This document shows positions 1 through 64,000 of a stretch of DNA of 64,000 nucleotides, in pieces. The translations under genes and the position numbers were made by a program. How positions within the stretch are numbered: the first letter of the stretch is position 1; each line of letters starts with the position of its first letter. The notes beneath the pieces were generated by a model, which was not told the DNA's origin, did no database searches, and saw nothing but the letters and a program-made list of their open reading frames with translations. The DNA lies in NCBI GenBank assembly GCA_024704765.1, contig JAKMXF010000221.1:124001-188000 (forward strand), in the 5' to 3' direction. The stretch comes from Oopsacas minuta (Eukaryota; Animalia; Porifera).

Positions 1-1201
1 TCCTACGTCATCTAATCAAACCACTCTTCCATTATTTTGCTTTTCTGCGTTGGCTAAAGGTAATAGAACTTTAATCTACCAATAGACTGTGAAGGCTAAT
101 TACGTATTTAATTTAAGGAGAAGTGCATTAATTCAATGATATTTGGAAATCAATTGACTTCTTAGATTTTGTGTGTAACACATGATCATGATCGGGCTAC
201 GGCATGCAGAAACGGCTGAAGCAAAATTTCATAGTTTCGACAATGCAATGTCGGGCAATAGCTAAATGTATGAGAGAATTTGAATAATTGGGCTGGCTCC
301 GCCGGACTGGACTCAAATTGCCCAATGTCCAGTTTATCGGTTGGCAAGTTTTAACTTGCTAACGGTGTGTCCTTACTAATATCTCTTGTTACAAGCATCC
401 TTTCTTTATTTGAAATTATACGTATGTGTATTTCGATACTCCCCGAAATCTTATCGAGTTTGCTTGATAATTTTCCATAAAACAATACATGCGACAATGA
501 CTGATTCATATATTTATCATAACAACTAAATAGGAGTTTAGGAATGTGTGTTTAGACTACAGAATTTCTATTTGCACACGTGTAACCGCAGTCCCTCTTA
601 CTCACTTATTTGTACTCGACATTACATACAAGTCCTGACCTGAAACAAATTATTGCATGAGATCATGAGACTTGATTACGTGCATAAGCACTAATATGAC
701 GCAACTATTTTCAATACATACCAGATTAACATATCGTAACTAGTGATTCACTGCTATGTTTTTTCATATAAATACTACAGCCAATTTAAATGATTATTAG
801 CATTTATTTGCATTACAAATCACTTGTATTTGAATATGAAAGGTTTATCTTCTGTTCTGATAAATATCTGCGCTAAAAAGTCAGAGAGCAATGATAGAAA
901 TACAGTAAAGAAACTACTCAAAGTAATAATCAAGAGAATATCCCATTCAAAGCATTCTGAGAGTAAGATACATACTTGTCCCTCTGCTCACCTTACTCCT
1001 CAACATATATCCTCTCCTTCAGAATTCAAACACTTGATTCACTGGCCATACGTACCAACTGTTGATGTTACTGTCAGTTCTTCTACTTCAAGCTAGTTGT
1101 AAAGAATTTCAAGTTTGCATGTTGCACAGCGCTGCGCTTTCTCTCTATTATATTATTAGTTTTCGCTTTTGCTACTGTACTATTCCGATGTACACATTTT
1201 A

Positions 1202-1725
1202 TCATACACTTGTTTGCGTGCTTTTTACATCATGATTAAACTCATACTTCGATAATAATAATCTCTTTATTAACACGCTGTATAATGACATGCTACAAAG
1301 GTGTACTATAGTAGGGGGGTATTCGGGGCTGTCCATTAAGGTTCGCATGATAGTAAGTAGAATACATACAAATAATAGCTTTATCACGTTTGAAATCAGT
1401 ATTACAAAGCACATCCCTACAACACACATGATTGCTAATATCATAAATTAGATAATTTATTATTACCCCCACATACAAACATACATCTACCGTATATACG
1501 TATATCATTGTAGGTTTTGCTGGTTGCACTGCCGCTAGAAAACAATACACGATAGTCATCACAATGCTGATTTTGTTTCCAATTTTCTAGGTATAGCACC
1601 AATGATGTGGTTGCGACATGTATACTTTGGTAAATCATGTTGTTTGATAAAAGAAGGTAGCTTGAACCCTGACATAGAGTATCTTCATGATATATCACAA
1701 TATTATTATTATGAGTTAGAAACAA
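1202..1725 (-). pseudogene. Possible frameshifted remnant of a multi-pass membrane protein
   Basis: Three overlapping minus-strand ORFs in different frames join into successive hydrophobic segments (KIGNKISIVMTIVYCFLAAV / MIYVYTVDVCLYVGVIINYL / MILAIMCVVGMCFVILISNVIKLLFVCILL). They end KYEFN, similar to QYRFN at the end of the 7TM protein at 33334-34404. Confidence 0.25.
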
Positions 1726-3117
1726 ATCTAGATAGATGTTTGGTTTATAACCAGAAATTGTTGTTTCTTATTTGTGGTAAAAGTTTATACAACTACCTAT
1801 AAGTCTACATGCTATGTATACGTATATACGTATTGTTTAAAATATATTTGGGGCAGGCGATTCAGTATTTATTCGTTTAACAATTATTATTTTGCAACTA
1901 TACTTTATCAGCCTGTGTCAGAAAGTACACTTCCAAGTTTACAGCATAGATATTTTTCCTACGCTATAACATAATATAATCTGTTTTTGATAAGGTATCT
2001 TTCGCATATTTGTATTAAGGCGAACAATTATATCAACTTTTCGTTACAATAACCGCACTTATGTAGTTAGGCCAGCTGCAGATAATAATCAATTATCCCT
2101 CACAAATGAATATTTTCACCAGTTTTGAACCCTGCAATATTTAGCTTAGGAATATATACTAGACTTGTTGTTTAATCAAATATTTTCATATTCTTTCCAA
2201 TCCTAATACATTTTCTCAATTTTCAGTGTAATAACGCGATTGTTATTCAGCTGATAGCAATTTGTATGAGGTAATTACTTCTAAATAGTTAGAGTTGTAC
2301 CGTCAAAATCAATCATTTCATAATCTTTATTTGGATCTCAATAAATACCCAATTTATCAAGCAATATAGCAATCCTAACTACCTGGCTCGAATAAAGCCA
2401 GTATGTGTTACAATCAAAAAGGATAAGCTCATTAGATCGTTGCCTTATCTACTAATTTCTACTAATTTCTACCTTAATATAGAGGCCGTAGGTATCTTAT
2501 CCTAACCCATTTCTAGGTAAAAGTTCTAATGTAATATACATTGAAACCTAAGTAGGGTAGAGATGTGCGTTAGTACACTTACTATCCCTATTGACTAAAA
2601 GAATTTTATGTTAAATTAAACTTCATGAAATTTAAGTACAACTGATTAATTATATGGGTAGGATGTGAAATACACATTGTCTCATATATTCCAGTAATAT
2701 CAACAGGGAAAACAGCAGTATCATGAAGATGTAATCACTGTATAGCAAATTGTGCGTAAACACAAATTATACATATAAATTGACTACAATTAAATATTTG
2801 TGAAATGTTTTCAACAGCACTTATGGTATTTGGCTACATAGAATATTGTCCCTATACGTGCTACTTAAGTTAATTACTAAGTAACAGTACACTGTGATTT
2901 GATAAGGCAAAAGACACAACAACAACGACAACAAACAACTGCAAACACAGTTAATAATGCAAACATATTTAAACGTAGCAATCTGATAGAAAGATTGAAT
3001 AGGAAATAATACATTAGCTTTTCAGTCTCAATCCTCAGATGATTCATTTACGACACATCTAGCTCATATCTTGTGTTAATAAATCAGTACTGATTGGGAA
3101 TATTATATAATTGGAAG

Positions 3118-3120
<3 letters not shown>

Positions 3121-3149
<29 letters not shown>

Positions 3150-3204
3150 TGTATGTATGTATGTATGTATGTATGTATGTATGTATGTATGTATGTATGT
3201 ATGT
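3121..3204. repeat. (ATGT)21 microsatellite
   Basis: Perfect tetranucleotide run of 84 nt read directly. Confidence 0.97.
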
Positions 3205-3734
3205 CACTCATTAGGCTAATAATAGACACGTAATTTGATGAAATTAATCATCGCAGTTGTGAAGGATCTCCAATTGATTATATTTCATGTGATCAGACAG
3301 CTGACATAATTAACTCCACACATGGATATATGGTATTTAGCACTTAAAACAGTTTAATTATAACCTGTGAATGTCTGTAAAATATTCCAATTAAATAACT
3401 ATTGAGCCTTAATCCTGTTGGATTAAATAATGCTTGTAAATAAATATTAATTCAACTCTGCAAATATCTGGTAAGTAGCAGGTGTAACCGAAAATGAATA
3501 TTGCAATCAAACGGCCCTCGCATAATACAACTCATGGAAAGTTGGGATCACTTCCCTGACAATTGTGACATAATGTAGTTTCCATATATTATATTTAGGA
3601 TAAAGATTTGTACAATTAACCACGTGTATTACGAATTACTTTATTCTTTATATAAGAATATACTGTAGGTAGATTGTAGTAGAATTACTTTATTCTTTCA
3701 TAAAAGTTGTCTTTAACATTACTACTGTTCTCAG

Positions 3735-4825
3735 GCGAAGGAATATTTATTTTCTCAAATCCCAAAGATAAGGTAAGTCTCTTCGCTAATCCTAGCCTGG
3801 TCCAGGAGTACATATCAAATCCTCTGCTACTTGAAGGAACGAAGTTTGATATCCGTCTTTACGTACTGCTACTGAGTATTGATCCTTTAGAGGTGTATGT
3901 CAGTCGTTCAGGCATGGTTCGATTCTGTACCCAGGATTACCATAAACCTAGTATCAAGAATGTTCATAAATCATTCATGCATCTGACTAACTACTCACTG
4001 AATAAACGTAGTGATGAGTATCAATACACAGACGAACCTGACACTGGAAGTAAACGGATTCTAACTCACGTATTAGAAGATATGGAGAGATTAGGGTATG
4101 ACACTGACCTGTTATGGGATAAAATAGATACTGTTGTAGTATCTACACTACAGGCTATGTCCCCTGAAATACAAACGGGAGTGCAGGCTGCTATCCGAAG
4201 AGGGGAGCTACCCTCTGTTGATAGCTGTTTCCAAATATTAGGATTCGATCTATTGATCGATGATAAAATGAATGTGTTTTTGTTAGAAGTAAATTCCCAT
4301 CCAAGTCTAGGCATAGATTTTGATGAACTTGTACCTGATAAGCCAGGGGTAACCAAATGTATTATTAGTCAGGTAGACATCGATATTAAACTGCCAGTAG
4401 TGTCTTGTGCATTAAAACTTGTAAGGAAGAGACAAAAGAAAGGACCAGGGATACCAATTGAAACACCATATGACTCGGTCTATAAGAGAGTATCCCCTGA
4501 TTTGATGCAGGAACAATTAACACTATTGGAGCCCATCGCTAATATGTTCAGGCAGTTCTTGAAGCGTGATGGTGTGACTATTGGCAGCTCAGCTTTTAGA
4601 AGTTTTCTGCGAAATTACAAATTATCTCCTGGATTGATCTCAACAGCTGAAGCTGATCTACTCTTTTTGAAGGCAACCCGATCTTATGTCAGTTACGAGA
4701 CTAACACTATTAATTTCCAACAGTTTTATTTCGTATTTTATTCACTCGCTAAATCAAGTTACAAGCGAGATTCAAAGCTTGAGAATATATCACTTTTGAT
4801 AGAACATTGTATGGGAAATAAATAA
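3735..4825 (+). CDS. TTLL11: Tubulin polyglutamylase TTLL11-like, 3' exon only
   Basis: TTL/ATP-grasp motifs VQEYI..PLL, KFDIRLYVLL, FMHLTNYSLN, FQILGFDLLID, LLEVNSHPSL. Acceptor ttctcag|GC at 3734 begins GEGIF. The upstream KPxxGxQ exon was not found in the window. Confidence 0.8.
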
Positions 4826-4959
4826 TTTCTTTACCTTATATCATTTGGCATTCTGTAATTAAACTAATATAATTACTTCAATCTTATTTTCGTAAATATA
4901 ATTCAAATTTCGAAAATACATATTAGGGAATTCTGAAGAATTTAGAATAATTTTAGCAT

Positions 4960-7900
4960 TTATAATTGATTTTTAGTAGATTCCTCGGCTTCAGCTACTA
5001 CCATCAAGTTAAGTACCTCCATACTTCCTTTACCCTTCGTATCTTTGGTGATAACATCCTCTAGCATCCTGTAGAGACCTGGATCAGCAAGTACTATCAG
5101 TTCAACTTCTTTCCCTTGCCAATCTTCTGCTTCTATTTTAGCTCCAAAATTTATAATCTGCTCTTTGATTAATTTCCCCTCTTTGCTAGGTAGCGTGAAT
5201 CGGAGCTCCATTTGAGCTCTCTCGATTTTCATTTTCTCTTTTAGCTTTTTGATAACTTCAAGTGACTGCTTCTTTGTACTCTTATCGATCCTAACATTGA
5301 AATGTATGTCTTTCATTGCTTTCTCAATAATACCGACTGGATAAGGTCTATTGTTATCTGGATTAATACATTTATCAGATACGATGGTAGCTATTTCACG
5401 ATAGGTTGACTCCACCTGGGTAGCTCGCTCCTTATCCGAGACCTGAAGCTCTCCTATTTATATGTAAATCAAAATATATATCAATTTATTACTGGCTATT
5501 CTCTAAATACCTTTTTTTAATATGAACTGTATAATTTGATCCATGTCCATGTCCAATCCTTCGAATGCAGTGGTCACTTCTTCCTTTTTCGCAAACTGTC
5601 CTTTTGACACATTTGTAAATATCTGCCTTATTTGGAGCACCTCTCCTAAATCCTTCTCTGCCCCCTCTCTCCAAGACATCACTTTGTTCTTGTAACAGGC
5701 AATTTCGAATCTACAAAAAACACCTTGTAATATTCTCTTTTTCAAGGCTAGAAATCACCATGAATTACTGGGTTGTTTACCCACTCATACGATGGATTAT
5801 ATTGTCTTACGAGTTACGATTAACAGGAATACGTATATTAATATTGTATTAACTTTCTACAATATTAACATTCAATAGTGTTAGGTGGTTAATTAATCGG
5901 ATAGCGCTAGTTTATAAGGGAATATTAAATTCTCAACCACAGTACAAATCCTATTTAACTACAATTCTTGCCTACTAAGTTTAGAAATTATATATTTTAT
6001 AATGAATATACCAAATCTTAGACTGTTTGAGCCATGTGTTAATAATATGCTAACAGCAACTAGCAGTACAAAGCGTGAAGGCTTGTTCTCCAATATTTCT
6101 TTCTATCTACACCCAAGCGATGATTCTCCTAAGGAAACAGAAAAATTGATAACTGAACACGATGGTAACATTGTAGATACCCCAGAACTAGCTACATATG
6201 TTATTTCTAACTCATTTTCTACCTGCAATCTGGATAAATTCGATGTTATCAGTAATGATTGGATTACGACGTGTATTTTATATCAGGCTATTCTACCAAT
6301 TGAGCCTTACTTGGTGGGAAAAGAAAAGTTATTCAATTCAGTAGTGTTTTGTTTGGGAGAAGACTTTACACAGACAGACAGAGAAAATATATTCAGTATG
6401 TTAACGTACTATGGAGCTTGTTATAATGAATCACTCAAGGAGTGTACTCACCATATCACGCTAGGTAATGAGAAACACACTTTCTATTATGACAGACAGA
6501 AGCACATACAACCAACGATAAAGGTAGTCTCTCCTCAATGGGTAGTCGACTCAATCAAATCAAACAAACCACTACCAGAATCAAACTACAAATATACACC
6601 AGACCCCAGTCAGCTACGGCTAGTCATACCTACTTTTGAGATGCAGGACTCACAAAACACTCCTAATGATATATCCTCGCCTGTTCTTAAAATAATAACA
6701 AGTCCTATTGTCCCTAGAGAGGTAACAAACCACACGACACCTGATTTATCATATCCCATTATAACTCATGATAATATCACAGAGTATACTCCTACTAGAA
6801 TGTTCTCTTCTCAGATATCTCAGGATTCAATAAGGTCTATGTCTACATCTCCATACCACAATTACCCTCAAATAATTACTCCTACATTCACAAAGCTATC
6901 TGATATGTTTAATGAGAAGTCACCAAGTATAATAATAACTCCACACACCCCTGAACCTGCTGCTGACATCCACACAGATTCTATAGCCTCCCAAACACAA
7001 ACACAAACAAATACTCATACCCAACAAGGTAAGAGCTCAAATGATACAGAACGTACTACTCGAGAGAAAATTCCTCTTCTCTACAAAGCTATTTTATTCT
7101 TTGACGGTTTCATAGAGTTAATTGGTAGAGATGCTCAAAAGGAATGGGAGAAGATCGTCACTTTACACGGAGGATTCGTATCACCGATTTATAACGATAA
7201 AGTGACACATGTCATTCTAAGACATGCTATGTGTGACGCCTACACGAAAGCTCTAAGAGACCGGAAGTTCATAGCATCAGCGTATTGGCTGAATGATATC
7301 CTCCTAAAGGAACAGCTGTTTTCTCCCTGCTGCCCTCTACATATCCCGATTAAGAACCCTAAGCCTAAAGACATGGCTGGTCTATTGATAAGTGCAAGCA
7401 ATTTTGAGGGAGCAGAGCGTGCTACGCTAAAGGATATGACATCACTATTAGGAGCTAATTATACAAGTTATCTATCCAAGAAACACGATTTCTTAATCAC
7501 TAACAAAGCTCAGGGCATAAAGTATACTAAAGCTAAAGAATGGAATATTCCTATTGTTAATGCACGATACTTAGTAGATGCTCTCTTCCAACCTGGACTC
7601 CCTGATCGCATAAAGAATATATACAGAAATATAGAATTAGGAAACCGATTAGAGATTAATAACATTGACTACTTAAAACCTCTCCTCTCGGTATGGACAC
7701 AGCATTTGCCGTAAGACAGTCAATACAGAGCAGCAAGGAAAACGGCATTACGCTAATGATTACTTAATTTTGTAATTGGTTTAGTATTTCTACTGTAACT
7801 GTATTTAGCATTTTCTATCCTAAAGCTGTAATTAAGAGATATTATTTGACATTTATAACAATTGGATAAGTATACATTCATTAATTAAGGTAATCCTTCC

Positions 7901-8392
7901 TAGTTTTTCAAATTTATATATGTCCACTACTGTTAGAGTGATAAAATTATGATAACTGATTTTGAATTAAGCTGAGGTTATTTTTAACTGAAAAATTGCT
8001 AAAAATTACTTGACTCCGTATACAAATTAGTATTTTATCCACGAATTGGGGAATAGATCGAAGAACCACTAAATAGTGTATCCACGTTTGAGTCTAAATA
8101 GCAGGCAAAGCCTGTGATTATGTAAGTTAATTGTTGAAACTTTCGTTAATACACAAGCAAGAAATATGGAGAGCTCGAGAGTAGCTACCAAACCTAGTAG
8201 CTATTAAACAACTGTTTCATATAGATTGTAGTGGAATTTCTAGTTACAAATTTCAATATAACGAATACTGTTCAAATATATATACTTTTAGTTCTCATTG
8301 AAAACAACGAACCTCTTCCCTGCCCGTTTTAGTCTGACAACTGCAACGTTAGTTAGTTTTATTTGGTTTTCCGGAGTGAAAATGCCTGCCAT
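4960..8392 (-). CDS. SBDS: Ribosome maturation protein SBDS; exons 8392-8313, 5710-5511, 5453-4960
   Basis: Exon 1 [26 protein letters not shown](R) splices in phase 2 to (R)[10 protein letters not shown], then in phase 1 to [10 protein letters not shown]...[17 protein letters not shown]. All introns are GT-AG. Confidence 0.95.
6002..7714 (+). CDS. PAXIP1: PAXIP1/PTIP-like protein with four BRCT repeats, nested antisense in SBDS intron 1
   Basis: Two N-terminal BRCTs ([19 protein letters not shown]), an S/T/P-rich linker, and two more BRCTs (VTHVIL..SAYWLND..PLHIP; [32 protein letters not shown]). Confidence 0.75.
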   Translation: MNIPNLRLFEPCVNNMLTATSSTKREGLFSNISFYLHPSDDSPKETEKLITEHDGNIVDTPELATYVISNSFSTCNLDKFDVISNDWITTCILYQAILPIEPYLVGKEKLFNSVVFCLGEDFTQTDRENIFSMLTYYGACYNESLKECTHHITLGNEKHTFYYDRQKHIQPTIKVVSPQWVVDSIKSNKPLPESNYKYTPDPSQLRLVIPTFEMQDSQNTPNDISSPVLKIITSPIVPREVTNHTTPDLSYPIITHDNITEYTPTRMFSSQISQDSIRSMSTSPYHNYPQIITPTFTKLSDMFNEKSPSIIITPHTPEPAADIHTDSIASQTQTQTNTHTQQGKSSNDTERTTREKIPLLYKAILFFDGFIELIGRDAQKEWEKIVTLHGGFVSPIYNDKVTHVILRHAMCDAYTKALRDRKFIASAYWLNDILLKEQLFSPCCPLHIPIKNPKPKDMAGLLISASNFEGAERATLKDMTSLLGANYTSYLSKKHDFLITNKAQGIKYTKAKEWNIPIVNARYLVDALFQPGLPDRIKNIYRNIELGNRLEINNIDYLKPLLSVWTQHLP

Positions 8393-8543
8393 CCTGAAAC
8401 TAGTTCACTAGACAAAAATTAAGCTAGATGAGAAATTACAGATTCGATTAATAAATTGAGAAAGTATTAGACTTAACAGCCGATCTAATTCAATAAATAT
8501 ATGCAAGTAAACTAAACTGAATATAATAAGCATTACTCATTCA

Positions 8544-9011
8544 TTATTTATCGGTTTCTTCATTACCATATCCCATCTCACTAACTTGTCCCATAGCATC
8601 CATTAAATTATTTAAATTCTCCTCTTTTTCTGCTTCAGTGTCTGAATCATCATCTCGGTCTATCCATCTATCGAAGTCTGTTTTTAAATAGTGTAGCTTC
8701 TTCTCACTGCTAACTAGGCGTGGCCAGAATTTTTTCGTTAACTTAAAAAGGACGAAGCTTATTTCTTTATCGTTCTCTTTCATCACGGTTTTTTGGGGAT
8801 CAATTTTACCATAGAAATCTATTTTGAGCTCATATGAGACAGGTTCCTGACCTTTGATCTCTTTCACACAGAAATATTCCAACCTATCCTCCTGGATATT
8901 ATGTCTCGATTTTAATCCATTAGTGTTATTTACTTCTAAAGTAATGTATAACTTATCTTCTCTCTGTGCCCATCTCGTGAATGGTGGAATAGTCTCTGAG
9001 GAGATCGCCAT
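8544..9011 (-). CDS. PTGES3: Hsp90 co-chaperone p23 (CS domain)
   Basis: WAQR, WPRL and LKTDFDRW motifs with an acidic tail. Confidence 0.9.
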   Translation of the reverse strand: MAISSETIPPFTRWAQREDKLYITLEVNNTNGLKSRHNIQEDRLEYFCVKEIKGQEPVSYELKIDFYGKIDPQKTVMKENDKEISFVLFKLTKKFWPRLVSSEKKLHYLKTDFDRWIDRDDDSDTEAEKEENLNNLMDAMGQVSEMGYGNEETDK

Positions 9012-9811
9012 TATGAAACTGTATTCTACTGAGAATTATTATATTGAAAGTATTTGATAAATGACCATATAAGGACTTTTCTACTTTAGAGAATTATAAT
9101 TTAATTATTTGGTAACCCCAAATTACTTGTAACAGTCTGAATCGTTTCTGGTTACAATGAATAAATCTTCTAAAAGCCACAGATCGGAACTAGCTCTCTT
9201 TATTTCATAACATATCCGAACTTTAATAGACAATTTATATTCAATTGGTAATACAAAGATTTACAATATTGATAATGTGTCTAATATATTATTAATAACT
9301 TTCCTTGAAGCGAAAATTAGTTGGGAGACGATTTAATATCAGTTTCTATGAAAATATCGTAGAGTTTAATTGAAAACCTTTTCAAAATACGAAATGATTA
9401 TATTGCTCATTGTAGTGACATCTTTATGATTTTAATATTTATAATTTCTGGAGAATAATAACGAAAATAGAAGTGAAATATCGAGATTAGTTATTTACAG
9501 AAATACTTCTAGACATTGTAACCACGAAGCATAATTAAATTATTACTAGAGAGTGTAAAATTGTAAATTATTGAGTGTCGGAAAGTCAGGACAAAATTTT
9601 TGTAAAAAACCTTATCATCTTCAAAATGCATTTAATGGCATATTCGTTGTCGCGTCATAACTCGATATGTCAATAGAAGGCGTATATTGCATCAATCAAG
9701 TAATGTACAATTTAATAATTTTACGTACAAAAATTGTAAGCGTGTTTGGGCAAATGAAAATTGTAATATGTAATTTGTGGAATTAATTTTTATTAATGTG
9801 TAGCATTAGCT

Positions 9812-11600
9812 ATGCTGCGTATTGTAAATACAAACAGGTTACGTCACACCGTAAGTTTGTTTTCAAGTAGATGTGCACTGTTCAACAGTCAGGGGTCTGA
9901 AGAGGTTGATCTGGTAGTGATAGGCTCAGGACCTGGTGGGTATGTAGCTGCAATTAAAGCTGCACAGCTTGGCTTGAAAACAGTGTGTGTTGAGAAGGAT
10001 AAGACTTTTGGAGGTACATGTCTAAACGTTGGGTGTATCCCTAGCAAGGCACTGCTACACAACAGTCATTTGTTTCATATGGCTAAGCATGAATTCACTG
10101 GAAGAGGAATTGATGTAACAGGGTTAGCCCTCAACCTTCCTAACCTAATGAAGCAGAAAAATACAGCTGTCAACACTCTGACAAATGGCATTGCGTATTT
10201 ATTCAAACAAAATAAAGTTATACAAATTAAAGGACACGGGACAATAACAGATCCAAACATTGTTACAGTCACTAAGAGCGATAAAACACAAGTTAGTATA
10301 TTAATTAAATTATATGAAAATCTAAAACTGTAGAATTTAGCATATTTTCGTTTTGACTACCTTTCAAATTTCAATTTACATACTTAACAAATTGCTCTTA
10401 TAAATAGCCTAGTGGCCCCAAAATTTGCTTATTGGAAATTAACAGGATGAACAAATAATAGAATTTAATATAGCTTACGTTAAATAACTGAAATCGATAA
10501 TCTATCCTAGGAACAAATCAGGACAAAGAACATTTTACTAGCTACAGGGTCAGAGGTCACTCCTTTTCCTGGTATTGACATTGATGAGAAGTTGGTGGTC
10601 TCGAGCACTGGTGCTCTGAGTCTCTCTAAAGTACCGAAACACATGATACTTATTGGTGCCGGAGTAATAGGTGTAGAGCTTGGGTCAGTTTGGAGCAGAC
10701 TGGGGGCTAAAGTAACAGCAGTGGAGTTCGCTAACCACGTGGGAGGCATGGGAATTGACAGTGAGATTAGCACGATGTTCCAAAGAGTACTAGTTAAGCA
10801 AGGGATGAAATTCAAGCTGAATTGTAAAGTAACAAAAGCAGAGAAAATAGGATCAGAAGCTGTAAGGATTACAATGCAAGATATGAAGAAGGTGCTGAAT
10901 ATAATTTGTATTTAAATATGTATTCCACTGAACAGTTAATACGAATTGCTTTTAATAGGGTGTAACAGAGGCACTAGAAGGAGATTGTCTACTCTTATGT
11001 GTAGGTAGGAGGCCTTATACAACTAGTCTAGGACTAAATCAACTTAAAATACCAATAGACGAAAAGGGCAGAATTATCACTGATGGACAATTCCGCACTA
11101 ACTACTCTAATATTTTCGCGATTGGTGACTGTATCCATGGTCCAATGCTAGCTCATAAAGCAGAAGATGAGGGTGTTATTTGTGCAGAGAGTATCGCAAC
11201 AGGAAAACCAGCTCACATAAATTATAACTGTGTTCCATCAGTAATATACACACACCCTGAAGTAGCATGGGTAGGTAAAACAGAAGAAGAGCTAAAGCAA
11301 GCAGGAGTTGATTATAAAGTAGGTAAATTCCCTCTCTCAGCTAACAGTAGAGCTAGAACTAATGCAGATTTTGATGGAATGGTCAAGATACTAGCAGAGA
11401 CAGGTACTAACACAATGCTAGGAACTCATTTCCTAGGCTCTATGGCTGGTGAGCTTATCAATGAAGCTGTACTTGCTATGGAACATGGTGCTACCTGTGA
11501 AGATGTGGCCAGGACATGTCACGCACATCCTACAGTAGCTGAAGCTTTCAAAGGAGCAAACCAGCATGTATCTTTTGGAAAAGCTATCAACTTTATTTGA
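9812..11600 (+). CDS. DLD: Mitochondrial dihydrolipoyl dehydrogenase; exons 9812-10291, 10511-10891, 10959-11600
   Basis: [13 protein letters not shown] motif, [11 protein letters not shown] redox pair, [18 protein letters not shown]. Introns are phase 0 GT-AG. Confidence 0.97.
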
Positions 11601-11995
11601 GGCAAGTAGTCTAGTAATATGTAATAGGAACTGTAATACTTACCTAGTATATTGATCATGAATTCGAATCATTGGTTTAATTAGTTTCATGGATGGGTGA
11701 GTTTCGGACACATGAGATATATGGGTACCTGAAAGAAGTGAACCATATTTATATTTCGGCAAGATTGTAATACGCGTACTGCGAAAAAATATAAGATTAT
11801 CTCAAAGTAAACCTTATCATAAGTACAGTATGTGGTTTTGCATACTGGAACTGAACTTATGAAGTCTCATTTTAAAAGGATTATATATTACGGTTTCTTT
11901 CAATTTCAGTGAAATTCATGTACCATTACCCGATTGTTTGTAAAATAATATAAATACGAGCTCAAAAATATTTCAATAAAACAAAATTTTGAGCA

Positions 11996-12472
11996 ATGAC
12001 ATCTGATGAAAATATTAATATAGACATATCTAGTGATTCACTAGATTTAAGATTTACACTATCGCTGAGTGATCAAACTATCCGCGAGCAAGGAAGGAGT
12101 CTTTTATTAGTGAATAATACTGCAGGCGATGATAACTGGCTAGATCATTTGGACAGAAAGAAACTTGTTTCTTTTTCGATAACTTGTTTTAAAAGAATTC
12201 TGGATAGTTTGGAAATAAGCAATGAAGATATTCGATATATTATGAAAATAAGAAACATAGAAAACAAACGTGTCAGCACGAAGTATAATCGGAGAAAGGT
12301 CGCACAACAAGAAATACAAAAATTAAGAAATGACAAAAAATTTTTTGTTGAACAAAAAGAAAATTTAGAAAAAGAAATAGACTTCTATACTGCTTGTCTT
12401 ATTCAAGAGAATAATTGTATCGAAAATCTTCCTGAACAGATTCATCATTGGAAACTTAATTTTCCTTATTAA
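11996..12472 (+). CDS. Divergent small Maf/CNC-like bZIP protein
   Basis: LDRKKLVSFSITCFKRIL..ISNEDIRYIMKIRNIEN resembles the Maf extended homology and basic regions, followed by a heptad zipper. Confidence 0.55.
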   Translation: MTSDENINIDISSDSLDLRFTLSLSDQTIREQGRSLLLVNNTAGDDNWLDHLDRKKLVSFSITCFKRILDSLEISNEDIRYIMKIRNIENKRVSTKYNRRKVAQQEIQKLRNDKKFFVEQKENLEKEIDFYTACLIQENNCIENLPEQIHHWKLNFPY

Positions 12473-13573
12473 TCTACAACTACTCCCTAACAATCTTCTA
12501 TATGCTCCGCACAAGTTCAGTTCATTCGCAATAACAAAATGTTATTATTGTTAATTAACGCTTTTATTAAAACAGACTTCAAAAGTTTCTGAAGCTTTAT
12601 TGCAAATTATTAAAATCTCTGCCAGCTATGCTATGTGCTTTATAACTGTAAATATTAGTTAGCTAAATCTTACAAACTTGTCTAATTAAAAATATTCTAC
12701 TAAGGTTTAAACAGGACCCAAACTTCCTAATTCAATTTGTACTCCTTCACTAAATTTATCATAGATGCGGCGTATGCACGTATACAGTGATCATGCCAAT
12801 GACCTGACCGTCCTACAATATTTGATGTAGATAATTGTACAAAATACAAATTTGTATGCAAAACACGCCTCTTGAATAACATAGTTTGTTTCTGCATTGG
12901 ATCCTTGGGTTAGCACACTTCGCCTACTATAGTACAATTTGTCGATTGCCTACTCATGAAATACTAATTAGTAATTCTTGTTAATTTCCGAGTAAAATCA
13001 ACAACACAGCATTGTAGATCTTAATTTCTTAGAGCATAGGGTCATAGGCTCTGCTCAAAGATTATGACCAATGTGCTACGGTAAATTCTGGCAATATTAA
13101 TAAAGATGTAGTATAGGAAGATACATAGAAAATGTAAGACGCAATCGAACACATGAACTATTATTGAAAATATGCTAATACGTAATTACTATGTAGTTAA
13201 TTGTAATGTGTTTCTACTCACCAAATTCTAGCTGTAGGTAGTCACTTCTGTGAGAAACTTTATCTCTAATTGGAATTTTCTATATTTCCTGGTGCTTATT
13301 TCACACAGGTTAGTTGTACACTTTAGGATATATTCAATTCCATATATAATATATTATCCCTCCTTTGATCAATTTCTAGATAATAACGAATCAGTTTCTT
13401 ATTCTGATTTTTCAAAGACATTAACATATATAATACTGCAAAGATCTTTATGAATTGTAAACTTGTACAACTAATCTACGGAAATTGAAATTATAGTCTA
13501 CTTCAAAGAATAATTTCACCTTAAAGTGAAGCTAATATTTAATACACCAACAAATCAAATGATTTCTATTCAG

Positions 13574-14596
13574 TTATTTATTATGTGTTAACAAGTGTCG
13601 AGTTAGATGTTGTTTTCTTTTGAATTTAGAGCTGCACTGATCACAGCTAAATGGTCTTTCCTCCGTATGAATTAACATATGAGTAAATAGATTGGTCCTT
13701 TGTCCGAAATCCTTGGGGCACTGTCCACAGGAATAAGGCTTCTCTCCTGTGTGGACACGTTGATGAACTGTCAAATTAACTTTGCTTGAAAACTTTTTCG
13801 GGCAAGTAGTGCATAGAAAAGGTAGATCCCTGGTGTGAATACGGATATGTTCTGTCAGTTGAGTTTTTCTGTTGAATTTCATTAAACAGATCTCACATGA
13901 GTGAGGTTTCTCTCCTGTATGTATCCGTAGATGTACTTGCTGATTAGATCTGCTGCTGAACTTAACTGTGCAAAATTGGCAGGAATATGGTTTCTCTCCG
14001 GTGTGAGAACGTATGTGAAGTTGTAATAGAGTTCTTTTAGCAAATTTCTTTGGACATCGTTCACACAGAAACAAGTGCTCTCCTGTATGGAGACGTTCAT
14101 GTACTGTTAAGCTAGATTTATATATGAATACTTTAGGACAAAAATTACATTGATGAGATGGATTAGTTTTCGAGTTGATTTTCTTCATTCTAGCGTGAGT
14201 TTGTAAGTTGTATGTATTTGGTTCTCTGTTATTAATGTCTGAGATTTGATCCTCTTCATCCAGTATCTCTACTTTAATGTCAATCTCTTGGAGACAAATT
14301 GTTGTTTCGTCAGTGAATTCCCACTGGGGAGAACCAGCTGGAGATTCTTCGAATTTAAAATCATTACGATTCATCGTTTTCAAAATTAGCCAGTCAGAGC
14401 AGTTTACAGAATATTGACGAGTATCTTCACCCTCATCTTGTGTCTGGGATATACCGCTGTGAGGGCCAGTTTCAAATTGTAGAATTTCATCATTTTTTCT
14501 CTCTACCTTTAATTTATCATCTATATGGTCCTGATTATCAATACTATTTCCATTACGTGTTTTCTGACTATGCTTTGTTGAACTAGCTATATCCAT
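13574..14596 (-). CDS. C2H2 zinc-finger protein, 7 fingers
   Basis: Seven CxxC-x12-HxxxH fingers with TGEKP-type linkers. Confidence 0.95.
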   Translation of the reverse strand: MDIASSTKHSQKTRNGNSIDNQDHIDDKLKVERKNDEILQFETGPHSGISQTQDEGEDTRQYSVNCSDWLILKTMNRNDFKFEESPAGSPQWEFTDETTICLQEIDIKVEILDEEDQISDINNREPNTYNLQTHARMKKINSKTNPSHQCNFCPKVFIYKSSLTVHERLHTGEHLFLCERCPKKFAKRTLLQLHIRSHTGEKPYSCQFCTVKFSSRSNQQVHLRIHTGEKPHSCEICLMKFNRKTQLTEHIRIHTRDLPFLCTTCPKKFSSKVNLTVHQRVHTGEKPYSCGQCPKDFGQRTNLFTHMLIHTEERPFSCDQCSSKFKRKQHLTRHLLTHNK

Positions 14597-14950
14597 TGAC
14601 TCTCTAAATATCCTTGATAATTCTACTGATACTAAGACTAGAGAGAACTTTGTAATATTTATTCTTTCAAAGTGTGTGAGCTAATGGTTTGCATTTGATT
14701 CAAATTATTTTCGTAAGGTAGAAAAGAAGTAAGGAAGGAATATTATTTTATTTTAAAGATACGTATACTATTAAACCTCTATCATTTATGGCTTGTGGAT
14801 AATAAAGGTACATATAATATATTGCTATGGTAGAAGTATTTGGGGTAGTTTCGTCTTAAACTTAAAAGATGTAATTTTTAATATTTAATAACAGTTATAA
14901 CTTTAATTATTATTATTCGAATACTATGGAATTTAGTGTATTTGGGAACT

Positions 14951-15280
14951 TCAATCCTCCTTTTGAATTTTCTTGTGTTCTTCAGGAGTTAGATTACCTA
15001 AAGTTGGATTTAAATTCAGAGGGTCACCTAGAAATAATTCTCCTCTCTCATTCAAGCGACTGGTGCCATAAGGATTTGCATAGTTTCTAATTGTAACATG
15101 TTTAACAATTACTAATGCAGAGAGATGTTTAAGTTTACCACAAGTGACCTCTGTATTCTTTAGAAGGTAGATAGGACCCTTCTTCAACCCGAGACTTTTA
15201 ATAATACCTTTAATCCAGTAGGGTCTTCGGATAGCACTGTTCCGTAAGGTAACAGCTAACATCTTTGGTATTTCAGCCAT
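14951..15280 (-). CDS. MRPL30: Mitochondrial ribosomal protein uL30m
   Basis: AVTLRNSAIRRPYWIKGIIKSLGL..KNT...GKLKHLSALV fits the L30 fold. Confidence 0.75.
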   Translation of the reverse strand: MAEIPKMLAVTLRNSAIRRPYWIKGIIKSLGLKKGPIYLLKNTEVTCGKLKHLSALVIVKHVTIRNYANPYGTSRLNERGELFLGDPLNLNPTLGNLTPEEHKKIQKED

Positions 15281-15513
15281 GTAGGAATTGCTAAATGTAG
15301 TTATTTAATTATTAAATCTCAATTTGTGTGTGTGTGTGTGTCACGCTCCCATATAGAAACATATATGTTCAGTTCATAAGTCCAGAACCAAATATTACAC
15401 AATGTAACAACAACAAAACAACAGTGTGAATATTTGTTCACTTTTGGGGACATAAAGTAAGCAGATTTAAAGATTATGGCAGTATATCATGTTTGCTACG
15501 GTTAGGATTATCG

Positions 15514-15576
15514 CTTGCTTGCGCAAGCAAGTGAAGCGGTTTTTTTAACCCCGTTGGACCAAATATTTCGTAACAG
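15514..15576. repeat. Small repeat remnant: 18-bp palindrome plus GGACCAAATATTTCGT motif
   Basis: CTTGCTTGCGCAAGCAAG is self-complementary. The nearby GGACCAAATATTTCGTAACAG is nearly identical to part of the palindromic element at 24254-24433. Confidence 0.5.
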
Positions 15577-15742
15577 ACCAATTAATAATTTTATTAGTAA
15601 TATTCCAACCATTTATAAAGAATATAAGACAAATGTCATTACTAAAATACCACATAAGTAAATAAATTTGACTGTTGTGTGAATTCCCTTGACTAGTGGG
15701 GTGTGGAGTGAGTAGCATCTATGTTATTTCAGTAACAACCAG

Positions 15743-16456
15743 CTATATTGGCTGAGCAACTACATATCTTGGCTTACATATTAGAATATAAGATAAAATT
15801 ATCCCGAATATTTCCATACAGGTTACAATAACAGCGACCACCATGGACAAGATGGAAATCCATTGGAAATTAGTTTTTAGATGGTATGCACAGCCTGTCT
15901 TGTGTACGTTACTGGCAATAGGGACACAACCTTGATCAATACAACAGCTGGAGGGTATCTGAGCTTTTATTGTGTACCAGTCATTCGGAGATTCAGTTCC
16001 ACAACATTTCAAACCATTTTGGATAGATTCAAAAGTGAGGGCAACTTCATCTGGAGATGCGTTTTGCATGTAACTCTTCATAGAATCTGTCATTTTAGTA
16101 GATATCTCGTCATGGAGAGCCAGAAATACACCAGCTCCCGCTACATGCAGGAGTACACTTAGAACCATTATTACATTGAAAGTTGTGAGCAGACATCTGT
16201 TGTATAGAGCTGCGCTGCAGCAACCAATGATACTAGCAGTTAGTATGATAAGTACGGTGATACCTATCAGAACTGGGCTGACAATATAGAGTACATGGAA
16301 GTAAGTCTCAGTACCAAGAAACGTGAAGAAATCTTTAAAAGCAATCACATAGTAAGCTATTGGAGCAACAACAGCAGCACCTAGTATCCACAACCAAGCG
16401 CAGAAGATGAGCAACAGAACTCTGAGCAACATTCCATCTTTTATCTCGCTCTTCAT
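15743..16456 (-). CDS. Tetraspanin
   Basis: Four TM segments, CCG motif (LKCCGTESPNDW) and PSSCC in the large extracellular loop. Confidence 0.93.
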   Translation of the reverse strand: MKSEIKDGMLLRVLLLIFCAWLWILGAAVVAPIAYYVIAFKDFFTFLGTETYFHVLYIVSPVLIGITVLIILTASIIGCCSAALYNRCLLTTFNVIMVLSVLLHVAGAGVFLALHDEISTKMTDSMKSYMQNASPDEVALTFESIQNGLKCCGTESPNDWYTIKAQIPSSCCIDQGCVPIASNVHKTGCAYHLKTNFQWISILSMVVAVIVTCMEIFGIILSYILICKPRYVVAQPI

Positions 16457-17115
16457 ATTTAAAAATTAGACATATAAATCATACAATTGAATTCACTAAT
16501 TCTTTCGACCTATTTATTGTGAATTCTTCTCTTTTATATTTTCATTACTCAGTGAATTTACAGAGCAAGGCTTCGCTACCTATTAAGTCTCTCATGGCCA
16601 AATCACCATTATTATCCACAATACCATAAACCTTAGAAAAGGAATTTCAAATTCCAAATCCTACTTATCTACATATTGTTGTATTGATTCTTTGCAAGTT
16701 TGTTAGTAGAGGGTAAACGCTTATTAGCTAGCTATGAGAATCATACAAAATTTTTCAAAAGAACATAAATATACTCTCAAGGCTTGATTAATTTGAAAGG
16801 CATCAACCATGTCGATATAAATTGGTGGTAAAATATCATGCAGTATGATCGAATAATACCACAGGCGTGATTTAATTACTGAGCGACTGACTATAGCATA
16901 TTCGGATAGTAAAATCAAATAAAAGTTAGGATCAAGCAAATGAATCAGGTCATGCTAGCAATTATTCAAATACTATTGGCGTATTATTAGATAATGCATT
17001 CTCTTAACATATAACAATATTTATTCTTATGTACATACTTGTACTTTGAACAGAACAACTGAACATACAGACTATCTTTAGTTTAGTGACCGTTGCCGTT
17101 AATAAATCAAAGTAG

Positions 17116-20100
17116 CTAAACAAACCGCACGGGGCTGGAGATAAGCCCCCGAGTAGCAGGGTACAAAAGTTCTTTGCTTTTCCTTCCAGATTTGTGTTCA
17201 GGATTTTTCTTTATCTTACTCAGTTTAGTATAATCAATTGGTTTATCCTCTGTCATTTGACAGTCTACTATTAGATCTTCCTCGTCTTCTCGGAGAGCTT
17301 TGTCTATGGCAGCTTGTACAGCAGGATTGACTGCAGGTTCCTCATAGTCTCGTGTAGTACGAGTAGGCATGTCTAGCTCAAGTGAAAGTATATTGCAGAG
17401 CCTGTATCTGAAAATAATAAGGGTGTAATACTGGGAGTGTAGCATTAACAGTATCAGGAACAATTAAACGTATTTCTATCAGATACTGCATACCTAGGAT
17501 TGTTAGTAGTAGCTGCCATCCTCCTCGCATATGCACAATAAGGTCGCATGAATCCTAGAGCAGATCCAGGTCTAGGTCTTAGATTTTCCAGGGTGAAATT
17601 CTGTGTAATTCCATCCAGACCCCATTCATCTTTCTCTTCATCATATCTTGCTCTGGAGATGAGATTGTCTTTGAAATCCGGAGGTACAAAGTTCTCTAGA
17701 ACTAATTTCTTGAACTTTATCTCCTTATTCAGCATTTCGTGAGCACTCAATAAATCTTGTTTCTGTCTCACCTAGATCATTACATAATATGATTGCAATC
17801 ATGTGTCTATCGTGTCGACTTCCTAATAATTTTATGGATATAGTTAAGCTGAATTAACTGTAATATGATTCAATACTGTTACAAGTACGTACTACGTAAC
17901 ATTAATATTACTACCTGTTCGTTTGTGTGGTCCTCAATCTCTGTTTTAGTTAATTGTAGCTGGTGATATAGTTTCTTTAGTTTTCGAGTTTTGTTGTCAA
18001 CTTCTTCCTGTAAATTATCAAATGTTTCTTTTATTTCTGAAGCGCTCTCTTTATTTGCTTCTAGTTTTTGTCTCATTTCCTGCTCTCTAGCCTTCTGAGC
18101 TGATATCTGCTTTTTCCGCTCAGCTAAAGCTTTCTCCTGCTCGGCTGTATGTACAGAGATTGTTTTCCCACCAGCTAGGAGCTTACTTTCCATAGCCTTG
18201 ATTTTAGCAGCTAGATTATCTCTGTTTTTCTGTTCTTTCTTAACCTGCAACAATTCAAAGATAATCTATTTTCTATAAACAATATAAGATACTCACCTCT
18301 TCCATTTTCTTCTGCACCTCATTTACCATTCGATCCTTCTCTTCCTCTACTATTTCTGTATTTTGTAGAAGAGAAGCTTTCTCAGATTCCAATCTTTTCC
18401 TCTCCTCTTTCAAATAAGCCTCATGATCTCTCTCCTCCTCGTAATCAGATTGTTCCTCTCCCTTCTTTCCCTCTTTGAATTTCTTCTTTTTCTTATTACC
18501 CATCATAGATTTTAATCGTGACAATTCATCTTGAAACTCTCTAATAGCAAATAATAACTCAAATGGCAATCAATGAATATACGAAAAACACATACCTCAG
18601 AAGAGCATCTTTGGGATCTTCGTTAATTCTAGGTTTGTTCTTAATATTCTTAGCTCTGTTGGCGTACCTTAGTGTTAGCAGAGACTCTTCGAAATTATAA
18701 CTAGCTGGTCCTATTGTTGCTATCATTACAGTTTTAGAATTACCTCCGAGTGAATCTTGCAATAGTCTAGTCAGTTTAGAATCTCTGTAACGGATGTGAG
18801 TTACGCTTGGATCTACCAACGCAGAAATAACGTTACCCAGAGCAGAGAGAGACAAGTTTATCTCTGTAGCTTCTTTGAAACGATCTCCAGTTGAGTGTGT
18901 CTTGGCTTGTCTCTCACTGCCTAGCATTAATACATATAGTGGATATATAATCTCTATTATTAAATCTCAATTGTTGTTTGTCCGTTGTCAAGGAAAGGAT
19001 TTACGGTATGCAATTTTGAAATAGTCCCACAACTATGTATTATCGTGTTATCAAGCAAGTAAATATAATTCGATAAAACTTCACTAAACATTTCGAATAT
19101 GCTGAATCCGAATTTCACATTTTCAAGTTTCTCATATATATATATATATATATATAGTTATTGTTGTTTTTATGAATATAAAGTAAACAAATAGTTGAAA
19201 TATTAATTTATTAGTTCAATTTTGAATTTTATACTTTGCTAAATTCGAGGCACGAAGCGGGTCGTAATAATATAAATTACGATAGTATATACTATATTAA
19301 TGCATTGTAATATTGTAGTACCTACCTGCCAGATCCACTAGGTTTAGTTTACCCACTCTAATATGGCTCTCTCCCTCAGAGTCTAACTCAGAGCATTCTA
19401 CTGTTATCGCGAATATGGCATGGGATCTGGAAGAGTGTTCGTTCATATCTGTCTTACCCACACTACGATTCTGGTTTCCTACATTCATGACATGCATAAT
19501 CTCCTTTACACTCTTGGTAACGAAAGAGGAGAGATCTTGAACATAAACCCCTGTACAAATAAATAATATAATTATGAATATTATAGCTACAAATTAGTTC
19601 TGTGATAGAGTAAAATGTTCAAAAAGTTTGACGTAGACAGTGACATAACAAGTCAAATTCAGGTTAAACAGTCTGTACAGAAAGCTATTCGTAGTAACCT
19701 CAGAGATCAGTACCCATTACTCACACCATATATAGATGATATCTTACCCAAGAAGGAGCCGGTTAACTTAATTAAAGGCAAGGACCATGTGGAGATAGTA
19801 GCGTGTAGAAAGGAGCCTTTGTTTTTCAGAAAGAGAGACAGTACTTATCTTCCTACTCTTAAGTTGTTACACAAATTTCCTTTCTTATTGCCTAAATTTC
19901 AAGTGGACGCTGGAGCCATTAAGTTTATCCTGTCAGGTGCTAACGTGATGGCCCCTGGGCTGAATTCTAGAGGGGGGCGTATGGATGAGGTGGACAAAGA
20001 CACCATAGTGGGCATATACGCAGAAGGGAAGCAACATAGTATGGGTATAGGACAGACATTAGCGTCTACTAAAGAGATACAGACAGTGAATAAAGGAATT

Positions 20101-21389
20101 GCTATTGAGTTAATACATTATCTTAACGATGGACTATGGCAACTAGAGGATGTGAGGTATTAGCTGTATTTATTATTTAGACTTATGTAGGATCTGATAT
20201 TAAATTGATAGTACAAGTAAATTATATGTGTATTATATGACTTATTTCAGCGATAATTAAGATTTCGACAACCTGAAATCTCAATTTCGCGATACTTAAT
20301 ATTTATCATTTTAGACAATTGACTGTAGTAAAGTAATCGCCATTAATTCAGAATATTAACATATACTTTTACGTAGTTATATTAGCTAGATAATGAGTGT
20401 AGAGAGCGAAGGAGCAGAGCCAGCACCAAAAGCAGTTGTATCCAACAAAGTAACAGTTATGTTGAAGCCAACTGCAAACGCTCCTATCTTGAAACAGAAA
20501 AACTATATAGTAGAGCGTAGCAGACATGTGGGTTGGATTAGTAACTTCCTTAAGAAGCAAATTCAAGCTGAACCAGATGATCAAGTCTTCCTTTATATAA
20601 ACCAATGTTTCTGTCCTTCACCGGACCAAGAAGTGGGAGCCCTATTCGACCTCTACGAGTCTGGAAAGAAACTAGTATTACACTACTGTCTAACTCCTGC
20701 TTGGGGCTAATATATACAATTATAAATGTTTGAATTTATTTGAGTTAAGTAGTGTTGTATGTATATCCTTTATAGAAATACACTAATAATCTTACCTGTA
20801 TCTGTTCTCTCTCTCAGCTGGAGTCTCTTCTCCTGATCCTTAGAGAGGAGATCCTTAACTTCATCTTGGTATATCTCCATGTAGGAGGCTCTGACTAAGA
20901 ATTGCAGATTCTCCGTCTTAGAAATGTGTGAGAATATAAAGTCAAAGCAATTCGGGATTACTCCCCTCTTTTCTGGTTCATTCGACTCCCCTACAGATTA
21001 ATACAAATACATTAATATCAATAATTATAATTATTTATCTATCTACCTTGCATGGTGTATGTTTTCCCTGTCCCTGTCTGTCCATAAGCGAATATAGTAC
21101 CGTTGTAGCCCTGTAATACTGATTCTACTATAGGATGTATTGTCTCGAGGTATACATCAAACTGTTTGGAATTCCAATCATAGACAGAATCAAAAGTAAA
21201 CTCTCTTTTCCGCTCTCCAGAAGACTTAGTGTTAAGTAGCGTAATACTCCCTGTGGTATTATCTATCTCTACAATGTTGGTATGAGATATCAACTCAGAC
21301 TTACTCATGGGTCTACATCTCACTACCACACGGATGTTCTCTTGCTTCCTGCTTGATCCTGTTTCTAGTTGTACATCACTAGTTGTCAT
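17116..21389 (-). CDS. KIF3B: Kinesin-2 KIF3B-like; exons 21389-21047, 20990-20796, 19550-19326, 18920-18596, 18540-18297, 18244-17915, 17771-17494, 17407-17116
   Basis: GQTGTGKT P-loop, [12 protein letters not shown]|[28 protein letters not shown] and [13 protein letters not shown] match KIF3B. Splice phases are consistent throughout. Confidence 0.93.
19094..19257. mobile_element. Dispersed repeat copy A with internal (AT)n, in KIF3B intron 3
   Basis: Shares an exact 42-nt block (TTTTATGAATATAAAGTAAACAAATAGTTGAAATATTAATTT) and an exact 30-nt block (TTTATACTTTGCTAAATTCGAGGCACGAAG) with 51403-51552. Confidence 0.75.
19615..20163 (+). CDS. MCTS1: MCTS1 translation re-initiation factor (PUA domain), nested in KIF3B intron 2
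   Basis: [52 protein letters not shown]. Confidence 0.95.
   Translation: MFKKFDVDSDITSQIQVKQSVQKAIRSNLRDQYPLLTPYIDDILPKKEPVNLIKGKDHVEIVACRKEPLFFRKRDSTYLPTLKLLHKFPFLLPKFQVDAGAIKFILSGANVMAPGLNSRGGRMDEVDKDTIVGIYAEGKQHSMGIGQTLASTKEIQTVNKGIAIELIHYLNDGLWQLEDVRY
20393..20710 (+). CDS. ATG12: Autophagy ubiquitin-like protein ATG12, nested in KIF3B intron 2
   Basis: [19 protein letters not shown]-type segment [16 protein letters not shown]-terminal [10 protein letters not shown]. Confidence 0.95.
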   Translation: MSVESEGAEPAPKAVVSNKVTVMLKPTANAPILKQKNYIVERSRHVGWISNFLKKQIQAEPDDQVFLYINQCFCPSPDQEVGALFDLYESGKKLVLHYCLTPAWG

Positions 21390-21607
21390 GTGTAGCTGTT
21401 TGTACTAGTAAATCAATAGATTAGTAATACAGTGGATGCCGGTGATAAGAATACAGGATATAAGCACCCTCGTCTGGAAACGGTTCTCATACATAGCTAC
21501 TCCCAAGGGGGTATTTATAATCAGCATCCACTCTATAAATAATGAGCAATAATTTTTTGAATTAGATTTATTACATACGAATATCTTATATGCTAAAATT
21601 CAATATA

Positions 21608-22138
21608 CTAAACAGAAGTTAGGATAGGTCCACCCCCTACTATCTCTAGCACTTCTCTTTCTATTCCGAATTTTATCCAGTCTGATGCGTAGATAGGCAG
21701 AATACCAAGCATTTCACATTTATATAGTCCAAGTAGCAGACTCACAATATTAGCTAACAAGTACACAAACATTTGTAGAAGTTTCTGGTCTCCTCTCAGC
21801 TGTTTATAGAAATCCTTAGATGTGAGTAGAGCGGATATTGGTCTATACATGAGAATACCTACCATCATTAAACCGTATATAGAAATAGTACTGCCTGTCA
21901 TATACATTAGTAATAGATTCATTGGTACTTGGTACATGGGAGCGAGAGCTGCATTCCAGGATTGTTTAGTTAGTAGATTTCTATTTTGTTCCTGAGGTTG
22001 ATCAGAACTAGATCCCTCTATAACTACTGTCTTACACCCAGGGGGAGATGGGAGTGAGCTATAGTTTCTGTTCGAATAATCCAAACACCATTTGTGCTTC
22101 CGAGAGGAGCCAGAATGTCTGGACTTGGAACTTGACAT
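21608..22138 (-). CDS. EMC4: ER membrane complex subunit 4 (TMEM85)
   Basis: SWNAALAPMYQVPMNLLLMYMTGSTISIY and YKCEMLGILPIYASDW motifs. Confidence 0.88.
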   Translation of the reverse strand: MSSSKSRHSGSSRKHKWCLDYSNRNYSSLPSPPGCKTVVIEGSSSDQPQEQNRNLLTKQSWNAALAPMYQVPMNLLLMYMTGSTISIYGLMMVGILMYRPISALLTSKDFYKQLRGDQKLLQMFVYLLANIVSLLLGLYKCEMLGILPIYASDWIKFGIEREVLEIVGGGPILTSV

Positions 22139-22404
22139 TGCAAATATGAGGTTATCAGTATGTTGCTATACGTAAATTATATTCTCAAAAAAGCTATGTA
22201 ATTATGGAACAATAAAACTTTGATGTATGATCATGCGAACAAATTTATTCGATTAATTATACAAATATGAAGAAGGTGCATGGTGTTAACTTTATCAGTA
22301 GGCGTATGACCTACGCTTGCTAGCATCAAATAGGTGTACGTATAAAATTGAGAGATATTAAATTTGGTACCATAAATTTGTTTATTTTCTTAAAAAAACT
22401 CAAA

Positions 22405-23844
22405 ATGATTATTTCAAACTATTTCGGACGAATTTTCTCACTCTCTTGTATTCGGGCTTACAGTAGCTCTGTCAAACCTACAAAACAAACCAATGAAGAA
22501 ATCCCTGCTTACGGAGGTCTATCATTCAAGGAGGTTGAAGAAAAGCGCCATAAGTTTCTATCACCCTCGCTTCAAACGTATTTTTTCTTCCCAGAGAATC
22601 CTTTCTACCTAACTCGTGCTAGAATGCAGTATATCTATGATGCTAATGATACTCGCTACGTGGACCTGACAGGTCAAAACACCTCTATTTCTGTGGGACA
22701 CAACCACCCAAGAGTTGTAGCAGCAATCAAACGCCAAATGGAGTCTGTAGTTCATTGCTCTACCATGTTCTATAACGAGTCTCCTGTACTTCTTGCAGAA
22801 CAGTTAGTAGCTACTGTCCCTAACATAAGTAACAGTAAGGAGGATTGGGTAGTGCATTTAGTATCGTCTGGCAGCGAGGCAGTGGATCTGGCAATAATGC
22901 TAGCTCGTGCTTACACGGGTAACTTTGATGTCTTAGCTCTTCGCAGCTCGTATCATGGCCTCCTCTCCACACCCATGGGACTCACGGGTCTCAACACCTG
23001 TAAGCAGAACATTGCTGGAGGGTTTGGAGTAAAACACTGTATGAACCCTGATATGTTTCGGGGACAGTTCGCGGGAGATCCTCAAGCCCCGGATAAGTAT
23101 GCACAAGATGTAAGAGATGTTATCCAATACTCAACTCCGGGGAAGGTTGCTGCGTTTATATTCGAGCCGGTTATAATGGTAGGAGGGCTACACCCACTTC
23201 CACAGGGCTATCTACCCAAGGCCTGTGAGTACGTAAGGGAAGCAGGGGGACTTATCATCTCGGACGAGGTGCAGACAGGGAATGGGAGACCGGGGTCTCA
23301 TTTTTGGGCTGTTGAGAAATACGGAGTTCAGCCGGATATAATCGTGACAGGCAAGGGATTGAGTAACGGACTACCTATAGGTGCTGTTATGATGAGACGA
23401 GAAGTAGCAGAGTCCATGGCACATAAAGTGTTCTTCTCAACATACGGCAGCAATCCTACTGTCTGTGCAGCTGCAACCGAAGTTATGAGAATTCTGAGAG
23501 AGGATAAGACAGTTTCTCATATCACGAATGTAGCAGAATTGTTTTTAGAAAGTTTTCTACGTATTCAGCAGAAGTACCCTAGTATCATTGGAGATGTAAG
23601 AGCACTGGGATTACTACTTGCTCTGGACGTAGTGAAAGATCCAGTATCTAGACAGCCTGATAGGGAATCAGCTCAGAAGCTGCTAACACTAATACGAGAG
23701 AGAGGAGTTATCATGACAACAGGAGGCCTAGGGAAGAATGTGCTAAGAATGAATCCTCCTCTCTGTGTAACTCCAGAAGACGTTAAGCTAACAGAAAATG
23801 CCATTCTCGAATCTATCGAGACTCACTACGGAAAAAGCCTATAG
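22405..23844 (+). CDS. AGXT2: Class III PLP aminotransferase, mitochondrial AGXT2-like
   Basis: SVGHNHP, SGSEAVDLA, ISDEVQTG.GR, PLP lysine in TGKGLSNGLP, STYGSNP. The ATG at 22405 gives a transit-peptide-like N-terminus. Confidence 0.9.
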   Translation: MIISNYFGRIFSLSCIRAYSSSVKPTKQTNEEIPAYGGLSFKEVEEKRHKFLSPSLQTYFFFPENPFYLTRARMQYIYDANDTRYVDLTGQNTSISVGHNHPRVVAAIKRQMESVVHCSTMFYNESPVLLAEQLVATVPNISNSKEDWVVHLVSSGSEAVDLAIMLARAYTGNFDVLALRSSYHGLLSTPMGLTGLNTCKQNIAGGFGVKHCMNPDMFRGQFAGDPQAPDKYAQDVRDVIQYSTPGKVAAFIFEPVIMVGGLHPLPQGYLPKACEYVREAGGLIISDEVQTGNGRPGSHFWAVEKYGVQPDIIVTGKGLSNGLPIGAVMMRREVAESMAHKVFFSTYGSNPTVCAAATEVMRILREDKTVSHITNVAELFLESFLRIQQKYPSIIGDVRALGLLLALDVVKDPVSRQPDRESAQKLLTLIRERGVIMTTGGLGKNVLRMNPPLCVTPEDVKLTENAILESIETHYGKSL

Positions 23845-24253
23845 CGCATAACTCTACATTACATTCAGCTTAATAACAGGACGTAGGATTGGAATTTGTA
23901 ATTCCTACCACCTCCCAACTATTATAAGTAATTGTTTGCAATAATTGATAGGAATTGTTTGAGTGATACTGGTAGTACATACAATAATAGAGAAATTGAC
24001 TAAAGTTCTAAGACATAATAATACCTAAAGTCCTAAACACACAAATACTAATAACAATATACTAGTCACGTAATTCCTAATATCCCTATACTATGTAACG
24101 GTGTTACATAGCTGTTTTATACAACTGAATGTAATCAAACGTGTATTTCCATGAACTAAGTGAATGGAATTACATGTTTGATTCCATTCAGTTGCAGGAA
24201 ACTAGGGTTAGGGTTTGGGTTAGAGTTAGAGGTTTAAAAGATAGGCGCGAAGG

Positions 24254-24433
24254 GGGAGAAAAGCATAGGGAGCGACTTAATTAGCCTGTCACGAAATATT
24301 CGGTCCGTGTTGTTATTGGTCTGCTCTGTTAGAATACACGGCTATTAGTTTATTCTAACAGACCAGATCAATAACAACAGGGACCAAATATTTCGTGACA
24401 GGCCATTTAAGTCGCTCCCTATGCTTTTCTCCC
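24254..24433. mobile_element. About 180-bp near-perfect palindromic (foldback) element next to degenerate TTAGGG repeats
   Basis: Arm GGGAGAAAAGCATAGGGAGCGACTTAA..TGTCACGAAATATT..CTGTTAGAATA is mirrored by TATTCTAACAG..AAATATTTCGTGACA..TTAAGTCGCTCCCTATGCTTTTCTCCC, with a 14-nt loop. Confidence 0.85.
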
Positions 24434-24455
24434 TCCTGAATGCCTACGCCATTGG

Positions 24456-24590
24456 TTAGGAAAACTTCTCTTCTATTTGGCCATCCTCCCTTTCCATTTC
24501 TTCTTCACCAAGAGGAGGACTTATTCCTGTCCTAGAAACCCTCGATACTGGAGGGGTCATTGAACCAGAGGGAACGAGCTCTTCTTCCAT
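24456..24590 (-). CDS. 44-aa micro-ORF homologous to the C-terminal tail of the neighbouring caspase
   Basis: MEEELVPSGSMTPPVSRVSRTGISPPLGEEEMEREDGQIEEKFS* versus caspase QEIVPSDRMIPHVMSVPRTGIGTSEEEEMEREEE. Both start in the same tgaaATG context. Confidence 0.45.
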   Translation of the reverse strand: MEEELVPSGSMTPPVSRVSRTGISPPLGEEEMEREDGQIEEKFS

Positions 24591-24665
24591 TTCACGATGT
24601 GAAATAAGCTATGCTCAAATATTATTCGCTAGAAATTAATTACTATGGAAATAATTCAGTAAAAC

Positions 24666-25269
24666 CAGGGGCCTTATTAACTGAAATTCTTAAGTCAAAT
24701 TCTTAGAATTTTGCTTAACTTTAAGTCAAATTCTTAGAATAATTCTAAGAATTGAGTCGTATTCTAAGAAAAATATTTAGTGAGGTAAAGAGGACACTTA
24801 ACTTATAATTTATTTTACTCTTCTATGAAGTCATAATCAATACGCATTTATTTACAAAGAAGATTGTTCATCGCTTAAGACAATATGTTTGATTATCATA
24901 TCCACATGTTGTAATACCCGCTATTGGGTGGGGCAATTATCTCATTAATGATAAATGAAGTATACAAGTAGAAGGATATTATTTTCTACTATGCGCATAT
25001 CTTCTCAAAAAGCGATTGAAGTCGAAAGAATTGGCATAAAATTTATTAATCAATAGCAAGAATCAATCAAGTAGAATTACCCAATTCTAAGAATTTTTCT
25101 TAGAATTGCTTAATTCTAAGAATTATTCTAAGAATCCGTTAAGTATAGCCAAGTTAAGAATTCTTAACGAAAACTAAGAATATTTCATGAATTCTTAGAA
25201 TTATTCTTAGAAATACACTTAGAATTAAGTTAAGAATAATTCTTAGAATTTTAGTTAATAAGGCCCCTG
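24666..25269. mobile_element. 604-bp non-autonomous DNA transposon (MITE), PIF/Harbinger-like
   Basis: Perfect 17-bp TIR CAGGGGCCTTATTAACT / AGTTAATAAGGCCCCTG, many subterminal TTCTTAGAA/TTCTAAGAA motifs, no coding capacity. The family call rests on GGGCC termini and CWG flanks (inference). Confidence 0.85.
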
Positions 25270-25369
25270 ATATTCATGGCGTTCCAAAAATGTTATGTAA
25301 ATATTATTATACAAATTATTATGATAGTATTAGGCATCGGGTCATCATGTTTATACTGACATATAAAGT

Positions 25370-25730
25370 GCTAACAGAATTGCCATTCTCGATTCTATCA
25401 AGCCTCACTACGGAAGACCCTATAAAGCAATCTACATTCATCTTAACAACTGGACTTACATTGGAATTTGTAAATCTCACCACCTACCAAATATTATAAG
25501 TAATTGTGTGTAATTATTAATAAGAATTATCTGAGTATATATACATTACTGGTACATAAGAGAGAAATTGTTTGATGTTCTAAGATATAAATATCTAAAT
25601 AAATAATACTAATAAATTCCTAATAAATACATACATACTCTATCCAAATTAGTTGCTGAGTATATTGACTGTTTCATGCAACTTATTGCATGGACATCTA
25701 AGCATTTCCATATAATATAGGGTTAGGTTA
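25370..25730 (+). pseudogene. Diverged duplicate of the AGXT2 3' end and downstream spacer
   Basis: gctaacagaattgccattctcgattctatcaagcctcactacggaaga aligns with gctaacagaaaatgccattctcgaatctatcgagactcactacggaaaa (23787 onward). Similarity continues through the spacer. Confidence 0.8.
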
Positions 25731-25733
25731 GGG

Positions 25734-26651
25734 TTAGGAAACAGAGTTCGAAGGAACTGGCCCTATTTTCAGGAAGTTATTGCTTTCTTCCTCCCTTTCC
25801 ATCTCTTCTTCCTCAGAAGTTCCTATTCCTGTCCTGGGAACACTCATTACATGAGGAATCATTCGATCAGAGGGGACTATCTCTTGTTTTGGGAAGTATA
25901 GTAACATCTGTGATGTTGATTTGTAGATAGGACATTGATGACGAGGATCACCTTTCTCAGTCGTAATCTGTAGTATTGAACACTCCACTTGGGGTGTGAA
26001 CCGATTAAGAAACGACACAAAATCGATCTCACGACCATATGATCTAAATGACTCGCATAGTTCACGTATAGCAAGTGACCCGTCAATAATTGATCTGTAA
26101 CAAGGTGTACCTCTCTGACACAGACATAATGTTATGAAGTTAGGCCATTCCGGGGGTACTATACATTCATCATCCGCCCAAGCCTCTTTAGGCGCTACAG
26201 TTTCTTTATATTTTCTGCAAGCGTTAAATATAAACAGCTTTGGCATGTCACGCTTACACAACTCTGGATTGAAATAGCTTGTGATTTCTGACAGCGTAAT
26301 CCGCTCCATATCAGATGTAAGGATATAGTCATCAGCCCCGTGAGAAGATATAGCAATAACTACTATCTGGTGTCTATCTTCTATGCTCGGATACACATCA
26401 CTAACTATTTTCCCAGACAAACTTGATAGAAGTTCTTTGATATTTTGGAAACTTAAGTCTTGGTAATTAAACATTTCAAGGGAGAACTCTTTATCTAACA
26501 ACAGTTTCAGGTTTCCAATCTCCTTTTGGGCGCCCTTTCTTTTGTAGCTCTTATCAGTGAACTTTTCATTCACAAGCACTAATCCAATACCCCACTTCTC
26601 AGAGCCATCTATTGTGTAGGTATTGTTAGGATAAATAATACTGGCATTCAT
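25734..26651 (-). CDS. Prodomain-less caspase-like protease
   Basis: GLVLVNEKF, RKGAQKE, catalytic His in SSHG, catalytic Cys in FIFNACRK, small subunit CYRSIIDGSLAIRELC. Confidence 0.85.
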   Translation of the reverse strand: MNASIIYPNNTYTIDGSEKWGIGLVLVNEKFTDKSYKRKGAQKEIGNLKLLLDKEFSLEMFNYQDLSFQNIKELLSSLSGKIVSDVYPSIEDRHQIVVIAISSHGADDYILTSDMERITLSEITSYFNPELCKRDMPKLFIFNACRKYKETVAPKEAWADDECIVPPEWPNFITLCLCQRGTPCYRSIIDGSLAIRELCESFRSYGREIDFVSFLNRFTPQVECSILQITTEKGDPRHQCPIYKSTSQMLLYFPKQEIVPSDRMIPHVMSVPRTGIGTSEEEEMEREEESNNFLKIGPVPSNSVS

Positions 26652-27004
26652 TTCACTAAGCGATAATTATTGTGCTAGAAAATTGATAATCTCTAATATA
26701 TAGTAGTAGAGTATACAAGCGTTAGAATCAGCTGTAAGGGTAGGACTATTGATAAAATATACTAAAAATAGAATATACTGAAGCTCAATAATTACGAAGC
26801 TAATCAAATGCTATCTATTCTCTAAGGTTTCTACGCATCTAGAATTCTATATCTATTGTAGTTAACTGCTATTTTATTGAACACTTAATTTCAATAATGT
26901 TATCTTGTTTACAAAATAGGCCACAAAAAAAGTATAGGAAGACTCAGGAAACACTTTCCTCTTTTCAAAAACGAATCAACCTATCCATTGAATTCAATAA
27001 CCTT

Positions 27005-27703
27005 CTACATGAAGCTATCTTCATAATCCTGATAGTTTGTAGCTACTTCCTTGTTTGTTTCCATCTTCTTAGGATCCATCAAACTTTTGTAAGACTTTGC
27101 ATCTTTTTCCAAAGCTCTCTGTTTCGATAATTCCTTTTCCCTTTCTCTCTCTTCTTTCTGAATCCGTTTAGTTTCCATTCTCTCCGCTTCATCTCTCTCC
27201 TCTCTCAGTACTTTCAAATTATGTTTTGCTTGAGTTCTAGTCTTATCTAATCGTTTGACAATTTCATTCTTCTTCTTAATCGTAATATAACGTAGTTCTG
27301 ACTTTCTATGAAATCCTACTTGTCCTACTTCCATGTCTCCAGTCTTATGCAAATTAGCCCACGGAGTATATACGATCTATATAACAGACGTAATAGCGGT
27401 AAATTAGCAGAATATACAACTAAGAATTATTGGATTTACCCTCACACTGTCTTGCTTACAACCACTGATACTGTTAGCTTTAGTGAGCTGAGCACAGTCC
27501 ATAATGACGTCATGAGGAATATCATCTAGCCCCATTCCACTAGGCAGTCTGAGGTACACATGAGCAGAGGATACTCCATCAGCATGGAACCAAATATCCT
27601 CTGGGAATCCATATCTGATCAGGTCTTCATTAACAAACTTATCTTCTCCTAAATAGATGGTTAGCGGAGGGTCGAATAGCTCACAAATGAAGTAATACAC
27701 CAT
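27005..27703 (-). CDS. CCDC25: CCDC25 (NFACT RNA-binding domain); exons 27703-27440, 27376-27005
   Basis: MVYYF..IYLGEDKFVNEDLI..FHADGVSSAHVYLRL..DCAQLTKANSISG; splices to IVYTPWANLHKTGDMEVGQVGFH. Confidence 0.95.
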
Positions 27704-27899
27704 AGCTAATCGGGTATTATTTGCATTTATACTAGTACAATATTACTGTCATCTTTCCTCAAACTGGTAACATTAACTTTACAGAGAAATTCAAAATATA
27801 AGCAAATTAGATTGAATATCAGTTTAAAATAATAACAAATCAAAATACTTGACATCTTAAAAAAGTATTAAACCAATACAGTTAACCTCTTATAAAAGG

Positions 27900-30800
27900 C
27901 TAGGTAGCCTGATTGGAGAACATCTTGCTCTCCTTAGACTTGTTAGTTGACACAAAAGCAGTCCCACAGTACAGAGGCATGCGATTAGGATCAGCTGGGT
28001 TGTTAGGCATGGATATTAGGAATGTAGAAAGACACACTTTAGAGTTGTGCAGAGGTTGATCAGCAATAGCACGAGTCATCACGAAATTACTAGCATTAGG
28101 ACCCACTGAGTCACCAAGTAGACTGGATACACTTGCTGGTCTTGTTGCCATGACAACCCTCTCTCTACGTCTGCGTACACGAACCTGTCTGAACTCTATC
28201 TGTTTTTTGATGTGCCATCCCAACAGAATCAAAACCATAATAAAGAAGAATATCATTACAATACTCAGGAAAATTAACACAGCTACTATAAGCGCTACAT
28301 CTTCTGGAGTAAGATCTACATCTATGGTGAATGGATATGAGTGATTAGAGAGTTCAAAGAATATAAAGTCATTCCCAGGACCCAGATGCTGGGGAGATAT
28401 GTGGTAAATGACTGAGTTATGGAATAGTAGGTAGTTTGAAACGAAAGAGGTGTATGTGCTCTGATTAGCAGTTAGTAATACATTATCATCTAATTTCTCA
28501 AGTTGATAGTATAATCCAAACACTTCAACTATTCTATTAGTAGAATTTTGTATTAAATTCTCAAGCAACTCCTCACGAACACTCTCACTCAGTGTATCTA
28601 ATAGAGAAGAGAGAGAATTCAGTATTCTACTGTTAGAATCCACAGCTCTGTATACATTGATGAGTGTATATGCTTTGGAATTAAGTGGATATATAGTAAA
28701 CTTCATGCTGACCTCCTCTTGACCATCTGCTCGTGTCATGAACAACATAGATCTACTGTATGCGTTAGGTGACGTGTAATCCTCTCTGGTACCAGACTCT
28801 TGGTATCTGTAGCATGAAGTATTAACTGTACCGTTATACTGACATATTTCACAATGGTCCCCTATAGAAGAATAATATAGAAGAGACATATTGCTAGTTA
28901 ATAGGGATAATTAACATACCAATTACTCCATAAGAGTTACATTTACATTTCCCGTCTCTTAAGCAAGCAGCTGCATACACAGAGCATTCACACTTATGAC
29001 AGCTGTTACCGTTACGTGGGTCTCCGTAATACCATGGAATACAGGTGTTACAATGTTCCCCTGCTGTATTATTCTGACATTCCAAACAGTCACTTGCGTT
29101 GTTACAATAACTGTGTCCGTTACATTGACAAAGCGGACATGTGAAGTAATACCAATTAGGAACCGGACAAGTAAGCATAGAAGGTGCAGTAAGAGATCCT
29201 ATAAATGAGTAAAATACTCGTATAAATAATCACTAATATATTAGTAAAAGCTATTTATACTAACCCTGTATACACTCTCCAAGACCACTGGAATGAATAG
29301 CACACCATCCACAGTTGGGATCCACCTGACACTCACTACAGGTTAGGTAAGAAGAACAGGAGTTCGTAGAGTTTACAGAACAGTTACCATTGCCTGATGT
29401 CCAAATCAAACATTGGCCGTAAGGAAACTCTACAGGATAATTACTAGTAACACATCTCTGTTGGGAAGGGCAGTATAAACATCCTTTATTAGCTGAGCTA
29501 CACTCTAGACAGGAGAAAGAGCCACAACCTTGTAAACATGTGACAGAAGTCTCATTCTCTTCTCTAAGAACAGAATATAATTAACTACAGGTAATGGTAT
29601 ATGTTTTGGAAATGTTAACTCTAATAAGTAATACATGACATTAAATATATTACTCACTTCTTTCTACAAGCATTATCCCAAATACAACCTTCACGGACCT
29701 GACACTCCCAACACCCAGTAGCACTCACACACGCATCTGATACAGTCTGACATATAGAATTGTTAGCCCATAACGTGTTATCTGCAGAGCTGTTATATAC
29801 CAGCTGACAGGAGTCGTCATACCACTCACAAGTACTGATAGACAAACACTCAATACAGGAATACCGCTGACAGCTGAAGTTATCAATACATGTACTGGTG
29901 TTAAGCATTAATGGGAGATTAGACAGATTTAGTAGTAATAAATCATTGAATAAGATAGCTTGATTGTAACCTCCGAATTGTACCAGTGAGTCAGATCCGT
30001 GAGCTGTTAGGGTGTGACCTTGTCTTGCGTCGAATAATGATTGTGAGTTTGTATCAAGTTCATGCCAAGTCCCACACTTTAAGTCATACACAAATGTCTA
30101 ATAGAGAATCAAATGATTATTAAATGATGTAATAGTGAATTAATATAAGGTTACTTACGGAAGAATATCCACACTCTCCACCAATAGCCTTATATCCCCC
30201 GTTAACCAGGAGATAACTGTCATTAATAAGAACCATAGCATGTTGATATACAGCTGCAGATAGTGAGTTAGTGGGTAGAGTAGTCCAGCTGTATGAGTCA
30301 GGATGATAAGCATATAAAGATGGATAACTGTTTTTTGTCAATGGATTATAGCCTCCGTAGACGAATATAAGGTTGTACTGAGGAGAGTAAGCACTAGCAG
30401 AATCTACCTACATTAGATTAATATTAATTGAAATCAATAATCGTACTTAAATATACTCACTAATCCGTAGTTAGTTGGGGAGACAGCAGGGTATATCCAT
30501 GTATCATTCTCTATGAGATATTCTCTTGTGTTCAACAGTACAAACTCGTCTTTGCTGTGTCCGAATAGTACCACCATCCTGCCTCCTGGTACCAGCTGTG
30601 AGACGTGACCTGTAGTTGAGAGGGTCCGGTTGGAAGAGGAGAGGTAACTCCAAATCATAGAAGTTAGATTCAGTTTCCATAACTCGTTAGTTATTTCGTT
30701 CTTAACTTCTATGTTATCGTATGAGATTGTAGTACCACCGTACACAAACATGGAATCTCCATATACAATAGATGTGTGTCCGTATCTGGGTACAGGCCAT

Positions 30801-32295
30801 GGACCGGATGGAGGACCTGGTGTAATCGTCTCCCATGTATCCGATGGCAAGCACCGCCTAAATGAATAAATAAGTAAGCATATAGTACATATGCCCTATA
30901 ACATACTAACTAACTTGAAAATTGAGTAGTAATATTGATGTATACTAGATTCAAATGTATAGCCGCCATACACATATAAACACCCCATGTATGCTACAAT
31001 TGTATGACCAGCTCTGGGCAGAGGGGGAGAGAGGGAAGGGAGGAGAATAAATGTATTATTGCCTACAGCTGGTAAAGAAGGTGTAGTACATTGTGAAATG
31101 AGAGTTTTGTTGTTAAGGAAGCAAGTTTGGTTACAATTTGTATAGCAAGAGCCTGTGTTTATGGCGGGTTCTGTTAGAAATGATCCAGGGAGCGTGGAGT
31201 ATGTAATATTGAATCCGTCAGCAGTAGCAGCAATATCTGCAGTGAATAGAAGCAGTAGATTGGAGGAACTGCTGATTACCTAAGAGAGAAATAGTATTAA
31301 ATTATTGTATAATATTCTGAATTCCATTTAATAATATTGCATTTAGAATATAAATATTATTGCAGTATATGAGGACGGATATAATAATCCAGTTCTCTCA
31401 ATGTCAAAGTGAAGAAATGCAACCAAACGAAGGCAGACGTAGTAATCCAGTTCTCTCAATGTCAAAGTGAAGAAATGCAACCAAACGAAGGCAGATATAA
31501 TAATCCAGTTCTCTCAATGTCAAAGTGAAGAAATGCAACCAAACGAAGGCAGATTTAATAATCCAGTTCTCTCAATGTCAAAGTGAAGAAATGCAACCAA
31601 ACGAAGAATCATAATTTGATAAAAACATCATACATTATTTCAGACGATTTCCATTCATCTAAAACTGAGGATAATCTTGAAAACCTTACATATTCATTCA
31701 AACATACAAACAATGTACTCTTTTGAATCCTCCTACCATATGCAAATCATTCTCAATTCTCGACCAATTTCTCACAATAACCATAACCACGTACCACCTC
31801 CCTCATCCATTAATACAAACCAATTCCATAGCTATGACCATCCCATATATCTCTTTAGTTAACATGAGCAGCAAAAAATGATAGAATACGAATACTCAAT
31901 ACAAATAAGTACATTACAATTGAAATTGACTGTACCTCTAACTGTGACAGATCTCCTATTCCGTTTGAATCCAAATGATCTCCAGACAGAGACAATAGTT
32001 TAGGGAAACTGAAGGAATCTCCATCATATATATTTATATAGTCCCAGCCACATTCCAAAAACATTTCATGGAATGTCAGCTGTACACGGTGACTAGTATT
32101 TTGTAGGCTGATTATATACATACAAGTTATGTAGTTGTTATAATCCCCCTCTCCGTCTGTTATCACCCCTGAAGGATCAGTGAGGAGAGATCTGGGATCA
32201 CAATGACCAGCATTGACTGGTTCTGTTATAGAATTGAGGACAAATAAAAGTGTGAAACATTGTAGGACCTTTGAAACTGTGTTATACTTATACAT
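27900..32295 (-). CDS. ATRN: Attractin-like protein (signal peptide, CUB, EGF, Kelch, PSI, laminin-EGF, TM, cytoplasmic tail), multi-exon
   Basis: CUB LECGWDYINIYDGDS; Kelch PRYGHT/ARQGHT; PSI CIECLSISTCEW; laminin-EGF CQCNGHS..CQNNTAGEHC; TM; tail MATRPASV. Intron 1 is 31935-31280. Confidence 0.88.
31385..31606. repeat. 58-bp minisatellite, about 4 copies, in attractin intron 1
   Basis: Unit TAATCCAGTTCTCTCAATGTCAAAGTGAAGAAATGCAACCAAACGAAGGCAGA plus 5 variable nt, starting at 31385, 31443, 31501 and 31559. Confidence 0.95.
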
Positions 32296-32421
32296 TGCTA
32301 GTAAATGAGAGAAATTTTATTAAATATATAATTAGCTCCAACATGCACAAAACAGCTAATAACTACAGAATATAGAGATAAAATAAAACAGCAAAAAGAA
32401 GGGAAGTTAAAAGTATGAATA

Positions 32422-32916
32422 TTAAACAGTATGAATATTACACTTCGCATAGGAAGGAGGAGCTTCTTCACCAACTTCTTTTTCCTTGCTGACACTGACT
32501 TTCTGGTTCTTTTGTTTGGCTCTAAAGTGTTCAATACGGATACAACAGCAACAGAAAATATTTTCGAATGTTCTTATGGTCTTATACTTTATTGATGTCC
32601 AGTGTGTACGACAATAAAAGAATAATGGTATAGCAATACTTATCAGGAAAACGGGAAGGAATACTCCTAATATTATCCCGGCAGTTACACCTGCATCTGG
32701 TTCAGTAAAATTTCCTATAAAGACATCATCACCATCTAGAAATCTATTGGGCCTACCAATTCCACTACTACTCCCCCTCCCAGAGTTTCCCCTTCCAGAG
32801 CTCCCCCTTCCAGAACTGCCCCTTCCAGAACCTCCTCTACTGCCCCTCCCTTCTATAGAGCCTATCCATAAGAGAATGCACAGAGCAAGTACTATTGCTA
32901 GCAGTGTAAACTTCAT
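32422..32916 (-). CDS. Uncharacterised type I membrane protein with SGRG-repeat ectodomain, Cys cluster and PPxY
   Basis: Signal peptide MKFTLLAIVLALCILLWIGSIEG; (GRGSS/GRGNS)n; TM GIILGVFLPVFLISIAIPLFFY; CCCC; APPSY. Confidence 0.75.
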   Translation of the reverse strand: MKFTLLAIVLALCILLWIGSIEGRGSRGGSGRGSSGRGSSGRGNSGRGSSSGIGRPNRFLDGDDVFIGNFTEPDAGVTAGIILGVFLPVFLISIAIPLFFYCRTHWTSIKYKTIRTFENIFCCCCIRIEHFRAKQKNQKVSVSKEKEVGEEAPPSYAKCNIHTV

Positions 32917-33333
32917 TATTTCTTAGAGTCGTGGTAAATTTCTTTTCAATAAACTTTTTACTCTCCATTTCTATTTATAAGCTTTTGCTTCATATTACGA
33001 ATTATACTTTAGTTTTGCAGAGGAAATTGTGTGCTAACCTCTGGTTAACAAAATCATGTTTTGACAATTGTTAATTTAGCCATCTTGGTTGTTAGTTCAC
33101 GTATGCTCTCATATCGATTATTTTGAAATTATAACATTAGTGACGGATGAGTGGAGGAGGTTTTCTATGCAAAAAATTAAATTTGCAATGAAATGCTATC
33201 AACAAGATGATTTAATAAAGTTACAAAACACTTGTAAAAGTAAGAACATACATCATGGTCACATTTTTATAATATAATTACCTAATTAATCTCAATCAAT
33301 AATAGACACATTACGTAGGTAAAAAGTGAATTG

Positions 33334-34404
33334 TCATGAGTTCCTCAATAGAGGGCGGATATTAGAATAATTGAATCTGTATTGTTGGTTTCTGTTTGAA
33401 TATTTCAGGATAAAACAAGCAGCAGAATAAACCCAGAGTGGCAGACCATATGACACAAGCCACAAGAACAAGAAGATAGGATCTATATATTTCATAACAT
33501 CCTTTATGAGGATGGCAGTAGGGCTGAGAGGAAAAGCTTGACTGAAACATAATACAGCTTTAAATCCTGTTGCGAAAAACAGTAGACACACAAGGATAAC
33601 AGAAATAAAGAGAGATAAGATCAAAAGTATCCTGAAAAATTTATAATGTTTGTAAGCAAGAAGTTGGTTGTTAAAGAATATTCTATCTGGTGAATGCCAC
33701 ATGAGTTCCTTAACATTCATCTTAAGTACACGGGAGAGAAGGAGACTTTCCTTCACAAATAGAAGCCAATTAATTATGAAAAATGATGGGATTAACAAGA
33801 ACATTATTGGATAAGTGTAAATGGTTGAAGCTAGCGCAATGAGTGCATATTGTAACAGTAGCCAAGCAAGATATTTCATAAGAACTGGTCTCACTGGATG
33901 CCGGAGGTATCTTAAAGAAAGGAACCGAGTTAGGACTGAGAGTAGGACCATTAAAAGAATATATGTTGCATTGTCCAAGTCGAAAAAAACTATGATGAAA
34001 GGATGTGAATAATACTTCTCAAAAGCGTAATTACAAGTTAAATGAAAATCCCAAACTCCGAATAGAGTAACATTTAGCTCTTCTGGTTTGGGGATTAATA
34101 TGAATATTAACCTAGACAAATAGGTGAAGACGAATTGGAAAAGTTCTACTCCACATATGCTTATAACAATAACAAACTTGGCCATATGTGATTTATAATT
34201 GTACAATTCCATAGATTGAGAGAGAGATTGAACATCTTTGTATAACGGATGGAAATCTGTCCTGTTTTTAGTAATATTATATTTCTTGATAGTTTTGTAC
34301 AATTCTATACAAATCTTTACTAACCAAAATACATTGAGTATAATAGTAGCAAGTATTGTGATAGCAGTTAGACCGAAGAAAACATAACTAAATATTTTAA
34401 ACAT
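33334..34404 (-). CDS. Orphan 7TM protein, family member 1
   Basis: Seven hydrophobic segments, basic loop after TM1, motifs WLVKICIELYKTIKK and YKSHMAKFVIVISICGVE. Confidence 0.75.
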   Translation of the reverse strand: MFKIFSYVFFGLTAITILATIILNVFWLVKICIELYKTIKKYNITKNRTDFHPLYKDVQSLSQSMELYNYKSHMAKFVIVISICGVELFQFVFTYLSRLIFILIPKPEELNVTLFGVWDFHLTCNYAFEKYYSHPFIIVFFDLDNATYILLMVLLSVLTRFLSLRYLRHPVRPVLMKYLAWLLLQYALIALASTIYTYPIMFLLIPSFFIINWLLFVKESLLLSRVLKMNVKELMWHSPDRIFFNNQLLAYKHYKFFRILLILSLFISVILVCLLFFATGFKAVLCFSQAFPLSPTAILIKDVMKYIDPIFLFLWLVSYGLPLWVYSAACFILKYSNRNQQYRFNYSNIRPLLRNS

Positions 34405-35002
34405 TTTAGTAGAATTATTATTAAATATAAATGTCAGTCTTTATAGTTTACGAGAAGATAATTAAGAAATTAATAATAATATTTATGATATCACCTCACA
34501 TAGCTACACGTATAATTATCAAGTAAGGTTACTATGCTAGAATTATTCACTATTAATCATTCGTCGAATTTGCACTATATTCCACGAACTTAGTCATTAG
34601 CCAAAATTAACTATTGAAAGATATAAATAGATAAAGTTTGATTGCGTGTAAATTAATAATGTAAATACTCAATACTGTAATATTTCTGAGAAAGAAAGTG
34701 TAAATATCACACATTCAATATATTGATTATACCTTTGTAATAAAATTTACATCAGTTAATAAGAAATCTGATAAACAGGAGTGCTTTCCCTGGTGTAACA
34801 GGGTAAATAATGTTATGTAGTCTCCCTTTATTAACGAAAATATAAAACATTGAAATCACTCAATTAATATTATTATCTCACACATAATGTTAAATACAAT
34901 CAGCTATAACACTAACTAATACGAATATTCAATTCACCAAAAAAAAGCATCCTTACTAGAATATAATTCTCTAGTATGATATCTAAAAGAGCGAGGGGTG
35001 TA

Positions 35003-36700
35003 TTAGTCCTCACCTACTAGTGCTATCAATAGTCTCTTATAGTCTCCAGATGTATCTCCCTTGATCATGGTACTAAGAGATTTCTTGTACATCTTCATAA
35101 ACTCGAGTTTTATCTCTACCATGTCCACCTCACAACGGGATACGACAATCCTGATCAAGGTGTTGTCATCTGTTCCCGCTCCTTTCATGCTACGATAGAG
35201 CCTCTCAGCAAAGAAGGCAGGAGGACTTTGTACAACCTTGACAACAGCCTGCATGCCCATTTTGAGGTCACCTGACATTTCGCGGTTGATAGAATTCGCA
35301 ATATCTCTATGAGCCACTTTCTGGTACGCGTCAAAAGTAGCTCTGAGCTGTGGGTAGCTTCTCAATGCTAGCACCCGATTGAAGCATGACTCATCAGTAC
35401 CCCATTTCTTCTCTCCGGCGTCATGCAAGTCCTTTGCTTCTTTATCCGCCATAGCTTCGTTGATTACTGACCCCTCATCTCTAGCACCTTGACACAGAGA
35501 CACTAACAAACGTTTGAAATGTCCACTGGTCTCTGACACAAGATCTTTCTCTAGGTCTCGTGAGAAAAGAGTTTTGTAATGTTGTTTGATGTTATTAACC
35601 TCGGCATTAGATTTGGTTGTTAGGATCTCTATCAAGGCCTCCTCATCTGTTCCCAATCCTTTCATAGAAGATCTCAAACATTTACAATCGTAGTCTACGG
35701 TAGGTTCAAACATGGCAACAACTGAATCCTCAAAATTCCCACTCAGCTCAGATTTTAGATCTCGTATCAGATCTTTGCCGAACATAACTTTGAACTTAGT
35801 TTTTATTTCAATCCTCTGTGAGTTGCTCCTCTTAGAGATCACGTTGATGATAGCTTTTTCATCAGTTCCCAGTCCTTTCATTGCGGTTCTTAACACTTGT
35901 GCGTCTGCCTCAGCATCGAAGGGCCGTGCAGGAACAACTGTGCCATGAGTAGATGGTGTCGATGGTGTTGCACCCATGGGAGTCGCACCATGAGGACTAG
36001 CTCCAGGCATTGGCTGTACCCCTGCTGTGTACTGTCCTCCATAACCAGTAGCAGGTGGTTGCGAGGGGTAACCAGCTGGTTGTGACGTGTAATCAGCTGG
36101 AGCTTGAGAGTATCCAGGAGCAGGAGGTTGTGCGGGATAGCCCGGAACTGGAGCCTGTGCTGGGTAACCTTGGGGTGCCTGTCCGGCATATGGTTGAGGA
36201 GCTTGTCCGGTAAATCCTTGTGGAGCTTGTCCGGCATATCCTTGTGGAGCTTGTCCGGCATATCCTTGTGGAGCTTGTCCGGAATATCCCTGAGGCATTT
36301 GACCAGGATATCCTTGTGGAGATTGCCCAGGGTATCCCTGAGCTTGAGGATATCCTGATGCTGGTCCTGGGGGTTGGGAAGGATATCCACCGGCAGGACC
36401 CTGAGGGGGGTAACCAGCTGCAGGGTATGCAGGATTGGGTTGAGGGTATCCAGACTGAGGGGGATAACCAGCAACGGGAGGAGGCTGGGCGGGGTAACCA
36501 GCAGGAACAGATTGGGGAGGGTATCCGGAAGCAGGGGGCTGTTGAGGATATCCAGGGGGGTAACCTGTGACTGGAGGTTGTCCAACAGCTGGAGGCTGTC
36601 CCGGGTACCCAGCCTGAGGTTGGCCTGGATAAGCAGGCTGCTGACCGTAATTCATAGCATAAGGGTCTTGCCCTGGGGGAGGAGGGTAACCACCATACAT
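35003..36700 (-). CDS. Annexin A7/A11-type with long GYP/Q-rich N-terminal domain
   Basis: Four annexin repeats ([16 protein letters not shown]) and an N-terminus with 8-aa QGY(A/P/S)GQAP repeats. Likely start MYGGY at 36700. Confidence 0.95.
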
Positions 36701-37164
36701 AGCTATTAATATAATTTTATACAAATTACTGCTACCTAATATTTAGTATGATCTCTCAGAAAACGAAAATATATCTTAAAGTGTCCTGATGCGATTAAGC
36801 GAGCCGGTTGTAATTATTATATGTAATTATTTAGTCAAAAAATAATGCCTACATTCACTATAAATCTAACTCATACATACTCCTACAATTGATAGGATAT
36901 AGTTTCATAAATGGGAGATAATTCCTGCTAGATACATAATACAATTGGAAGAATGCATGAGTTTAACCCAGGGATCAAGAGATCCAGAGAATTCTATGTT
37001 GAAGCTAACCCTATAGACAAATATTATATTAGTAACTAATAATCTAATCTAATCCTCATACAAAATATAAATATACAAATAAACTAGTAAATAGAGCACA
37101 ACAGGGGTAAATAAAGATAGTAGCTATCATAAATAGGTAGCAGAGCAGATACGTACTAAGATGC

Positions 37165-38142
37165 TCAATCTTCTCCAACCAGAGCTAACAAGAGCTTCTC
37201 GTAGTCTCCTGAACAATCACTCTTTATCATTGTACCAATACTCTTCTTATAGGTCTTCATAAACTCGTCATTGATTTGTACCATGTCGATTTCGCAGCGA
37301 GACACGATAATTCTGATCAGAGTGTCATCATCTGTCCCAGCCCCCTTCATAGAACGATAAATCCTCTCAGCGTAGAATAAGGGAGTATTCTCTACTACCT
37401 TAACCACCGCTTGCATAGATTGCTTGAGGTCTCCGGACATTTCCTTATCTATTGCTGACACTATGTCTCGCTTGGCTAACTTCCGATATTGCTCGAACGT
37501 AGCACGTAGTTGAGGAAAGCTACGTAGGGCTAGCACCTGATTGAACCGGGATTCATCTGTCCCCCATTGTCCCTCACCCGCATCATATAGATCTTGTGCT
37601 TCTTTCTCGGCTTTAGCCTCATCCACCTCTGTAACTTGATCTCTTGCACCCTGACAGAGAGATATGAGCAACCTTTTGAAATCTCCACTCAGTTCAGAAT
37701 CTATATCCTTCTCTAAATCTCTTCCGAATAATTCCTTGAATTTAGCTACAACCTCTTGCATCTGTTCATTGCTCTGAGGGACTATTATTTCAATTAGTGC
37801 CTCTTCATCTGTCCCAACACCCTTCATAGCCCTCCTCAGAGAATTGGCTTTAAAGTCAACACAAGGCACGAACAGAGACACAACTAAATTTTCAAAGTTT
37901 CCACCTAGTTCAGATTTTAAATCCTCAATGAGATCTTTCCCAAAAAGAACTTTATACTTCTGCATAATTTCCAACAGCTGTTTATTCGATCGCTTGCTAA
38001 CAACCTTAATAATGGCTTTCTCGTTTGTACCCATCCCTTTCATTGCTTTTCTCAGCACCTGGGCGTCAGACTCAGCATCAAACCCATCCACAGGGACTAC
38101 TGTACCTTGAGTGTCAACGGGGCATCCTAAAGCGCTTGCCAT
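37165..38142 (-). CDS. Short-N-terminus annexin, tandem paralogue
   Basis: Four annexin repeats ([32 protein letters not shown]); close similarity to the adjacent annexin core. Confidence 0.95.
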   Translation of the reverse strand: MASALGCPVDTQGTVVPVDGFDAESDAQVLRKAMKGMGTNEKAIIKVVSKRSNKQLLEIMQKYKVLFGKDLIEDLKSELGGNFENLVVSLFVPCVDFKANSLRRAMKGVGTDEEALIEIIVPQSNEQMQEVVAKFKELFGRDLEKDIDSELSGDFKRLLISLCQGARDQVTEVDEAKAEKEAQDLYDAGEGQWGTDESRFNQVLALRSFPQLRATFEQYRKLAKRDIVSAIDKEMSGDLKQSMQAVVKVVENTPLFYAERIYRSMKGAGTDDDTLIRIIVSRCEIDMVQINDEFMKTYKKSIGTMIKSDCSGDYEKLLLALVGED

Positions 38143-38278
38143 ATCTTTTAGTTATAGATGTAGGAAATTGAATTTGATGAATTAGTAAATGAATGGATTC
38201 TACTAAGCAAGTACATTGAAGAGCTTTTATAATTTCCTAGAATCTTGAAATCAATAGCCTCGTGATGTTTTAGAACTG

Positions 38279-38339
38279 AAAAATGGATACCTAGATCCTG
38301 ACCATGAGTTGCATGGGCTGGATCTAGGTATCCATTTTT
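38279..38339. repeat. 61-nt hairpin with a perfect 20-bp stem
   Basis: AAAAATGGATACCTAGATCC ... GGATCTAGGTATCCATTTTT, plus an inner CCATG/CATGG stem. Confidence 0.9.
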
Positions 38340-39052
38340 GAAATACGTATTATGTAAACATCATGAAACACTCAAGTGTACAGGTTATGTATTTTGAAAA
38401 TAATATATACGGTAAGCAATTAGCTATTACGACAATGATTATGATGACCTGATTTGATTATCGCTTATAATATGAAAGAGGGTTATGTGTTATTATTACA
38501 ATCTTTGCAATAGCTTAAATCACAATTAAATACTCGCCACTTATTACAATCAACACGCATAAACAACTTGTATAAACAAGTAGTTTTGGAAGGCTACAAA
38601 TTCGAATCCAGTAGTAATATATATTCAGAAAGACTTCAATTAATTCATACGTAAATAACAGTCATGTTCATTAGTCTTATGAGATAATCTAGTATTGTAC
38701 TAGACATTGTGAATAATGATATGGCTAGTGGAAAAATTCACAGTCGTTGAATATAGATGAGTTAAAACTCACGGTGAAAGACAGTCCCTGGTCCAATAAT
38801 ACTAATGAGTTAAAATCTCACGCAACGGAGCACTGATCTAAACAATATTGGTTGCAGAACCTGGTTCTTTGAAATTTAGTGAATTGTAGTATATGATGCA
38901 GAAATACTTATATAATACAACTCATGGACCTAGAATACTCCAAATAAGAATAATGTTACCAAATATGGTATCACTTGTCTAAGATAATTAATAAAATGTA
39001 TACGAAATTGATCTGACCAGTATGTGAGATTGCATGCAAGTGTTTGTAGCCA

Positions 39053-42000
39053 TCATCTGGGGTCGTTGATTCCTGTTTGTGCTCCACTACTTGTGTTATC
39101 ATTATCAGAATCTGAACTACTAGAGTCATCACTGTCATTTTGTGTTGGTAAACGACTTGCTGTCTTCTCTCTTTCTGCTTCTAACGTTTCAGCATCTTTG
39201 TCCTTAAGGTATATAATTTTATCAAATAATTCTTGCTTTTTGTGAGTTGAAAAACTGAAGAGAGGTTGTGAGTTTTTATAAAAATGGAAACAAGGGAGCT
39301 TCAGGTGTCCTTGTAACCCTCTGAGCATAGGTATCGTTTGGAGATCAACTTTCATAAAAATAATTTCTCTATTCATTCCGAGATCAGCATTGATACTATC
39401 AAATACACCCTCAAACTCTTTGGAGGCTTTAGAGCCAGAAGAAGTACACATTAATACCACCAGAGTCTTAGGAGGAGCCTTTTCTAAAATGTTCAGAGGA
39501 TTAATCCGATTTCTTATTATTGGATTAAATATATAGACTTCGGTTGCAAGATTTGATCAAATTATGTTTTCATTAATTCAACAACTAAATATTATTTTAA
39601 CTGTTACCTAGTTCCACACTGTGATCAGTTGCTGTTGTGAATACAATAGTAGGATATACCCTCCCCTCTCCAGCCAAGATTTGTCCCTTCAGTGCCGATA
39701 TTTGCACCAGAACATTACCCCCTTGACCCAAGGAACAATCTCTTAAGCTTAGAGAATGATCACTTAAGGATGTCTGTGAGAATGGTATGGAGAGGGTAAT
39801 TTCTTCAATGTTAAGCTCTGAGATTGTGCAAACTTGGGAGTAGAGTTCGTGAACCTAAGAGAGTAGGTAATTATCAAATAAAAAGTAGAGTTACATTTGT
39901 GGAGATTTGATTAAATTAGTGGAAAGATGTTAGAATTAACAATTATCGCAAACTAATACCAGTGGTTACAACAGCGGTTGTTACTGCAAGTGTAAGTTAC
40001 CGTGAGATAACAACATTGGAAGTGATTGCTTAAGATGAACGTTGTACCTATACTCTATTTGTGGAGGAATTTGGGTTTCGTGTGTGGAGCAACTTTGGCA
40101 CAGATTAGCATAATGATTATTTATCAAATTAATGAATTAACGAATTGGATGTGCCTACTAACAAAGATAGTAGTACATATGTTACCAACTACGGACAGTG
40201 AAATTTCGTACTCCTATCCATAGTAACTTATCAACTCAAGTCATACTTAATTGAAAATGCATTGAGACAAAGTAAACTTCTTCTGACAAGTGACAGGGCA
40301 TATGGCAGTGATAATGAAAATTCAGAAATTAGATCTTAAATATAAGCTAAAGGCAGTTACTCTTACAACCTGATTGATCCAATAAATTGCATTACGACAA
40401 TATGCACCTTAAAATTTTTCAGGTTTCTTCTCGAAATAGTTATTAGCACACTTTAGAGGTTATAGAAGAGCACCCGGATGTTTTGAATGACGTCAGTATT
40501 TTAGGAAATTAATTGTCGCTACTCTATATTCCATTTATTGAACCTGGTACTCAATGAGTAGTAATCCATGACACATGTACACATGAAAAGTGTAATTTGT
40601 AATTTGATGATCCTAAAAGTTATATATTACCACCCACTAGCCAAATTACGATACTACACGTATATATCATGTTGTTCTGCAAATATTCTTTGATCTAACA
40701 AGCAAGCAGGCAAAAGTAATTGATACCAATTAATTAACCAGATCATCTCAAGGATCAACCAAAGGATATATTATTGGCTGCCACCAGAATTTGCTCCTCC
40801 TACTGGTTCTAGTAACAATTAGGAAGAATTTCATTCAAATCATTTAATAATGATAATAGGAAATATAAAATTAGCAAATCACGACTATACGAGAAGAGTT
40901 AAATAACCAATTACACTCAAATAAACGCATTTCACCTGAAGCTAAGAATCTCAATCAATTCAAATGAATTTGTTAAGTTGATTCAGAGAATATACAGTAA
41001 ACATGTTTGTTAATCAAGAATAGAAGTGGTAGATATTCTGATGAAAGAATTCTATTGCGATTCGATCACACAAGTAAGTACCGAGGTTAATTGCCAAATA
41101 GTGACGAAGTTCATTAATGAATAAGAGTTGAATATCCATAATAGTTGGAAATATGAAATGTGCATACGAAAACATGCACAGCAGGACAAATTACTGAGAA
41201 CAATTAAATAATAGAATTATTTCCTATTATTATGATAAAGATGGATTGAACAAAGAGGATAAGAGAATAAAAGAATAAAAGAGATTAATATGAGTTTAAA
41301 ATGTCATAGATAATAATTTAGCGACTTTTAAAATATTCAAAATATGCAATTGCATATTATTATACAGCTACGTAATTAATTCAAAGAATAATCACACTTA
41401 ACAGACTGCTGTAGATTCACAGCTGATTGACACTTAAATGGATTAACGTGAGAGACCTTGTTGATACAACATAATTATTTGTAAGGGTAAAGTTCAATTA
41501 AATACAACAGTAAGTTTATGCGTCAATGTGTCTGTGAATTAAATATTTACATTTTTAGCTCTAGAGGTAAGAAATACTGAGAAAATAACCAATATATTAA
41601 ATGATTTAGTTTTTGAGGAGAAAGATTATAAATTAATATTAGGCAATAACTTTGAAGTACTAAATATAATACGGAATATTTCCAGGTAGATTAATATCAT
41701 GAGGAAGCTCTGCAAATCAATAATTAATCTATCACGCAAGGTTTATGTCGCTGTGTTTATGGTATCAAACAAATGTATCCCTCAGGTCTCTGGGGAAAAC
41801 AATGTGGTGGTCGCATTTTATACCCTGGGTGTATGAGGCAGATGTACATAACTTTGTATTACAAACAATTTTTTATAGAAGCGGGTAACATATCATGTCA
41901 ACTGCTTAGTCGTAGATATCTTGCTTTATGAACCATCTCCTAAGGGCAGACTAGTTTAACATAAACATTAAGCACAACAGATCCCTCTAGTTCCATCCCT

Positions 42001-45000
42001 GGAATTATTGTAAGAATTATGTTCTAATAAGATTTGATGTATAAGTATAACAAACTGATATGGGCTACAAAATTAGATATATTAGAGAATGAACTATTTG
42101 AGACAACAAAGGGAAACAAACACAGAAAGTTACAACATGAAATGGTATAAAAACAATTAAGTTATTCTGACAAGGGATGACAAGGAAGGCAGGATAGAGA
42201 TTAAGGTGTACAACCTAATTGACAGTCACTGGAGATATTTCATTGGTCTCTGGAGCTTTCGTAATCTCTGTGGTTGATCCGTCCTTCTTTTGCTTAGTCG
42301 CAGTCTCGTCAATAGTCGTCTCAGAATCCGGTTTCTCTCCACTAATACGCTCAGAACTAGCATGATATTTCTTACAGTAGTGTGAGAGGAATGTTATCGA
42401 GTTGATCCAACTATCGCGAGTAGTTTCATTAGGAGCTCGCAATTCCAAAGTGCTTGAATCTGTAGAAATGGTAAGGAGGGTTCCTTTGGAATTTTCTACT
42501 GGCTCAACTTTAATGATATCTCCTATAGAAATGGTGCCTCTGAGATTCTTCATCTTAGGAGATTTGTAGTAGTACAATTTGAAACCTTCACCTGCTTGGA
42601 AGTATCTGTTACGCCACATTCCACGAGTAAAGCTCTTTCTACCGCGTTTATGCATCCACCCATTTAGTTCTGTCATTTCAACGAACTTCTGGTGCTCAGT
42701 TTCCCTAACCTGCTTCTCTAGCTCGATATCCTCCACATGGTTTTGAGCATTCTTCAGCTCTTCCTTCGCAACGCTAAAATCTTCCTTGAGTCCTGATAAC
42801 TCTATAACCAGGATATCCTTCTCTTCAGAAATATTATTAATATTCCGTTTGCTTTCCAACAGCTGAGAACTCAATTCACTATTTCTATACTCCAGAGCTT
42901 TCAGAGCGTTGTCTTTATCAGCGATTACACCATTCAGAGAGTCAACTTGTTCGTGTAACTCCTTAGTCTCCGTTTCTTGTTCCTGCTTGTTCTGCTTGAG
43001 CTCCGATATTTGATGCTCAAGCTCGTTATTTTTCTGTATCAGCGCTGCTACCTGGGCATCTTGCTCTTTGTCTTTTTGCTTGGGAGTATCAGTCTTCCCC
43101 CATAAAACTAAAGAACGCTTCTTCTTCTTACGCTTCTCCAAGGGTGTATCAGTACTACAGCCTGAAGAGTCGGATAGGTCGTCATTACCATCTCGGACTA
43201 CGTTGTAGGCTAATGGAGTTGTAGGGACGGATACCCTGGCCTCTTCAGTTCCAGTAGCGTTCAGGACTGGAGATATTTCTCTGTCAATGGTAGTTTGAGA
43301 TACTGGAGACATAGGACCGTTGTCGTCGCCAGGAATTTGGGAATTTACAGAGATTGTATCCTCCTGTAGGCCACTTTTTTTTCGTTTCTTTATTTCTTTA
43401 CTTTTCTGCTTTTCCAATTTTGCAACTTTCTTCTGTTCCACCTTTTCGAATTTGTCCTGCTTCTTCTTCTCAGCAGCCTCCTTTTTCAAACGTTCTTTTT
43501 CAGCTTTAGCTTGTTGCTTTTTCTCTTTACCTATTAGCTTTCTTTCTGCGGAAGGAGATTCCTCTGGACTATGATTACTGATGCCTAACCATGTATCACA
43601 CATAATTTCTGGCGTTTCTTTATCTAGCAAACTTTCTAACTTTAATTTGTCCACTTTATCAACGATGGAATTGTTTTCTACATCTAAAACGACAAGAATA
43701 GGAATTTCCTCGATTTCAAATTTCTCTTTAAGCGCTTCTGTGAACTTAGAATCTGGGGGGATTATTGGAAAAGTTATGTTAGCGGTGGAAACGAATTCCA
43801 TCATGTTTTGATTGTTCACGTCGCATGAAGCTAGGAGCATACCCATACTGCATCCCTCTCGTGCTTCCATTGCATTAACAGCATTGTCAATTATCTGTAG
43901 ATAATTCTTGGAGACAGGAATCCAATTTGCAGCATAGTAGATTCCAATGAACTTTTTGCCACTCAACACTTCGAATGGAATCTGTTCATTCTCTTTATTT
44001 ACTATTTTAGTGTTTCTATTTATCCATTCAAAATAGCTTTCACCGTCACGTATTTCCAAATTGCTTGTTTCATCAGACATGATGAATATTCTCAAATTAA
44101 TAGTAATTTATTAGTCAATGCATGAACTAGTGAATATCCATATATATATACTCGAGTGATGTTCGGTCGCTAGCTAAACTGTATACCTATCATTTAGTAC
44201 GTACACGGTAGTCTATGTACATTATTGTCAATTCGGCAAAGCTAATACGTAAAGTAGCCATACAACTGAATAGTTATTGCTGAAGCTCGGAGTATTGTTT
44301 CGCCAAAAAATAGCTAAAATATCTAAAGGATTGTGTCAAATATATGAATTGAAATTCAACAGTGCCAGAATGTGATCAAGAAATCGTAAAACATTTTGTG
44401 ACTCGATTGATATTGAAAAGATTAGTAGAAATCAAATATGTAGGATAAACGGCATACTACAATTTCGCTAGGAATAAGCAACATTCCACCAAATCGATAG
44501 CCTGTTCATAGTCAAGAAATTATTAAAACGATCCAGTATTAAGCCAAATAGCGCTCAAATAATGTCAATAACTTACTAGTTGCCATATATCCAAAATATA
44601 CGTGAATCGTTAAAAATGCAATTACAGACGATGGCTTAAATATAATTAATACACAATACAATACATATGGTAAATATTCATACAAACACTCAGCATGATG
44701 TACTACGACAATGCAACATATTGTTTGCCAAGTCGTACAACACACATTATAATTCTATTGAATATATAGAATTAATATTATTGTTGCAGAAATAAGAAAA
44801 GTATAAGTATTCGATTACTCAGTATTGGAATAAATTGCATAATAGCCAAATAGCCAAAGAGTAATAAATTCCAATTGACTAAATTGTACTTACACAAAAC
44901 CAAACTAATAGTATATTACTAATCTCCAATTGTTGTTTGTCTGTGTTTGTGTAGGAAACATTTGACCAAATATAACAATGTATTAGTACTAGTACTAGCA

Positions 45001-48000
45001 CCCAATTTGCAATTGCATTTGAGCAAGCAAATAATAATCTATACTAAACGGGGGTAAAGATAATCATAAAATATTCAATTATAACATGAACTTTAAGGTG
45101 TTTCACAATTAATATTAATTATCTACTAATTGAACGCTTTGGAAACTTGAATTCATAAAAAGTTTAGTGATTCTAGTGATTTTGAAAATGAATGATCGGA
45201 CAATCGATAAGCACGTAATTTATAATCTACATGGCGCATGTTGATAGTACTTTATTTTAAATGAGTTATCACAAAAATTTTTACTATCATAAAAAAATAA
45301 TATTTATGGTGAAATGACAAAAAAGGAGATAGATTAATTCTATAGAAATTGTATAATAAACATGACTATTAATCTGAGACAGAGAAGTACGTACAGTACT
45401 TAGATCTGGGTTCACATTCACAATCAGCTGTATAGACTCCAGAATAAATATTATAAGATATTACTTTTTGTGGTTCAGGCTAGTCAAATTAAATTTTTAG
45501 TTAGTTGAAATAATGTTTATATTATGAAAGTTCAAATAATCAATAAATGAATTATGAACATACTTGCGGGATCCTCCTTGCTGTAACAACAATAAAAATG
45601 ATTAATAATTTGAACAATAAACAGCTCTCAATTTATTAACTAATCATGTAATAGGGAAATAAAATACTTCCGTCAATCATAATGAGATTGTATAACAAAT
45701 AATATACTTTCATTGAGATTATTACTACCAAGATCTTGTCTACATCAGACACTACCAAAATCTTGTCTACATCAGACAAAAAGTAATTATGGAAATGAAC
45801 AATTTCAACTCAATTTTCATAATAATTTATCACGTTGGGCAGCTATTAAGAAAATACAGAAACTCTTGTAAATATGAAATATAATGGGTGGTGGATATCC
45901 ATACTCAGATGCGTTTTTTAACTAACAAATAGTGTTAATCCAAAGTTTTGCATAACTATGATCGAATTAAAAATGTAAAATTATATAGTAATTGTGTGTA
46001 GCTAAATACTCACAGTAGCTTCTGGTAGTATCTTGATAATATTCTGAGAGCCATTAGGTAGTCGTACTCGTATGGATACATTGCCAGCATCTCCTAAGCC
46101 AATACAACTTGGTTTTGCCTGAGAATGTGTTGGGAGTTCAACAGGTGCTTGAATGCGTGTAGCTGCTGCACGGTTAGCTTGTTGATGTTTCTTATCTGAT
46201 TCCATATTCTTCATAAGATTTTCCCTAATGTAGCAGAAAGGAAATAAAGAGTAGGGACAACATTAGACGTATTGCACATACATAATTTGTAGAGAACTGA
46301 GCTATTTCCATGGCTAGACGTTAATTTGTTAAGAAAATACACTGAAAAATTCAGTAAACAAGTGTGGCCTTACGTTCTTACTAAAAGCTTATGAACTCAA
46401 TCAAATAATCAAATTAATTAATATCCTATTTAAGTGAAAATCTAATTTCATTCAGCTAAATCGCACAGGATTATATTCGTATAATTATGTATCTTAGTAT
46501 GCAATAGCAATGCATCATGAAGTCCAAGGGAAATTAAAGAATACAAGTTTAATAAATCTCACCACTAACACACGTTATGTATCTGAATACAATGATACAA
46601 TCTAATAATACGAATTAATAGCAATTAATTCGATAGCTACACAATCTTAGCACGTATCTATTACATAACTAATTACTGAATTACAACTAGGACATCAACA
46701 ACAAACATATACCTCACTATTTTAATACAAAATAAAATTTTTCATAAATAAGAAAGGTCAGAAAGGTTAAATTAACAAAACTAAAACACCTATACAAATT
46801 TAATAAGTAAGAAGGTACAGTTATATGTTCCATGCATTGTTATCGCATGATACGAATAAAATTTACATTATTTGTCTTGTGATTTATAATTAATACAGAG
46901 GAGAGTATTGTATCAGCAGTTCAGCACTAGATTAGGGTAAACAATGATAATCTCCAATAAAAACATTTCTACACAATATGATAAAGTTGTAATACTATAG
47001 CGAGGACGGGTATACACAGAGATGGGATTTGTAGTGTGTGCATGCTGTGACATCCGATCCTATTAGGCTAGGGCGTTAATCGTATTTATGACTTCAAATA
47101 AAGCTACATAATGATCTATGAATACTGCTTTTAATCAAGTTAATAATTACTTGTATAATAAAAAAGTTACAGCAAACATCACAGTATATTTTTTACCTCT
47201 TCTATGGTAAGATTAACAGGAATTCATATCACTGAATAACAGATAAACATTATGATGAGACGCATGGAAATTCAGCATCTAGCTATAATTGAATATCATA
47301 ATATATTCCATAGAATAGGAATAGTAAAATAGTTACAAACAAGATAATCATCTGTGATCAGCTGAATCGATTCATCACTGTTAATGCAGCTGTATAATTA
47401 CAAACACTGTATACTATACCAGGTAACAAATACCTAGTAAAGATATGTGAGTATTGATAGAGCAACACAAGTATATGTTAATCTTTAGTGGTAAGGTTAA
47501 TCATCAACAATAAATTTACAGGATAAAAGCTTTACTACTATTATCAGATAAATATCTTAAGATAGTAATTTGTCGATGTTATTAAATTCAGCATGTGTAT
47601 GTAATGTGCTAAATCTAGGAACAAGTTCTAAGATCTAAGCGATCTCTCAAAACTCTCTGAGATAGGTGTCAAAATGTATCCAGCCGCGAGTGCAAATAAG
47701 CGAAGCTTGCTTGTATTATCTAATTACGTAGTCGTGAAAAATATTAAATGAAAGTATTAAAAAACAATAAAGGCGGAAATTGGAATCGGACATTTCGTTA
47801 CTGCAGATATACAAATATAGAAAGTTACAAAACTCATTCTGAAATATATACATGTTATTAATTCATGAATGTTTATTCGTTTTGGATATATTCTCGATAA
47901 ATTACATAATACAGATAAGAATTGATGATAAATACGTTTTGGGAGATGTAAGACCAAATCTAGTCTGTTTAATCATTATAATTATCTAAGAATATTACAG

Positions 48001-50603
48001 AAATAATAACATTATGTATATAAATAAAATCTAGTGAGATAAGATTAAGTAACAACGAGAAACTTTCCACCCACAAGTATACACTGAATTACGCAAATGA
48101 GTAAACAGACAATTAATCAATAAAATAGAACGGAAATTGGTAGATTGTGGGGTATAAAATAAATCGAGATAAATAGGAATTACACGATTTAACTAAAATG
48201 ACAATTCTAGAAGTGTATTTCATCAATTGGTATATGAAGCTAGCATACTTCGGAAACTTTGCATATTGCTGCTTCTTGCTAACTTGGATATTTGCATTAG
48301 CTTACGAGGTGCGAATAACTTCGAAAAAGTTGAAACGACTCAATTCTCTAGCTCTTGATAATCCCAGTCTTTGGGAACAACATTATTCCAATAATATCTT
48401 CAAACATATACTAATGATAATTATTGTATTGCTAGAGATGGCAATAACTGGGTTACTCCAAATGGATGCATTGTATATTCCAACACATTTCTCATTATAC
48501 AAGAATGAAACTGACATAATTCAGCCTACAACGACAGATTCATCTATCCTAGACTGTATAGGACAAGATAATTTTGTAGGAATAGGAGTGGGAGTGTTTA
48601 GTGTTGAGATGTCAGTGTACTTGTATATAATATTGACTTACAGTTTATGTCTAAACTTCTACTCAATGGTTTTCGCCAACAAAATAAAATTGAAGAAACA
48701 AATAAAACCGACTATAACAGGTTATATACTATCTACATCGATAATAGCCCTCATGTTATCAAAGTATACTATAGTATTGGGTATATTTGGTTATGTAATA
48801 CTGTTAGTATCAGCTGTCCTATACTTGGTTATAAGTCATAAACGATTAATTAGAACAATTCAAGCTAAGAGATTTGATGTTTATCAGGAGAGATCAAAAT
48901 GTCAGGCCAGGAGAATCGATAAAGAACTTAACTATGCAAGGAAGATAGGTGGGTTTATCATAATAATCGGGATAATTAGAGTTGTATCCGTATTCTTCTC
49001 CGGTTCCATCGATGCTATTATAATTCCCATAGTACAAAATCCGTGTTTGATAGGATATGTTAGTAATGTTCAAAACATTTATCCACAAATTGATGGGATT
49101 ACTCAGACAATTGCTCAGGTTGTTTTTACACTCGGAAAGATTGTAAATATGTCGTATGTATTGCTTATATTGAGTGTAAACATAATTGTAGTTTGTATAT
49201 ACTACTACCAGAAGAAAGTACAATTACAGAATATTGTCAATAAGAAATATACAACTTATGGTATGACACTGAGAAAAAGATTGTTAGAGTAATTATACGT
49301 ATTTTTTATATGCAAATTTAGTAATTATGTTGTTCTAAGTTAATTTTAAAACATTTATTAAATATTATGTGGGTGTGCATTAATTTAAGCGAATAAGCGA
49401 AAAATGTGAGTAGAAACAAACCTTGCTCGTGCTGATTCTTTCTTTTCAATCATAGCAGCTCTGAGCACTTCTTCCCTCTGTTTCTCAAGGAACGCGTATC
49501 TCTCCCCAGAACTCTCCTGGTACCTGGAAACCAAGGGGACCGAGTGAACAGAGGGGAATGAAGAGGAGCTAGATGGAGACGGTGTAGGGATAGTAGGCGG
49601 AAACTACAAATATATAAAATAATAAAGTAGAGTCAAATAGTTTTAGAATGAATAATTAGAATAACCTGTCTGGGATTAGCATTGATCCACTCTATCGCTT
49701 TCTCTACACTGGTGTTGTCAGTTTGAATTAGAGCTTGAGAAGCTTGCTCAGAAGTGTAACCCATATCCAACAAACCTACCAAAAGACCTCCTCTTGGTAT
49801 TGTAGTGGAGGGTACTGAGGGAGGGGCAGCAACTGGGATAGTCGGATTCGTGAACACATTCCCACTTTTCTCCGTCCCAGTTAGTTTAAGTGTAGAGCGT
49901 TCTGGAGCGGAGACAATAGGTTGTCCTGTACCTTCACTCAATAAAGATAACACCACGGATACATCGATTCCAGCAGGCAGGATAAGAAACTCGTTTTTTT
50001 CATCTGTTTGAAATCCAATGACAAATAGTAGGAATTGTGCTGGTTCGATTTCCCAAACATATCTGTAGAAATAAACACTAGGCCTAAACATATAACAATA
50101 CTTGTAACAGAGCTGTGTAATTAAAGTATTGTTCTGAAGCAGCAATAGAAACGCTGGTAATAATAGTGATTTTATTATGATACAAAGAAATACTACAGAG
50201 ATCCCTGATCCATGTGTATACCCATTACCCCTATAGATCCGCAAATATTAATATATGTTAATAATCTTGATTCCGCACTGTCAGACAGAACATTTGAATA
50301 GAAAATTTCATATGAAAAGTCAATTCTTGAATTGAGTAGGTTCGAAGTTCAAGAGGTGTTTATTATAATACACAATTCATATATACATACAAATATCAAT
50401 TATCAAACAATTGAGTTTAAGGTAAATAAAGTTAAGTACCTTCTAAATCTGTCGTTAGATAATTTAATACTCCTAAACTTCTCTACACCAGGATTGGTAG
50501 CTATTTTCTGAAGAATTCGAATAAGCAAGCTGATAGACTCACGGGACGATTCTTGGTCTGATAGAGATCTGATTTGGGAAATACAAAGACGTGCATCTTC
50601 CAT
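39053..50603 (-). CDS. PUB-UBA-coiled coil-UBX-thioredoxin-fold protein (543 aa); exons 50603-50440, 50062-49666, 49603-49422, 46224-46014, 39854-39608, 39483-39053
   Basis: All five introns are GT-AG with matching phases (2,0,2,0,1); total 1632 nt. PUB LLIRILQKIATNPGVEKFRSIKLSN; UBA LLDMGYTSEQASQAL..SVEKAIEW; UBX VSIRVRLPNGS..PEAT|VHELYSQV; TRX fold LEKAPPKTLVVLM..FMKVD..LPCFHFYKN. Confidence 0.8.
39960..40340 (+). pseudogene. Possible decayed NHL/beta-propeller-like fragment inside the long intron
   Basis: One frame reads YTLFVEEFGFRVWSNFGT and ELDVPTNKDSSTYVTNYGQ*NFVLLS with several stops, loosely like an NHL repeat (P.GL.V...IYVTD.GN..V). Confidence 0.2.
42215..44080 (-). CDS. Nucleoredoxin-like (no CxxC) + Lys-rich + coiled coil + PH domain protein, nested on the same strand in intron 4 of the PUB-UBX gene
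   Basis: LSGKKFIGIYYAANWIPVS (WCxxC site degenerate), KFEIEEIPILVVLD; coiled coil; PH domain GWMHKRG..WRNRYF..LYYYKS..GTISI..LELRAPNETTRDSWINSI. Intronless 626-aa ORF; likely start MSDET. Confidence 0.85.
   Translation of the reverse strand: MSDETSNLEIRDGESYFEWINRNTKIVNKENEQIPFEVLSGKKFIGIYYAANWIPVSKNYLQIIDNAVNAMEAREGCSMGMLLASCDVNNQNMMEFVSTANITFPIIPPDSKFTEALKEKFEIEEIPILVVLDVENNSIVDKVDKLKLESLLDKETPEIMCDTWLGISNHSPEESPSAERKLIGKEKKQQAKAEKERLKKEAAEKKKQDKFEKVEQKKVAKLEKQKSKEIKKRKKSGLQEDTISVNSQIPGDDNGPMSPVSQTTIDREISPVLNATGTEEARVSVPTTPLAYNVVRDGNDDLSDSSGCSTDTPLEKRKKKKRSLVLWGKTDTPKQKDKEQDAQVAALIQKNNELEHQISELKQNKQEQETETKELHEQVDSLNGVIADKDNALKALEYRNSELSSQLLESKRNINNISEEKDILVIELSGLKEDFSVAKEELKNAQNHVEDIELEKQVRETEHQKFVEMTELNGWMHKRGRKSFTRGMWRNRYFQAGEGFKLYYYKSPKMKNLRGTISIGDIIKVEPVENSKGTLLTISTDSSTLELRAPNETTRDSWINSITFLSHYCKKYHASSERISGEKPDSETTIDETATKQKKDGSTTEITKAPETNEISPVTVN
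45724..45777. repeat. 27-bp direct repeat, 2 copies
   Basis: ACTACCAAGATCTTGTCTACATCAGAC followed by ACTACCAAAATCTTGTCTACATCAGAC. Confidence 0.9.
48198..49292 (+). CDS. Orphan 7TM protein, family member 2, nested antisense in intron 3 of the PUB-UBX gene
   Basis: About seven hydrophobic segments; motifs WIFALAYEVRITSKK and YSNNIFKHILMIIIVLLE. Confidence 0.75.
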   Translation: MTILEVYFINWYMKLAYFGNFAYCCFLLTWIFALAYEVRITSKKLKRLNSLALDNPSLWEQHYSNNIFKHILMIIIVLLEMAITGLLQMDALYIPTHFSLYKNETDIIQPTTTDSSILDCIGQDNFVGIGVGVFSVEMSVYLYIILTYSLCLNFYSMVFANKIKLKKQIKPTITGYILSTSIIALMLSKYTIVLGIFGYVILLVSAVLYLVISHKRLIRTIQAKRFDVYQERSKCQARRIDKELNYARKIGGFIIIIGIIRVVSVFFSGSIDAIIIPIVQNPCLIGYVSNVQNIYPQIDGITQTIAQVVFTLGKIVNMSYVLLILSVNIIVVCIYYYQKKVQLQNIVNKKYTTYGMTLRKRLLE

Positions 50604-51402
50604 TAATTCTAACAAGTATACTAAATTCTTAATAAATAAAGGACAATAAAAGGTTAATAATTCCTACGATTTGAAGGAATTGAAACGTTTTAAAACGATT
50701 ATTGACACCTTCCGGAGTGTGATGCTGAGTGAGTCAAGTATACATGACACATGCTGACATGCATACAGGTTTGTGAAGAATTTCATATACAGATGCAGGA
50801 AAAATTCAGAACCATACTTAGAATAGTGTCACAAAATGCAATACTATTCGGGCGTGCGTAATTTACGGGACGTGACGTTGTGGTAACCTCCCAAATTCAT
50901 CGCCCCAAAGTGTATTACTATATGCCTCATGTATTCTGTGATATGCTATCGCTATCCCTACTATCCCGGGATAAAAAAAATGCTAGCGATTTACGATCCT
51001 CATGAGTCCCAAAATGCGTGTGTTTAGGCCTGTGTAGGCTTGTTTGTGGACCCAGTGATTTAGGGACCCTTGGTTCCCGGAAACACTAGGGAAATAGGGA
51101 TCAACCCAGTGATATTATAGGCCCCCCACCCGTAGGTCACCTATATAGAATCTAGATGCTCAACTAGATTTGCTAGTTAACCTAGATTCTTTCTTGTACT
51201 CGATATAACAACCTTTCTGTTGTCTCAAAGTATCCTTTCTTGTGTGTTGACTCAGATTCTTTACCGTATCGATTACAGTTTATATGCAAAAGAACCGAAC
51301 ACTACTCACTGTAACGGGGAAGATGATCTGCGTATATAATATAGGGAATAACATATCCTTCTTTGACGATATAGGAAAAGTAAACAATTACATTTGGGTA
51401 AT

Positions 51403-51552
51403 CGAGTATGCTAATTCCGATTTTCACACTTTCGAGTTAATCATATGTAAATTTATTTGTTGGTTTTATGAATATAAAGTAAACAAATAGTTGAAATATT
51501 AATTTTTAATTCAATTTTGCAATTTATACTTTGCTAAATTCGAGGCACGAAG
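51403..51552. mobile_element. Dispersed repeat copy B
   Basis: Shares the 42-nt and 30-nt exact blocks with 19094-19257 and continues into GC-richer repeat-like sequence. Confidence 0.7.
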
Positions 51553-52016
51553 TGCCAGGTCCCAATGCGAATACTGTGTACGCAAGCCGTGTAGCGCGAA
51601 CAAGCCAAGCACAGCTCGTAGTGGTATAATTCGCGACATCCCTTTTCAAAGCGTATACATCACTAATAATATTGACGGTACGAGTCTCTGAGAGTATTGA
51701 AATAGGTCTTGGTTCCTAGCTGCTTTCCCCTGTCAGGCTTCGCTATCTGGATGTATTTCTACTTCCTGACCAACAAAACACTAGCGATTTAGAACCACTA
51801 CGTCCACGAAACGCTAGCTATTCGGCGTATTTATAGCTAGACATTGGGTTTTTTAGCAGGACAAAATTTTTCTTAGCTATATATATATATCGTATCGATA
51901 TTATGAAAGATTGTATTTAAATTTATAAACTAACATAATAATGAAATTTTACCTTCTTTTACCCACCCACCTCAAGAAATAATCATTGAATAGAGCTGTA
52001 GCACGAATTCGTGCGA

Positions 52017-53708
52017 ATGTCAGCTCGTAAACGAACCCAGTCGTCAGAGCCAGACCCAGGGTCTGACCCTCCCTATACCCCTCCCCCTAAAGACACAAGA
52101 GACATAGAGGAAGAGAGGTACCAAGAGTGGTTAGCTAACACACGATTTGTAAAGAACCTCCTAAAAGCTATTTTCGGTATGCTCTTCATTTTCCTGCTTA
52201 TTTTCGTTGTAGCAATTCTGTTTGGTGGTGCTTACTATGAGAGCAATTTCTCTAGCAAAGTTACCAAGGGGAGTCCCGCCCGCTGGTCGCTTGGACTAAA
52301 CCAACAAGTTCCCTCTGATGTAATCTCCCTATTTGAGATTTATGACTCAGATGCTAGTGGAGCAATAGAACCATGGGAGTTCAAATATATAGCAAAGTTG
52401 CTGAACGAGAGGAAGGATGATCCATTTGTGTTTCAAGAGGAAATCCCCGAGGGAGAGGGGATAACTGTATATGCTGAATACTCGCCTATAGTCAATAGCT
52501 CTATGAAAACATTTCAAGATCAGCAGAAGTCATATTTCAAAGGGTTTATGGCTGAAAAGACGCACTTCATTGGACTATTCAATTGGATCAATGCTGAGTA
52601 CCCAAATATGCTACATAGTCAGAAGAATTTCAGATCGTTTCTGCCAGCACATGCTTCCTGGGAGGTTGGTATGTCCTATCGGTTGATCTCATCTATATTC
52701 GGAGAGGACAGAGAGGAAATTTACAATTCTAACCGTTACAATGCTCCTCAACCATCTGGCAGAGAGATTGTGTTCTTCAAACTTCTACAGCAGTTCCATC
52801 ATAACGTGTTCCTACAGAATAGATTCGGCCCTCGTGGAGGTGTAGCAATGATCCGAGCAAAAGCAGGGCCAATAATAGAGGTTGTCTTTCGTATCCACGC
52901 AGAATATCAGCTAAATGAACACCCTCTGCACCCATTCTGGTTCAGCCCTGCCCATTTCACAGGTAACCTCGTATTCAACACTGACACAGACGAAGTGCTT
53001 CAATTTGAGCTATACTTGCCTTCTATTCGTAAACTGAATGTCGATATGGAATGGATAACGGGATCAGATGAACTGGAAGGAGAGAAGATGGAAGTAGATA
53101 TCGGGTACACTTCTGCTATGAAACTCTCTACTAACCAAACATTCGAAATCCCCGCTTGGGATCATGAGAAAACTAAAGAAGAAGCTACTATCGAACTGGA
53201 CCGTGTCCTATACCCTTTCAAGAGAATTCCCTATATAGATATTAGAGACGCGGTAGACACAGCTCGTGTGGAAAACAAACTGGTACACTCCATTATAATG
53301 TGGGGTTCACTAGATGACCAGTCATGCTGAGGATCAGGACGCACACTGCGGGACGGGCCCCTCGCAAGTGATGTCGTCCAACTTACCCTCAAAGAAAATT
53401 TCATTTCTTCCTGGTCACTCATTGTGCATCTAGAAGATTTGATGGCTAACTCTTCTGTCAAGCAAGAAGTAAAGGATCTCCTTAAAAAGACTATGGATTC
53501 TTACGAATTTCCTGTCCAGTCTATGGTGATGAGACCTGATACTGGTGACATTGTTCATATGATTAATGCTAACAAATTAATGGAGTTTAGAGATAGCGAA
53601 GATGCGATCAGAGTCAATATAGATCCTCTTTCTTACTCGTACAATGAATTTCTTCTGGAAGGAATGCGGAAAGCGAGAGAGGAGCAAGCTCCAGTTATCC
53701 CTGAATAA
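52017..53708 (+). CDS. SELENON: Selenoprotein N with in-frame Sec (UGA 53328-53330)
   Basis: TM anchor; EF-hand YDSDASGAIEPWEF; FRIHAEYQL..PFWFSP; WGSLDDQSC-UGA-GSGRTLR continues in frame into the 53424-53708 ORF. Confidence 0.95.
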
Positions 53709-53744
53709 ATATTTAACTTTTTCATGATTTCTTAATAACTTTAA

Positions 53745-53769
53745 TGTCTGACCAGGGCCCGGTCAGACA
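53745..53769 (+). other. 9-bp perfect hairpin in the SELENON 3' UTR
   Basis: TGTCTGACC-AGGGCCC-GGTCAGACA. Confidence 0.6.
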
Positions 53770-53802
53770 AAACTAATAATTACATAATTTAGTGTGTGTT
53801 AA

Positions 53803-53860
53803 CTAACAGTATGAAGTACCCTTGTAAACCTATTGGTGAGGGGTAACTGATCTTTGTTAG
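53803..53860 (+). promoter_or_regulatory. Type II SECIS element
   Basis: Helix I CTAACA/TGTTAG; core ATGA (53811) and TGAT (53848); helix II GTACCCTT/AGGGGTAAC; unpaired AAA (53826-53828); mini-stem CC-TATT-GG. Confidence 0.9.
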
Positions 53861-54018
53861 CTATCACTGCTATATTTTACTATACTGACTTTTTGCCATT
53901 CGTGAATACGACTACTATTAGAAATAGTTTTTTGAATATTTTCATAATTTTGTCATATTATTAACTATCCTATTATTTAACGGTTAACAAGGATTCTGTG
54001 ATTTCTAGAGTTGTATCC

Positions 54019-57016
54019 ATGATTGCACAATTTCACAGAGTGTACTTGTCAGCTGTTTTGCTGATATACTTGACAACACCTTTGCATTACTTCCTGAATC
54101 AGAAGTGTATTGTATTTTCAGTCAATGTATGTCCCGCATACATCGCATTCCTAAGCATTTTCTGGTTTCTATGGCTGGGCCATGTTTCAGCTTTCATCAT
54201 TTTGTCTTTCTCGAATGTAAATTCTAAAGTTGTTATACAAAAGTCTCATTCTGACAGTCGTATCCAATCTATGAAATGTCACATTTGGACTAAGATTGAC
54301 TTGAATTCTTCAGTGGATGATGCCTTGTTAGGAATTATAAATGAAATACTGGCTAACCACGTGTACAGTTGGTATTCTAAAATCAGCTCTGATAAAGCAT
54401 TTACTAATGAGGTTAGAAGGATATTTTATAACTAATTCAGATGAACTTAACCGTAATCGGTTAATATTTTCTTCTCTTAGGTCCGCTCTCTCTTGCACTA
54501 TTTTGTCCGTGCTCTAATACTAAGATTGCAAAAATGTGACGTCACTCGACTCACAAAGCTTAAACTGATTCCCTGCATCCTCCAACACATTCATAACTAC
54601 AAATTTTCTGTCTCTGATAACAGACAGACTAATGAATTCCTCAGACACCGCTCTATTGGTCACGCATACAGTCTCCCTGTATACTGGACCTATGCTGTTG
54701 AGGTCCTGTTACGTCACGTGACACCTCCCAATGTGATATCCTCTAGCTTGATGACCTCCCTGCTGTCACATGCTGTTGGTAACAAAGTTATATCCCAGGG
54801 GGTGTGGAGGATATCACAACCTCTATTCCTGTACCGACTCTTCAACCAACTCCTGGATCCAAATATTGAACCAATCGTTCCTCAAATACCTCCATCTCCA
54901 GACAAACCGCTTCTTTCCCTCCTCCTATCAACACCTATTCCACTAACACGTGTGTTGTCAAATGAAGAACTGGCAATATTTATTAGGTTCTTGCATGATA
55001 CAGGAGAACTCTCTGTTCTTCGCTGTCTGCACGATCTTACCGAGGTCAAGGATCTGCTAGACGGGCCTAAGATCCATAAAGAAGCAGCTGTTTATAAGAT
55101 TAGAGAAGCCAACAACAAATACTTTCTATCACCATGGAAACATCCTCTGCCTCTTGCTGTTACAAATATGGATACTTTAAGGGATAATTTAGAACTTAAA
55201 GTTAGTTCTTTGTATTATATTCTAATATCATATTATATTTAATTACTTCTACTAATAGGCAGAAGCAGACATTATTACAGCGCTACAAGAGTCAAAAGTT
55301 GTCCATCAGCTGTTAGAGGAGTTGATAGCAGTTAGAGATGAATATCTGTATCCTGTCTTCCTGAGGTCTGGGACTTATCGTACTCACGCGCTGTCACATA
55401 GACTCGCCGAGGGGCCTTGTCAGGTGTGTTTATTGTTAAAGTCATGCTATTTTGTAGGATATTGTACATTCCTTTTGCTATCTAGGTAACCAAGTTATCA
55501 GAAGACAGGAGATCGAGTAGGAGTATGTCATTTCGGGTAATTAAGAGAGAAGGCATGTTAAACAGGAATTCTCCCCACTCGTCTCGGAATCTAACCAAAG
55601 CTTCTACAATTGATGTTCCTATCAGTCAAGATAATGTCGGAGAGAAAGAGATATACAGAAGGTATTTAATAAACATAAATCACAAATATTCTTGTATTTA
55701 TACTATCTGCTCTAGGACTATCTCTGAGCCTCCCAATCAGGAGTTATTACCCAAACAGCGATTAGGTCGCACACGTAGCATCGGATTGGAAAACGTGTGT
55801 GTGAATGAAGATCAGCTGGAATTTGATCTGTCAAAATGGGATGTATCTATCAAAGAAGTTACACGTATGAAGAATATTAAAACCGTTTATCAGTTCGTAA
55901 TACACGTGACACGTCGTGACGTAACACCAGAATCTGATTGGAGTATTTTCAGACGCTATTCTGAGTTTGAAGTGCTGGACAGTATGTTGAGGAAGTTCTT
56001 CCCTGCTGCTAGACTGTCTAGTATGCCTAAGAAGATAATGTTTATTTCAACTCAAGAGTTGGAGAATAGACGGAGAGAACTGGAGATTTATCTACAATCT
56101 CTCATAAAGTTTGTTATAATTTTAGGCTATGTATTCATTTGATTTACGAGTTGTAATTAGATGTAGAGAATTACAGAGGTCTGAAGTAGTTTGTAAATTC
56201 CTTTGTGAGTTTAATGATGACAAGCTATTCCAGGGTGAGAACTTTGGCGACCATGCAGGTAGAGTTCTGATGTCTTTGCCTAAGAGCTTCCTCGGTGACA
56301 GGTATCTGTTAGTTTAACACTTTACTAGCAACAATTAGTTAATTATACTTGCGTTTCTTAGATACGAGTTTCTGAACAAACCATTTGAACATTTCATAGA
56401 ATCCACTACTCCCACAATATATAGCCATAAGAATGACGTAATCAAAAAGGTTGAAGCCTCAAATACTGATTGGGAACACAACTCAGCTGAGTACAATAGA
56501 GTATTTGAATCAGCTCCAATATCCCCTCTAAATAATCTACCGCATGAAACTGCTCACACTTTAAGATCCTGGCTTGATATTTGTGAATTTTTGGCTGATT
56601 CTGTTCTATTCGTTCCTCAGTCCGTCAAATTTATGATTGCCTCTCTTAAAATATTCTTACCCCACCAGACTGAAAAGTTGTTAGACACCTCAATGAGTGA
56701 TCTCATAAGTCACTTGTCAAACGAGTCATACGTCACGTATGCAATTAACAAAGCACGTGACTTTCTTTATCACTCTGCTCCACAAGAGGAAAATCGTGAC
56801 TATCTTAAGGTGGAATTTGAGACTCAGAAACAAATTATGAGAGAAAGAATTAGAGTAATAATTCCCCCAGCTGTTGTGAATATTTTTGGAGAGCAGCAGT
56901 TGCTAAGCAACCTCAATCTTGTTGTAGAATGTTTTGGAAATCAAGAAACTAATCAACAATTAATTGCTTCTCTGTTGGATCAGATAATATTAGAACTTTT
57001 TCCAGAAATAAGTTGA
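54019..57016 (+). CDS. SNX14: PXA-RGS-PX-Nexin_C sorting nexin (SNX13/14/25 family, SNX14-like), multi-exon
   Basis: N-terminal TMs; PXA ILANHVYSWYSKISSDKAF; RGS-like FIRFLHDTG; PX RRYSEFEVLD..RRRELEIYLQ; C-terminal NQETNQQLIASLLDQIILELFPEI. Confidence 0.8.
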
Positions 57017-57081
57017 TGTAAATATCCTTAAATTTGTACAAAGTTATGATTTTTTTCTAGATATATATTACGTTACATCGT

Positions 57082-57876
57082 ATGCTTCCATTGAGAATAA
57101 CGAGATTCAAATTCTGCTCCCTTCTAGCTCGCCTCAATCCTCTCCACAGATTCATGGCTACAGCTAAGAGTACAGATGTTGGTTTCCTGGGTCAACAAGA
57201 CTCCATAGCTATAGATCAAGAACTCGTGAATACATATAAATTCACGGTAGAACAGCTGATGGAGGTAGCAGGGCTAAATGTTGCAGATATTGTAGCAGAC
57301 ATTTACCCAAAACAACACGAATCAGATAAAGTATTAATCTGTGTGGGTCCGGGACATAACGGAGGAGACGGTTTGATTGCTGCTCGCCATCTCCTGTCAT
57401 TCGGAGTAAACCCTGTCATATTTTGCCCTAAGAGAGCAAAGAGTATAGTTTTGGAGAGGCTAATAGAACAGGTGGAAGCTGTGAGTATCCCAATCCTAGA
57501 TACCCTACCATCTACTGATACTATTTCTAAGGAGTATAGCTTGGTTCTAGACTGTCTGTTCGGATTCAGTTATAAACCTCCCATTAGGAAGCCTTTTGAC
57601 GATGTTCTGAGGTCACTTGTCAATGTCAAAGTTCCTCTCATCTCACTTGATATTCCATCAGGCTGGGATGTAGAACAGGGACCAGGAGATGTAGCAGAGG
57701 ACATGAGACTACAGCCTGAAACTCTCATCTCCCTCACTGCTCCCAAACTAGGTTCCAAACACTTCAAGGGGAAGCATCACTTCCTCGGTTTGAGGATGGT
57801 CCCACCCCAACTGCTAAAGAAGTTTGGAGTAAATTTCCCTCTCATTCCAGGTACTAAGCAGTATATTGAGATATAA
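57082..57876 (+). CDS. NAXE: NAD(P)H-hydrate epimerase (YjeF_N)
   Basis: QLMEVAGL, GPGHNGGDG, DCLFGFS, SLDIPSGWDVE, LISLTAPK. Confidence 0.95.
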   Translation: MLPLRITRFKFCSLLARLNPLHRFMATAKSTDVGFLGQQDSIAIDQELVNTYKFTVEQLMEVAGLNVADIVADIYPKQHESDKVLICVGPGHNGGDGLIAARHLLSFGVNPVIFCPKRAKSIVLERLIEQVEAVSIPILDTLPSTDTISKEYSLVLDCLFGFSYKPPIRKPFDDVLRSLVNVKVPLISLDIPSGWDVEQGPGDVAEDMRLQPETLISLTAPKLGSKHFKGKHHFLGLRMVPPQLLKKFGVNFPLIPGTKQYIEI

Positions 57877-58014
57877 ATTTAGATATTGAATTATTGAGAA
57901 TTTATAGTTTTAGTTGATTCAATATAGCGGTGGTTTATACAATGTGGTATGTATAATATGTACAAATTGAGGAATCAATCTCTATCTTTAATTTAATAGA
58001 ACATTGTAGCCCCA

Positions 58015-58953
58015 ATGAAGCCAGTATTAGCAGACAAATACACACGAAATGTTACAACTGTAGATTACATTACAGCTAGTGTAGCTGATCGGACTCAGCT
58101 TTCTACACTAGTATCTGAATTCAATGATCTATTGCCTCTTCCTCCTCGATTTTGTCACTTAAAGAGAGTTAAGTCTACAAATATCGAAAATAAAAAGAAG
58201 TATTACATATTAATGGTTCCTTTCAAACAATTACCAGCTGGTGTTTCTCTGTTTACTTGTGTGAAACATTTACTACCATCTCTCCCGATAGAAATAACCA
58301 AATGCTTAGGTGATATAACTGTTGTTAAGGTTCCTGACTACATACCGCTTACCTCAATGCAGTATACTTATGCTAAGAATCTCTGGCCAACAGTGTACTC
58401 ACATAATCCAAAGATCGAAAAACAATTGAGTAAGAATCCATTTTCTGCTACTGAACTCTTACGTATGAAAGAATATATGAGAAGTGCTCTACAGTTAGCT
58501 AATAATGCTAGGTTAAATGGAGCTCTCCCTGTAGCCTCTGTTATAGTAGATCCTGTTAAGAAGCAGATATTAGCAGGTCAACACCATTCTGTAGACAGCT
58601 GTCTAGATCATTCGATTATGCGATGTATACAAGATATAGCTAAATTACAGAAACCCATTGTTACTGGTTCAAAACGAACTATTGATGACAGTGATAATCT
58701 TAATATTTCTAATTCTTCAGAATATTATCTATGCACTGGTTTGGAGGTGTACACAACTCAGGAACCTTGTGTTATGTGCTCTATGGCTCTTGTTCATGCT
58801 AGAATTAGTAAGGTTTTCTATGGAATGGCTAACATAGAGATGGGTGGATTGGGTAGTGTTTATAACATACATTATCAAGAGGGCATTAACCATCATTTTG
58901 ATGTTTATAAAGGATTTCTAGAACAAGATAGTATACAATTATTTCAGAAATAA
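58015..58953 (+). CDS. ADAT3: tRNA adenosine-34 deaminase non-catalytic subunit
   Basis: HLKRV, LWP, HSI in place of the catalytic HxE, YLCTGLEVYTTQEPCVMCSMALVHARI, GINHHF. Confidence 0.92.
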   Translation: MKPVLADKYTRNVTTVDYITASVADRTQLSTLVSEFNDLLPLPPRFCHLKRVKSTNIENKKKYYILMVPFKQLPAGVSLFTCVKHLLPSLPIEITKCLGDITVVKVPDYIPLTSMQYTYAKNLWPTVYSHNPKIEKQLSKNPFSATELLRMKEYMRSALQLANNARLNGALPVASVIVDPVKKQILAGQHHSVDSCLDHSIMRCIQDIAKLQKPIVTGSKRTIDDSDNLNISNSSEYYLCTGLEVYTTQEPCVMCSMALVHARISKVFYGMANIEMGGLGSVYNIHYQEGINHHFDVYKGFLEQDSIQLFQK

Positions 58954-59434
58954 TATACTCAGCCCTAAACTAACTATTTATATGATTCAAAGATACACGG
59001 TTAGTTTGATTGCTTGCTTTTAAATAGTTTTCTAATTTAAGTATTATTCATATTATTATTATTGTTTGAAATGATTGATTAAACTTAACAGTTGCTGTTT
59101 AAGAAATGTTGAACTAACAAAAGTATGTATAATGAAAACAGTTATTTTAAAGATACATAAATCTAGGATGTTTGTGCTCATTTTCAATATTTCTTAACTT
59201 CTCTACCTCATTTCTGTTATATGTAGTCTGTAAATAAATAGAACATTTAAATTCTAGTCAAAAGAGAGTGGTTTTATTATCGATCTTGATTTCCGGAATT
59301 GGTAATTTACATTTTTAGTTACAACCCGATTTCTTTATTGTTTTCAAATTGCTCTAATTGTTCCAGCAGCCTTTTCATTTAACTCACGTCCTTATTAACT
59401 CTTAAGAGAGTCCTTTGCGAACCAGCTAATCAAA

Positions 59435-61631
59435 ATGGCAAGTGAAGTACAAGACATAGAAAATGTAACAGAAGAAGTTGATAAATCAGCGGAAGAAGCA
59501 CCTCTCTCTATTCCAGTTTCTTTAGAGTTGTTGACATTAGTGTCAGAATGGAGAGCACAACATGGGTTGAAGCATGAGGATTATACTCGCTACAGACGGT
59601 ATTCCATCCACATTTATCTTAATGATAATTTATAATAACTAATGATCATTCTTATACACAAATTAGTTATCTATCTTGACAATAATTTTTCAGTATCCTT
59701 GTAGTTACAATTATGCAACCAGTTCACTGTATTTATATTTTATATTTTGTGTTTAGTTATTGCTCTCGCAAACTTATGAGAATTCGTCGAACTCTTCATT
59801 GCCAGTGCACACAAAAGGGTAAATACAAAATAGCTCCAGTTCTCACTCCTGATGACCTCACTCAGGAGAAACAGCTGTTTGTATGTCTGGTGAGTGCTGA
59901 AAGGTGTTGGAGTTATGCCATGGAGCTTAAGGTGACAGCTGCACAAGAATCCAGACACAAACATAGGTACATTCACAATATTTTGCTGTTGCATTAAACA
60001 TTACTTATATCGTATATATGTAGACAAGTGAGAAAGCTAAGCAAAGCTGTTAAGCACTCAGAAGAATTGTATACTCTCACAGAATCAAATAGAACAGATG
60101 CTCGCTCTAAGCTAGAGACTTCTGCATACAGAGACTGGTTGATAGGAACTCTCTCTCTTGAGAAATTAGAATGGAGTAAAGCTGTACACAGCTTTTCCAA
60201 TTGTAAGGCTGTTTATGAACAGCTGAGTGCAGTAGTGTCTCCAGGACAACAGGTATGCCTGACAGATATATATTATTAGGATATGATGTATTGTCTCTGT
60301 AGACCTTCTACAAGGATATAGCTTCACAATTAGAACTCCACCTACGCTACTGTCGATATAGCCTAAAGCTGGGAACTGAGGCAGGTGGTGAGACAGAGAG
60401 TGCTCTCCTGGAGCTGAGGAGCTCAGATCTGAGTGGACCTCTGGCTGACAAAATCGAAGAAGTGTTGAGACAAACACGTGAGAAGGCTGACACTGGTATA
60501 TCAGAGGTCAAGTGGCTAGGTATCATTTCTGCATTGTATATTATGTATTGTATTATTGTATTTAAATATTAGGCAAGAGTGTACCTATCCGTTCTGGGCG
60601 TGTTCACGACGCGATCAGAATTATTGAAGAGGGAGGAAAAGAGGTAGAAAAGGCGACAGGAAGAGAAGCTAAATTGAAACATTTCGCTAGACTACTGCTA
60701 GACTGTCAAGAGGCAGTACAGAGTATAAAAGATGAGATTGGAATAGAAAAGCAGTCTAAACAGCTACAAGAGAAAGAGCATAGATTGGAACATCTGGGGG
60801 GATTATGTGAGTCATAACTATTATTACTATTACTATATCTTATAAATTTATTCATATATTATCCCAGTGGATTACATCAACTATTGTAAACTAACTCATA
60901 GCACATCACGTAGTCTCCTGATGCTAGAACAACTGATTAAACCGGATAGAGGGGTAGAGGGAGGTAGACCTGAGGAGCTAGTTAGACTCTATGATATTCT
61001 ATTACAGAATAACTTAGACTTAGTAGCTATACAGGGAGTAGAAGAAATGATGGGAATGGAGTTGTCTGTAAGACGAGCTGAATTTCAGGTTTGTAGCTAA
61101 CATCATTGTAGTTTATTATTATTATTTATGAGTATGTAATAGGCACATAGATGTTTCTATCTTGCAGAAGTATATCTAACAGCTGCACGACTTAATGAAG
61201 GATTAGCTTTACTTGAGAAAGCTGCAAGACATGTAACAGAGCTAGAAAAAGTGTGTGCAGATTGGAAAGATACTCGTGTTACTAGTATATTAGAAGATAG
61301 TGAAATATTGAATGGAGACATACGCAGTAAGAGATGTGCTGCTCTTGCTTCTCTCTGTCTAGGCAGTAGTGCCGGAGATATACTGACAGCACCTTCTCGA
61401 CCTAAAGGTCATATAGCAGATTGTCTAGAGCATTATATCGTACTAGATTCAACAGATAAATTGGAAGATTTGCAAATAGTTTCATTTCCACCAGATTATA
61501 AGCCTGCACCTTGTAAACCATATTTCTTTGACTTAGCATTGAACCATGTTACCTTTCCAGAGCTAGAGAGTCACTACTCTAAGAGGGGAGGAGTATTGAG
61601 CTCATTGTTCAAGGGTATCTGGTCTTCTTGA
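59435..61631 (+). CDS. SRP68: Signal recognition particle subunit SRP68, about 7 exons
   Basis: QHGLKHEDYTRYRR|YCSRKL, AERCWSYAMELK, RPEELVRLYD, FPPDYKPAPCKPYFFDLALNHVTFPEL. Confidence 0.93.
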
Positions 61632-61779
61632 AGATTTAGAATAATAATCTAGTTATGTTGTATGCATTTGCTCACTAGAATAATTCGTATATTCTGTATA
61701 GGGAATTTGGCCTTCTTATCCGTAGTGTTGAGCAATTGTCTGTTTACTTTCTCTTAGCAGTTTGTATATTTCTCTAAGA

Positions 61780-63136
61780 ATGGATGAAGCTGGCAATACG
61801 AATTATTATAAAATCTCTGATTTCAGAGGAGAGGTAAATACAGTGTTTAATATCAAATATGAAATATTGCCACAAACATTCAAATATTTTATTTAAATTG
61901 TCTTCTATAGAGCTCGTTTGAGGTTGTTAAGTGTAGATTAACAAATGGTTTGGAGATCGTCAAATGTATATATGAGTTCTTTTTGGTTAGTTTGGTTAGG
62001 TTTCTATTCTCTCAAATATTTGTTATTCTGAATGTTCGTTCCTGCAGCAACTCGCTGGTCTTGAAGAATCATTTGCTCATGGATTACAGAAACTCCTCAG
62101 GAGTGCTTCTTACACGCTACACTCCAACACTCTCATGCAGTGGTTAGGACAAGATCCTTTCGAAGAGACAGGGTGATCACAATTAAATACTTTAAGCTCA
62201 AATGACTGTTTTGAATACCGTTATATTATTTTTAGTACTTTAAAAGAAGCTTGGAATTTAATTGGAGAATGCCTTTCTCTCACTGCTAAGCATCATCTCG
62301 AGAAGGTAGCTACGAATATACATGTTACTGGTACAAGAATTATAGAAATAAGAAATATATTAATTGATATTATTCAGGCTTATTTATTGAAACAAACTGT
62401 CGCAGAACCTCTCAGTGAGACCAAACAACAGTTAGATGATATTAAGAAGCAAGTATGTTATATATTACTGAACGGATAATTTGTGTTACTTTTCCGTTTC
62501 GTTAGAATCTTAAAGAAACAAAGTTTGCATCGACAAAGAAACTAAAGCAACAGTTGAAAACAGTGAGTATAATTGTATAATATATTACTCCTGATGTTAT
62601 GCATCTGTCAATCTAGGAAAAATTAAAGTTTGAGGCGATTACTACAGAGTATAGCAAACTGAGAGGACAACTTGATTTCCCAGGTAAATCCATTTTATAT
62701 TTGATTACTTGCTAGCTAGAGTGAACACGTTATTTTCTTCACTTCTTTCCAAAGAAAGAGTGGACAGGATGTCATCTAAGAATCCTCAGAAGGTTTGATC
62801 TACTATACATATAATTATATTTTATATTGCATCTTTCTTTTTCCCTTTGAATGTGTTAATTGTACGTTTACACGTATTTTATTGCTACATATTCTGGGGA
62901 AATTGGGAGAAGGTGACCCTGTTCATTATATTTGAACCGCATTAGCTTGAAGAGCAGATTAATGTTATTGAAGCACAGCTCCAAGATCAAGAACATCTGT
63001 AAGTTTATTATACGCACACATCTGATGTTTACTGTAATAATTATTATATGGATGTTTTGTTAGATGTACAAAATTGAAACAAGAATACATCATAGCGGAA
63101 AGAGGGGCTAATCTCCAACTTGAATATGTTTACAAT
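61780..63136 (+). CDS. F-BAR/FCH-domain protein, about 10 small exons, 3' end unresolved
   Basis: Spliced translation SDFRGE|SSFEVVKCRLTNGLEIVKCIYEFFL|QLAGLEESFAHGLQKL..GTLKEAWNLIGECLSLTAKHHLEK|AYLLKQTVAEPL matches the FCH consensus. Last recognised donor is GTGAGT at 63137. Confidence 0.75.
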
Positions 63137-63402
63137 GTGAGTGGGCTATTTTTGCATAAGATATCATATCTTATCAGTATATGAGTAATATCACAGTATA
63201 AGAGTAATATCAAAGTACATAAGTAATATCATATAAGTAATATCTTTGAAATAGTTATCACATGTAACTCCCAATTACATAAGAGAAATTTGTGATTATA
63301 ATTATTACCACAGCATGTAATCAAATTACTTTACGATTTTTCCCTTTTCAATGTTGTATATATGATAAATCATATAACTATTCTATCGATTTTTAGCTCA
63401 GA

Positions 63403-64000
63403 ATGAATTATACACGAATCCACCCTAAAATAATTTTGACAGTATTCTCAATTTCTCTTATTATATGTATCGTATTATTAATATTTTATCTTTTCTGGTT
63501 TGTTTATTTCGCGAACGAGGTGCGTTACTTGAAGAAGAAGTTGTGGAGGATAAAACAGGGACGTAGCAATTATGAAAATGACACTCTTTTTATCAAATAC
63601 GAATCTGAATATATTAAGAACAGACTCATGTTATTCGTGACTATTCTTGAACCATTATCCTTTCTTCCAACATTCATAGAAATATTAACTCAGGAATTTT
63701 TTATGGATCCTCTGGAGCAAAGAGAAATTCTAATTAAATGGGTGTTAATTTTAAGTCAGAATGTTTGGTTTTCTCTCACATCCATCATCTACTTAACTTC
63801 GATCTACTTACTCAATCTGCTAACATTTTACCAGATTAACCTACTGCAGAACACGAATGATATAACTTTATTAAAACGAAAACTACGACATTTATTAATA
63901 TTTTCAATTATCCTCGTAGTCATGGCTTTTAGTGTAATTGCCTCCATTATCTCACAGTTTATTGCCGTAGTCCTTATTTCATACTATACGGTTACTCTGA
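63403..64000 (+). CDS. Orphan 7TM protein, family member 3 (runs off the window; not in the ORF track)
   Basis: Open frame of 199 codons to the window end: MNYTRIHPKIILTVFSISLIICIVLLIFYLFWFVYFANEVRYLKKK..YESEYIKNRLMLFVTILE, carrying both family motifs. Confidence 0.8.
   Translation, partial: MNYTRIHPKIILTVFSISLIICIVLLIFYLFWFVYFANEVRYLKKKLWRIKQGRSNYENDTLFIKYESEYIKNRLMLFVTILEPLSFLPTFIEILTQEFFMDPLEQREILIKWVLILSQNVWFSLTSIIYLTSIYLLNLLTFYQINLLQNTNDITLLKRKLRHLLIFSIILVVMAFSVIASIISQFIAVVLISYYTVTL

Follow-up and report, generated by a model that had tools for sequence, protein, structure and literature searches.

Three intact single-exon genes in a 64,000-nucleotide stretch of the genome of the glass sponge Oopsacas minuta (the window; contig JAKMXF010000221.1, positions 124,001 to 188,000) are probably ancient, positionally conserved members of a lineage-restricted and previously undescribed superfamily of receptors with a GPCR fold. 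The case for this reading rests on profile comparisons that join the three proteins, on orthologues preserved in the same gene order, and on structural models whose closest matches are GPCRs.

Homology, extent and age of the family

An ORF check of the window showed that the three reading frames described in a first-pass annotation of the same DNA (P1, P2 and P3) are all present and intact, and the motif strings quoted there from each protein, W-x6-E-x5-KK and Y-x5-K-x10-E, were located exactly as claimed (Table 1). P3 runs past the end of the window and stops 392 bases beyond it, stop codon included (contig positions 187403-188395 in full).

Table 1. Positions of P1, P2, P3 and their motif residues in the 64,000-nucleotide window
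Feature	Position in window	Strand	Description
P1	33334-34404	-	Intact single-exon ORF, 356 aa
P1 W-x6-E-x5-KK	34282-34326	-	W27 to K41; end of TM1 and start of basic inner loop 1
P1 Y-x5-K-x10-E	34144-34197	-	Y70 to E87; TM2 start
P1 E87	34144-34146	-	Mid-membrane in TM2; K76 at the membrane edge
P1 R165-Y166	33907-33912	-	Cytoplasmic end of TM3
P2	48198-49292	+	Intact single-exon ORF, 364 aa
P2 W-x6-E-x5-KK	48285-48329	+	W30 to K44
P2 Y-x5-K-x10-E	48384-48437	+	Y63 to E80
P2 TM2 Glu (E80)	48435-48437	+	
P3	63403-64000	+	First 199 codons; single-exon, 330 aa in full
P3 W-x6-E-x5-KK	63496-63540	+	W32 to K46
P3 Y-x5-K-x10-E	63598-63651	+	Y66 to E83
P3 TM2 Glu (E83)	63649-63651	+	

The three proteins had been credited with little overall similarity, and pairwise BLASTP agreed, with best E-values of 0.53 for P1/P2, 0.30 for P1/P3 and 0.004 for P2/P3. 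Their relationship was revealed by profile comparison. Using hhalign, the P1 subfamily matched the P3 subfamily at 98.3% (E 2e-14, 255 columns), a profile of P2 orthologues matched 43 paralogues at 98.5% (E 1.8e-15, 293 columns), and a further link within the superfamily reached 95.9%. Reversed or column-shuffled profiles used as controls gave at most 4.8%, with E-values of 0.008 or worse. The P1 and P3 subfamilies were also connected by reciprocal HMM matches and by bridging paralogues. When 51 sequences were aligned, the motif residues of P1, P2 and P3 occupied the same columns; together with the profile-profile links between the three proteins, this shows that the shared motif is not a product of chance. 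A 47-row family profile recovered P1 (E 4e-78), P2 (E 1e-87) and P3 (E 5e-53) from the window, but this profile includes all three as rows, so that the independent evidence for membership is provided by the hhalign comparisons and the HMM cross-matches. As judged from these profiles, P1, P2 and P3 are homologous and represent very distant members, from three deep clades, of one superfamily. This upholds the proposal of homologous 7TM proteins in an expanded family that lacks named relatives by sequence.

A count of genomic copies with an HMM had been suggested as a check, and in the 61 Mb Oopsacas minuta genome it yielded at least 113 scored superfamily loci from 209 candidates, nearly all of them uninterrupted ORFs and the weakest listed locus with an E-value of 4e-17. 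The typical member is a single-exon ORF of roughly 330-400 aa with seven TM helices. The P1 subfamily is the largest, with 34 phmmer paralogues in the genome. The P3 subfamily is small (four other phmmer genomic matches, comprising three intact paralogues and one fragment), and P2 is a very divergent, single-copy member without a phmmer paralogue in the genome. The family is much broader than its tandem clusters suggest, since profiles unite three clades that BLAST cannot connect. In public data (1.84 billion proteins) the superfamily formed 753 clusters at 50% identity, and a word-index search with the 47-row profile returned only 8 proteins, too few to inform on the taxonomic range. The sole named database matches came from Oopsacas minuta and the others from related sponge assemblies; taken with the synteny described below, this suggests that the superfamily is restricted to glass sponges.

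The best conserved residue of the family was the Glu in the middle of TM2, present in 48 of the 51 sequences (40/43 paralogues and 8/8 P2 orthologues); this is the intramembrane Glu to which the first-pass annotation had drawn attention. The TM1 Trp was found in 34/43 paralogues and 8/8 P2 orthologues, a basic residue 13 positions after it in 34/43 paralogues (K in 6/8 P2 orthologues), and K or R at the start of TM2 in 37/43 paralogues (K in 8/8 P2 orthologues). K69 and E80 of P2 were invariant in all eight of its orthologues. A conserved motif in the C-terminal tail ends in P-L-L. From the first motif of P1, only W27 and the basic position 40 are conserved family-wide. Three further residues common to P1, P2 and P3 are not: the +7 Glu occurs in 7/43 paralogues, the second Lys in 14/43 and the Tyr in 8/43. 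The idea that exact motif spacing defines the family did not hold, as only the Trp, the +13 basic residue, the K/R and the Glu are conserved across it.

Orthologues of P1, P2 and P3 (47-60% identity) lie in unchanged gene order on one ENA contig, ERZ25071281 ctg49461. The syntenic orthologue of P1 (P0061) is 53% identical, those of P3 are 60% and 47% identical, and P2 has seven 1:1 orthologues elsewhere (44-72% identity). Each of the three genes grouped with its own external orthologues (SH-aLRT 99-100) in a quick tree. Comparison with the orthologues gave dN values of 0.29-0.36; dS between the two species was saturated (1.1-3.3), so the dN/dS of 0.1-0.25 is only a rough value. Retention of orthologues of all three in the same gene order indicates that the genes are old and held by purifying selection rather than copied recently. 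Their description as rapidly diverging was overstated in view of the syntenic orthologues and this dN/dS, although amino acids in P1, P2 and P3 have changed about three times as fast as in the genes around them. The suggestion of intronic insertion was not supported for P1 and P3 by the ORF layout and the gene calls of the other species, which place P3 1.8 kb after the last exon of SRP68 and P1 between separate genes. No SECIS element was detected by Rfam downstream of the gene for selenoprotein N.

Predicted fold and membrane topology

The AF2 model of P1 had a pLDDT of 82.8, a pTM of 0.80 and seven TM helices. That of P2 was similar (pLDDT 81.7, pTM 0.80), but the paralogues in its alignment mean that the two models are not independent. 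With VIA-align, the top 50 structural matches of both models were all GPCRs, drawn from classes A, B, C, F and T and aligned over 226-272 residues; the Z scores were 13.5-16.7 for P1 and 12.6-14.6 for P2, a range only modestly above what the arrangement of a helical bundle alone can reach. The top rows of a Foldseek search were likewise all GPCRs (probability about 0.99, E-values 0.04-0.2). Structure prediction and fold search, another check that had been proposed, thus found the P1 and P2 models GPCR-like among their top matches. Both proteins are predicted to adopt the GPCR arrangement of seven helices, as models and not as solved structures.

The orientation of the proteins in the membrane was assessed in the 51 sequences. 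Predicted inner loops carried a net charge of +15.9 per protein compared with -0.75 outside, and N-glycosylation sequons were 3.5 times denser outside (2.28 versus 0.65 per 100 residues). These two biases agree and place the N-terminus of the superfamily outside, as had been claimed from the basic first loop, and the C-terminus inside. The two residues of a conserved Cys pair lie in outer loop 1 and at the end of TM6 (C124 and C286 in P1, C120 and C283 in P2). ECL2 has only about 6 residues in the family, and inner loop 1 is unusually long, at about 36 residues, with a predicted helical hairpin. Conservation among paralogues was twice as high in the inner TM halves (0.33) as in the outer halves (0.17); among P2 orthologues the inner and outer halves were equally conserved (0.58 versus 0.60).

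Relation to known receptor families

Pfam scans returned nothing relevant for P1-P3, the 43 paralogues, the 8 P2 orthologues or the database-named paralogues, and no receptor emerged when PDB sequences were searched with a profile. The families that resemble the superfamily in other respects were weighed against these results.

Class A GPCRs offer the closest structural likeness. The best matches to the models were mostly class A receptors (NTSR1, EP3, GPR35 and CB2, with Z of 16-17 over about 240-265 residues), and the superfamily shares with them seven helices, an outer N-terminus and inner C-terminus, cytoplasmic extensions of TM5 and TM6, a TM7 Pro in most members, and a buried acidic residue in the middle of TM2 that may correspond to D2.50. 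The superfamily could therefore be read as a hyper-divergent class A (Rhodopsin) branch, a glass-sponge counterpart of the demosponge-specific Rhodopsin groups that lies beyond the reach of HMMs; we regard this as unlikely. It is favoured by the 126 Rhodopsins, detectable with Pfam and grouped in sponge-only clades, that Amphimedon has (PMC4302439), by the automatic UniRef name of one paralogue ('G-protein coupled receptors family 1 profile domain-containing protein'), and by the makeup of the genome, in which a 7tm_1 scan found one solid and one weak locus only, against more than 100 copies of the superfamily. The R-Y at the cytoplasmic end of TM3, which never varies within the P1 subfamily, points the same way. 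This pair lacks a preceding acidic residue, and neither an E/DRY motif nor the R-Y itself is found in P2 or P3. The statement in the first-pass annotation that DRY and NPxxY are missing was thus correct for both motifs, but 'no DRY' is only partly true of the P1 subfamily given its R-Y.

Other evidence argues against a class A origin or sets the superfamily apart from class A. The 7tm_1 model (PF00001) matched none of P1-P3, the 43 paralogues or the orthologues at E-values up to 1-10, and when the family was compared by hhalign with the canonical class A ORF of this genome the value was 0.2%, a result that also serves as a negative control for matches driven by composition. The superfamily has Glu in place of Asp in TM2. 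TM6 lacks the Pro of CWxP, and the TM7 Pro, present in 27/43, has neither the N nor the Y context of NPxxY. The disulfide from TM3 to ECL2 is missing from a family whose ECL2 is so short, and the Cys pair instead joins the first outer loop to the TM6-TM7 loop. The hairpin-forming inner loop 1 compares with a loop of about 6 residues in class A. In the structural search, moreover, Adhesion, class C, Frizzled and taste-2 receptors came within 1-2 Z units of class A.

A GPCR-like fold might also be used away from G-protein coupling at the cell surface, in an endomembrane 7TM protein like GPR137, THH1-TOM1 or PRRT3-4 or in transport or scaffolding, and to this we assign a low probability. An ESM Atlas search with P1 gave nothing useful, and with P2 the nearest clusters in protein-language-model space were THH1/TOM1, PRRT3 and GPR137_N (0.88-0.92), which are also 7TM proteins without extra domains; the recognition value, however, fell short of what is usual for known families. 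The conserved tail motif could act as a sorting signal. Against this, the Pfam models of those families matched no member at E-values up to 10 (PF06454 and PF27607 for P2 and its orthologues), and the single PF06454 match in the whole genome fell outside any ORF. The link to these proteins is thus a lead without HMM support, and it leaves the large expansion unexplained: a hundred-fold increase in which the outer half varies and the inner half is conserved is the pattern typically seen in ligand receptors and not in housekeeping endomembrane proteins.

There is very little to suggest that the proteins are 7TM ion channels of the insect gustatory and odorant receptor kind (7TMIC), a fold that the first-pass annotation had named for comparison. 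One paralogue, KAI6660543.1, bears the automatic UniRef name 'Gustatory receptor'. The N-out topology of the superfamily is the opposite of that of 7TMICs, Pfam 7tm_6 and 7tm_7 had no match even at E-values up to 10, and the 50 best structural matches of each model were exclusively GPCRs; odorant and gustatory receptor structures are present in the PDB. Topology and fold search together exclude this family. Finally, that the shared motifs are a chance likeness among unrelated AT-rich hydrophobic ORFs, some of them possibly not genes, has next to no probability: pairwise BLASTP fell short of significance in two of three cases, but profile comparisons succeeded where their negative controls failed, full-length orthologues occur in up to seven other assemblies, and conserved synteny, purifying selection and confident AF2 models rule it out.

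Proposed function and significance

If the genes encode a GPCR-fold receptor superfamily, as we favour, its members would work as cell-surface receptors. The ligand would be held in the half of the helix bundle that faces outward and varies among paralogues, and two loops that bear the conserved Cys pair, the long outer loop 1 and the one between TM6 and TM7, probably share in binding it. The signal would be relayed through the core containing the near-invariant buried TM2 Glu, which may correspond to the D2.50 ion site of class A. The conserved and strongly basic inward face, formed by the inner loop 1 hairpin, the extended TM5 and TM6 and, in the P1 subfamily, the R-Y at the end of TM3, would contact a transducer, and the likeliest candidates are the eight G-alpha proteins whose genes are reported for Oopsacas minuta (PMC10280926). 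P2 is a single-copy gene whose two faces are equally conserved among orthologues, and it probably retains a single, unchanging ligand.

The expanded P1-type clade has the look of a chemoreceptor repertoire that is diversifying. Like the lineage-specific chemoreceptor expansions of vertebrate TAS2R, nematode sr and the Amphimedon Rhodopsin groups (PMC4302439), the superfamily consists of intronless genes in tandem clusters, runs to tens to hundreds of copies of which some are decayed, is confined to one lineage, and varies in its outer half while conserving its inner half; TAS2R structures were among the matches to the models (Z 12.7-14.6). It has no sequence relation to any of these groups, P1, P2 and P3 are old, dispersed genes with syntenic orthologues rather than recent tandem copies, and Oopsacas minuta has neither neurons nor the usual sensory cells.

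A bolder reading, possible but doubtful in our view, is that the superfamily is an unrecognised GPCR class, unrelated by sequence, as far as can be detected, to GRAFS or other named classes, which replaced the Rhodopsin family as the main chemosensory repertoire of glass sponges. It would make up about 1% of the gene set and would comprise fast-diversifying clusters together with slow single-copy members like P2, which may be dedicated to a conserved endogenous signal in an animal that is syncytial and lacks neurons.

Glass sponges are syncytial animals that conduct action potentials and react to stimuli, yet to our knowledge their receptors are almost unknown. The Oopsacas minuta genome paper lists G-alpha subunits and gives no receptor repertoire. 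More than 100 GPCR-shaped genes that are invisible to Pfam would be the obvious candidate for chemical sensing in these animals, given that the Rhodopsin profile matches just one locus of the genome solidly. The superfamily would be a useful extreme case of sequence drift within the GPCR fold. Its old, single-copy, syntenic members would be preferable to the fast-evolving clusters as starting points for de-orphanising, and the Glu in the middle of TM2 would be the first residue to mutate.

Relationship of the three intronless 7TM genes

The assembly searched contained 61,460,524 bases in 365 contigs, with the window at G000:C221:124001-188000; the published Oopsacas minuta genome comprises 365 scaffolds, ~61 Mb and 36% G+C (PMC10280926). 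Reading of the genes P1, P2 and P3, with P3 extended along the contig, confirmed three intact ORFs. Both motifs quoted in the first-pass annotation, W-x6-E-x5-KK at the end of TM1 and Y-x5-K-x10-E in TM2, were located at exactly the positions it gave. Overall similarity was as low as it had claimed: pairwise BLASTP was nearly uninformative (best E values 0.53 for P1/P2, 0.30 for P1/P3 and 0.004 for P2/P3), so each protein was first placed in its own family. For P1, phmmer gave 34 genomic matches, most of them uninterrupted ORFs of 350-400 aa; P3 had four others, comprising three intact paralogues and a fragment. No P2 paralogue was found in the Oopsacas genome; seven full-length P2 orthologues (44-72% identity) were identified in ENA/Logan assemblies.

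Profile-profile comparison revealed strong matches between the P1 and P3 subfamilies (98.3%, E 2e-14, 255 columns), between the P2 orthologues and the P1 subfamily (95.9%, E 6e-9, 310 columns), and between the P2 orthologues and an alignment of 43 paralogues (98.5%, E 1.8e-15, 293 columns). The P2 orthologues matched the four-sequence P3 profile alone only weakly (32%), so P2 and P3 are connected by way of the larger profile. The P1-subfamily HMM matched members of the P3 subfamily and vice versa, and many paralogues were matched by both. Reversed or column-shuffled profiles used as controls reached at most 4.8% (E 0.008 at best), and the genome's canonical class A (Rhodopsin family, Pfam 7tm_1) receptor scored 0.2% against the 43-paralogue alignment. 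At the level of sequence profiles, these links and the failed controls establish P1, P2 and P3 as homologous members of one 7TM family.

Motif columns were scored in a merged 51-sequence alignment of the 43 paralogues and eight P2 orthologues. The motif residues occupied the same columns in P1, P2 and P3; the by-eye alignment was thus correct. The proposal that exact motif spacing defines the family was not supported: the Trp, the +13 basic residue, the Lys/Arg and the mid-TM2 Glu were found family-wide, but the +7 Glu, second Lys and Tyr were poorly conserved among paralogues. On this alignment the latter three, although present in all three window genes, are not a family feature. A Cys before TM3 (31/43 paralogues, 8/8 P2 orthologues) and one at the end of TM6 (33/43 and 8/8) were also common, a TM7 Pro was present in 27/43 paralogues, and the family's conserved C-terminal tail closed with P-L-L. 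The reported lack of a DRY motif needed qualification: an R-Y at the cytoplasmic end of TM3 was invariant in the P1 subfamily, though confined to it.

Conservation of motif columns in the 51-sequence alignment
Column	Paralogues	P2 orthologues
TM1 Trp	34/43	8/8
Basic residue 13 positions after TM1 Trp	34/43	6/8 (Lys)
Lys/Arg at TM2 start	37/43	8/8
Mid-TM2 Glu	40/43	8/8
Glu at +7	7/43	7/8
Second Lys	14/43	5/8
Tyr	8/43	8/8

Fold, topology and named receptor families

AlphaFold models were obtained for P1 (16-row alignment; mean pLDDT 82.8, pTM 0.80, seven long helices) and P2 (47-row alignment; pLDDT 81.7, pTM 0.80). The top Foldseek matches in the PDB were GPCRs only, at a probability of ~0.99 but with E values of just 0.04-0.2 and TM-scores of 0.25-0.55. 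In an exhaustive VIA-align search, the best 50 matches were GPCRs in 50/50 cases for the P1 model, and likewise for P2. For P1 (Z 13.5-16.7, 232-272 residues aligned, rmsd 3.6-6.4) class A was on top, and for P2 (Z 12.6-14.6) adhesion and class A, B, C and T receptors were intermixed; these Z values lie little above the reach of helical bundles and the P2 model has alignment rows in common with P1, so the reading stops at fold. We thus read the models of P1 and P2 as a GPCR fold, unassigned to one class. The models predicted an inner loop 1 forming a helical hairpin of ~36 residues, an outer loop 2 of ~6 residues, and a conserved Cys pair between outer loop 1 and the TM6-TM7 region, a plan unusual compared with typical GPCRs.

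Over the 51 sequences, predicted inner loops carried a net +15.9 charges per protein compared with -0.75 outside, and N-glycosylation sequons were 3.5-fold denser outside, short N-terminus included. This bias clearly supported the proposed N-out orientation and excluded the insect gustatory/odorant receptor-like channels (7TMIC), which have inverted topology.

No family member matched Pfam, and a profile search of all PDB sequences found no receptor; by sequence, no named family was matched. UniRef automatically names one paralogue 'G-protein coupled receptors family 1 profile domain-containing protein' and another 'Gustatory receptor'; the two names contradict each other and lack Pfam backing. 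In the ESM Atlas, P2 lay nearest THH1/TOM1, PRRT3 and GPR137 clusters (0.88-0.92, low recognition), a lead that HMMs did not support. The accessible text of the Oopsacas literature reports eight G-alpha genes (PMC10280926) and there does not describe this family; receptors go unmentioned in the Aphrocallistes genome paper, and the accessible part of a 2025 GPCR-family survey that covered the proteome of Oopsacas lists no family of this kind. Searching the whole 61 Mb genome with Pfam 7tm_1 gave two loci, one solid and one weak, a remarkably low number for an animal; in the demosponge Amphimedon, 126 genes belong to the Rhodopsin family (PMC4302439). On the models, the three genes are filed as GPCR-fold receptors, a known kind of protein; the family may be either a branch of the Rhodopsins that has drifted or a class of its own.

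Copy number, gene order and divergence

The proposed expansion was borne out by a genome count with a 47-row profile, which gave at least 113 scored loci from 209 first-look candidates; the weakest among the matches listed still had an E value of 4e-17, so the true count lies above 113. Nearly all loci were single open frames of 350-430 codons, a minority having stops. By this count the family would make up about 1% of the gene set (16,413 predicted proteins; PMC10280926). The 43-row profile matched 753 clusters (50% identity, E ≤0.001) among 1.84 billion representatives. With P2 single-copy and its orthologues in about seven other assemblies, this corresponds to roughly eight genomes of ~100 copies each, which fits, but does not prove, confinement to Oopsacas and the orthologue-bearing assemblies. 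Sampled hits were O. minuta proteins or ENA contigs of 0.2-1.2 Mb, and database-named relatives were O. minuta accessions only. Public gene models of members look faulty: KAI6645829.1 ('Fibrillin-2-like isoform X23', 826 aa), two stretches of which match the family, may be a fusion of neighbouring genes; its contig equals in length G000:C365, which carries two receptor ORFs in tandem.

Orthologues of P1, P2 and P3 were present in the same order on the 320-kb contig ctg49461 of ENA assembly ERZ25071281. The common order was aminotransferase, caspase, P1, two annexins, thioredoxin-PH protein, P2, selenoprotein N, YjeF_N, deaminase, SRP68, P3, coiled-coil protein and PTPA. Identity to these orthologues was 53% for P1, 57% for P2 and 60%/47% for P3, whose orthologue is a tandem duplicate, compared with 65-86% for neighbouring genes (faster exceptions being the caspase, 48%, and a small ORF, 36%). 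In a third assembly a single 503-kb contig carries three copies, compared with one at this place in Oopsacas. With dS saturated, dN was 0.29-0.36 for the receptors and 0.09-0.12 for three of the neighbouring genes. A quick maximum-likelihood tree placed each gene with its own external orthologues (SH-aLRT 99-100), and long branches parted the three clades. Synteny, dN and tree grouping argue that P1, P2 and P3 are old genes under purifying selection, not recent insertions. The suggested rapid divergence overstates the case for these three, although they evolve about 3-fold faster than housekeeping neighbours. Intronic insertion of P1 and P3 was not supported: P3 starts 1.8 kb downstream of the last SRP68 exon, and the genes on either side of P1 were called separately. 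With a UBA-domain exon on the minus strand just downstream, P2 may be nested in, or adjacent to, a gene on that strand.

Among neighbouring genes, the order of the two tandem annexins is kept in the other species, and the first resembles annexin A7/A11 in its long N-terminal extension. Rfam identified no SECIS element in the 900 bases after the selenoprotein N gene.

Coordinates of the receptor genes and other features (bare coordinates refer to the window)
Feature	Position	Strand	Description
P1	33334-34404	minus	intact ORF, 356 aa
P2	48198-49292	plus	intact ORF, 364 aa
P3	from 63403, past window end	plus	intact ORF, 330 aa once contig read further
P3 orthologue copies	L067:10001-10984, 12846-13814		tandem duplicate
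KAI6660685.1	L007:1414-2493	minus	public model begins 45 codons late, hence without TM1
Class A receptor (L064)	G000:C111:666929-667849		canonical; 612 aa; DRF and NPIIY
Weak 7tm_1 match (L065)	G000:C321:186570-187337		in tandem pair of 7TM ORFs; different family
Dense run of animal genes	3707-28889		mostly long-exon; includes tubulin-tyrosine-ligase-like, BRCT-repeat protein, C2H2 zinc finger, tetraspanin, class III aminotransferase, caspase, single-pass membrane protein (ORF translations only)
First annexin	35003-36724	minus	Pro/Gly/Tyr/Gln-rich N-terminal extension, ~250 residues
Spurious ORF	35890-36585		231 aa; other frame of first annexin's repeats
Second annexin	37165-38142	minus	
AT-rich stretch	44000-48000		4 kb upstream of P2; most AT-rich part of window (G+C 0.29-0.31); no long ORF
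UBA-domain exon	49633-50244	minus	
Selenoprotein N	52011-53708	plus	one exon; ERZ25071281 orthologue 79% identical
In-frame TGA	53328-53330	plus	inside S-C-U-G motif; frame continues 125 codons, to TAA at 53706

Proposed mode of action

With helix boundaries taken from the models and therefore approximate, conservation was about 2-fold higher in inner than outer helix halves, both in the P1 subfamily (0.33 vs 0.17) and across all 43 paralogues (0.23 vs 0.13), and was equal in the P2 orthologues (0.58 vs 0.60). Outer loops 1 and 3 were the most variable parts among paralogues. An inner-conserved, outer-variable pattern is expected where receptors vary their ligand pocket but share a constant transducer face. 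The paralogues would then diversify the pocket over a common transducer face, and P2 would hold one fixed specificity. The buried TM2 Glu lies ~11 residues deep, counted from the inner edge of the membrane, near the depth of class A D2.50, the equivalence of these residues being putative. The fold, basic inner face, extended TM5 and TM6 helices and the eight G-alpha genes together lead us to infer that the family couples to G proteins.

For the family, the window adds that three mutually unrecognisable clades belong together, that some members are single-copy and syntenic between species, and that the real signature consists of four motif positions only.

Follow-up and report, generated by a model that had tools for sequence, protein, structure and literature searches.

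Adaptors of p97/VCP draw on a small kit of modules, and which clients are unfolded depends on how these modules are combined. The roles of the PUB, UBX, UBA and UAS domains in these proteins have been described (PMC8181520, PMC5389986), and UBXN6/UBXD1 and plant PUX2, which combine a PUB domain with a UBX domain whose S3/S4 loop is not of the FPR type, can engage both ends of p97 (PMC5389986, PMC8181520). UBXN1/SAKS1, FAF1, FAF2, UBXN7 and p47 instead combine a UBA with a UBX domain and are without PUB. Thioredoxins have been found in the same pathway: sPUB, a protein of diatoms and chromerids made of a thioredoxin and a PUB domain, is a putative Cdc48 cofactor of the SELMA translocon (PMC3101018; bioRxiv 10.1101/2025.03.31.646294), and C. 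elegans PNG-1 carries a thioredoxin where its relatives have a PUB domain (PMC8997433).

Here we describe a glass-sponge gene whose product brings PUB, UBA, UBX-type and apparently dead thioredoxin domains together on one chain, a combination found neither in exhaustive sequence searches nor in literature searches. The protein resembles UBXN6/UBXD1 and PUX2 in having a PUB and a UBX-type domain with a non-FPR loop, but its PUB lies at the extreme N-terminus, a UBA stands between PUB and UBX, a thioredoxin follows the UBX, and no VIM or lariat was recognised in it. With the UBA-UBX adaptors it shares that domain pair, with UBXN1 a charged, in our case presumably helical, linker between the two, and with FAF1, FAF2 and UBXN7 a redox-dead thioredoxin-like domain, which in these three is a UAS. 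It differs from them in that its UBA is not N-terminal, its UBX is not C-terminal, and its thioredoxin comes after rather than before the UBX and resembles classical cytosolic thioredoxin rather than UAS. Like sPUB, it would couple a thioredoxin to a PUB on the Cdc48/p97 machine; however, sPUB has only these two domains, without UBA or UBX, its thioredoxin is YbbN-related and presumed redox-active, and its restriction to stramenopiles and chromerids indicates that it arose independently. PNG-1 is likewise a p97-pathway protein with a thioredoxin domain, but its thioredoxin is an active enzyme that has taken the place of the PUB, whereas that of the sponge protein is seemingly dead and coexists with the PUB.

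Coordinates are positions in the window, the whole 64,000-nt stretch of Oopsacas minuta contig JAKMXF010000221.1 that was analysed (124,001-188,000, forward strand). Six minus-strand exons separated by five GT..AG introns (377, 62, 3197, 6159 and 124 nt for introns 1 to 5) give an open frame of 1632 nt, that is 543 codons and a stop (Table 1). An earlier note on this DNA had proposed such a gene, with six exons, five GT-AG introns of consistent phases and a 543-aa product, and the joined frame is indeed open in the same phases. The encoded domains succeed one another as PUB (beginning at residue 18), UBA, charged linker, UBX-type beta-grasp, a highly conserved 30-residue segment, thioredoxin fold and tail, the latter being acidic, Ser-rich and terminated by a conserved GINDPR. 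The conserved charged segment shared by exons 3 and 4 is presumably helical; a Pfam search with exon 3 returned no family.

Table 1. Features of the locus (window positions; residue numbers refer to the 543-aa protein).
Feature	Position	Strand	Content
Splice acceptor AG	50628-50629	-	25 nt upstream of the start codon; X4 loose end at 50629
Exon 1	50440-50603	-	ATG at 50603; residues 1-54 + 2 nt; first half of PUB
Exon 2	49666-50062	-	Residues 55-187; second half of PUB, conserved linker motif, UBA
PUB end (within exon 2)	49972	-	About residue 85
UBA	49672-49782	-	Residues 149-185; exon 2
Exon 3	49422-49603	-	Residues 188-247; Pro/Ser-rich linker, then start of the conserved charged segment
Intronless multi-pass membrane ORF	48198-49292	+	364 aa; antisense inside intron 3
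Exon 4	46014-46224	-	Residues 248-318; remaining charged segment, variable linker, first third of the UBX-type domain
UBX-type domain start	46079	-	Residue 297; exon 4
Intronless gene	42215-44095	-	626 aa (Thioredoxin_8, coiled region, PH); inside intron 4, same strand as host
Exon 5	39608-39854	-	Residues 319-400; other two thirds of the UBX-type domain, then the 30-residue segment
UBX-type domain end	39705	-	Residue 368; exon 5
Exon 6	39053-39483	-	Residues 401-543 + stop; thioredoxin fold, then tail
Thioredoxin fold	39203-39463	-	About residues 408-494; exon 6

Exons 1-5 are transcribed as one spliced RNA. Run X4 is RNA-like, with a depth of 750-2700 over exons 1-4 and of 0-20 in the introns (a 50- to 100-fold excess), whereas runs X1 and X3 are DNA-like, with a flat depth of about 110-140. 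Four of the junctions that the earlier note had listed (50440/50062, 49666/49603, 49422/46224 and 46014/39854) are each seen in the X4 RNA. For junctions 1-2 and 2-3, the loose ends of X4 at 49666, 50064 and 50440 are identical to 49592-49603, 50442-50453 and 50047-50062, respectively. For junction 4-5, the loose end at 46012 reads into 39826-39852, a stretch with a single occurrence in the window, which places the junction at 46014/39854 with a 2-base GT ambiguity.

Junction 3-4 bears on the possibility that the locus holds two separate genes, one encoding PUB-UBA (exons 1-3) and the other UBX-thioredoxin (exons 4-6) from an ATG in exon 4. Such an in-frame ATG exists four codons past the exon 4 acceptor, reading through the exon 3 donor leads to a stop after 11 codons, and the 3.2-kb intron 3 contains another gene. 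Yet the depth of X4 is even over exons 1-4, the orthologues conserve the split codon as well as the three residues that precede the ATG, and an X4 contig joins 49422 to 46224 exactly, skipping precisely 3197 nt bounded by minus-strand GT..AG at a depth (1301) similar to that of the flanking exons. Because the RNA joins exon 3 to exon 4, the two-gene reading is contradicted and we consider it highly improbable; the halves, whose separate transcription the earlier note had raised, are not transcribed separately.

While direct RNA support covers junctions 1-2 to 4-5, junction 5-6 (39608/39483) of this single gene rests on orthologues, codon conservation and word content: (i), both splice sites and the phase are kept in all four full orthologues, the donor of L006 making a GC-AG intron; (ii), the 10 codons from the exon 6 acceptor to the first Met are conserved at the protein level despite many synonymous changes; and (iii), a fraction of 0.68 of the words of 39053-39860 is present in X4, against 1.00 in the DNA runs. 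At the other end of the transcript, the X4 loose end at 50629 carries 11 letters absent from the window, and the acceptor at this position is therefore probably a spliced-leader junction or the junction to a distant 5' exon. For the orthologues, searches yielded no contig of spliced cDNA; L009 and L010 are genomic.

The gene is conserved beyond O. minuta. Three other sponge assemblies contain the whole of it with the same six-exon structure and phases and the same nested genes (L002, L006 and L008, with open frames of 547, 558 and 537 aa), and partial copies occur in L005, a fourth sponge assembly, which holds exons 1-4, and in L009 and L010. Between the window and L002, pN is 0.18 and pS 0.75 overall, pS being saturated, and per exon pN is 0.16-0.23 and pS 0.66-0.83: purifying selection acts on every exon. 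The share of invariant columns is highest in the thioredoxin region (0.6-0.8 per 20 residues), making the thioredoxin domain the most conserved part of the protein, above any p97 or ubiquitin module. The six exons are thus one real, expressed and conserved glass-sponge gene.

Both long introns harbour intronless reading frames, neither of which (42215-44095, 48198-49292) contributes to the 543-aa protein. The 364-aa ORF of intron 3 is found at the same place in L002, L005, L006 and L008; the 626-aa gene of intron 4 is conserved in L002, L006, L008 and L010 and is carried alone by a 1.9-kb Logan contig (L007). Since the latter gene has the same orientation as its host, any host transcript has to run across it, which means that faithful splicing is possible across a 6.2-kb intron containing a complete same-strand gene.

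The two N-terminal modules are readily recognised. Pfam and PDB searches were run with three joined stretches of 81-82 residues, and the PUB domain predicted in the earlier note is borne out on the joined exons 1-2, which match PF09409 with 52.4 bits against a cut-off of 34.3 (E 5e-14). Its halves taken singly score 26.5 and 11.6 bits, exon 1 alone matching profile positions 2-38 (E 6e-6). Among solved structures, the PUB domains of PNGase and UBXD1 (6sap) come closest. Four PNGase residues, N41, K50, Y51 and R55, are listed as contacting the p97 tail (PMC8181520); in the phmmer alignment to human PNGase they fall on K33, K42, F43 and K47 of the sponge protein, so that one residue is identical, two are conservative and one is changed, the N41 equivalent being Lys here and Arg in L006. 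The UBA, also predicted earlier, is equally clear in Pfam (UBA_7, E 9e-10; UBA, E 5e-7) and matches the UBA domains of USP5 (E 9e-6) and USP13 (E 6e-4), with a weak match to that of UBXN1 (1whc, E 0.15); an Atlas search with exon 2 gave generic UBA leads only. A domain capable of ubiquitin binding is thus predicted in the same protein as the UBX-type domain.

The beta-grasp domain encoded by exons 4 and 5 requires more discussion. The joined exons match UBX (PF00789) over profile positions 7-80 of 82 with 24.7 bits against a cut-off of 21 (E 2.7e-5), in agreement with the earlier assignment, and the L006 orthologue scores 22.8 bits for UBX and 27.1 for OTU1_UBXL (cut-off 22.7). The margin of UBX over the Pfam cut-off is 3-4 bits, and other beta-grasp families follow close behind, RBD with 23.8 and ubiquitin with 20.4 bits, both below their own cut-offs. 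Searched separately, exons 4 and 5 of the O. minuta gene revealed no UBX by Pfam, PDB phmmer or PDB profile search. In three orthologues, however, the exon 4 piece matches UBX positions 2-27 of 82 (E 0.03-0.12), and since this match stops exactly at the exon end, the domain is truly split at PEAT|VHELY, as the earlier note had it. The Arg of the R...FPR signature is retained in the first strand (V-R-L-P-N-G), while the FP dipeptide is absent from the domain in all four orthologues, where the likely equivalent of the FPR loop, matched by eye, reads I-P-F, I-P-L or L-P-F. The loop also deviates in UBXD1 and PUX2 (PMC8181520).

The domain could alternatively be a generic UBL rather than a p97-binding UBX, in a protein resembling the Rad23/Dsk2 shuttles: the UBL would dock on the proteasome, the UBA on ubiquitin chains and the PUB alone on p97, bridging p97 and the proteasome. 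This is what one might read from the missing FPR loop, from the 20.4 bits of the L006 copy for Pfam ubiquitin, from phmmer against solved structures, which ranks a redesigned ubiquitin (E 0.016), TUG-UBL1 (E 0.066) and ISG15 on top and returns no UBX domain, and from the Atlas search with exon 5, whose weak leads are exclusively ubiquitin-like families. We nevertheless consider it unlikely: in two orthologues UBX and OTU1_UBXL alone among beta-grasp families exceed their curated cut-offs, the V-R-L-P-N-G strand falls on the UBX profile in three, and the signature Arg is kept. The UBX-type assignment is accordingly retained. A further candidate for p97 contact, a conserved L-A-G-E/V-G-R/K-V-Y/S segment found in four species, was considered as an SHP box (consensus h(x)1-2 F/W (x)0-1 GxGxxL, PMC5389986) and rejected; both glycines of the box are present but a Leu occupies the aromatic position, and Tyr or Ser stands in place of the final Leu.

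That the protein ends in a thioredoxin fold, as suggested earlier, is confirmed by structure modelling. An AF2 model of exon 6, built from 4 sequences and of moderate confidence (pLDDT 70), is arranged as strand-helix-strand-helix-strand-strand-helix, and Foldseek against the PDB gave 309 matches with E values of at most 0.001. Classical thioredoxins lead the list (TM by target 0.70, rmsd 2.2-2.6 A, 24% identity), human TRX1 being matched at E 1e-6; matches to AFDB clusters are nearly all thioredoxin-domain or unnamed proteins. A profile search of exon 6 against the PDB reached E 0.001, Pfam gave a weak match to Thioredoxin PF00085 (E 0.084), and no UAS-type family was found by Pfam. The N-terminal strand and helix of thioredoxin are missing from the model and may instead be encoded in the conserved end of exon 5; when aligned to a real thioredoxin (P0002), HMMs with and without the exon 5 tail gave equal score and extent.

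In fold, cis-proline and order of strands and helices, the domain is like human TRX1 and plant Trx h, but it is joined C-terminally to a UBX protein and its active site has been replaced: the profile alignment to Trx h places G-S-K-A-S under W-C-G-P-C, as the earlier note had read it, so that S418-K-A-S421 stands for CGPC and a Gly for the preceding Trp. S-K-A-S is invariant across the exon 6 copies except for K/R and A/E at the middle positions. Judged from these residues, the fold is predicted to be unable to work as a CxxC oxidoreductase. It might still not be inert, as two other cysteines, C413 where the first strand ends and C465 directly after the cis-proline, are invariant in all recovered exon 6 copies, including the 49%-identical P0012. 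Based on the alignment and on known thioredoxin topology, they would lie next to the former active site, on adjacent strands within the most conserved part of the protein, and could form a non-canonical redox or metal site, turning the protein into a redox-sensing p97 adaptor. Buried structural cysteines are common, however, and both CxxC positions are Ser in every copy; we regard such a site as quite improbable and favour a thioredoxin fold that serves in binding.

With respect to distribution, an exhaustive phmmer search of 1.84 billion representatives with exon 6 retrieved nothing but a tandem thioredoxin and a single fragment from a sponge. Exon 2 and a profile of exon 6, used as queries in word-indexed searches, returned only pieces the size of an exon, located on sponge-like contigs, under a length filter that hides full-length relatives. 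The thioredoxin domain being found only on glass-sponge-like contigs, the fusion looks lineage-restricted.

Taken together, the soluble 543-aa protein is most likely a multivalent p97/VCP/Cdc48 substrate adaptor, a reading drawn from its domain content that we hold with fair confidence. The PUB would dock on the C-terminal tail of p97 and the UBA would hold ubiquitin chains on the client. The UBX-type domain would bind the N domain of p97 or else, given the I-P-F at its FPR loop, have another role as in UBXD1. The thioredoxin fold, which would derive from a classical cytosolic thioredoxin and not from a UAS domain, is probably a client- or partner-binding module, since it is better conserved than the rest of the protein and yet lacks the CxxC cysteines. 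Other redox-dead thioredoxin folds bind, such as the UAS of FAF1/FAF2 and the b' domain of PDI. It is tempting to speculate further, though this more detailed scheme is tentative and rather doubtful, that the adaptor is specific to glass sponges and grips both ends of p97 as well as ubiquitin, while the dead thioredoxin selects clients through its old substrate groove, perhaps with Cys413/Cys465 as a redox or metal switch.

The impact of these findings is limited, as the function is deduced and the gene was detected in glass sponges alone, animals that are difficult to handle experimentally. The findings nonetheless suggest that UBX proteins acquired a thioredoxin-like fold a second time, independently of UAS, and the stronger conservation of the dead thioredoxin relative to the p97 and ubiquitin modules suggests that a pseudo-enzyme domain serves in client recognition. 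If true, a dead thioredoxin that selects clients would add a new principle to the ways in which p97 substrates are chosen.

The window DNA is eukaryotic and AT-rich, and six of its minus-strand stretches, with GT and AG at their borders, join into 1632 nt of spliced sequence, an open frame of 543 codons closed by a stop. The exon borders are those drawn in an earlier note, and its six-exon gene joined by GT-AG introns, encoding PUB, UBA, a UBX-type domain and a thioredoxin fold, is confirmed.

Features of the adaptor locus (positions within the window)
Feature	Position	Strand	Remarks
Exon 1	50603-50440	-	phase 0; intron 1, 377 nt
Exon 2	50062-49666	-	phase 2; intron 2, 62 nt
Exon 3	49603-49422	-	phase 0; intron 3, 3197 nt
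Exon 4	46224-46014	-	phase 2; intron 4, 6159 nt
Exon 5	39854-39608	-	phase 0; intron 5, 124 nt
Exon 6	39483-39053	-	phase 1
X4 contig break	50604-50629	-	before the ATG
PUB-UBA linker motif	49873-49960	-	residues ~112-127
C-terminal motif	39056-39073	-	G-I-N-D-P-R
Membrane ORF	48198-49292	+ (antisense)	364 aa, intronless, multi-pass; whole within intron 3
Thioredoxin_8/coil/PH gene	42215-44095	- (host strand)	626 aa, intronless; whole within intron 4
Excess-depth segment	47610-47712		intron 3

Five public sequencing runs contain the locus, and four were compared along 44950-50900 (exons 1-4). X1 and X3, at an even depth of ~110-140 throughout, behave as DNA, and X5 is DNA of a relative at low depth; X4, with a depth of 750-2700 over exons 1-4 vs 0-20 over introns, behaves as RNA. 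In X4, 46224 is joined to 49422 at a depth of 1301, exactly 3197 nt being skipped between minus-strand GT..AG. Its loose ends at four places were each matched back to window sequence: (i), the letters at 46012 are those of 39826-39852, which occur once in the window, and bridge intron 4 (6159 nt), where placement is ambiguous by two bases (GT); (ii), those at 49666 are exon 3's first 12 bases; (iii), those at 50064 and 50440 are the exon 1 end and exon 2 start. RNA thus bears out four of the five predicted junctions (50440/50062, 49666/49603, 49422/46224 and 46014/39854), and unspliced signal in intron 4 is ~1% of exon depth. It was plausible at the outset that the PUB-UBA and UBX halves are two separate genes, as a complete same-strand gene lies inside intron 4; however, the RNA joins exon 3 to 4 and exon 4 to 5, and both halves are therefore on a single transcript.

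Support for junction 5-6, which lies beyond the compared stretch, is indirect. Over 39053-39860 (exons 5-6), X4 has 0.68 of sampled words and the DNA runs have 1.00. Four species keep the junction's phase and its two splice sites, and the ten codons from the exon 6 acceptor to its first Met show protein-level conservation, most of them carrying synonymous differences; exon 6 must therefore be translated as the continuation of an exon upstream of it. At the other end of the gene, an AG acceptor lies 25 nt 5' of the ATG; there the X4 contig parts from the genomic sequence, and its next 11 letters are absent from the window, which fits spliced-leader trans-splicing.

Public assemblies of sponges contain ORF fragments the size of single exons, and through these the syntenic loci were reached. 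Three (L002, L006 and L008, with open frames of 547, 558 and 537 aa) have the whole gene: the six exons and their phases agree, both nested genes are present, and annexin genes follow downstream; L005, L009 and L010 are partial copies. At the intron 5 position L006 has a GC-AG intron (14437-14843, donor GCAAGT), which is GT-AG in the other three species. Orthologues are 57% to 77% identical in pairs. Between the window and L002, pN is 0.18 and pS 0.75 over the whole gene (0.16-0.23 and 0.66-0.83 per exon): with synonymous sites saturated and the protein nevertheless maintained, every exon is coding. The nested membrane ORF, which matched no Pfam family, keeps its place in four related loci, and X4 depth is low there (~17). 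The Thioredoxin_8/coil/PH gene is conserved at every orthologous locus; in one relative its counterpart is by itself on a Logan contig of 1902 nt (L007), which suggests a mature mRNA separate from that of the host gene. Transcription of the host gene has to continue past the 3' end signals of this nested gene. Elsewhere in intron 3, a short segment shows a 4- to 1000-fold excess of depth in all four runs, numerous loose ends and, in the DNA runs as well, a skip of 51 nt (47640/47692); a dispersed repeat that is polymorphic in length is the probable explanation.

PUB scores 26.5 bits on exon 1 and 11.6 on exon 2 singly (Pfam), and 52.4 on the joined stretch (cut-off 34.3); the closest solved domains are those of PNGase and UBXD1. 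The PNGase residues holding the p97 tail, N41, K50, Y51 and R55 (PMC8181520), align with K33, K42, F43 and K47 of the sponge PUB. A conserved linker, T-L-K-L..G...G-N-V-F-T-x-P-T-I/V-P, kept despite a poly-Gly insertion in L006, leads to the UBA (UBA_7, E 9e-10), closest to the solved UBA domains of USP5 and USP13. A charged conserved segment, a putative coiled coil, spans junction 3-4. The proposed split of the UBX between PEAT and VHELY is real: the window's exon 4 and exon 5 halves singly gave no domain match, in three orthologues the exon 4 piece matches the UBX profile from position 2 to 27 (of 82), the match ending where the exon does, and the joined 81-residue stretch reaches 24.7 bits (cut-off 21, E 2.7e-5; positions 7-80). 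The L006 copy scores 22.8 bits for UBX and 27.1 for OTU1_UBXL. On sequence, the UBX assignment of this beta-grasp is nonetheless not strong, the main rival being that it acts as a plain UBL: RBD and ubiquitin profiles score just below UBX, ubiquitin-like domains rank first in a pairwise search of solved structures, and there is no FPR loop, its likely place being taken by I-P-F or a variant.

The C-terminal thioredoxin fold, the protein's most conserved region, is weak in Pfam by itself (E 0.084). The fold had been predicted, with GSKAS in place of WCGPC, and both points hold: a four-species profile matches Trx h (E 0.001), setting S-K-A-S under C-G-P-C, an AF2 model (pLDDT 70) has the strand and helix order of thioredoxin, and the best structural matches by Foldseek are human TRX1 and further classical thioredoxins (24% identity, TM by target 0.70, E 1e-6). 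The domain is not UAS-type. C413 and C465 are invariant in exon 6 copies, including a 49%-identical one. A 30-residue conserved segment after the UBX may be the fold's missing first strand and helix; considered as an SHP box, it is not a proper one against the consensus (PMC5389986). After a variable acidic Ser-rich tail, G-I-N-D-P-R is kept in four species, not in the most distant exon 6 copy (P0012), and may be a C-terminal docking motif.

PUB, UBA, UBX and thioredoxin-like modules form a p97 adaptor kit used in varied sets: UBXD1 and PUX2 have PUB and a UBX with deviant loop, UBXN1, FAF1, FAF2, UBXN7 and p47 have UBA and UBX, and FAF1, FAF2 and UBXN7 carry a dead thioredoxin-like UAS domain N-terminal to the UBX (PMC5389986, PMC8181520). 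Stramenopile sPUB combines thioredoxin and PUB (PMC3101018; bioRxiv 10.1101/2025.03.31.646294), and C. elegans PNG-1 has an active thioredoxin where other PNGases have PUB (PMC8997433). The four modules of the sponge protein occur together in none of them, nor does any carry a classical-type thioredoxin after the UBX, and literature searches for the combination turned up only a plant PUX review and general p97-cofactor papers. An exhaustive exon 6 phmmer search of 1.84 billion representatives returned only a single fragment from a sponge and a single tandem thioredoxin of ordinary type, and indexed searches (exon 2; exon 6 profile) only exon-sized fragments, which lie on contigs with the same synteny. 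The gene has at least seven distinct copies, all of which look like glass sponge sequences, and by these single-exon queries, which leave out full-length annotated relatives, it is best described as lineage-restricted. The earlier reading of a multi-domain p97/VCP adaptor is supported: judging from domain identity, the gene probably encodes a multivalent adaptor of p97/VCP that carries a pseudo-thioredoxin module. As a neat fusion of domains it would interest specialists in p97 and pseudo-enzymes; in principle it is unsurprising, and tests in a glass sponge are not easy.
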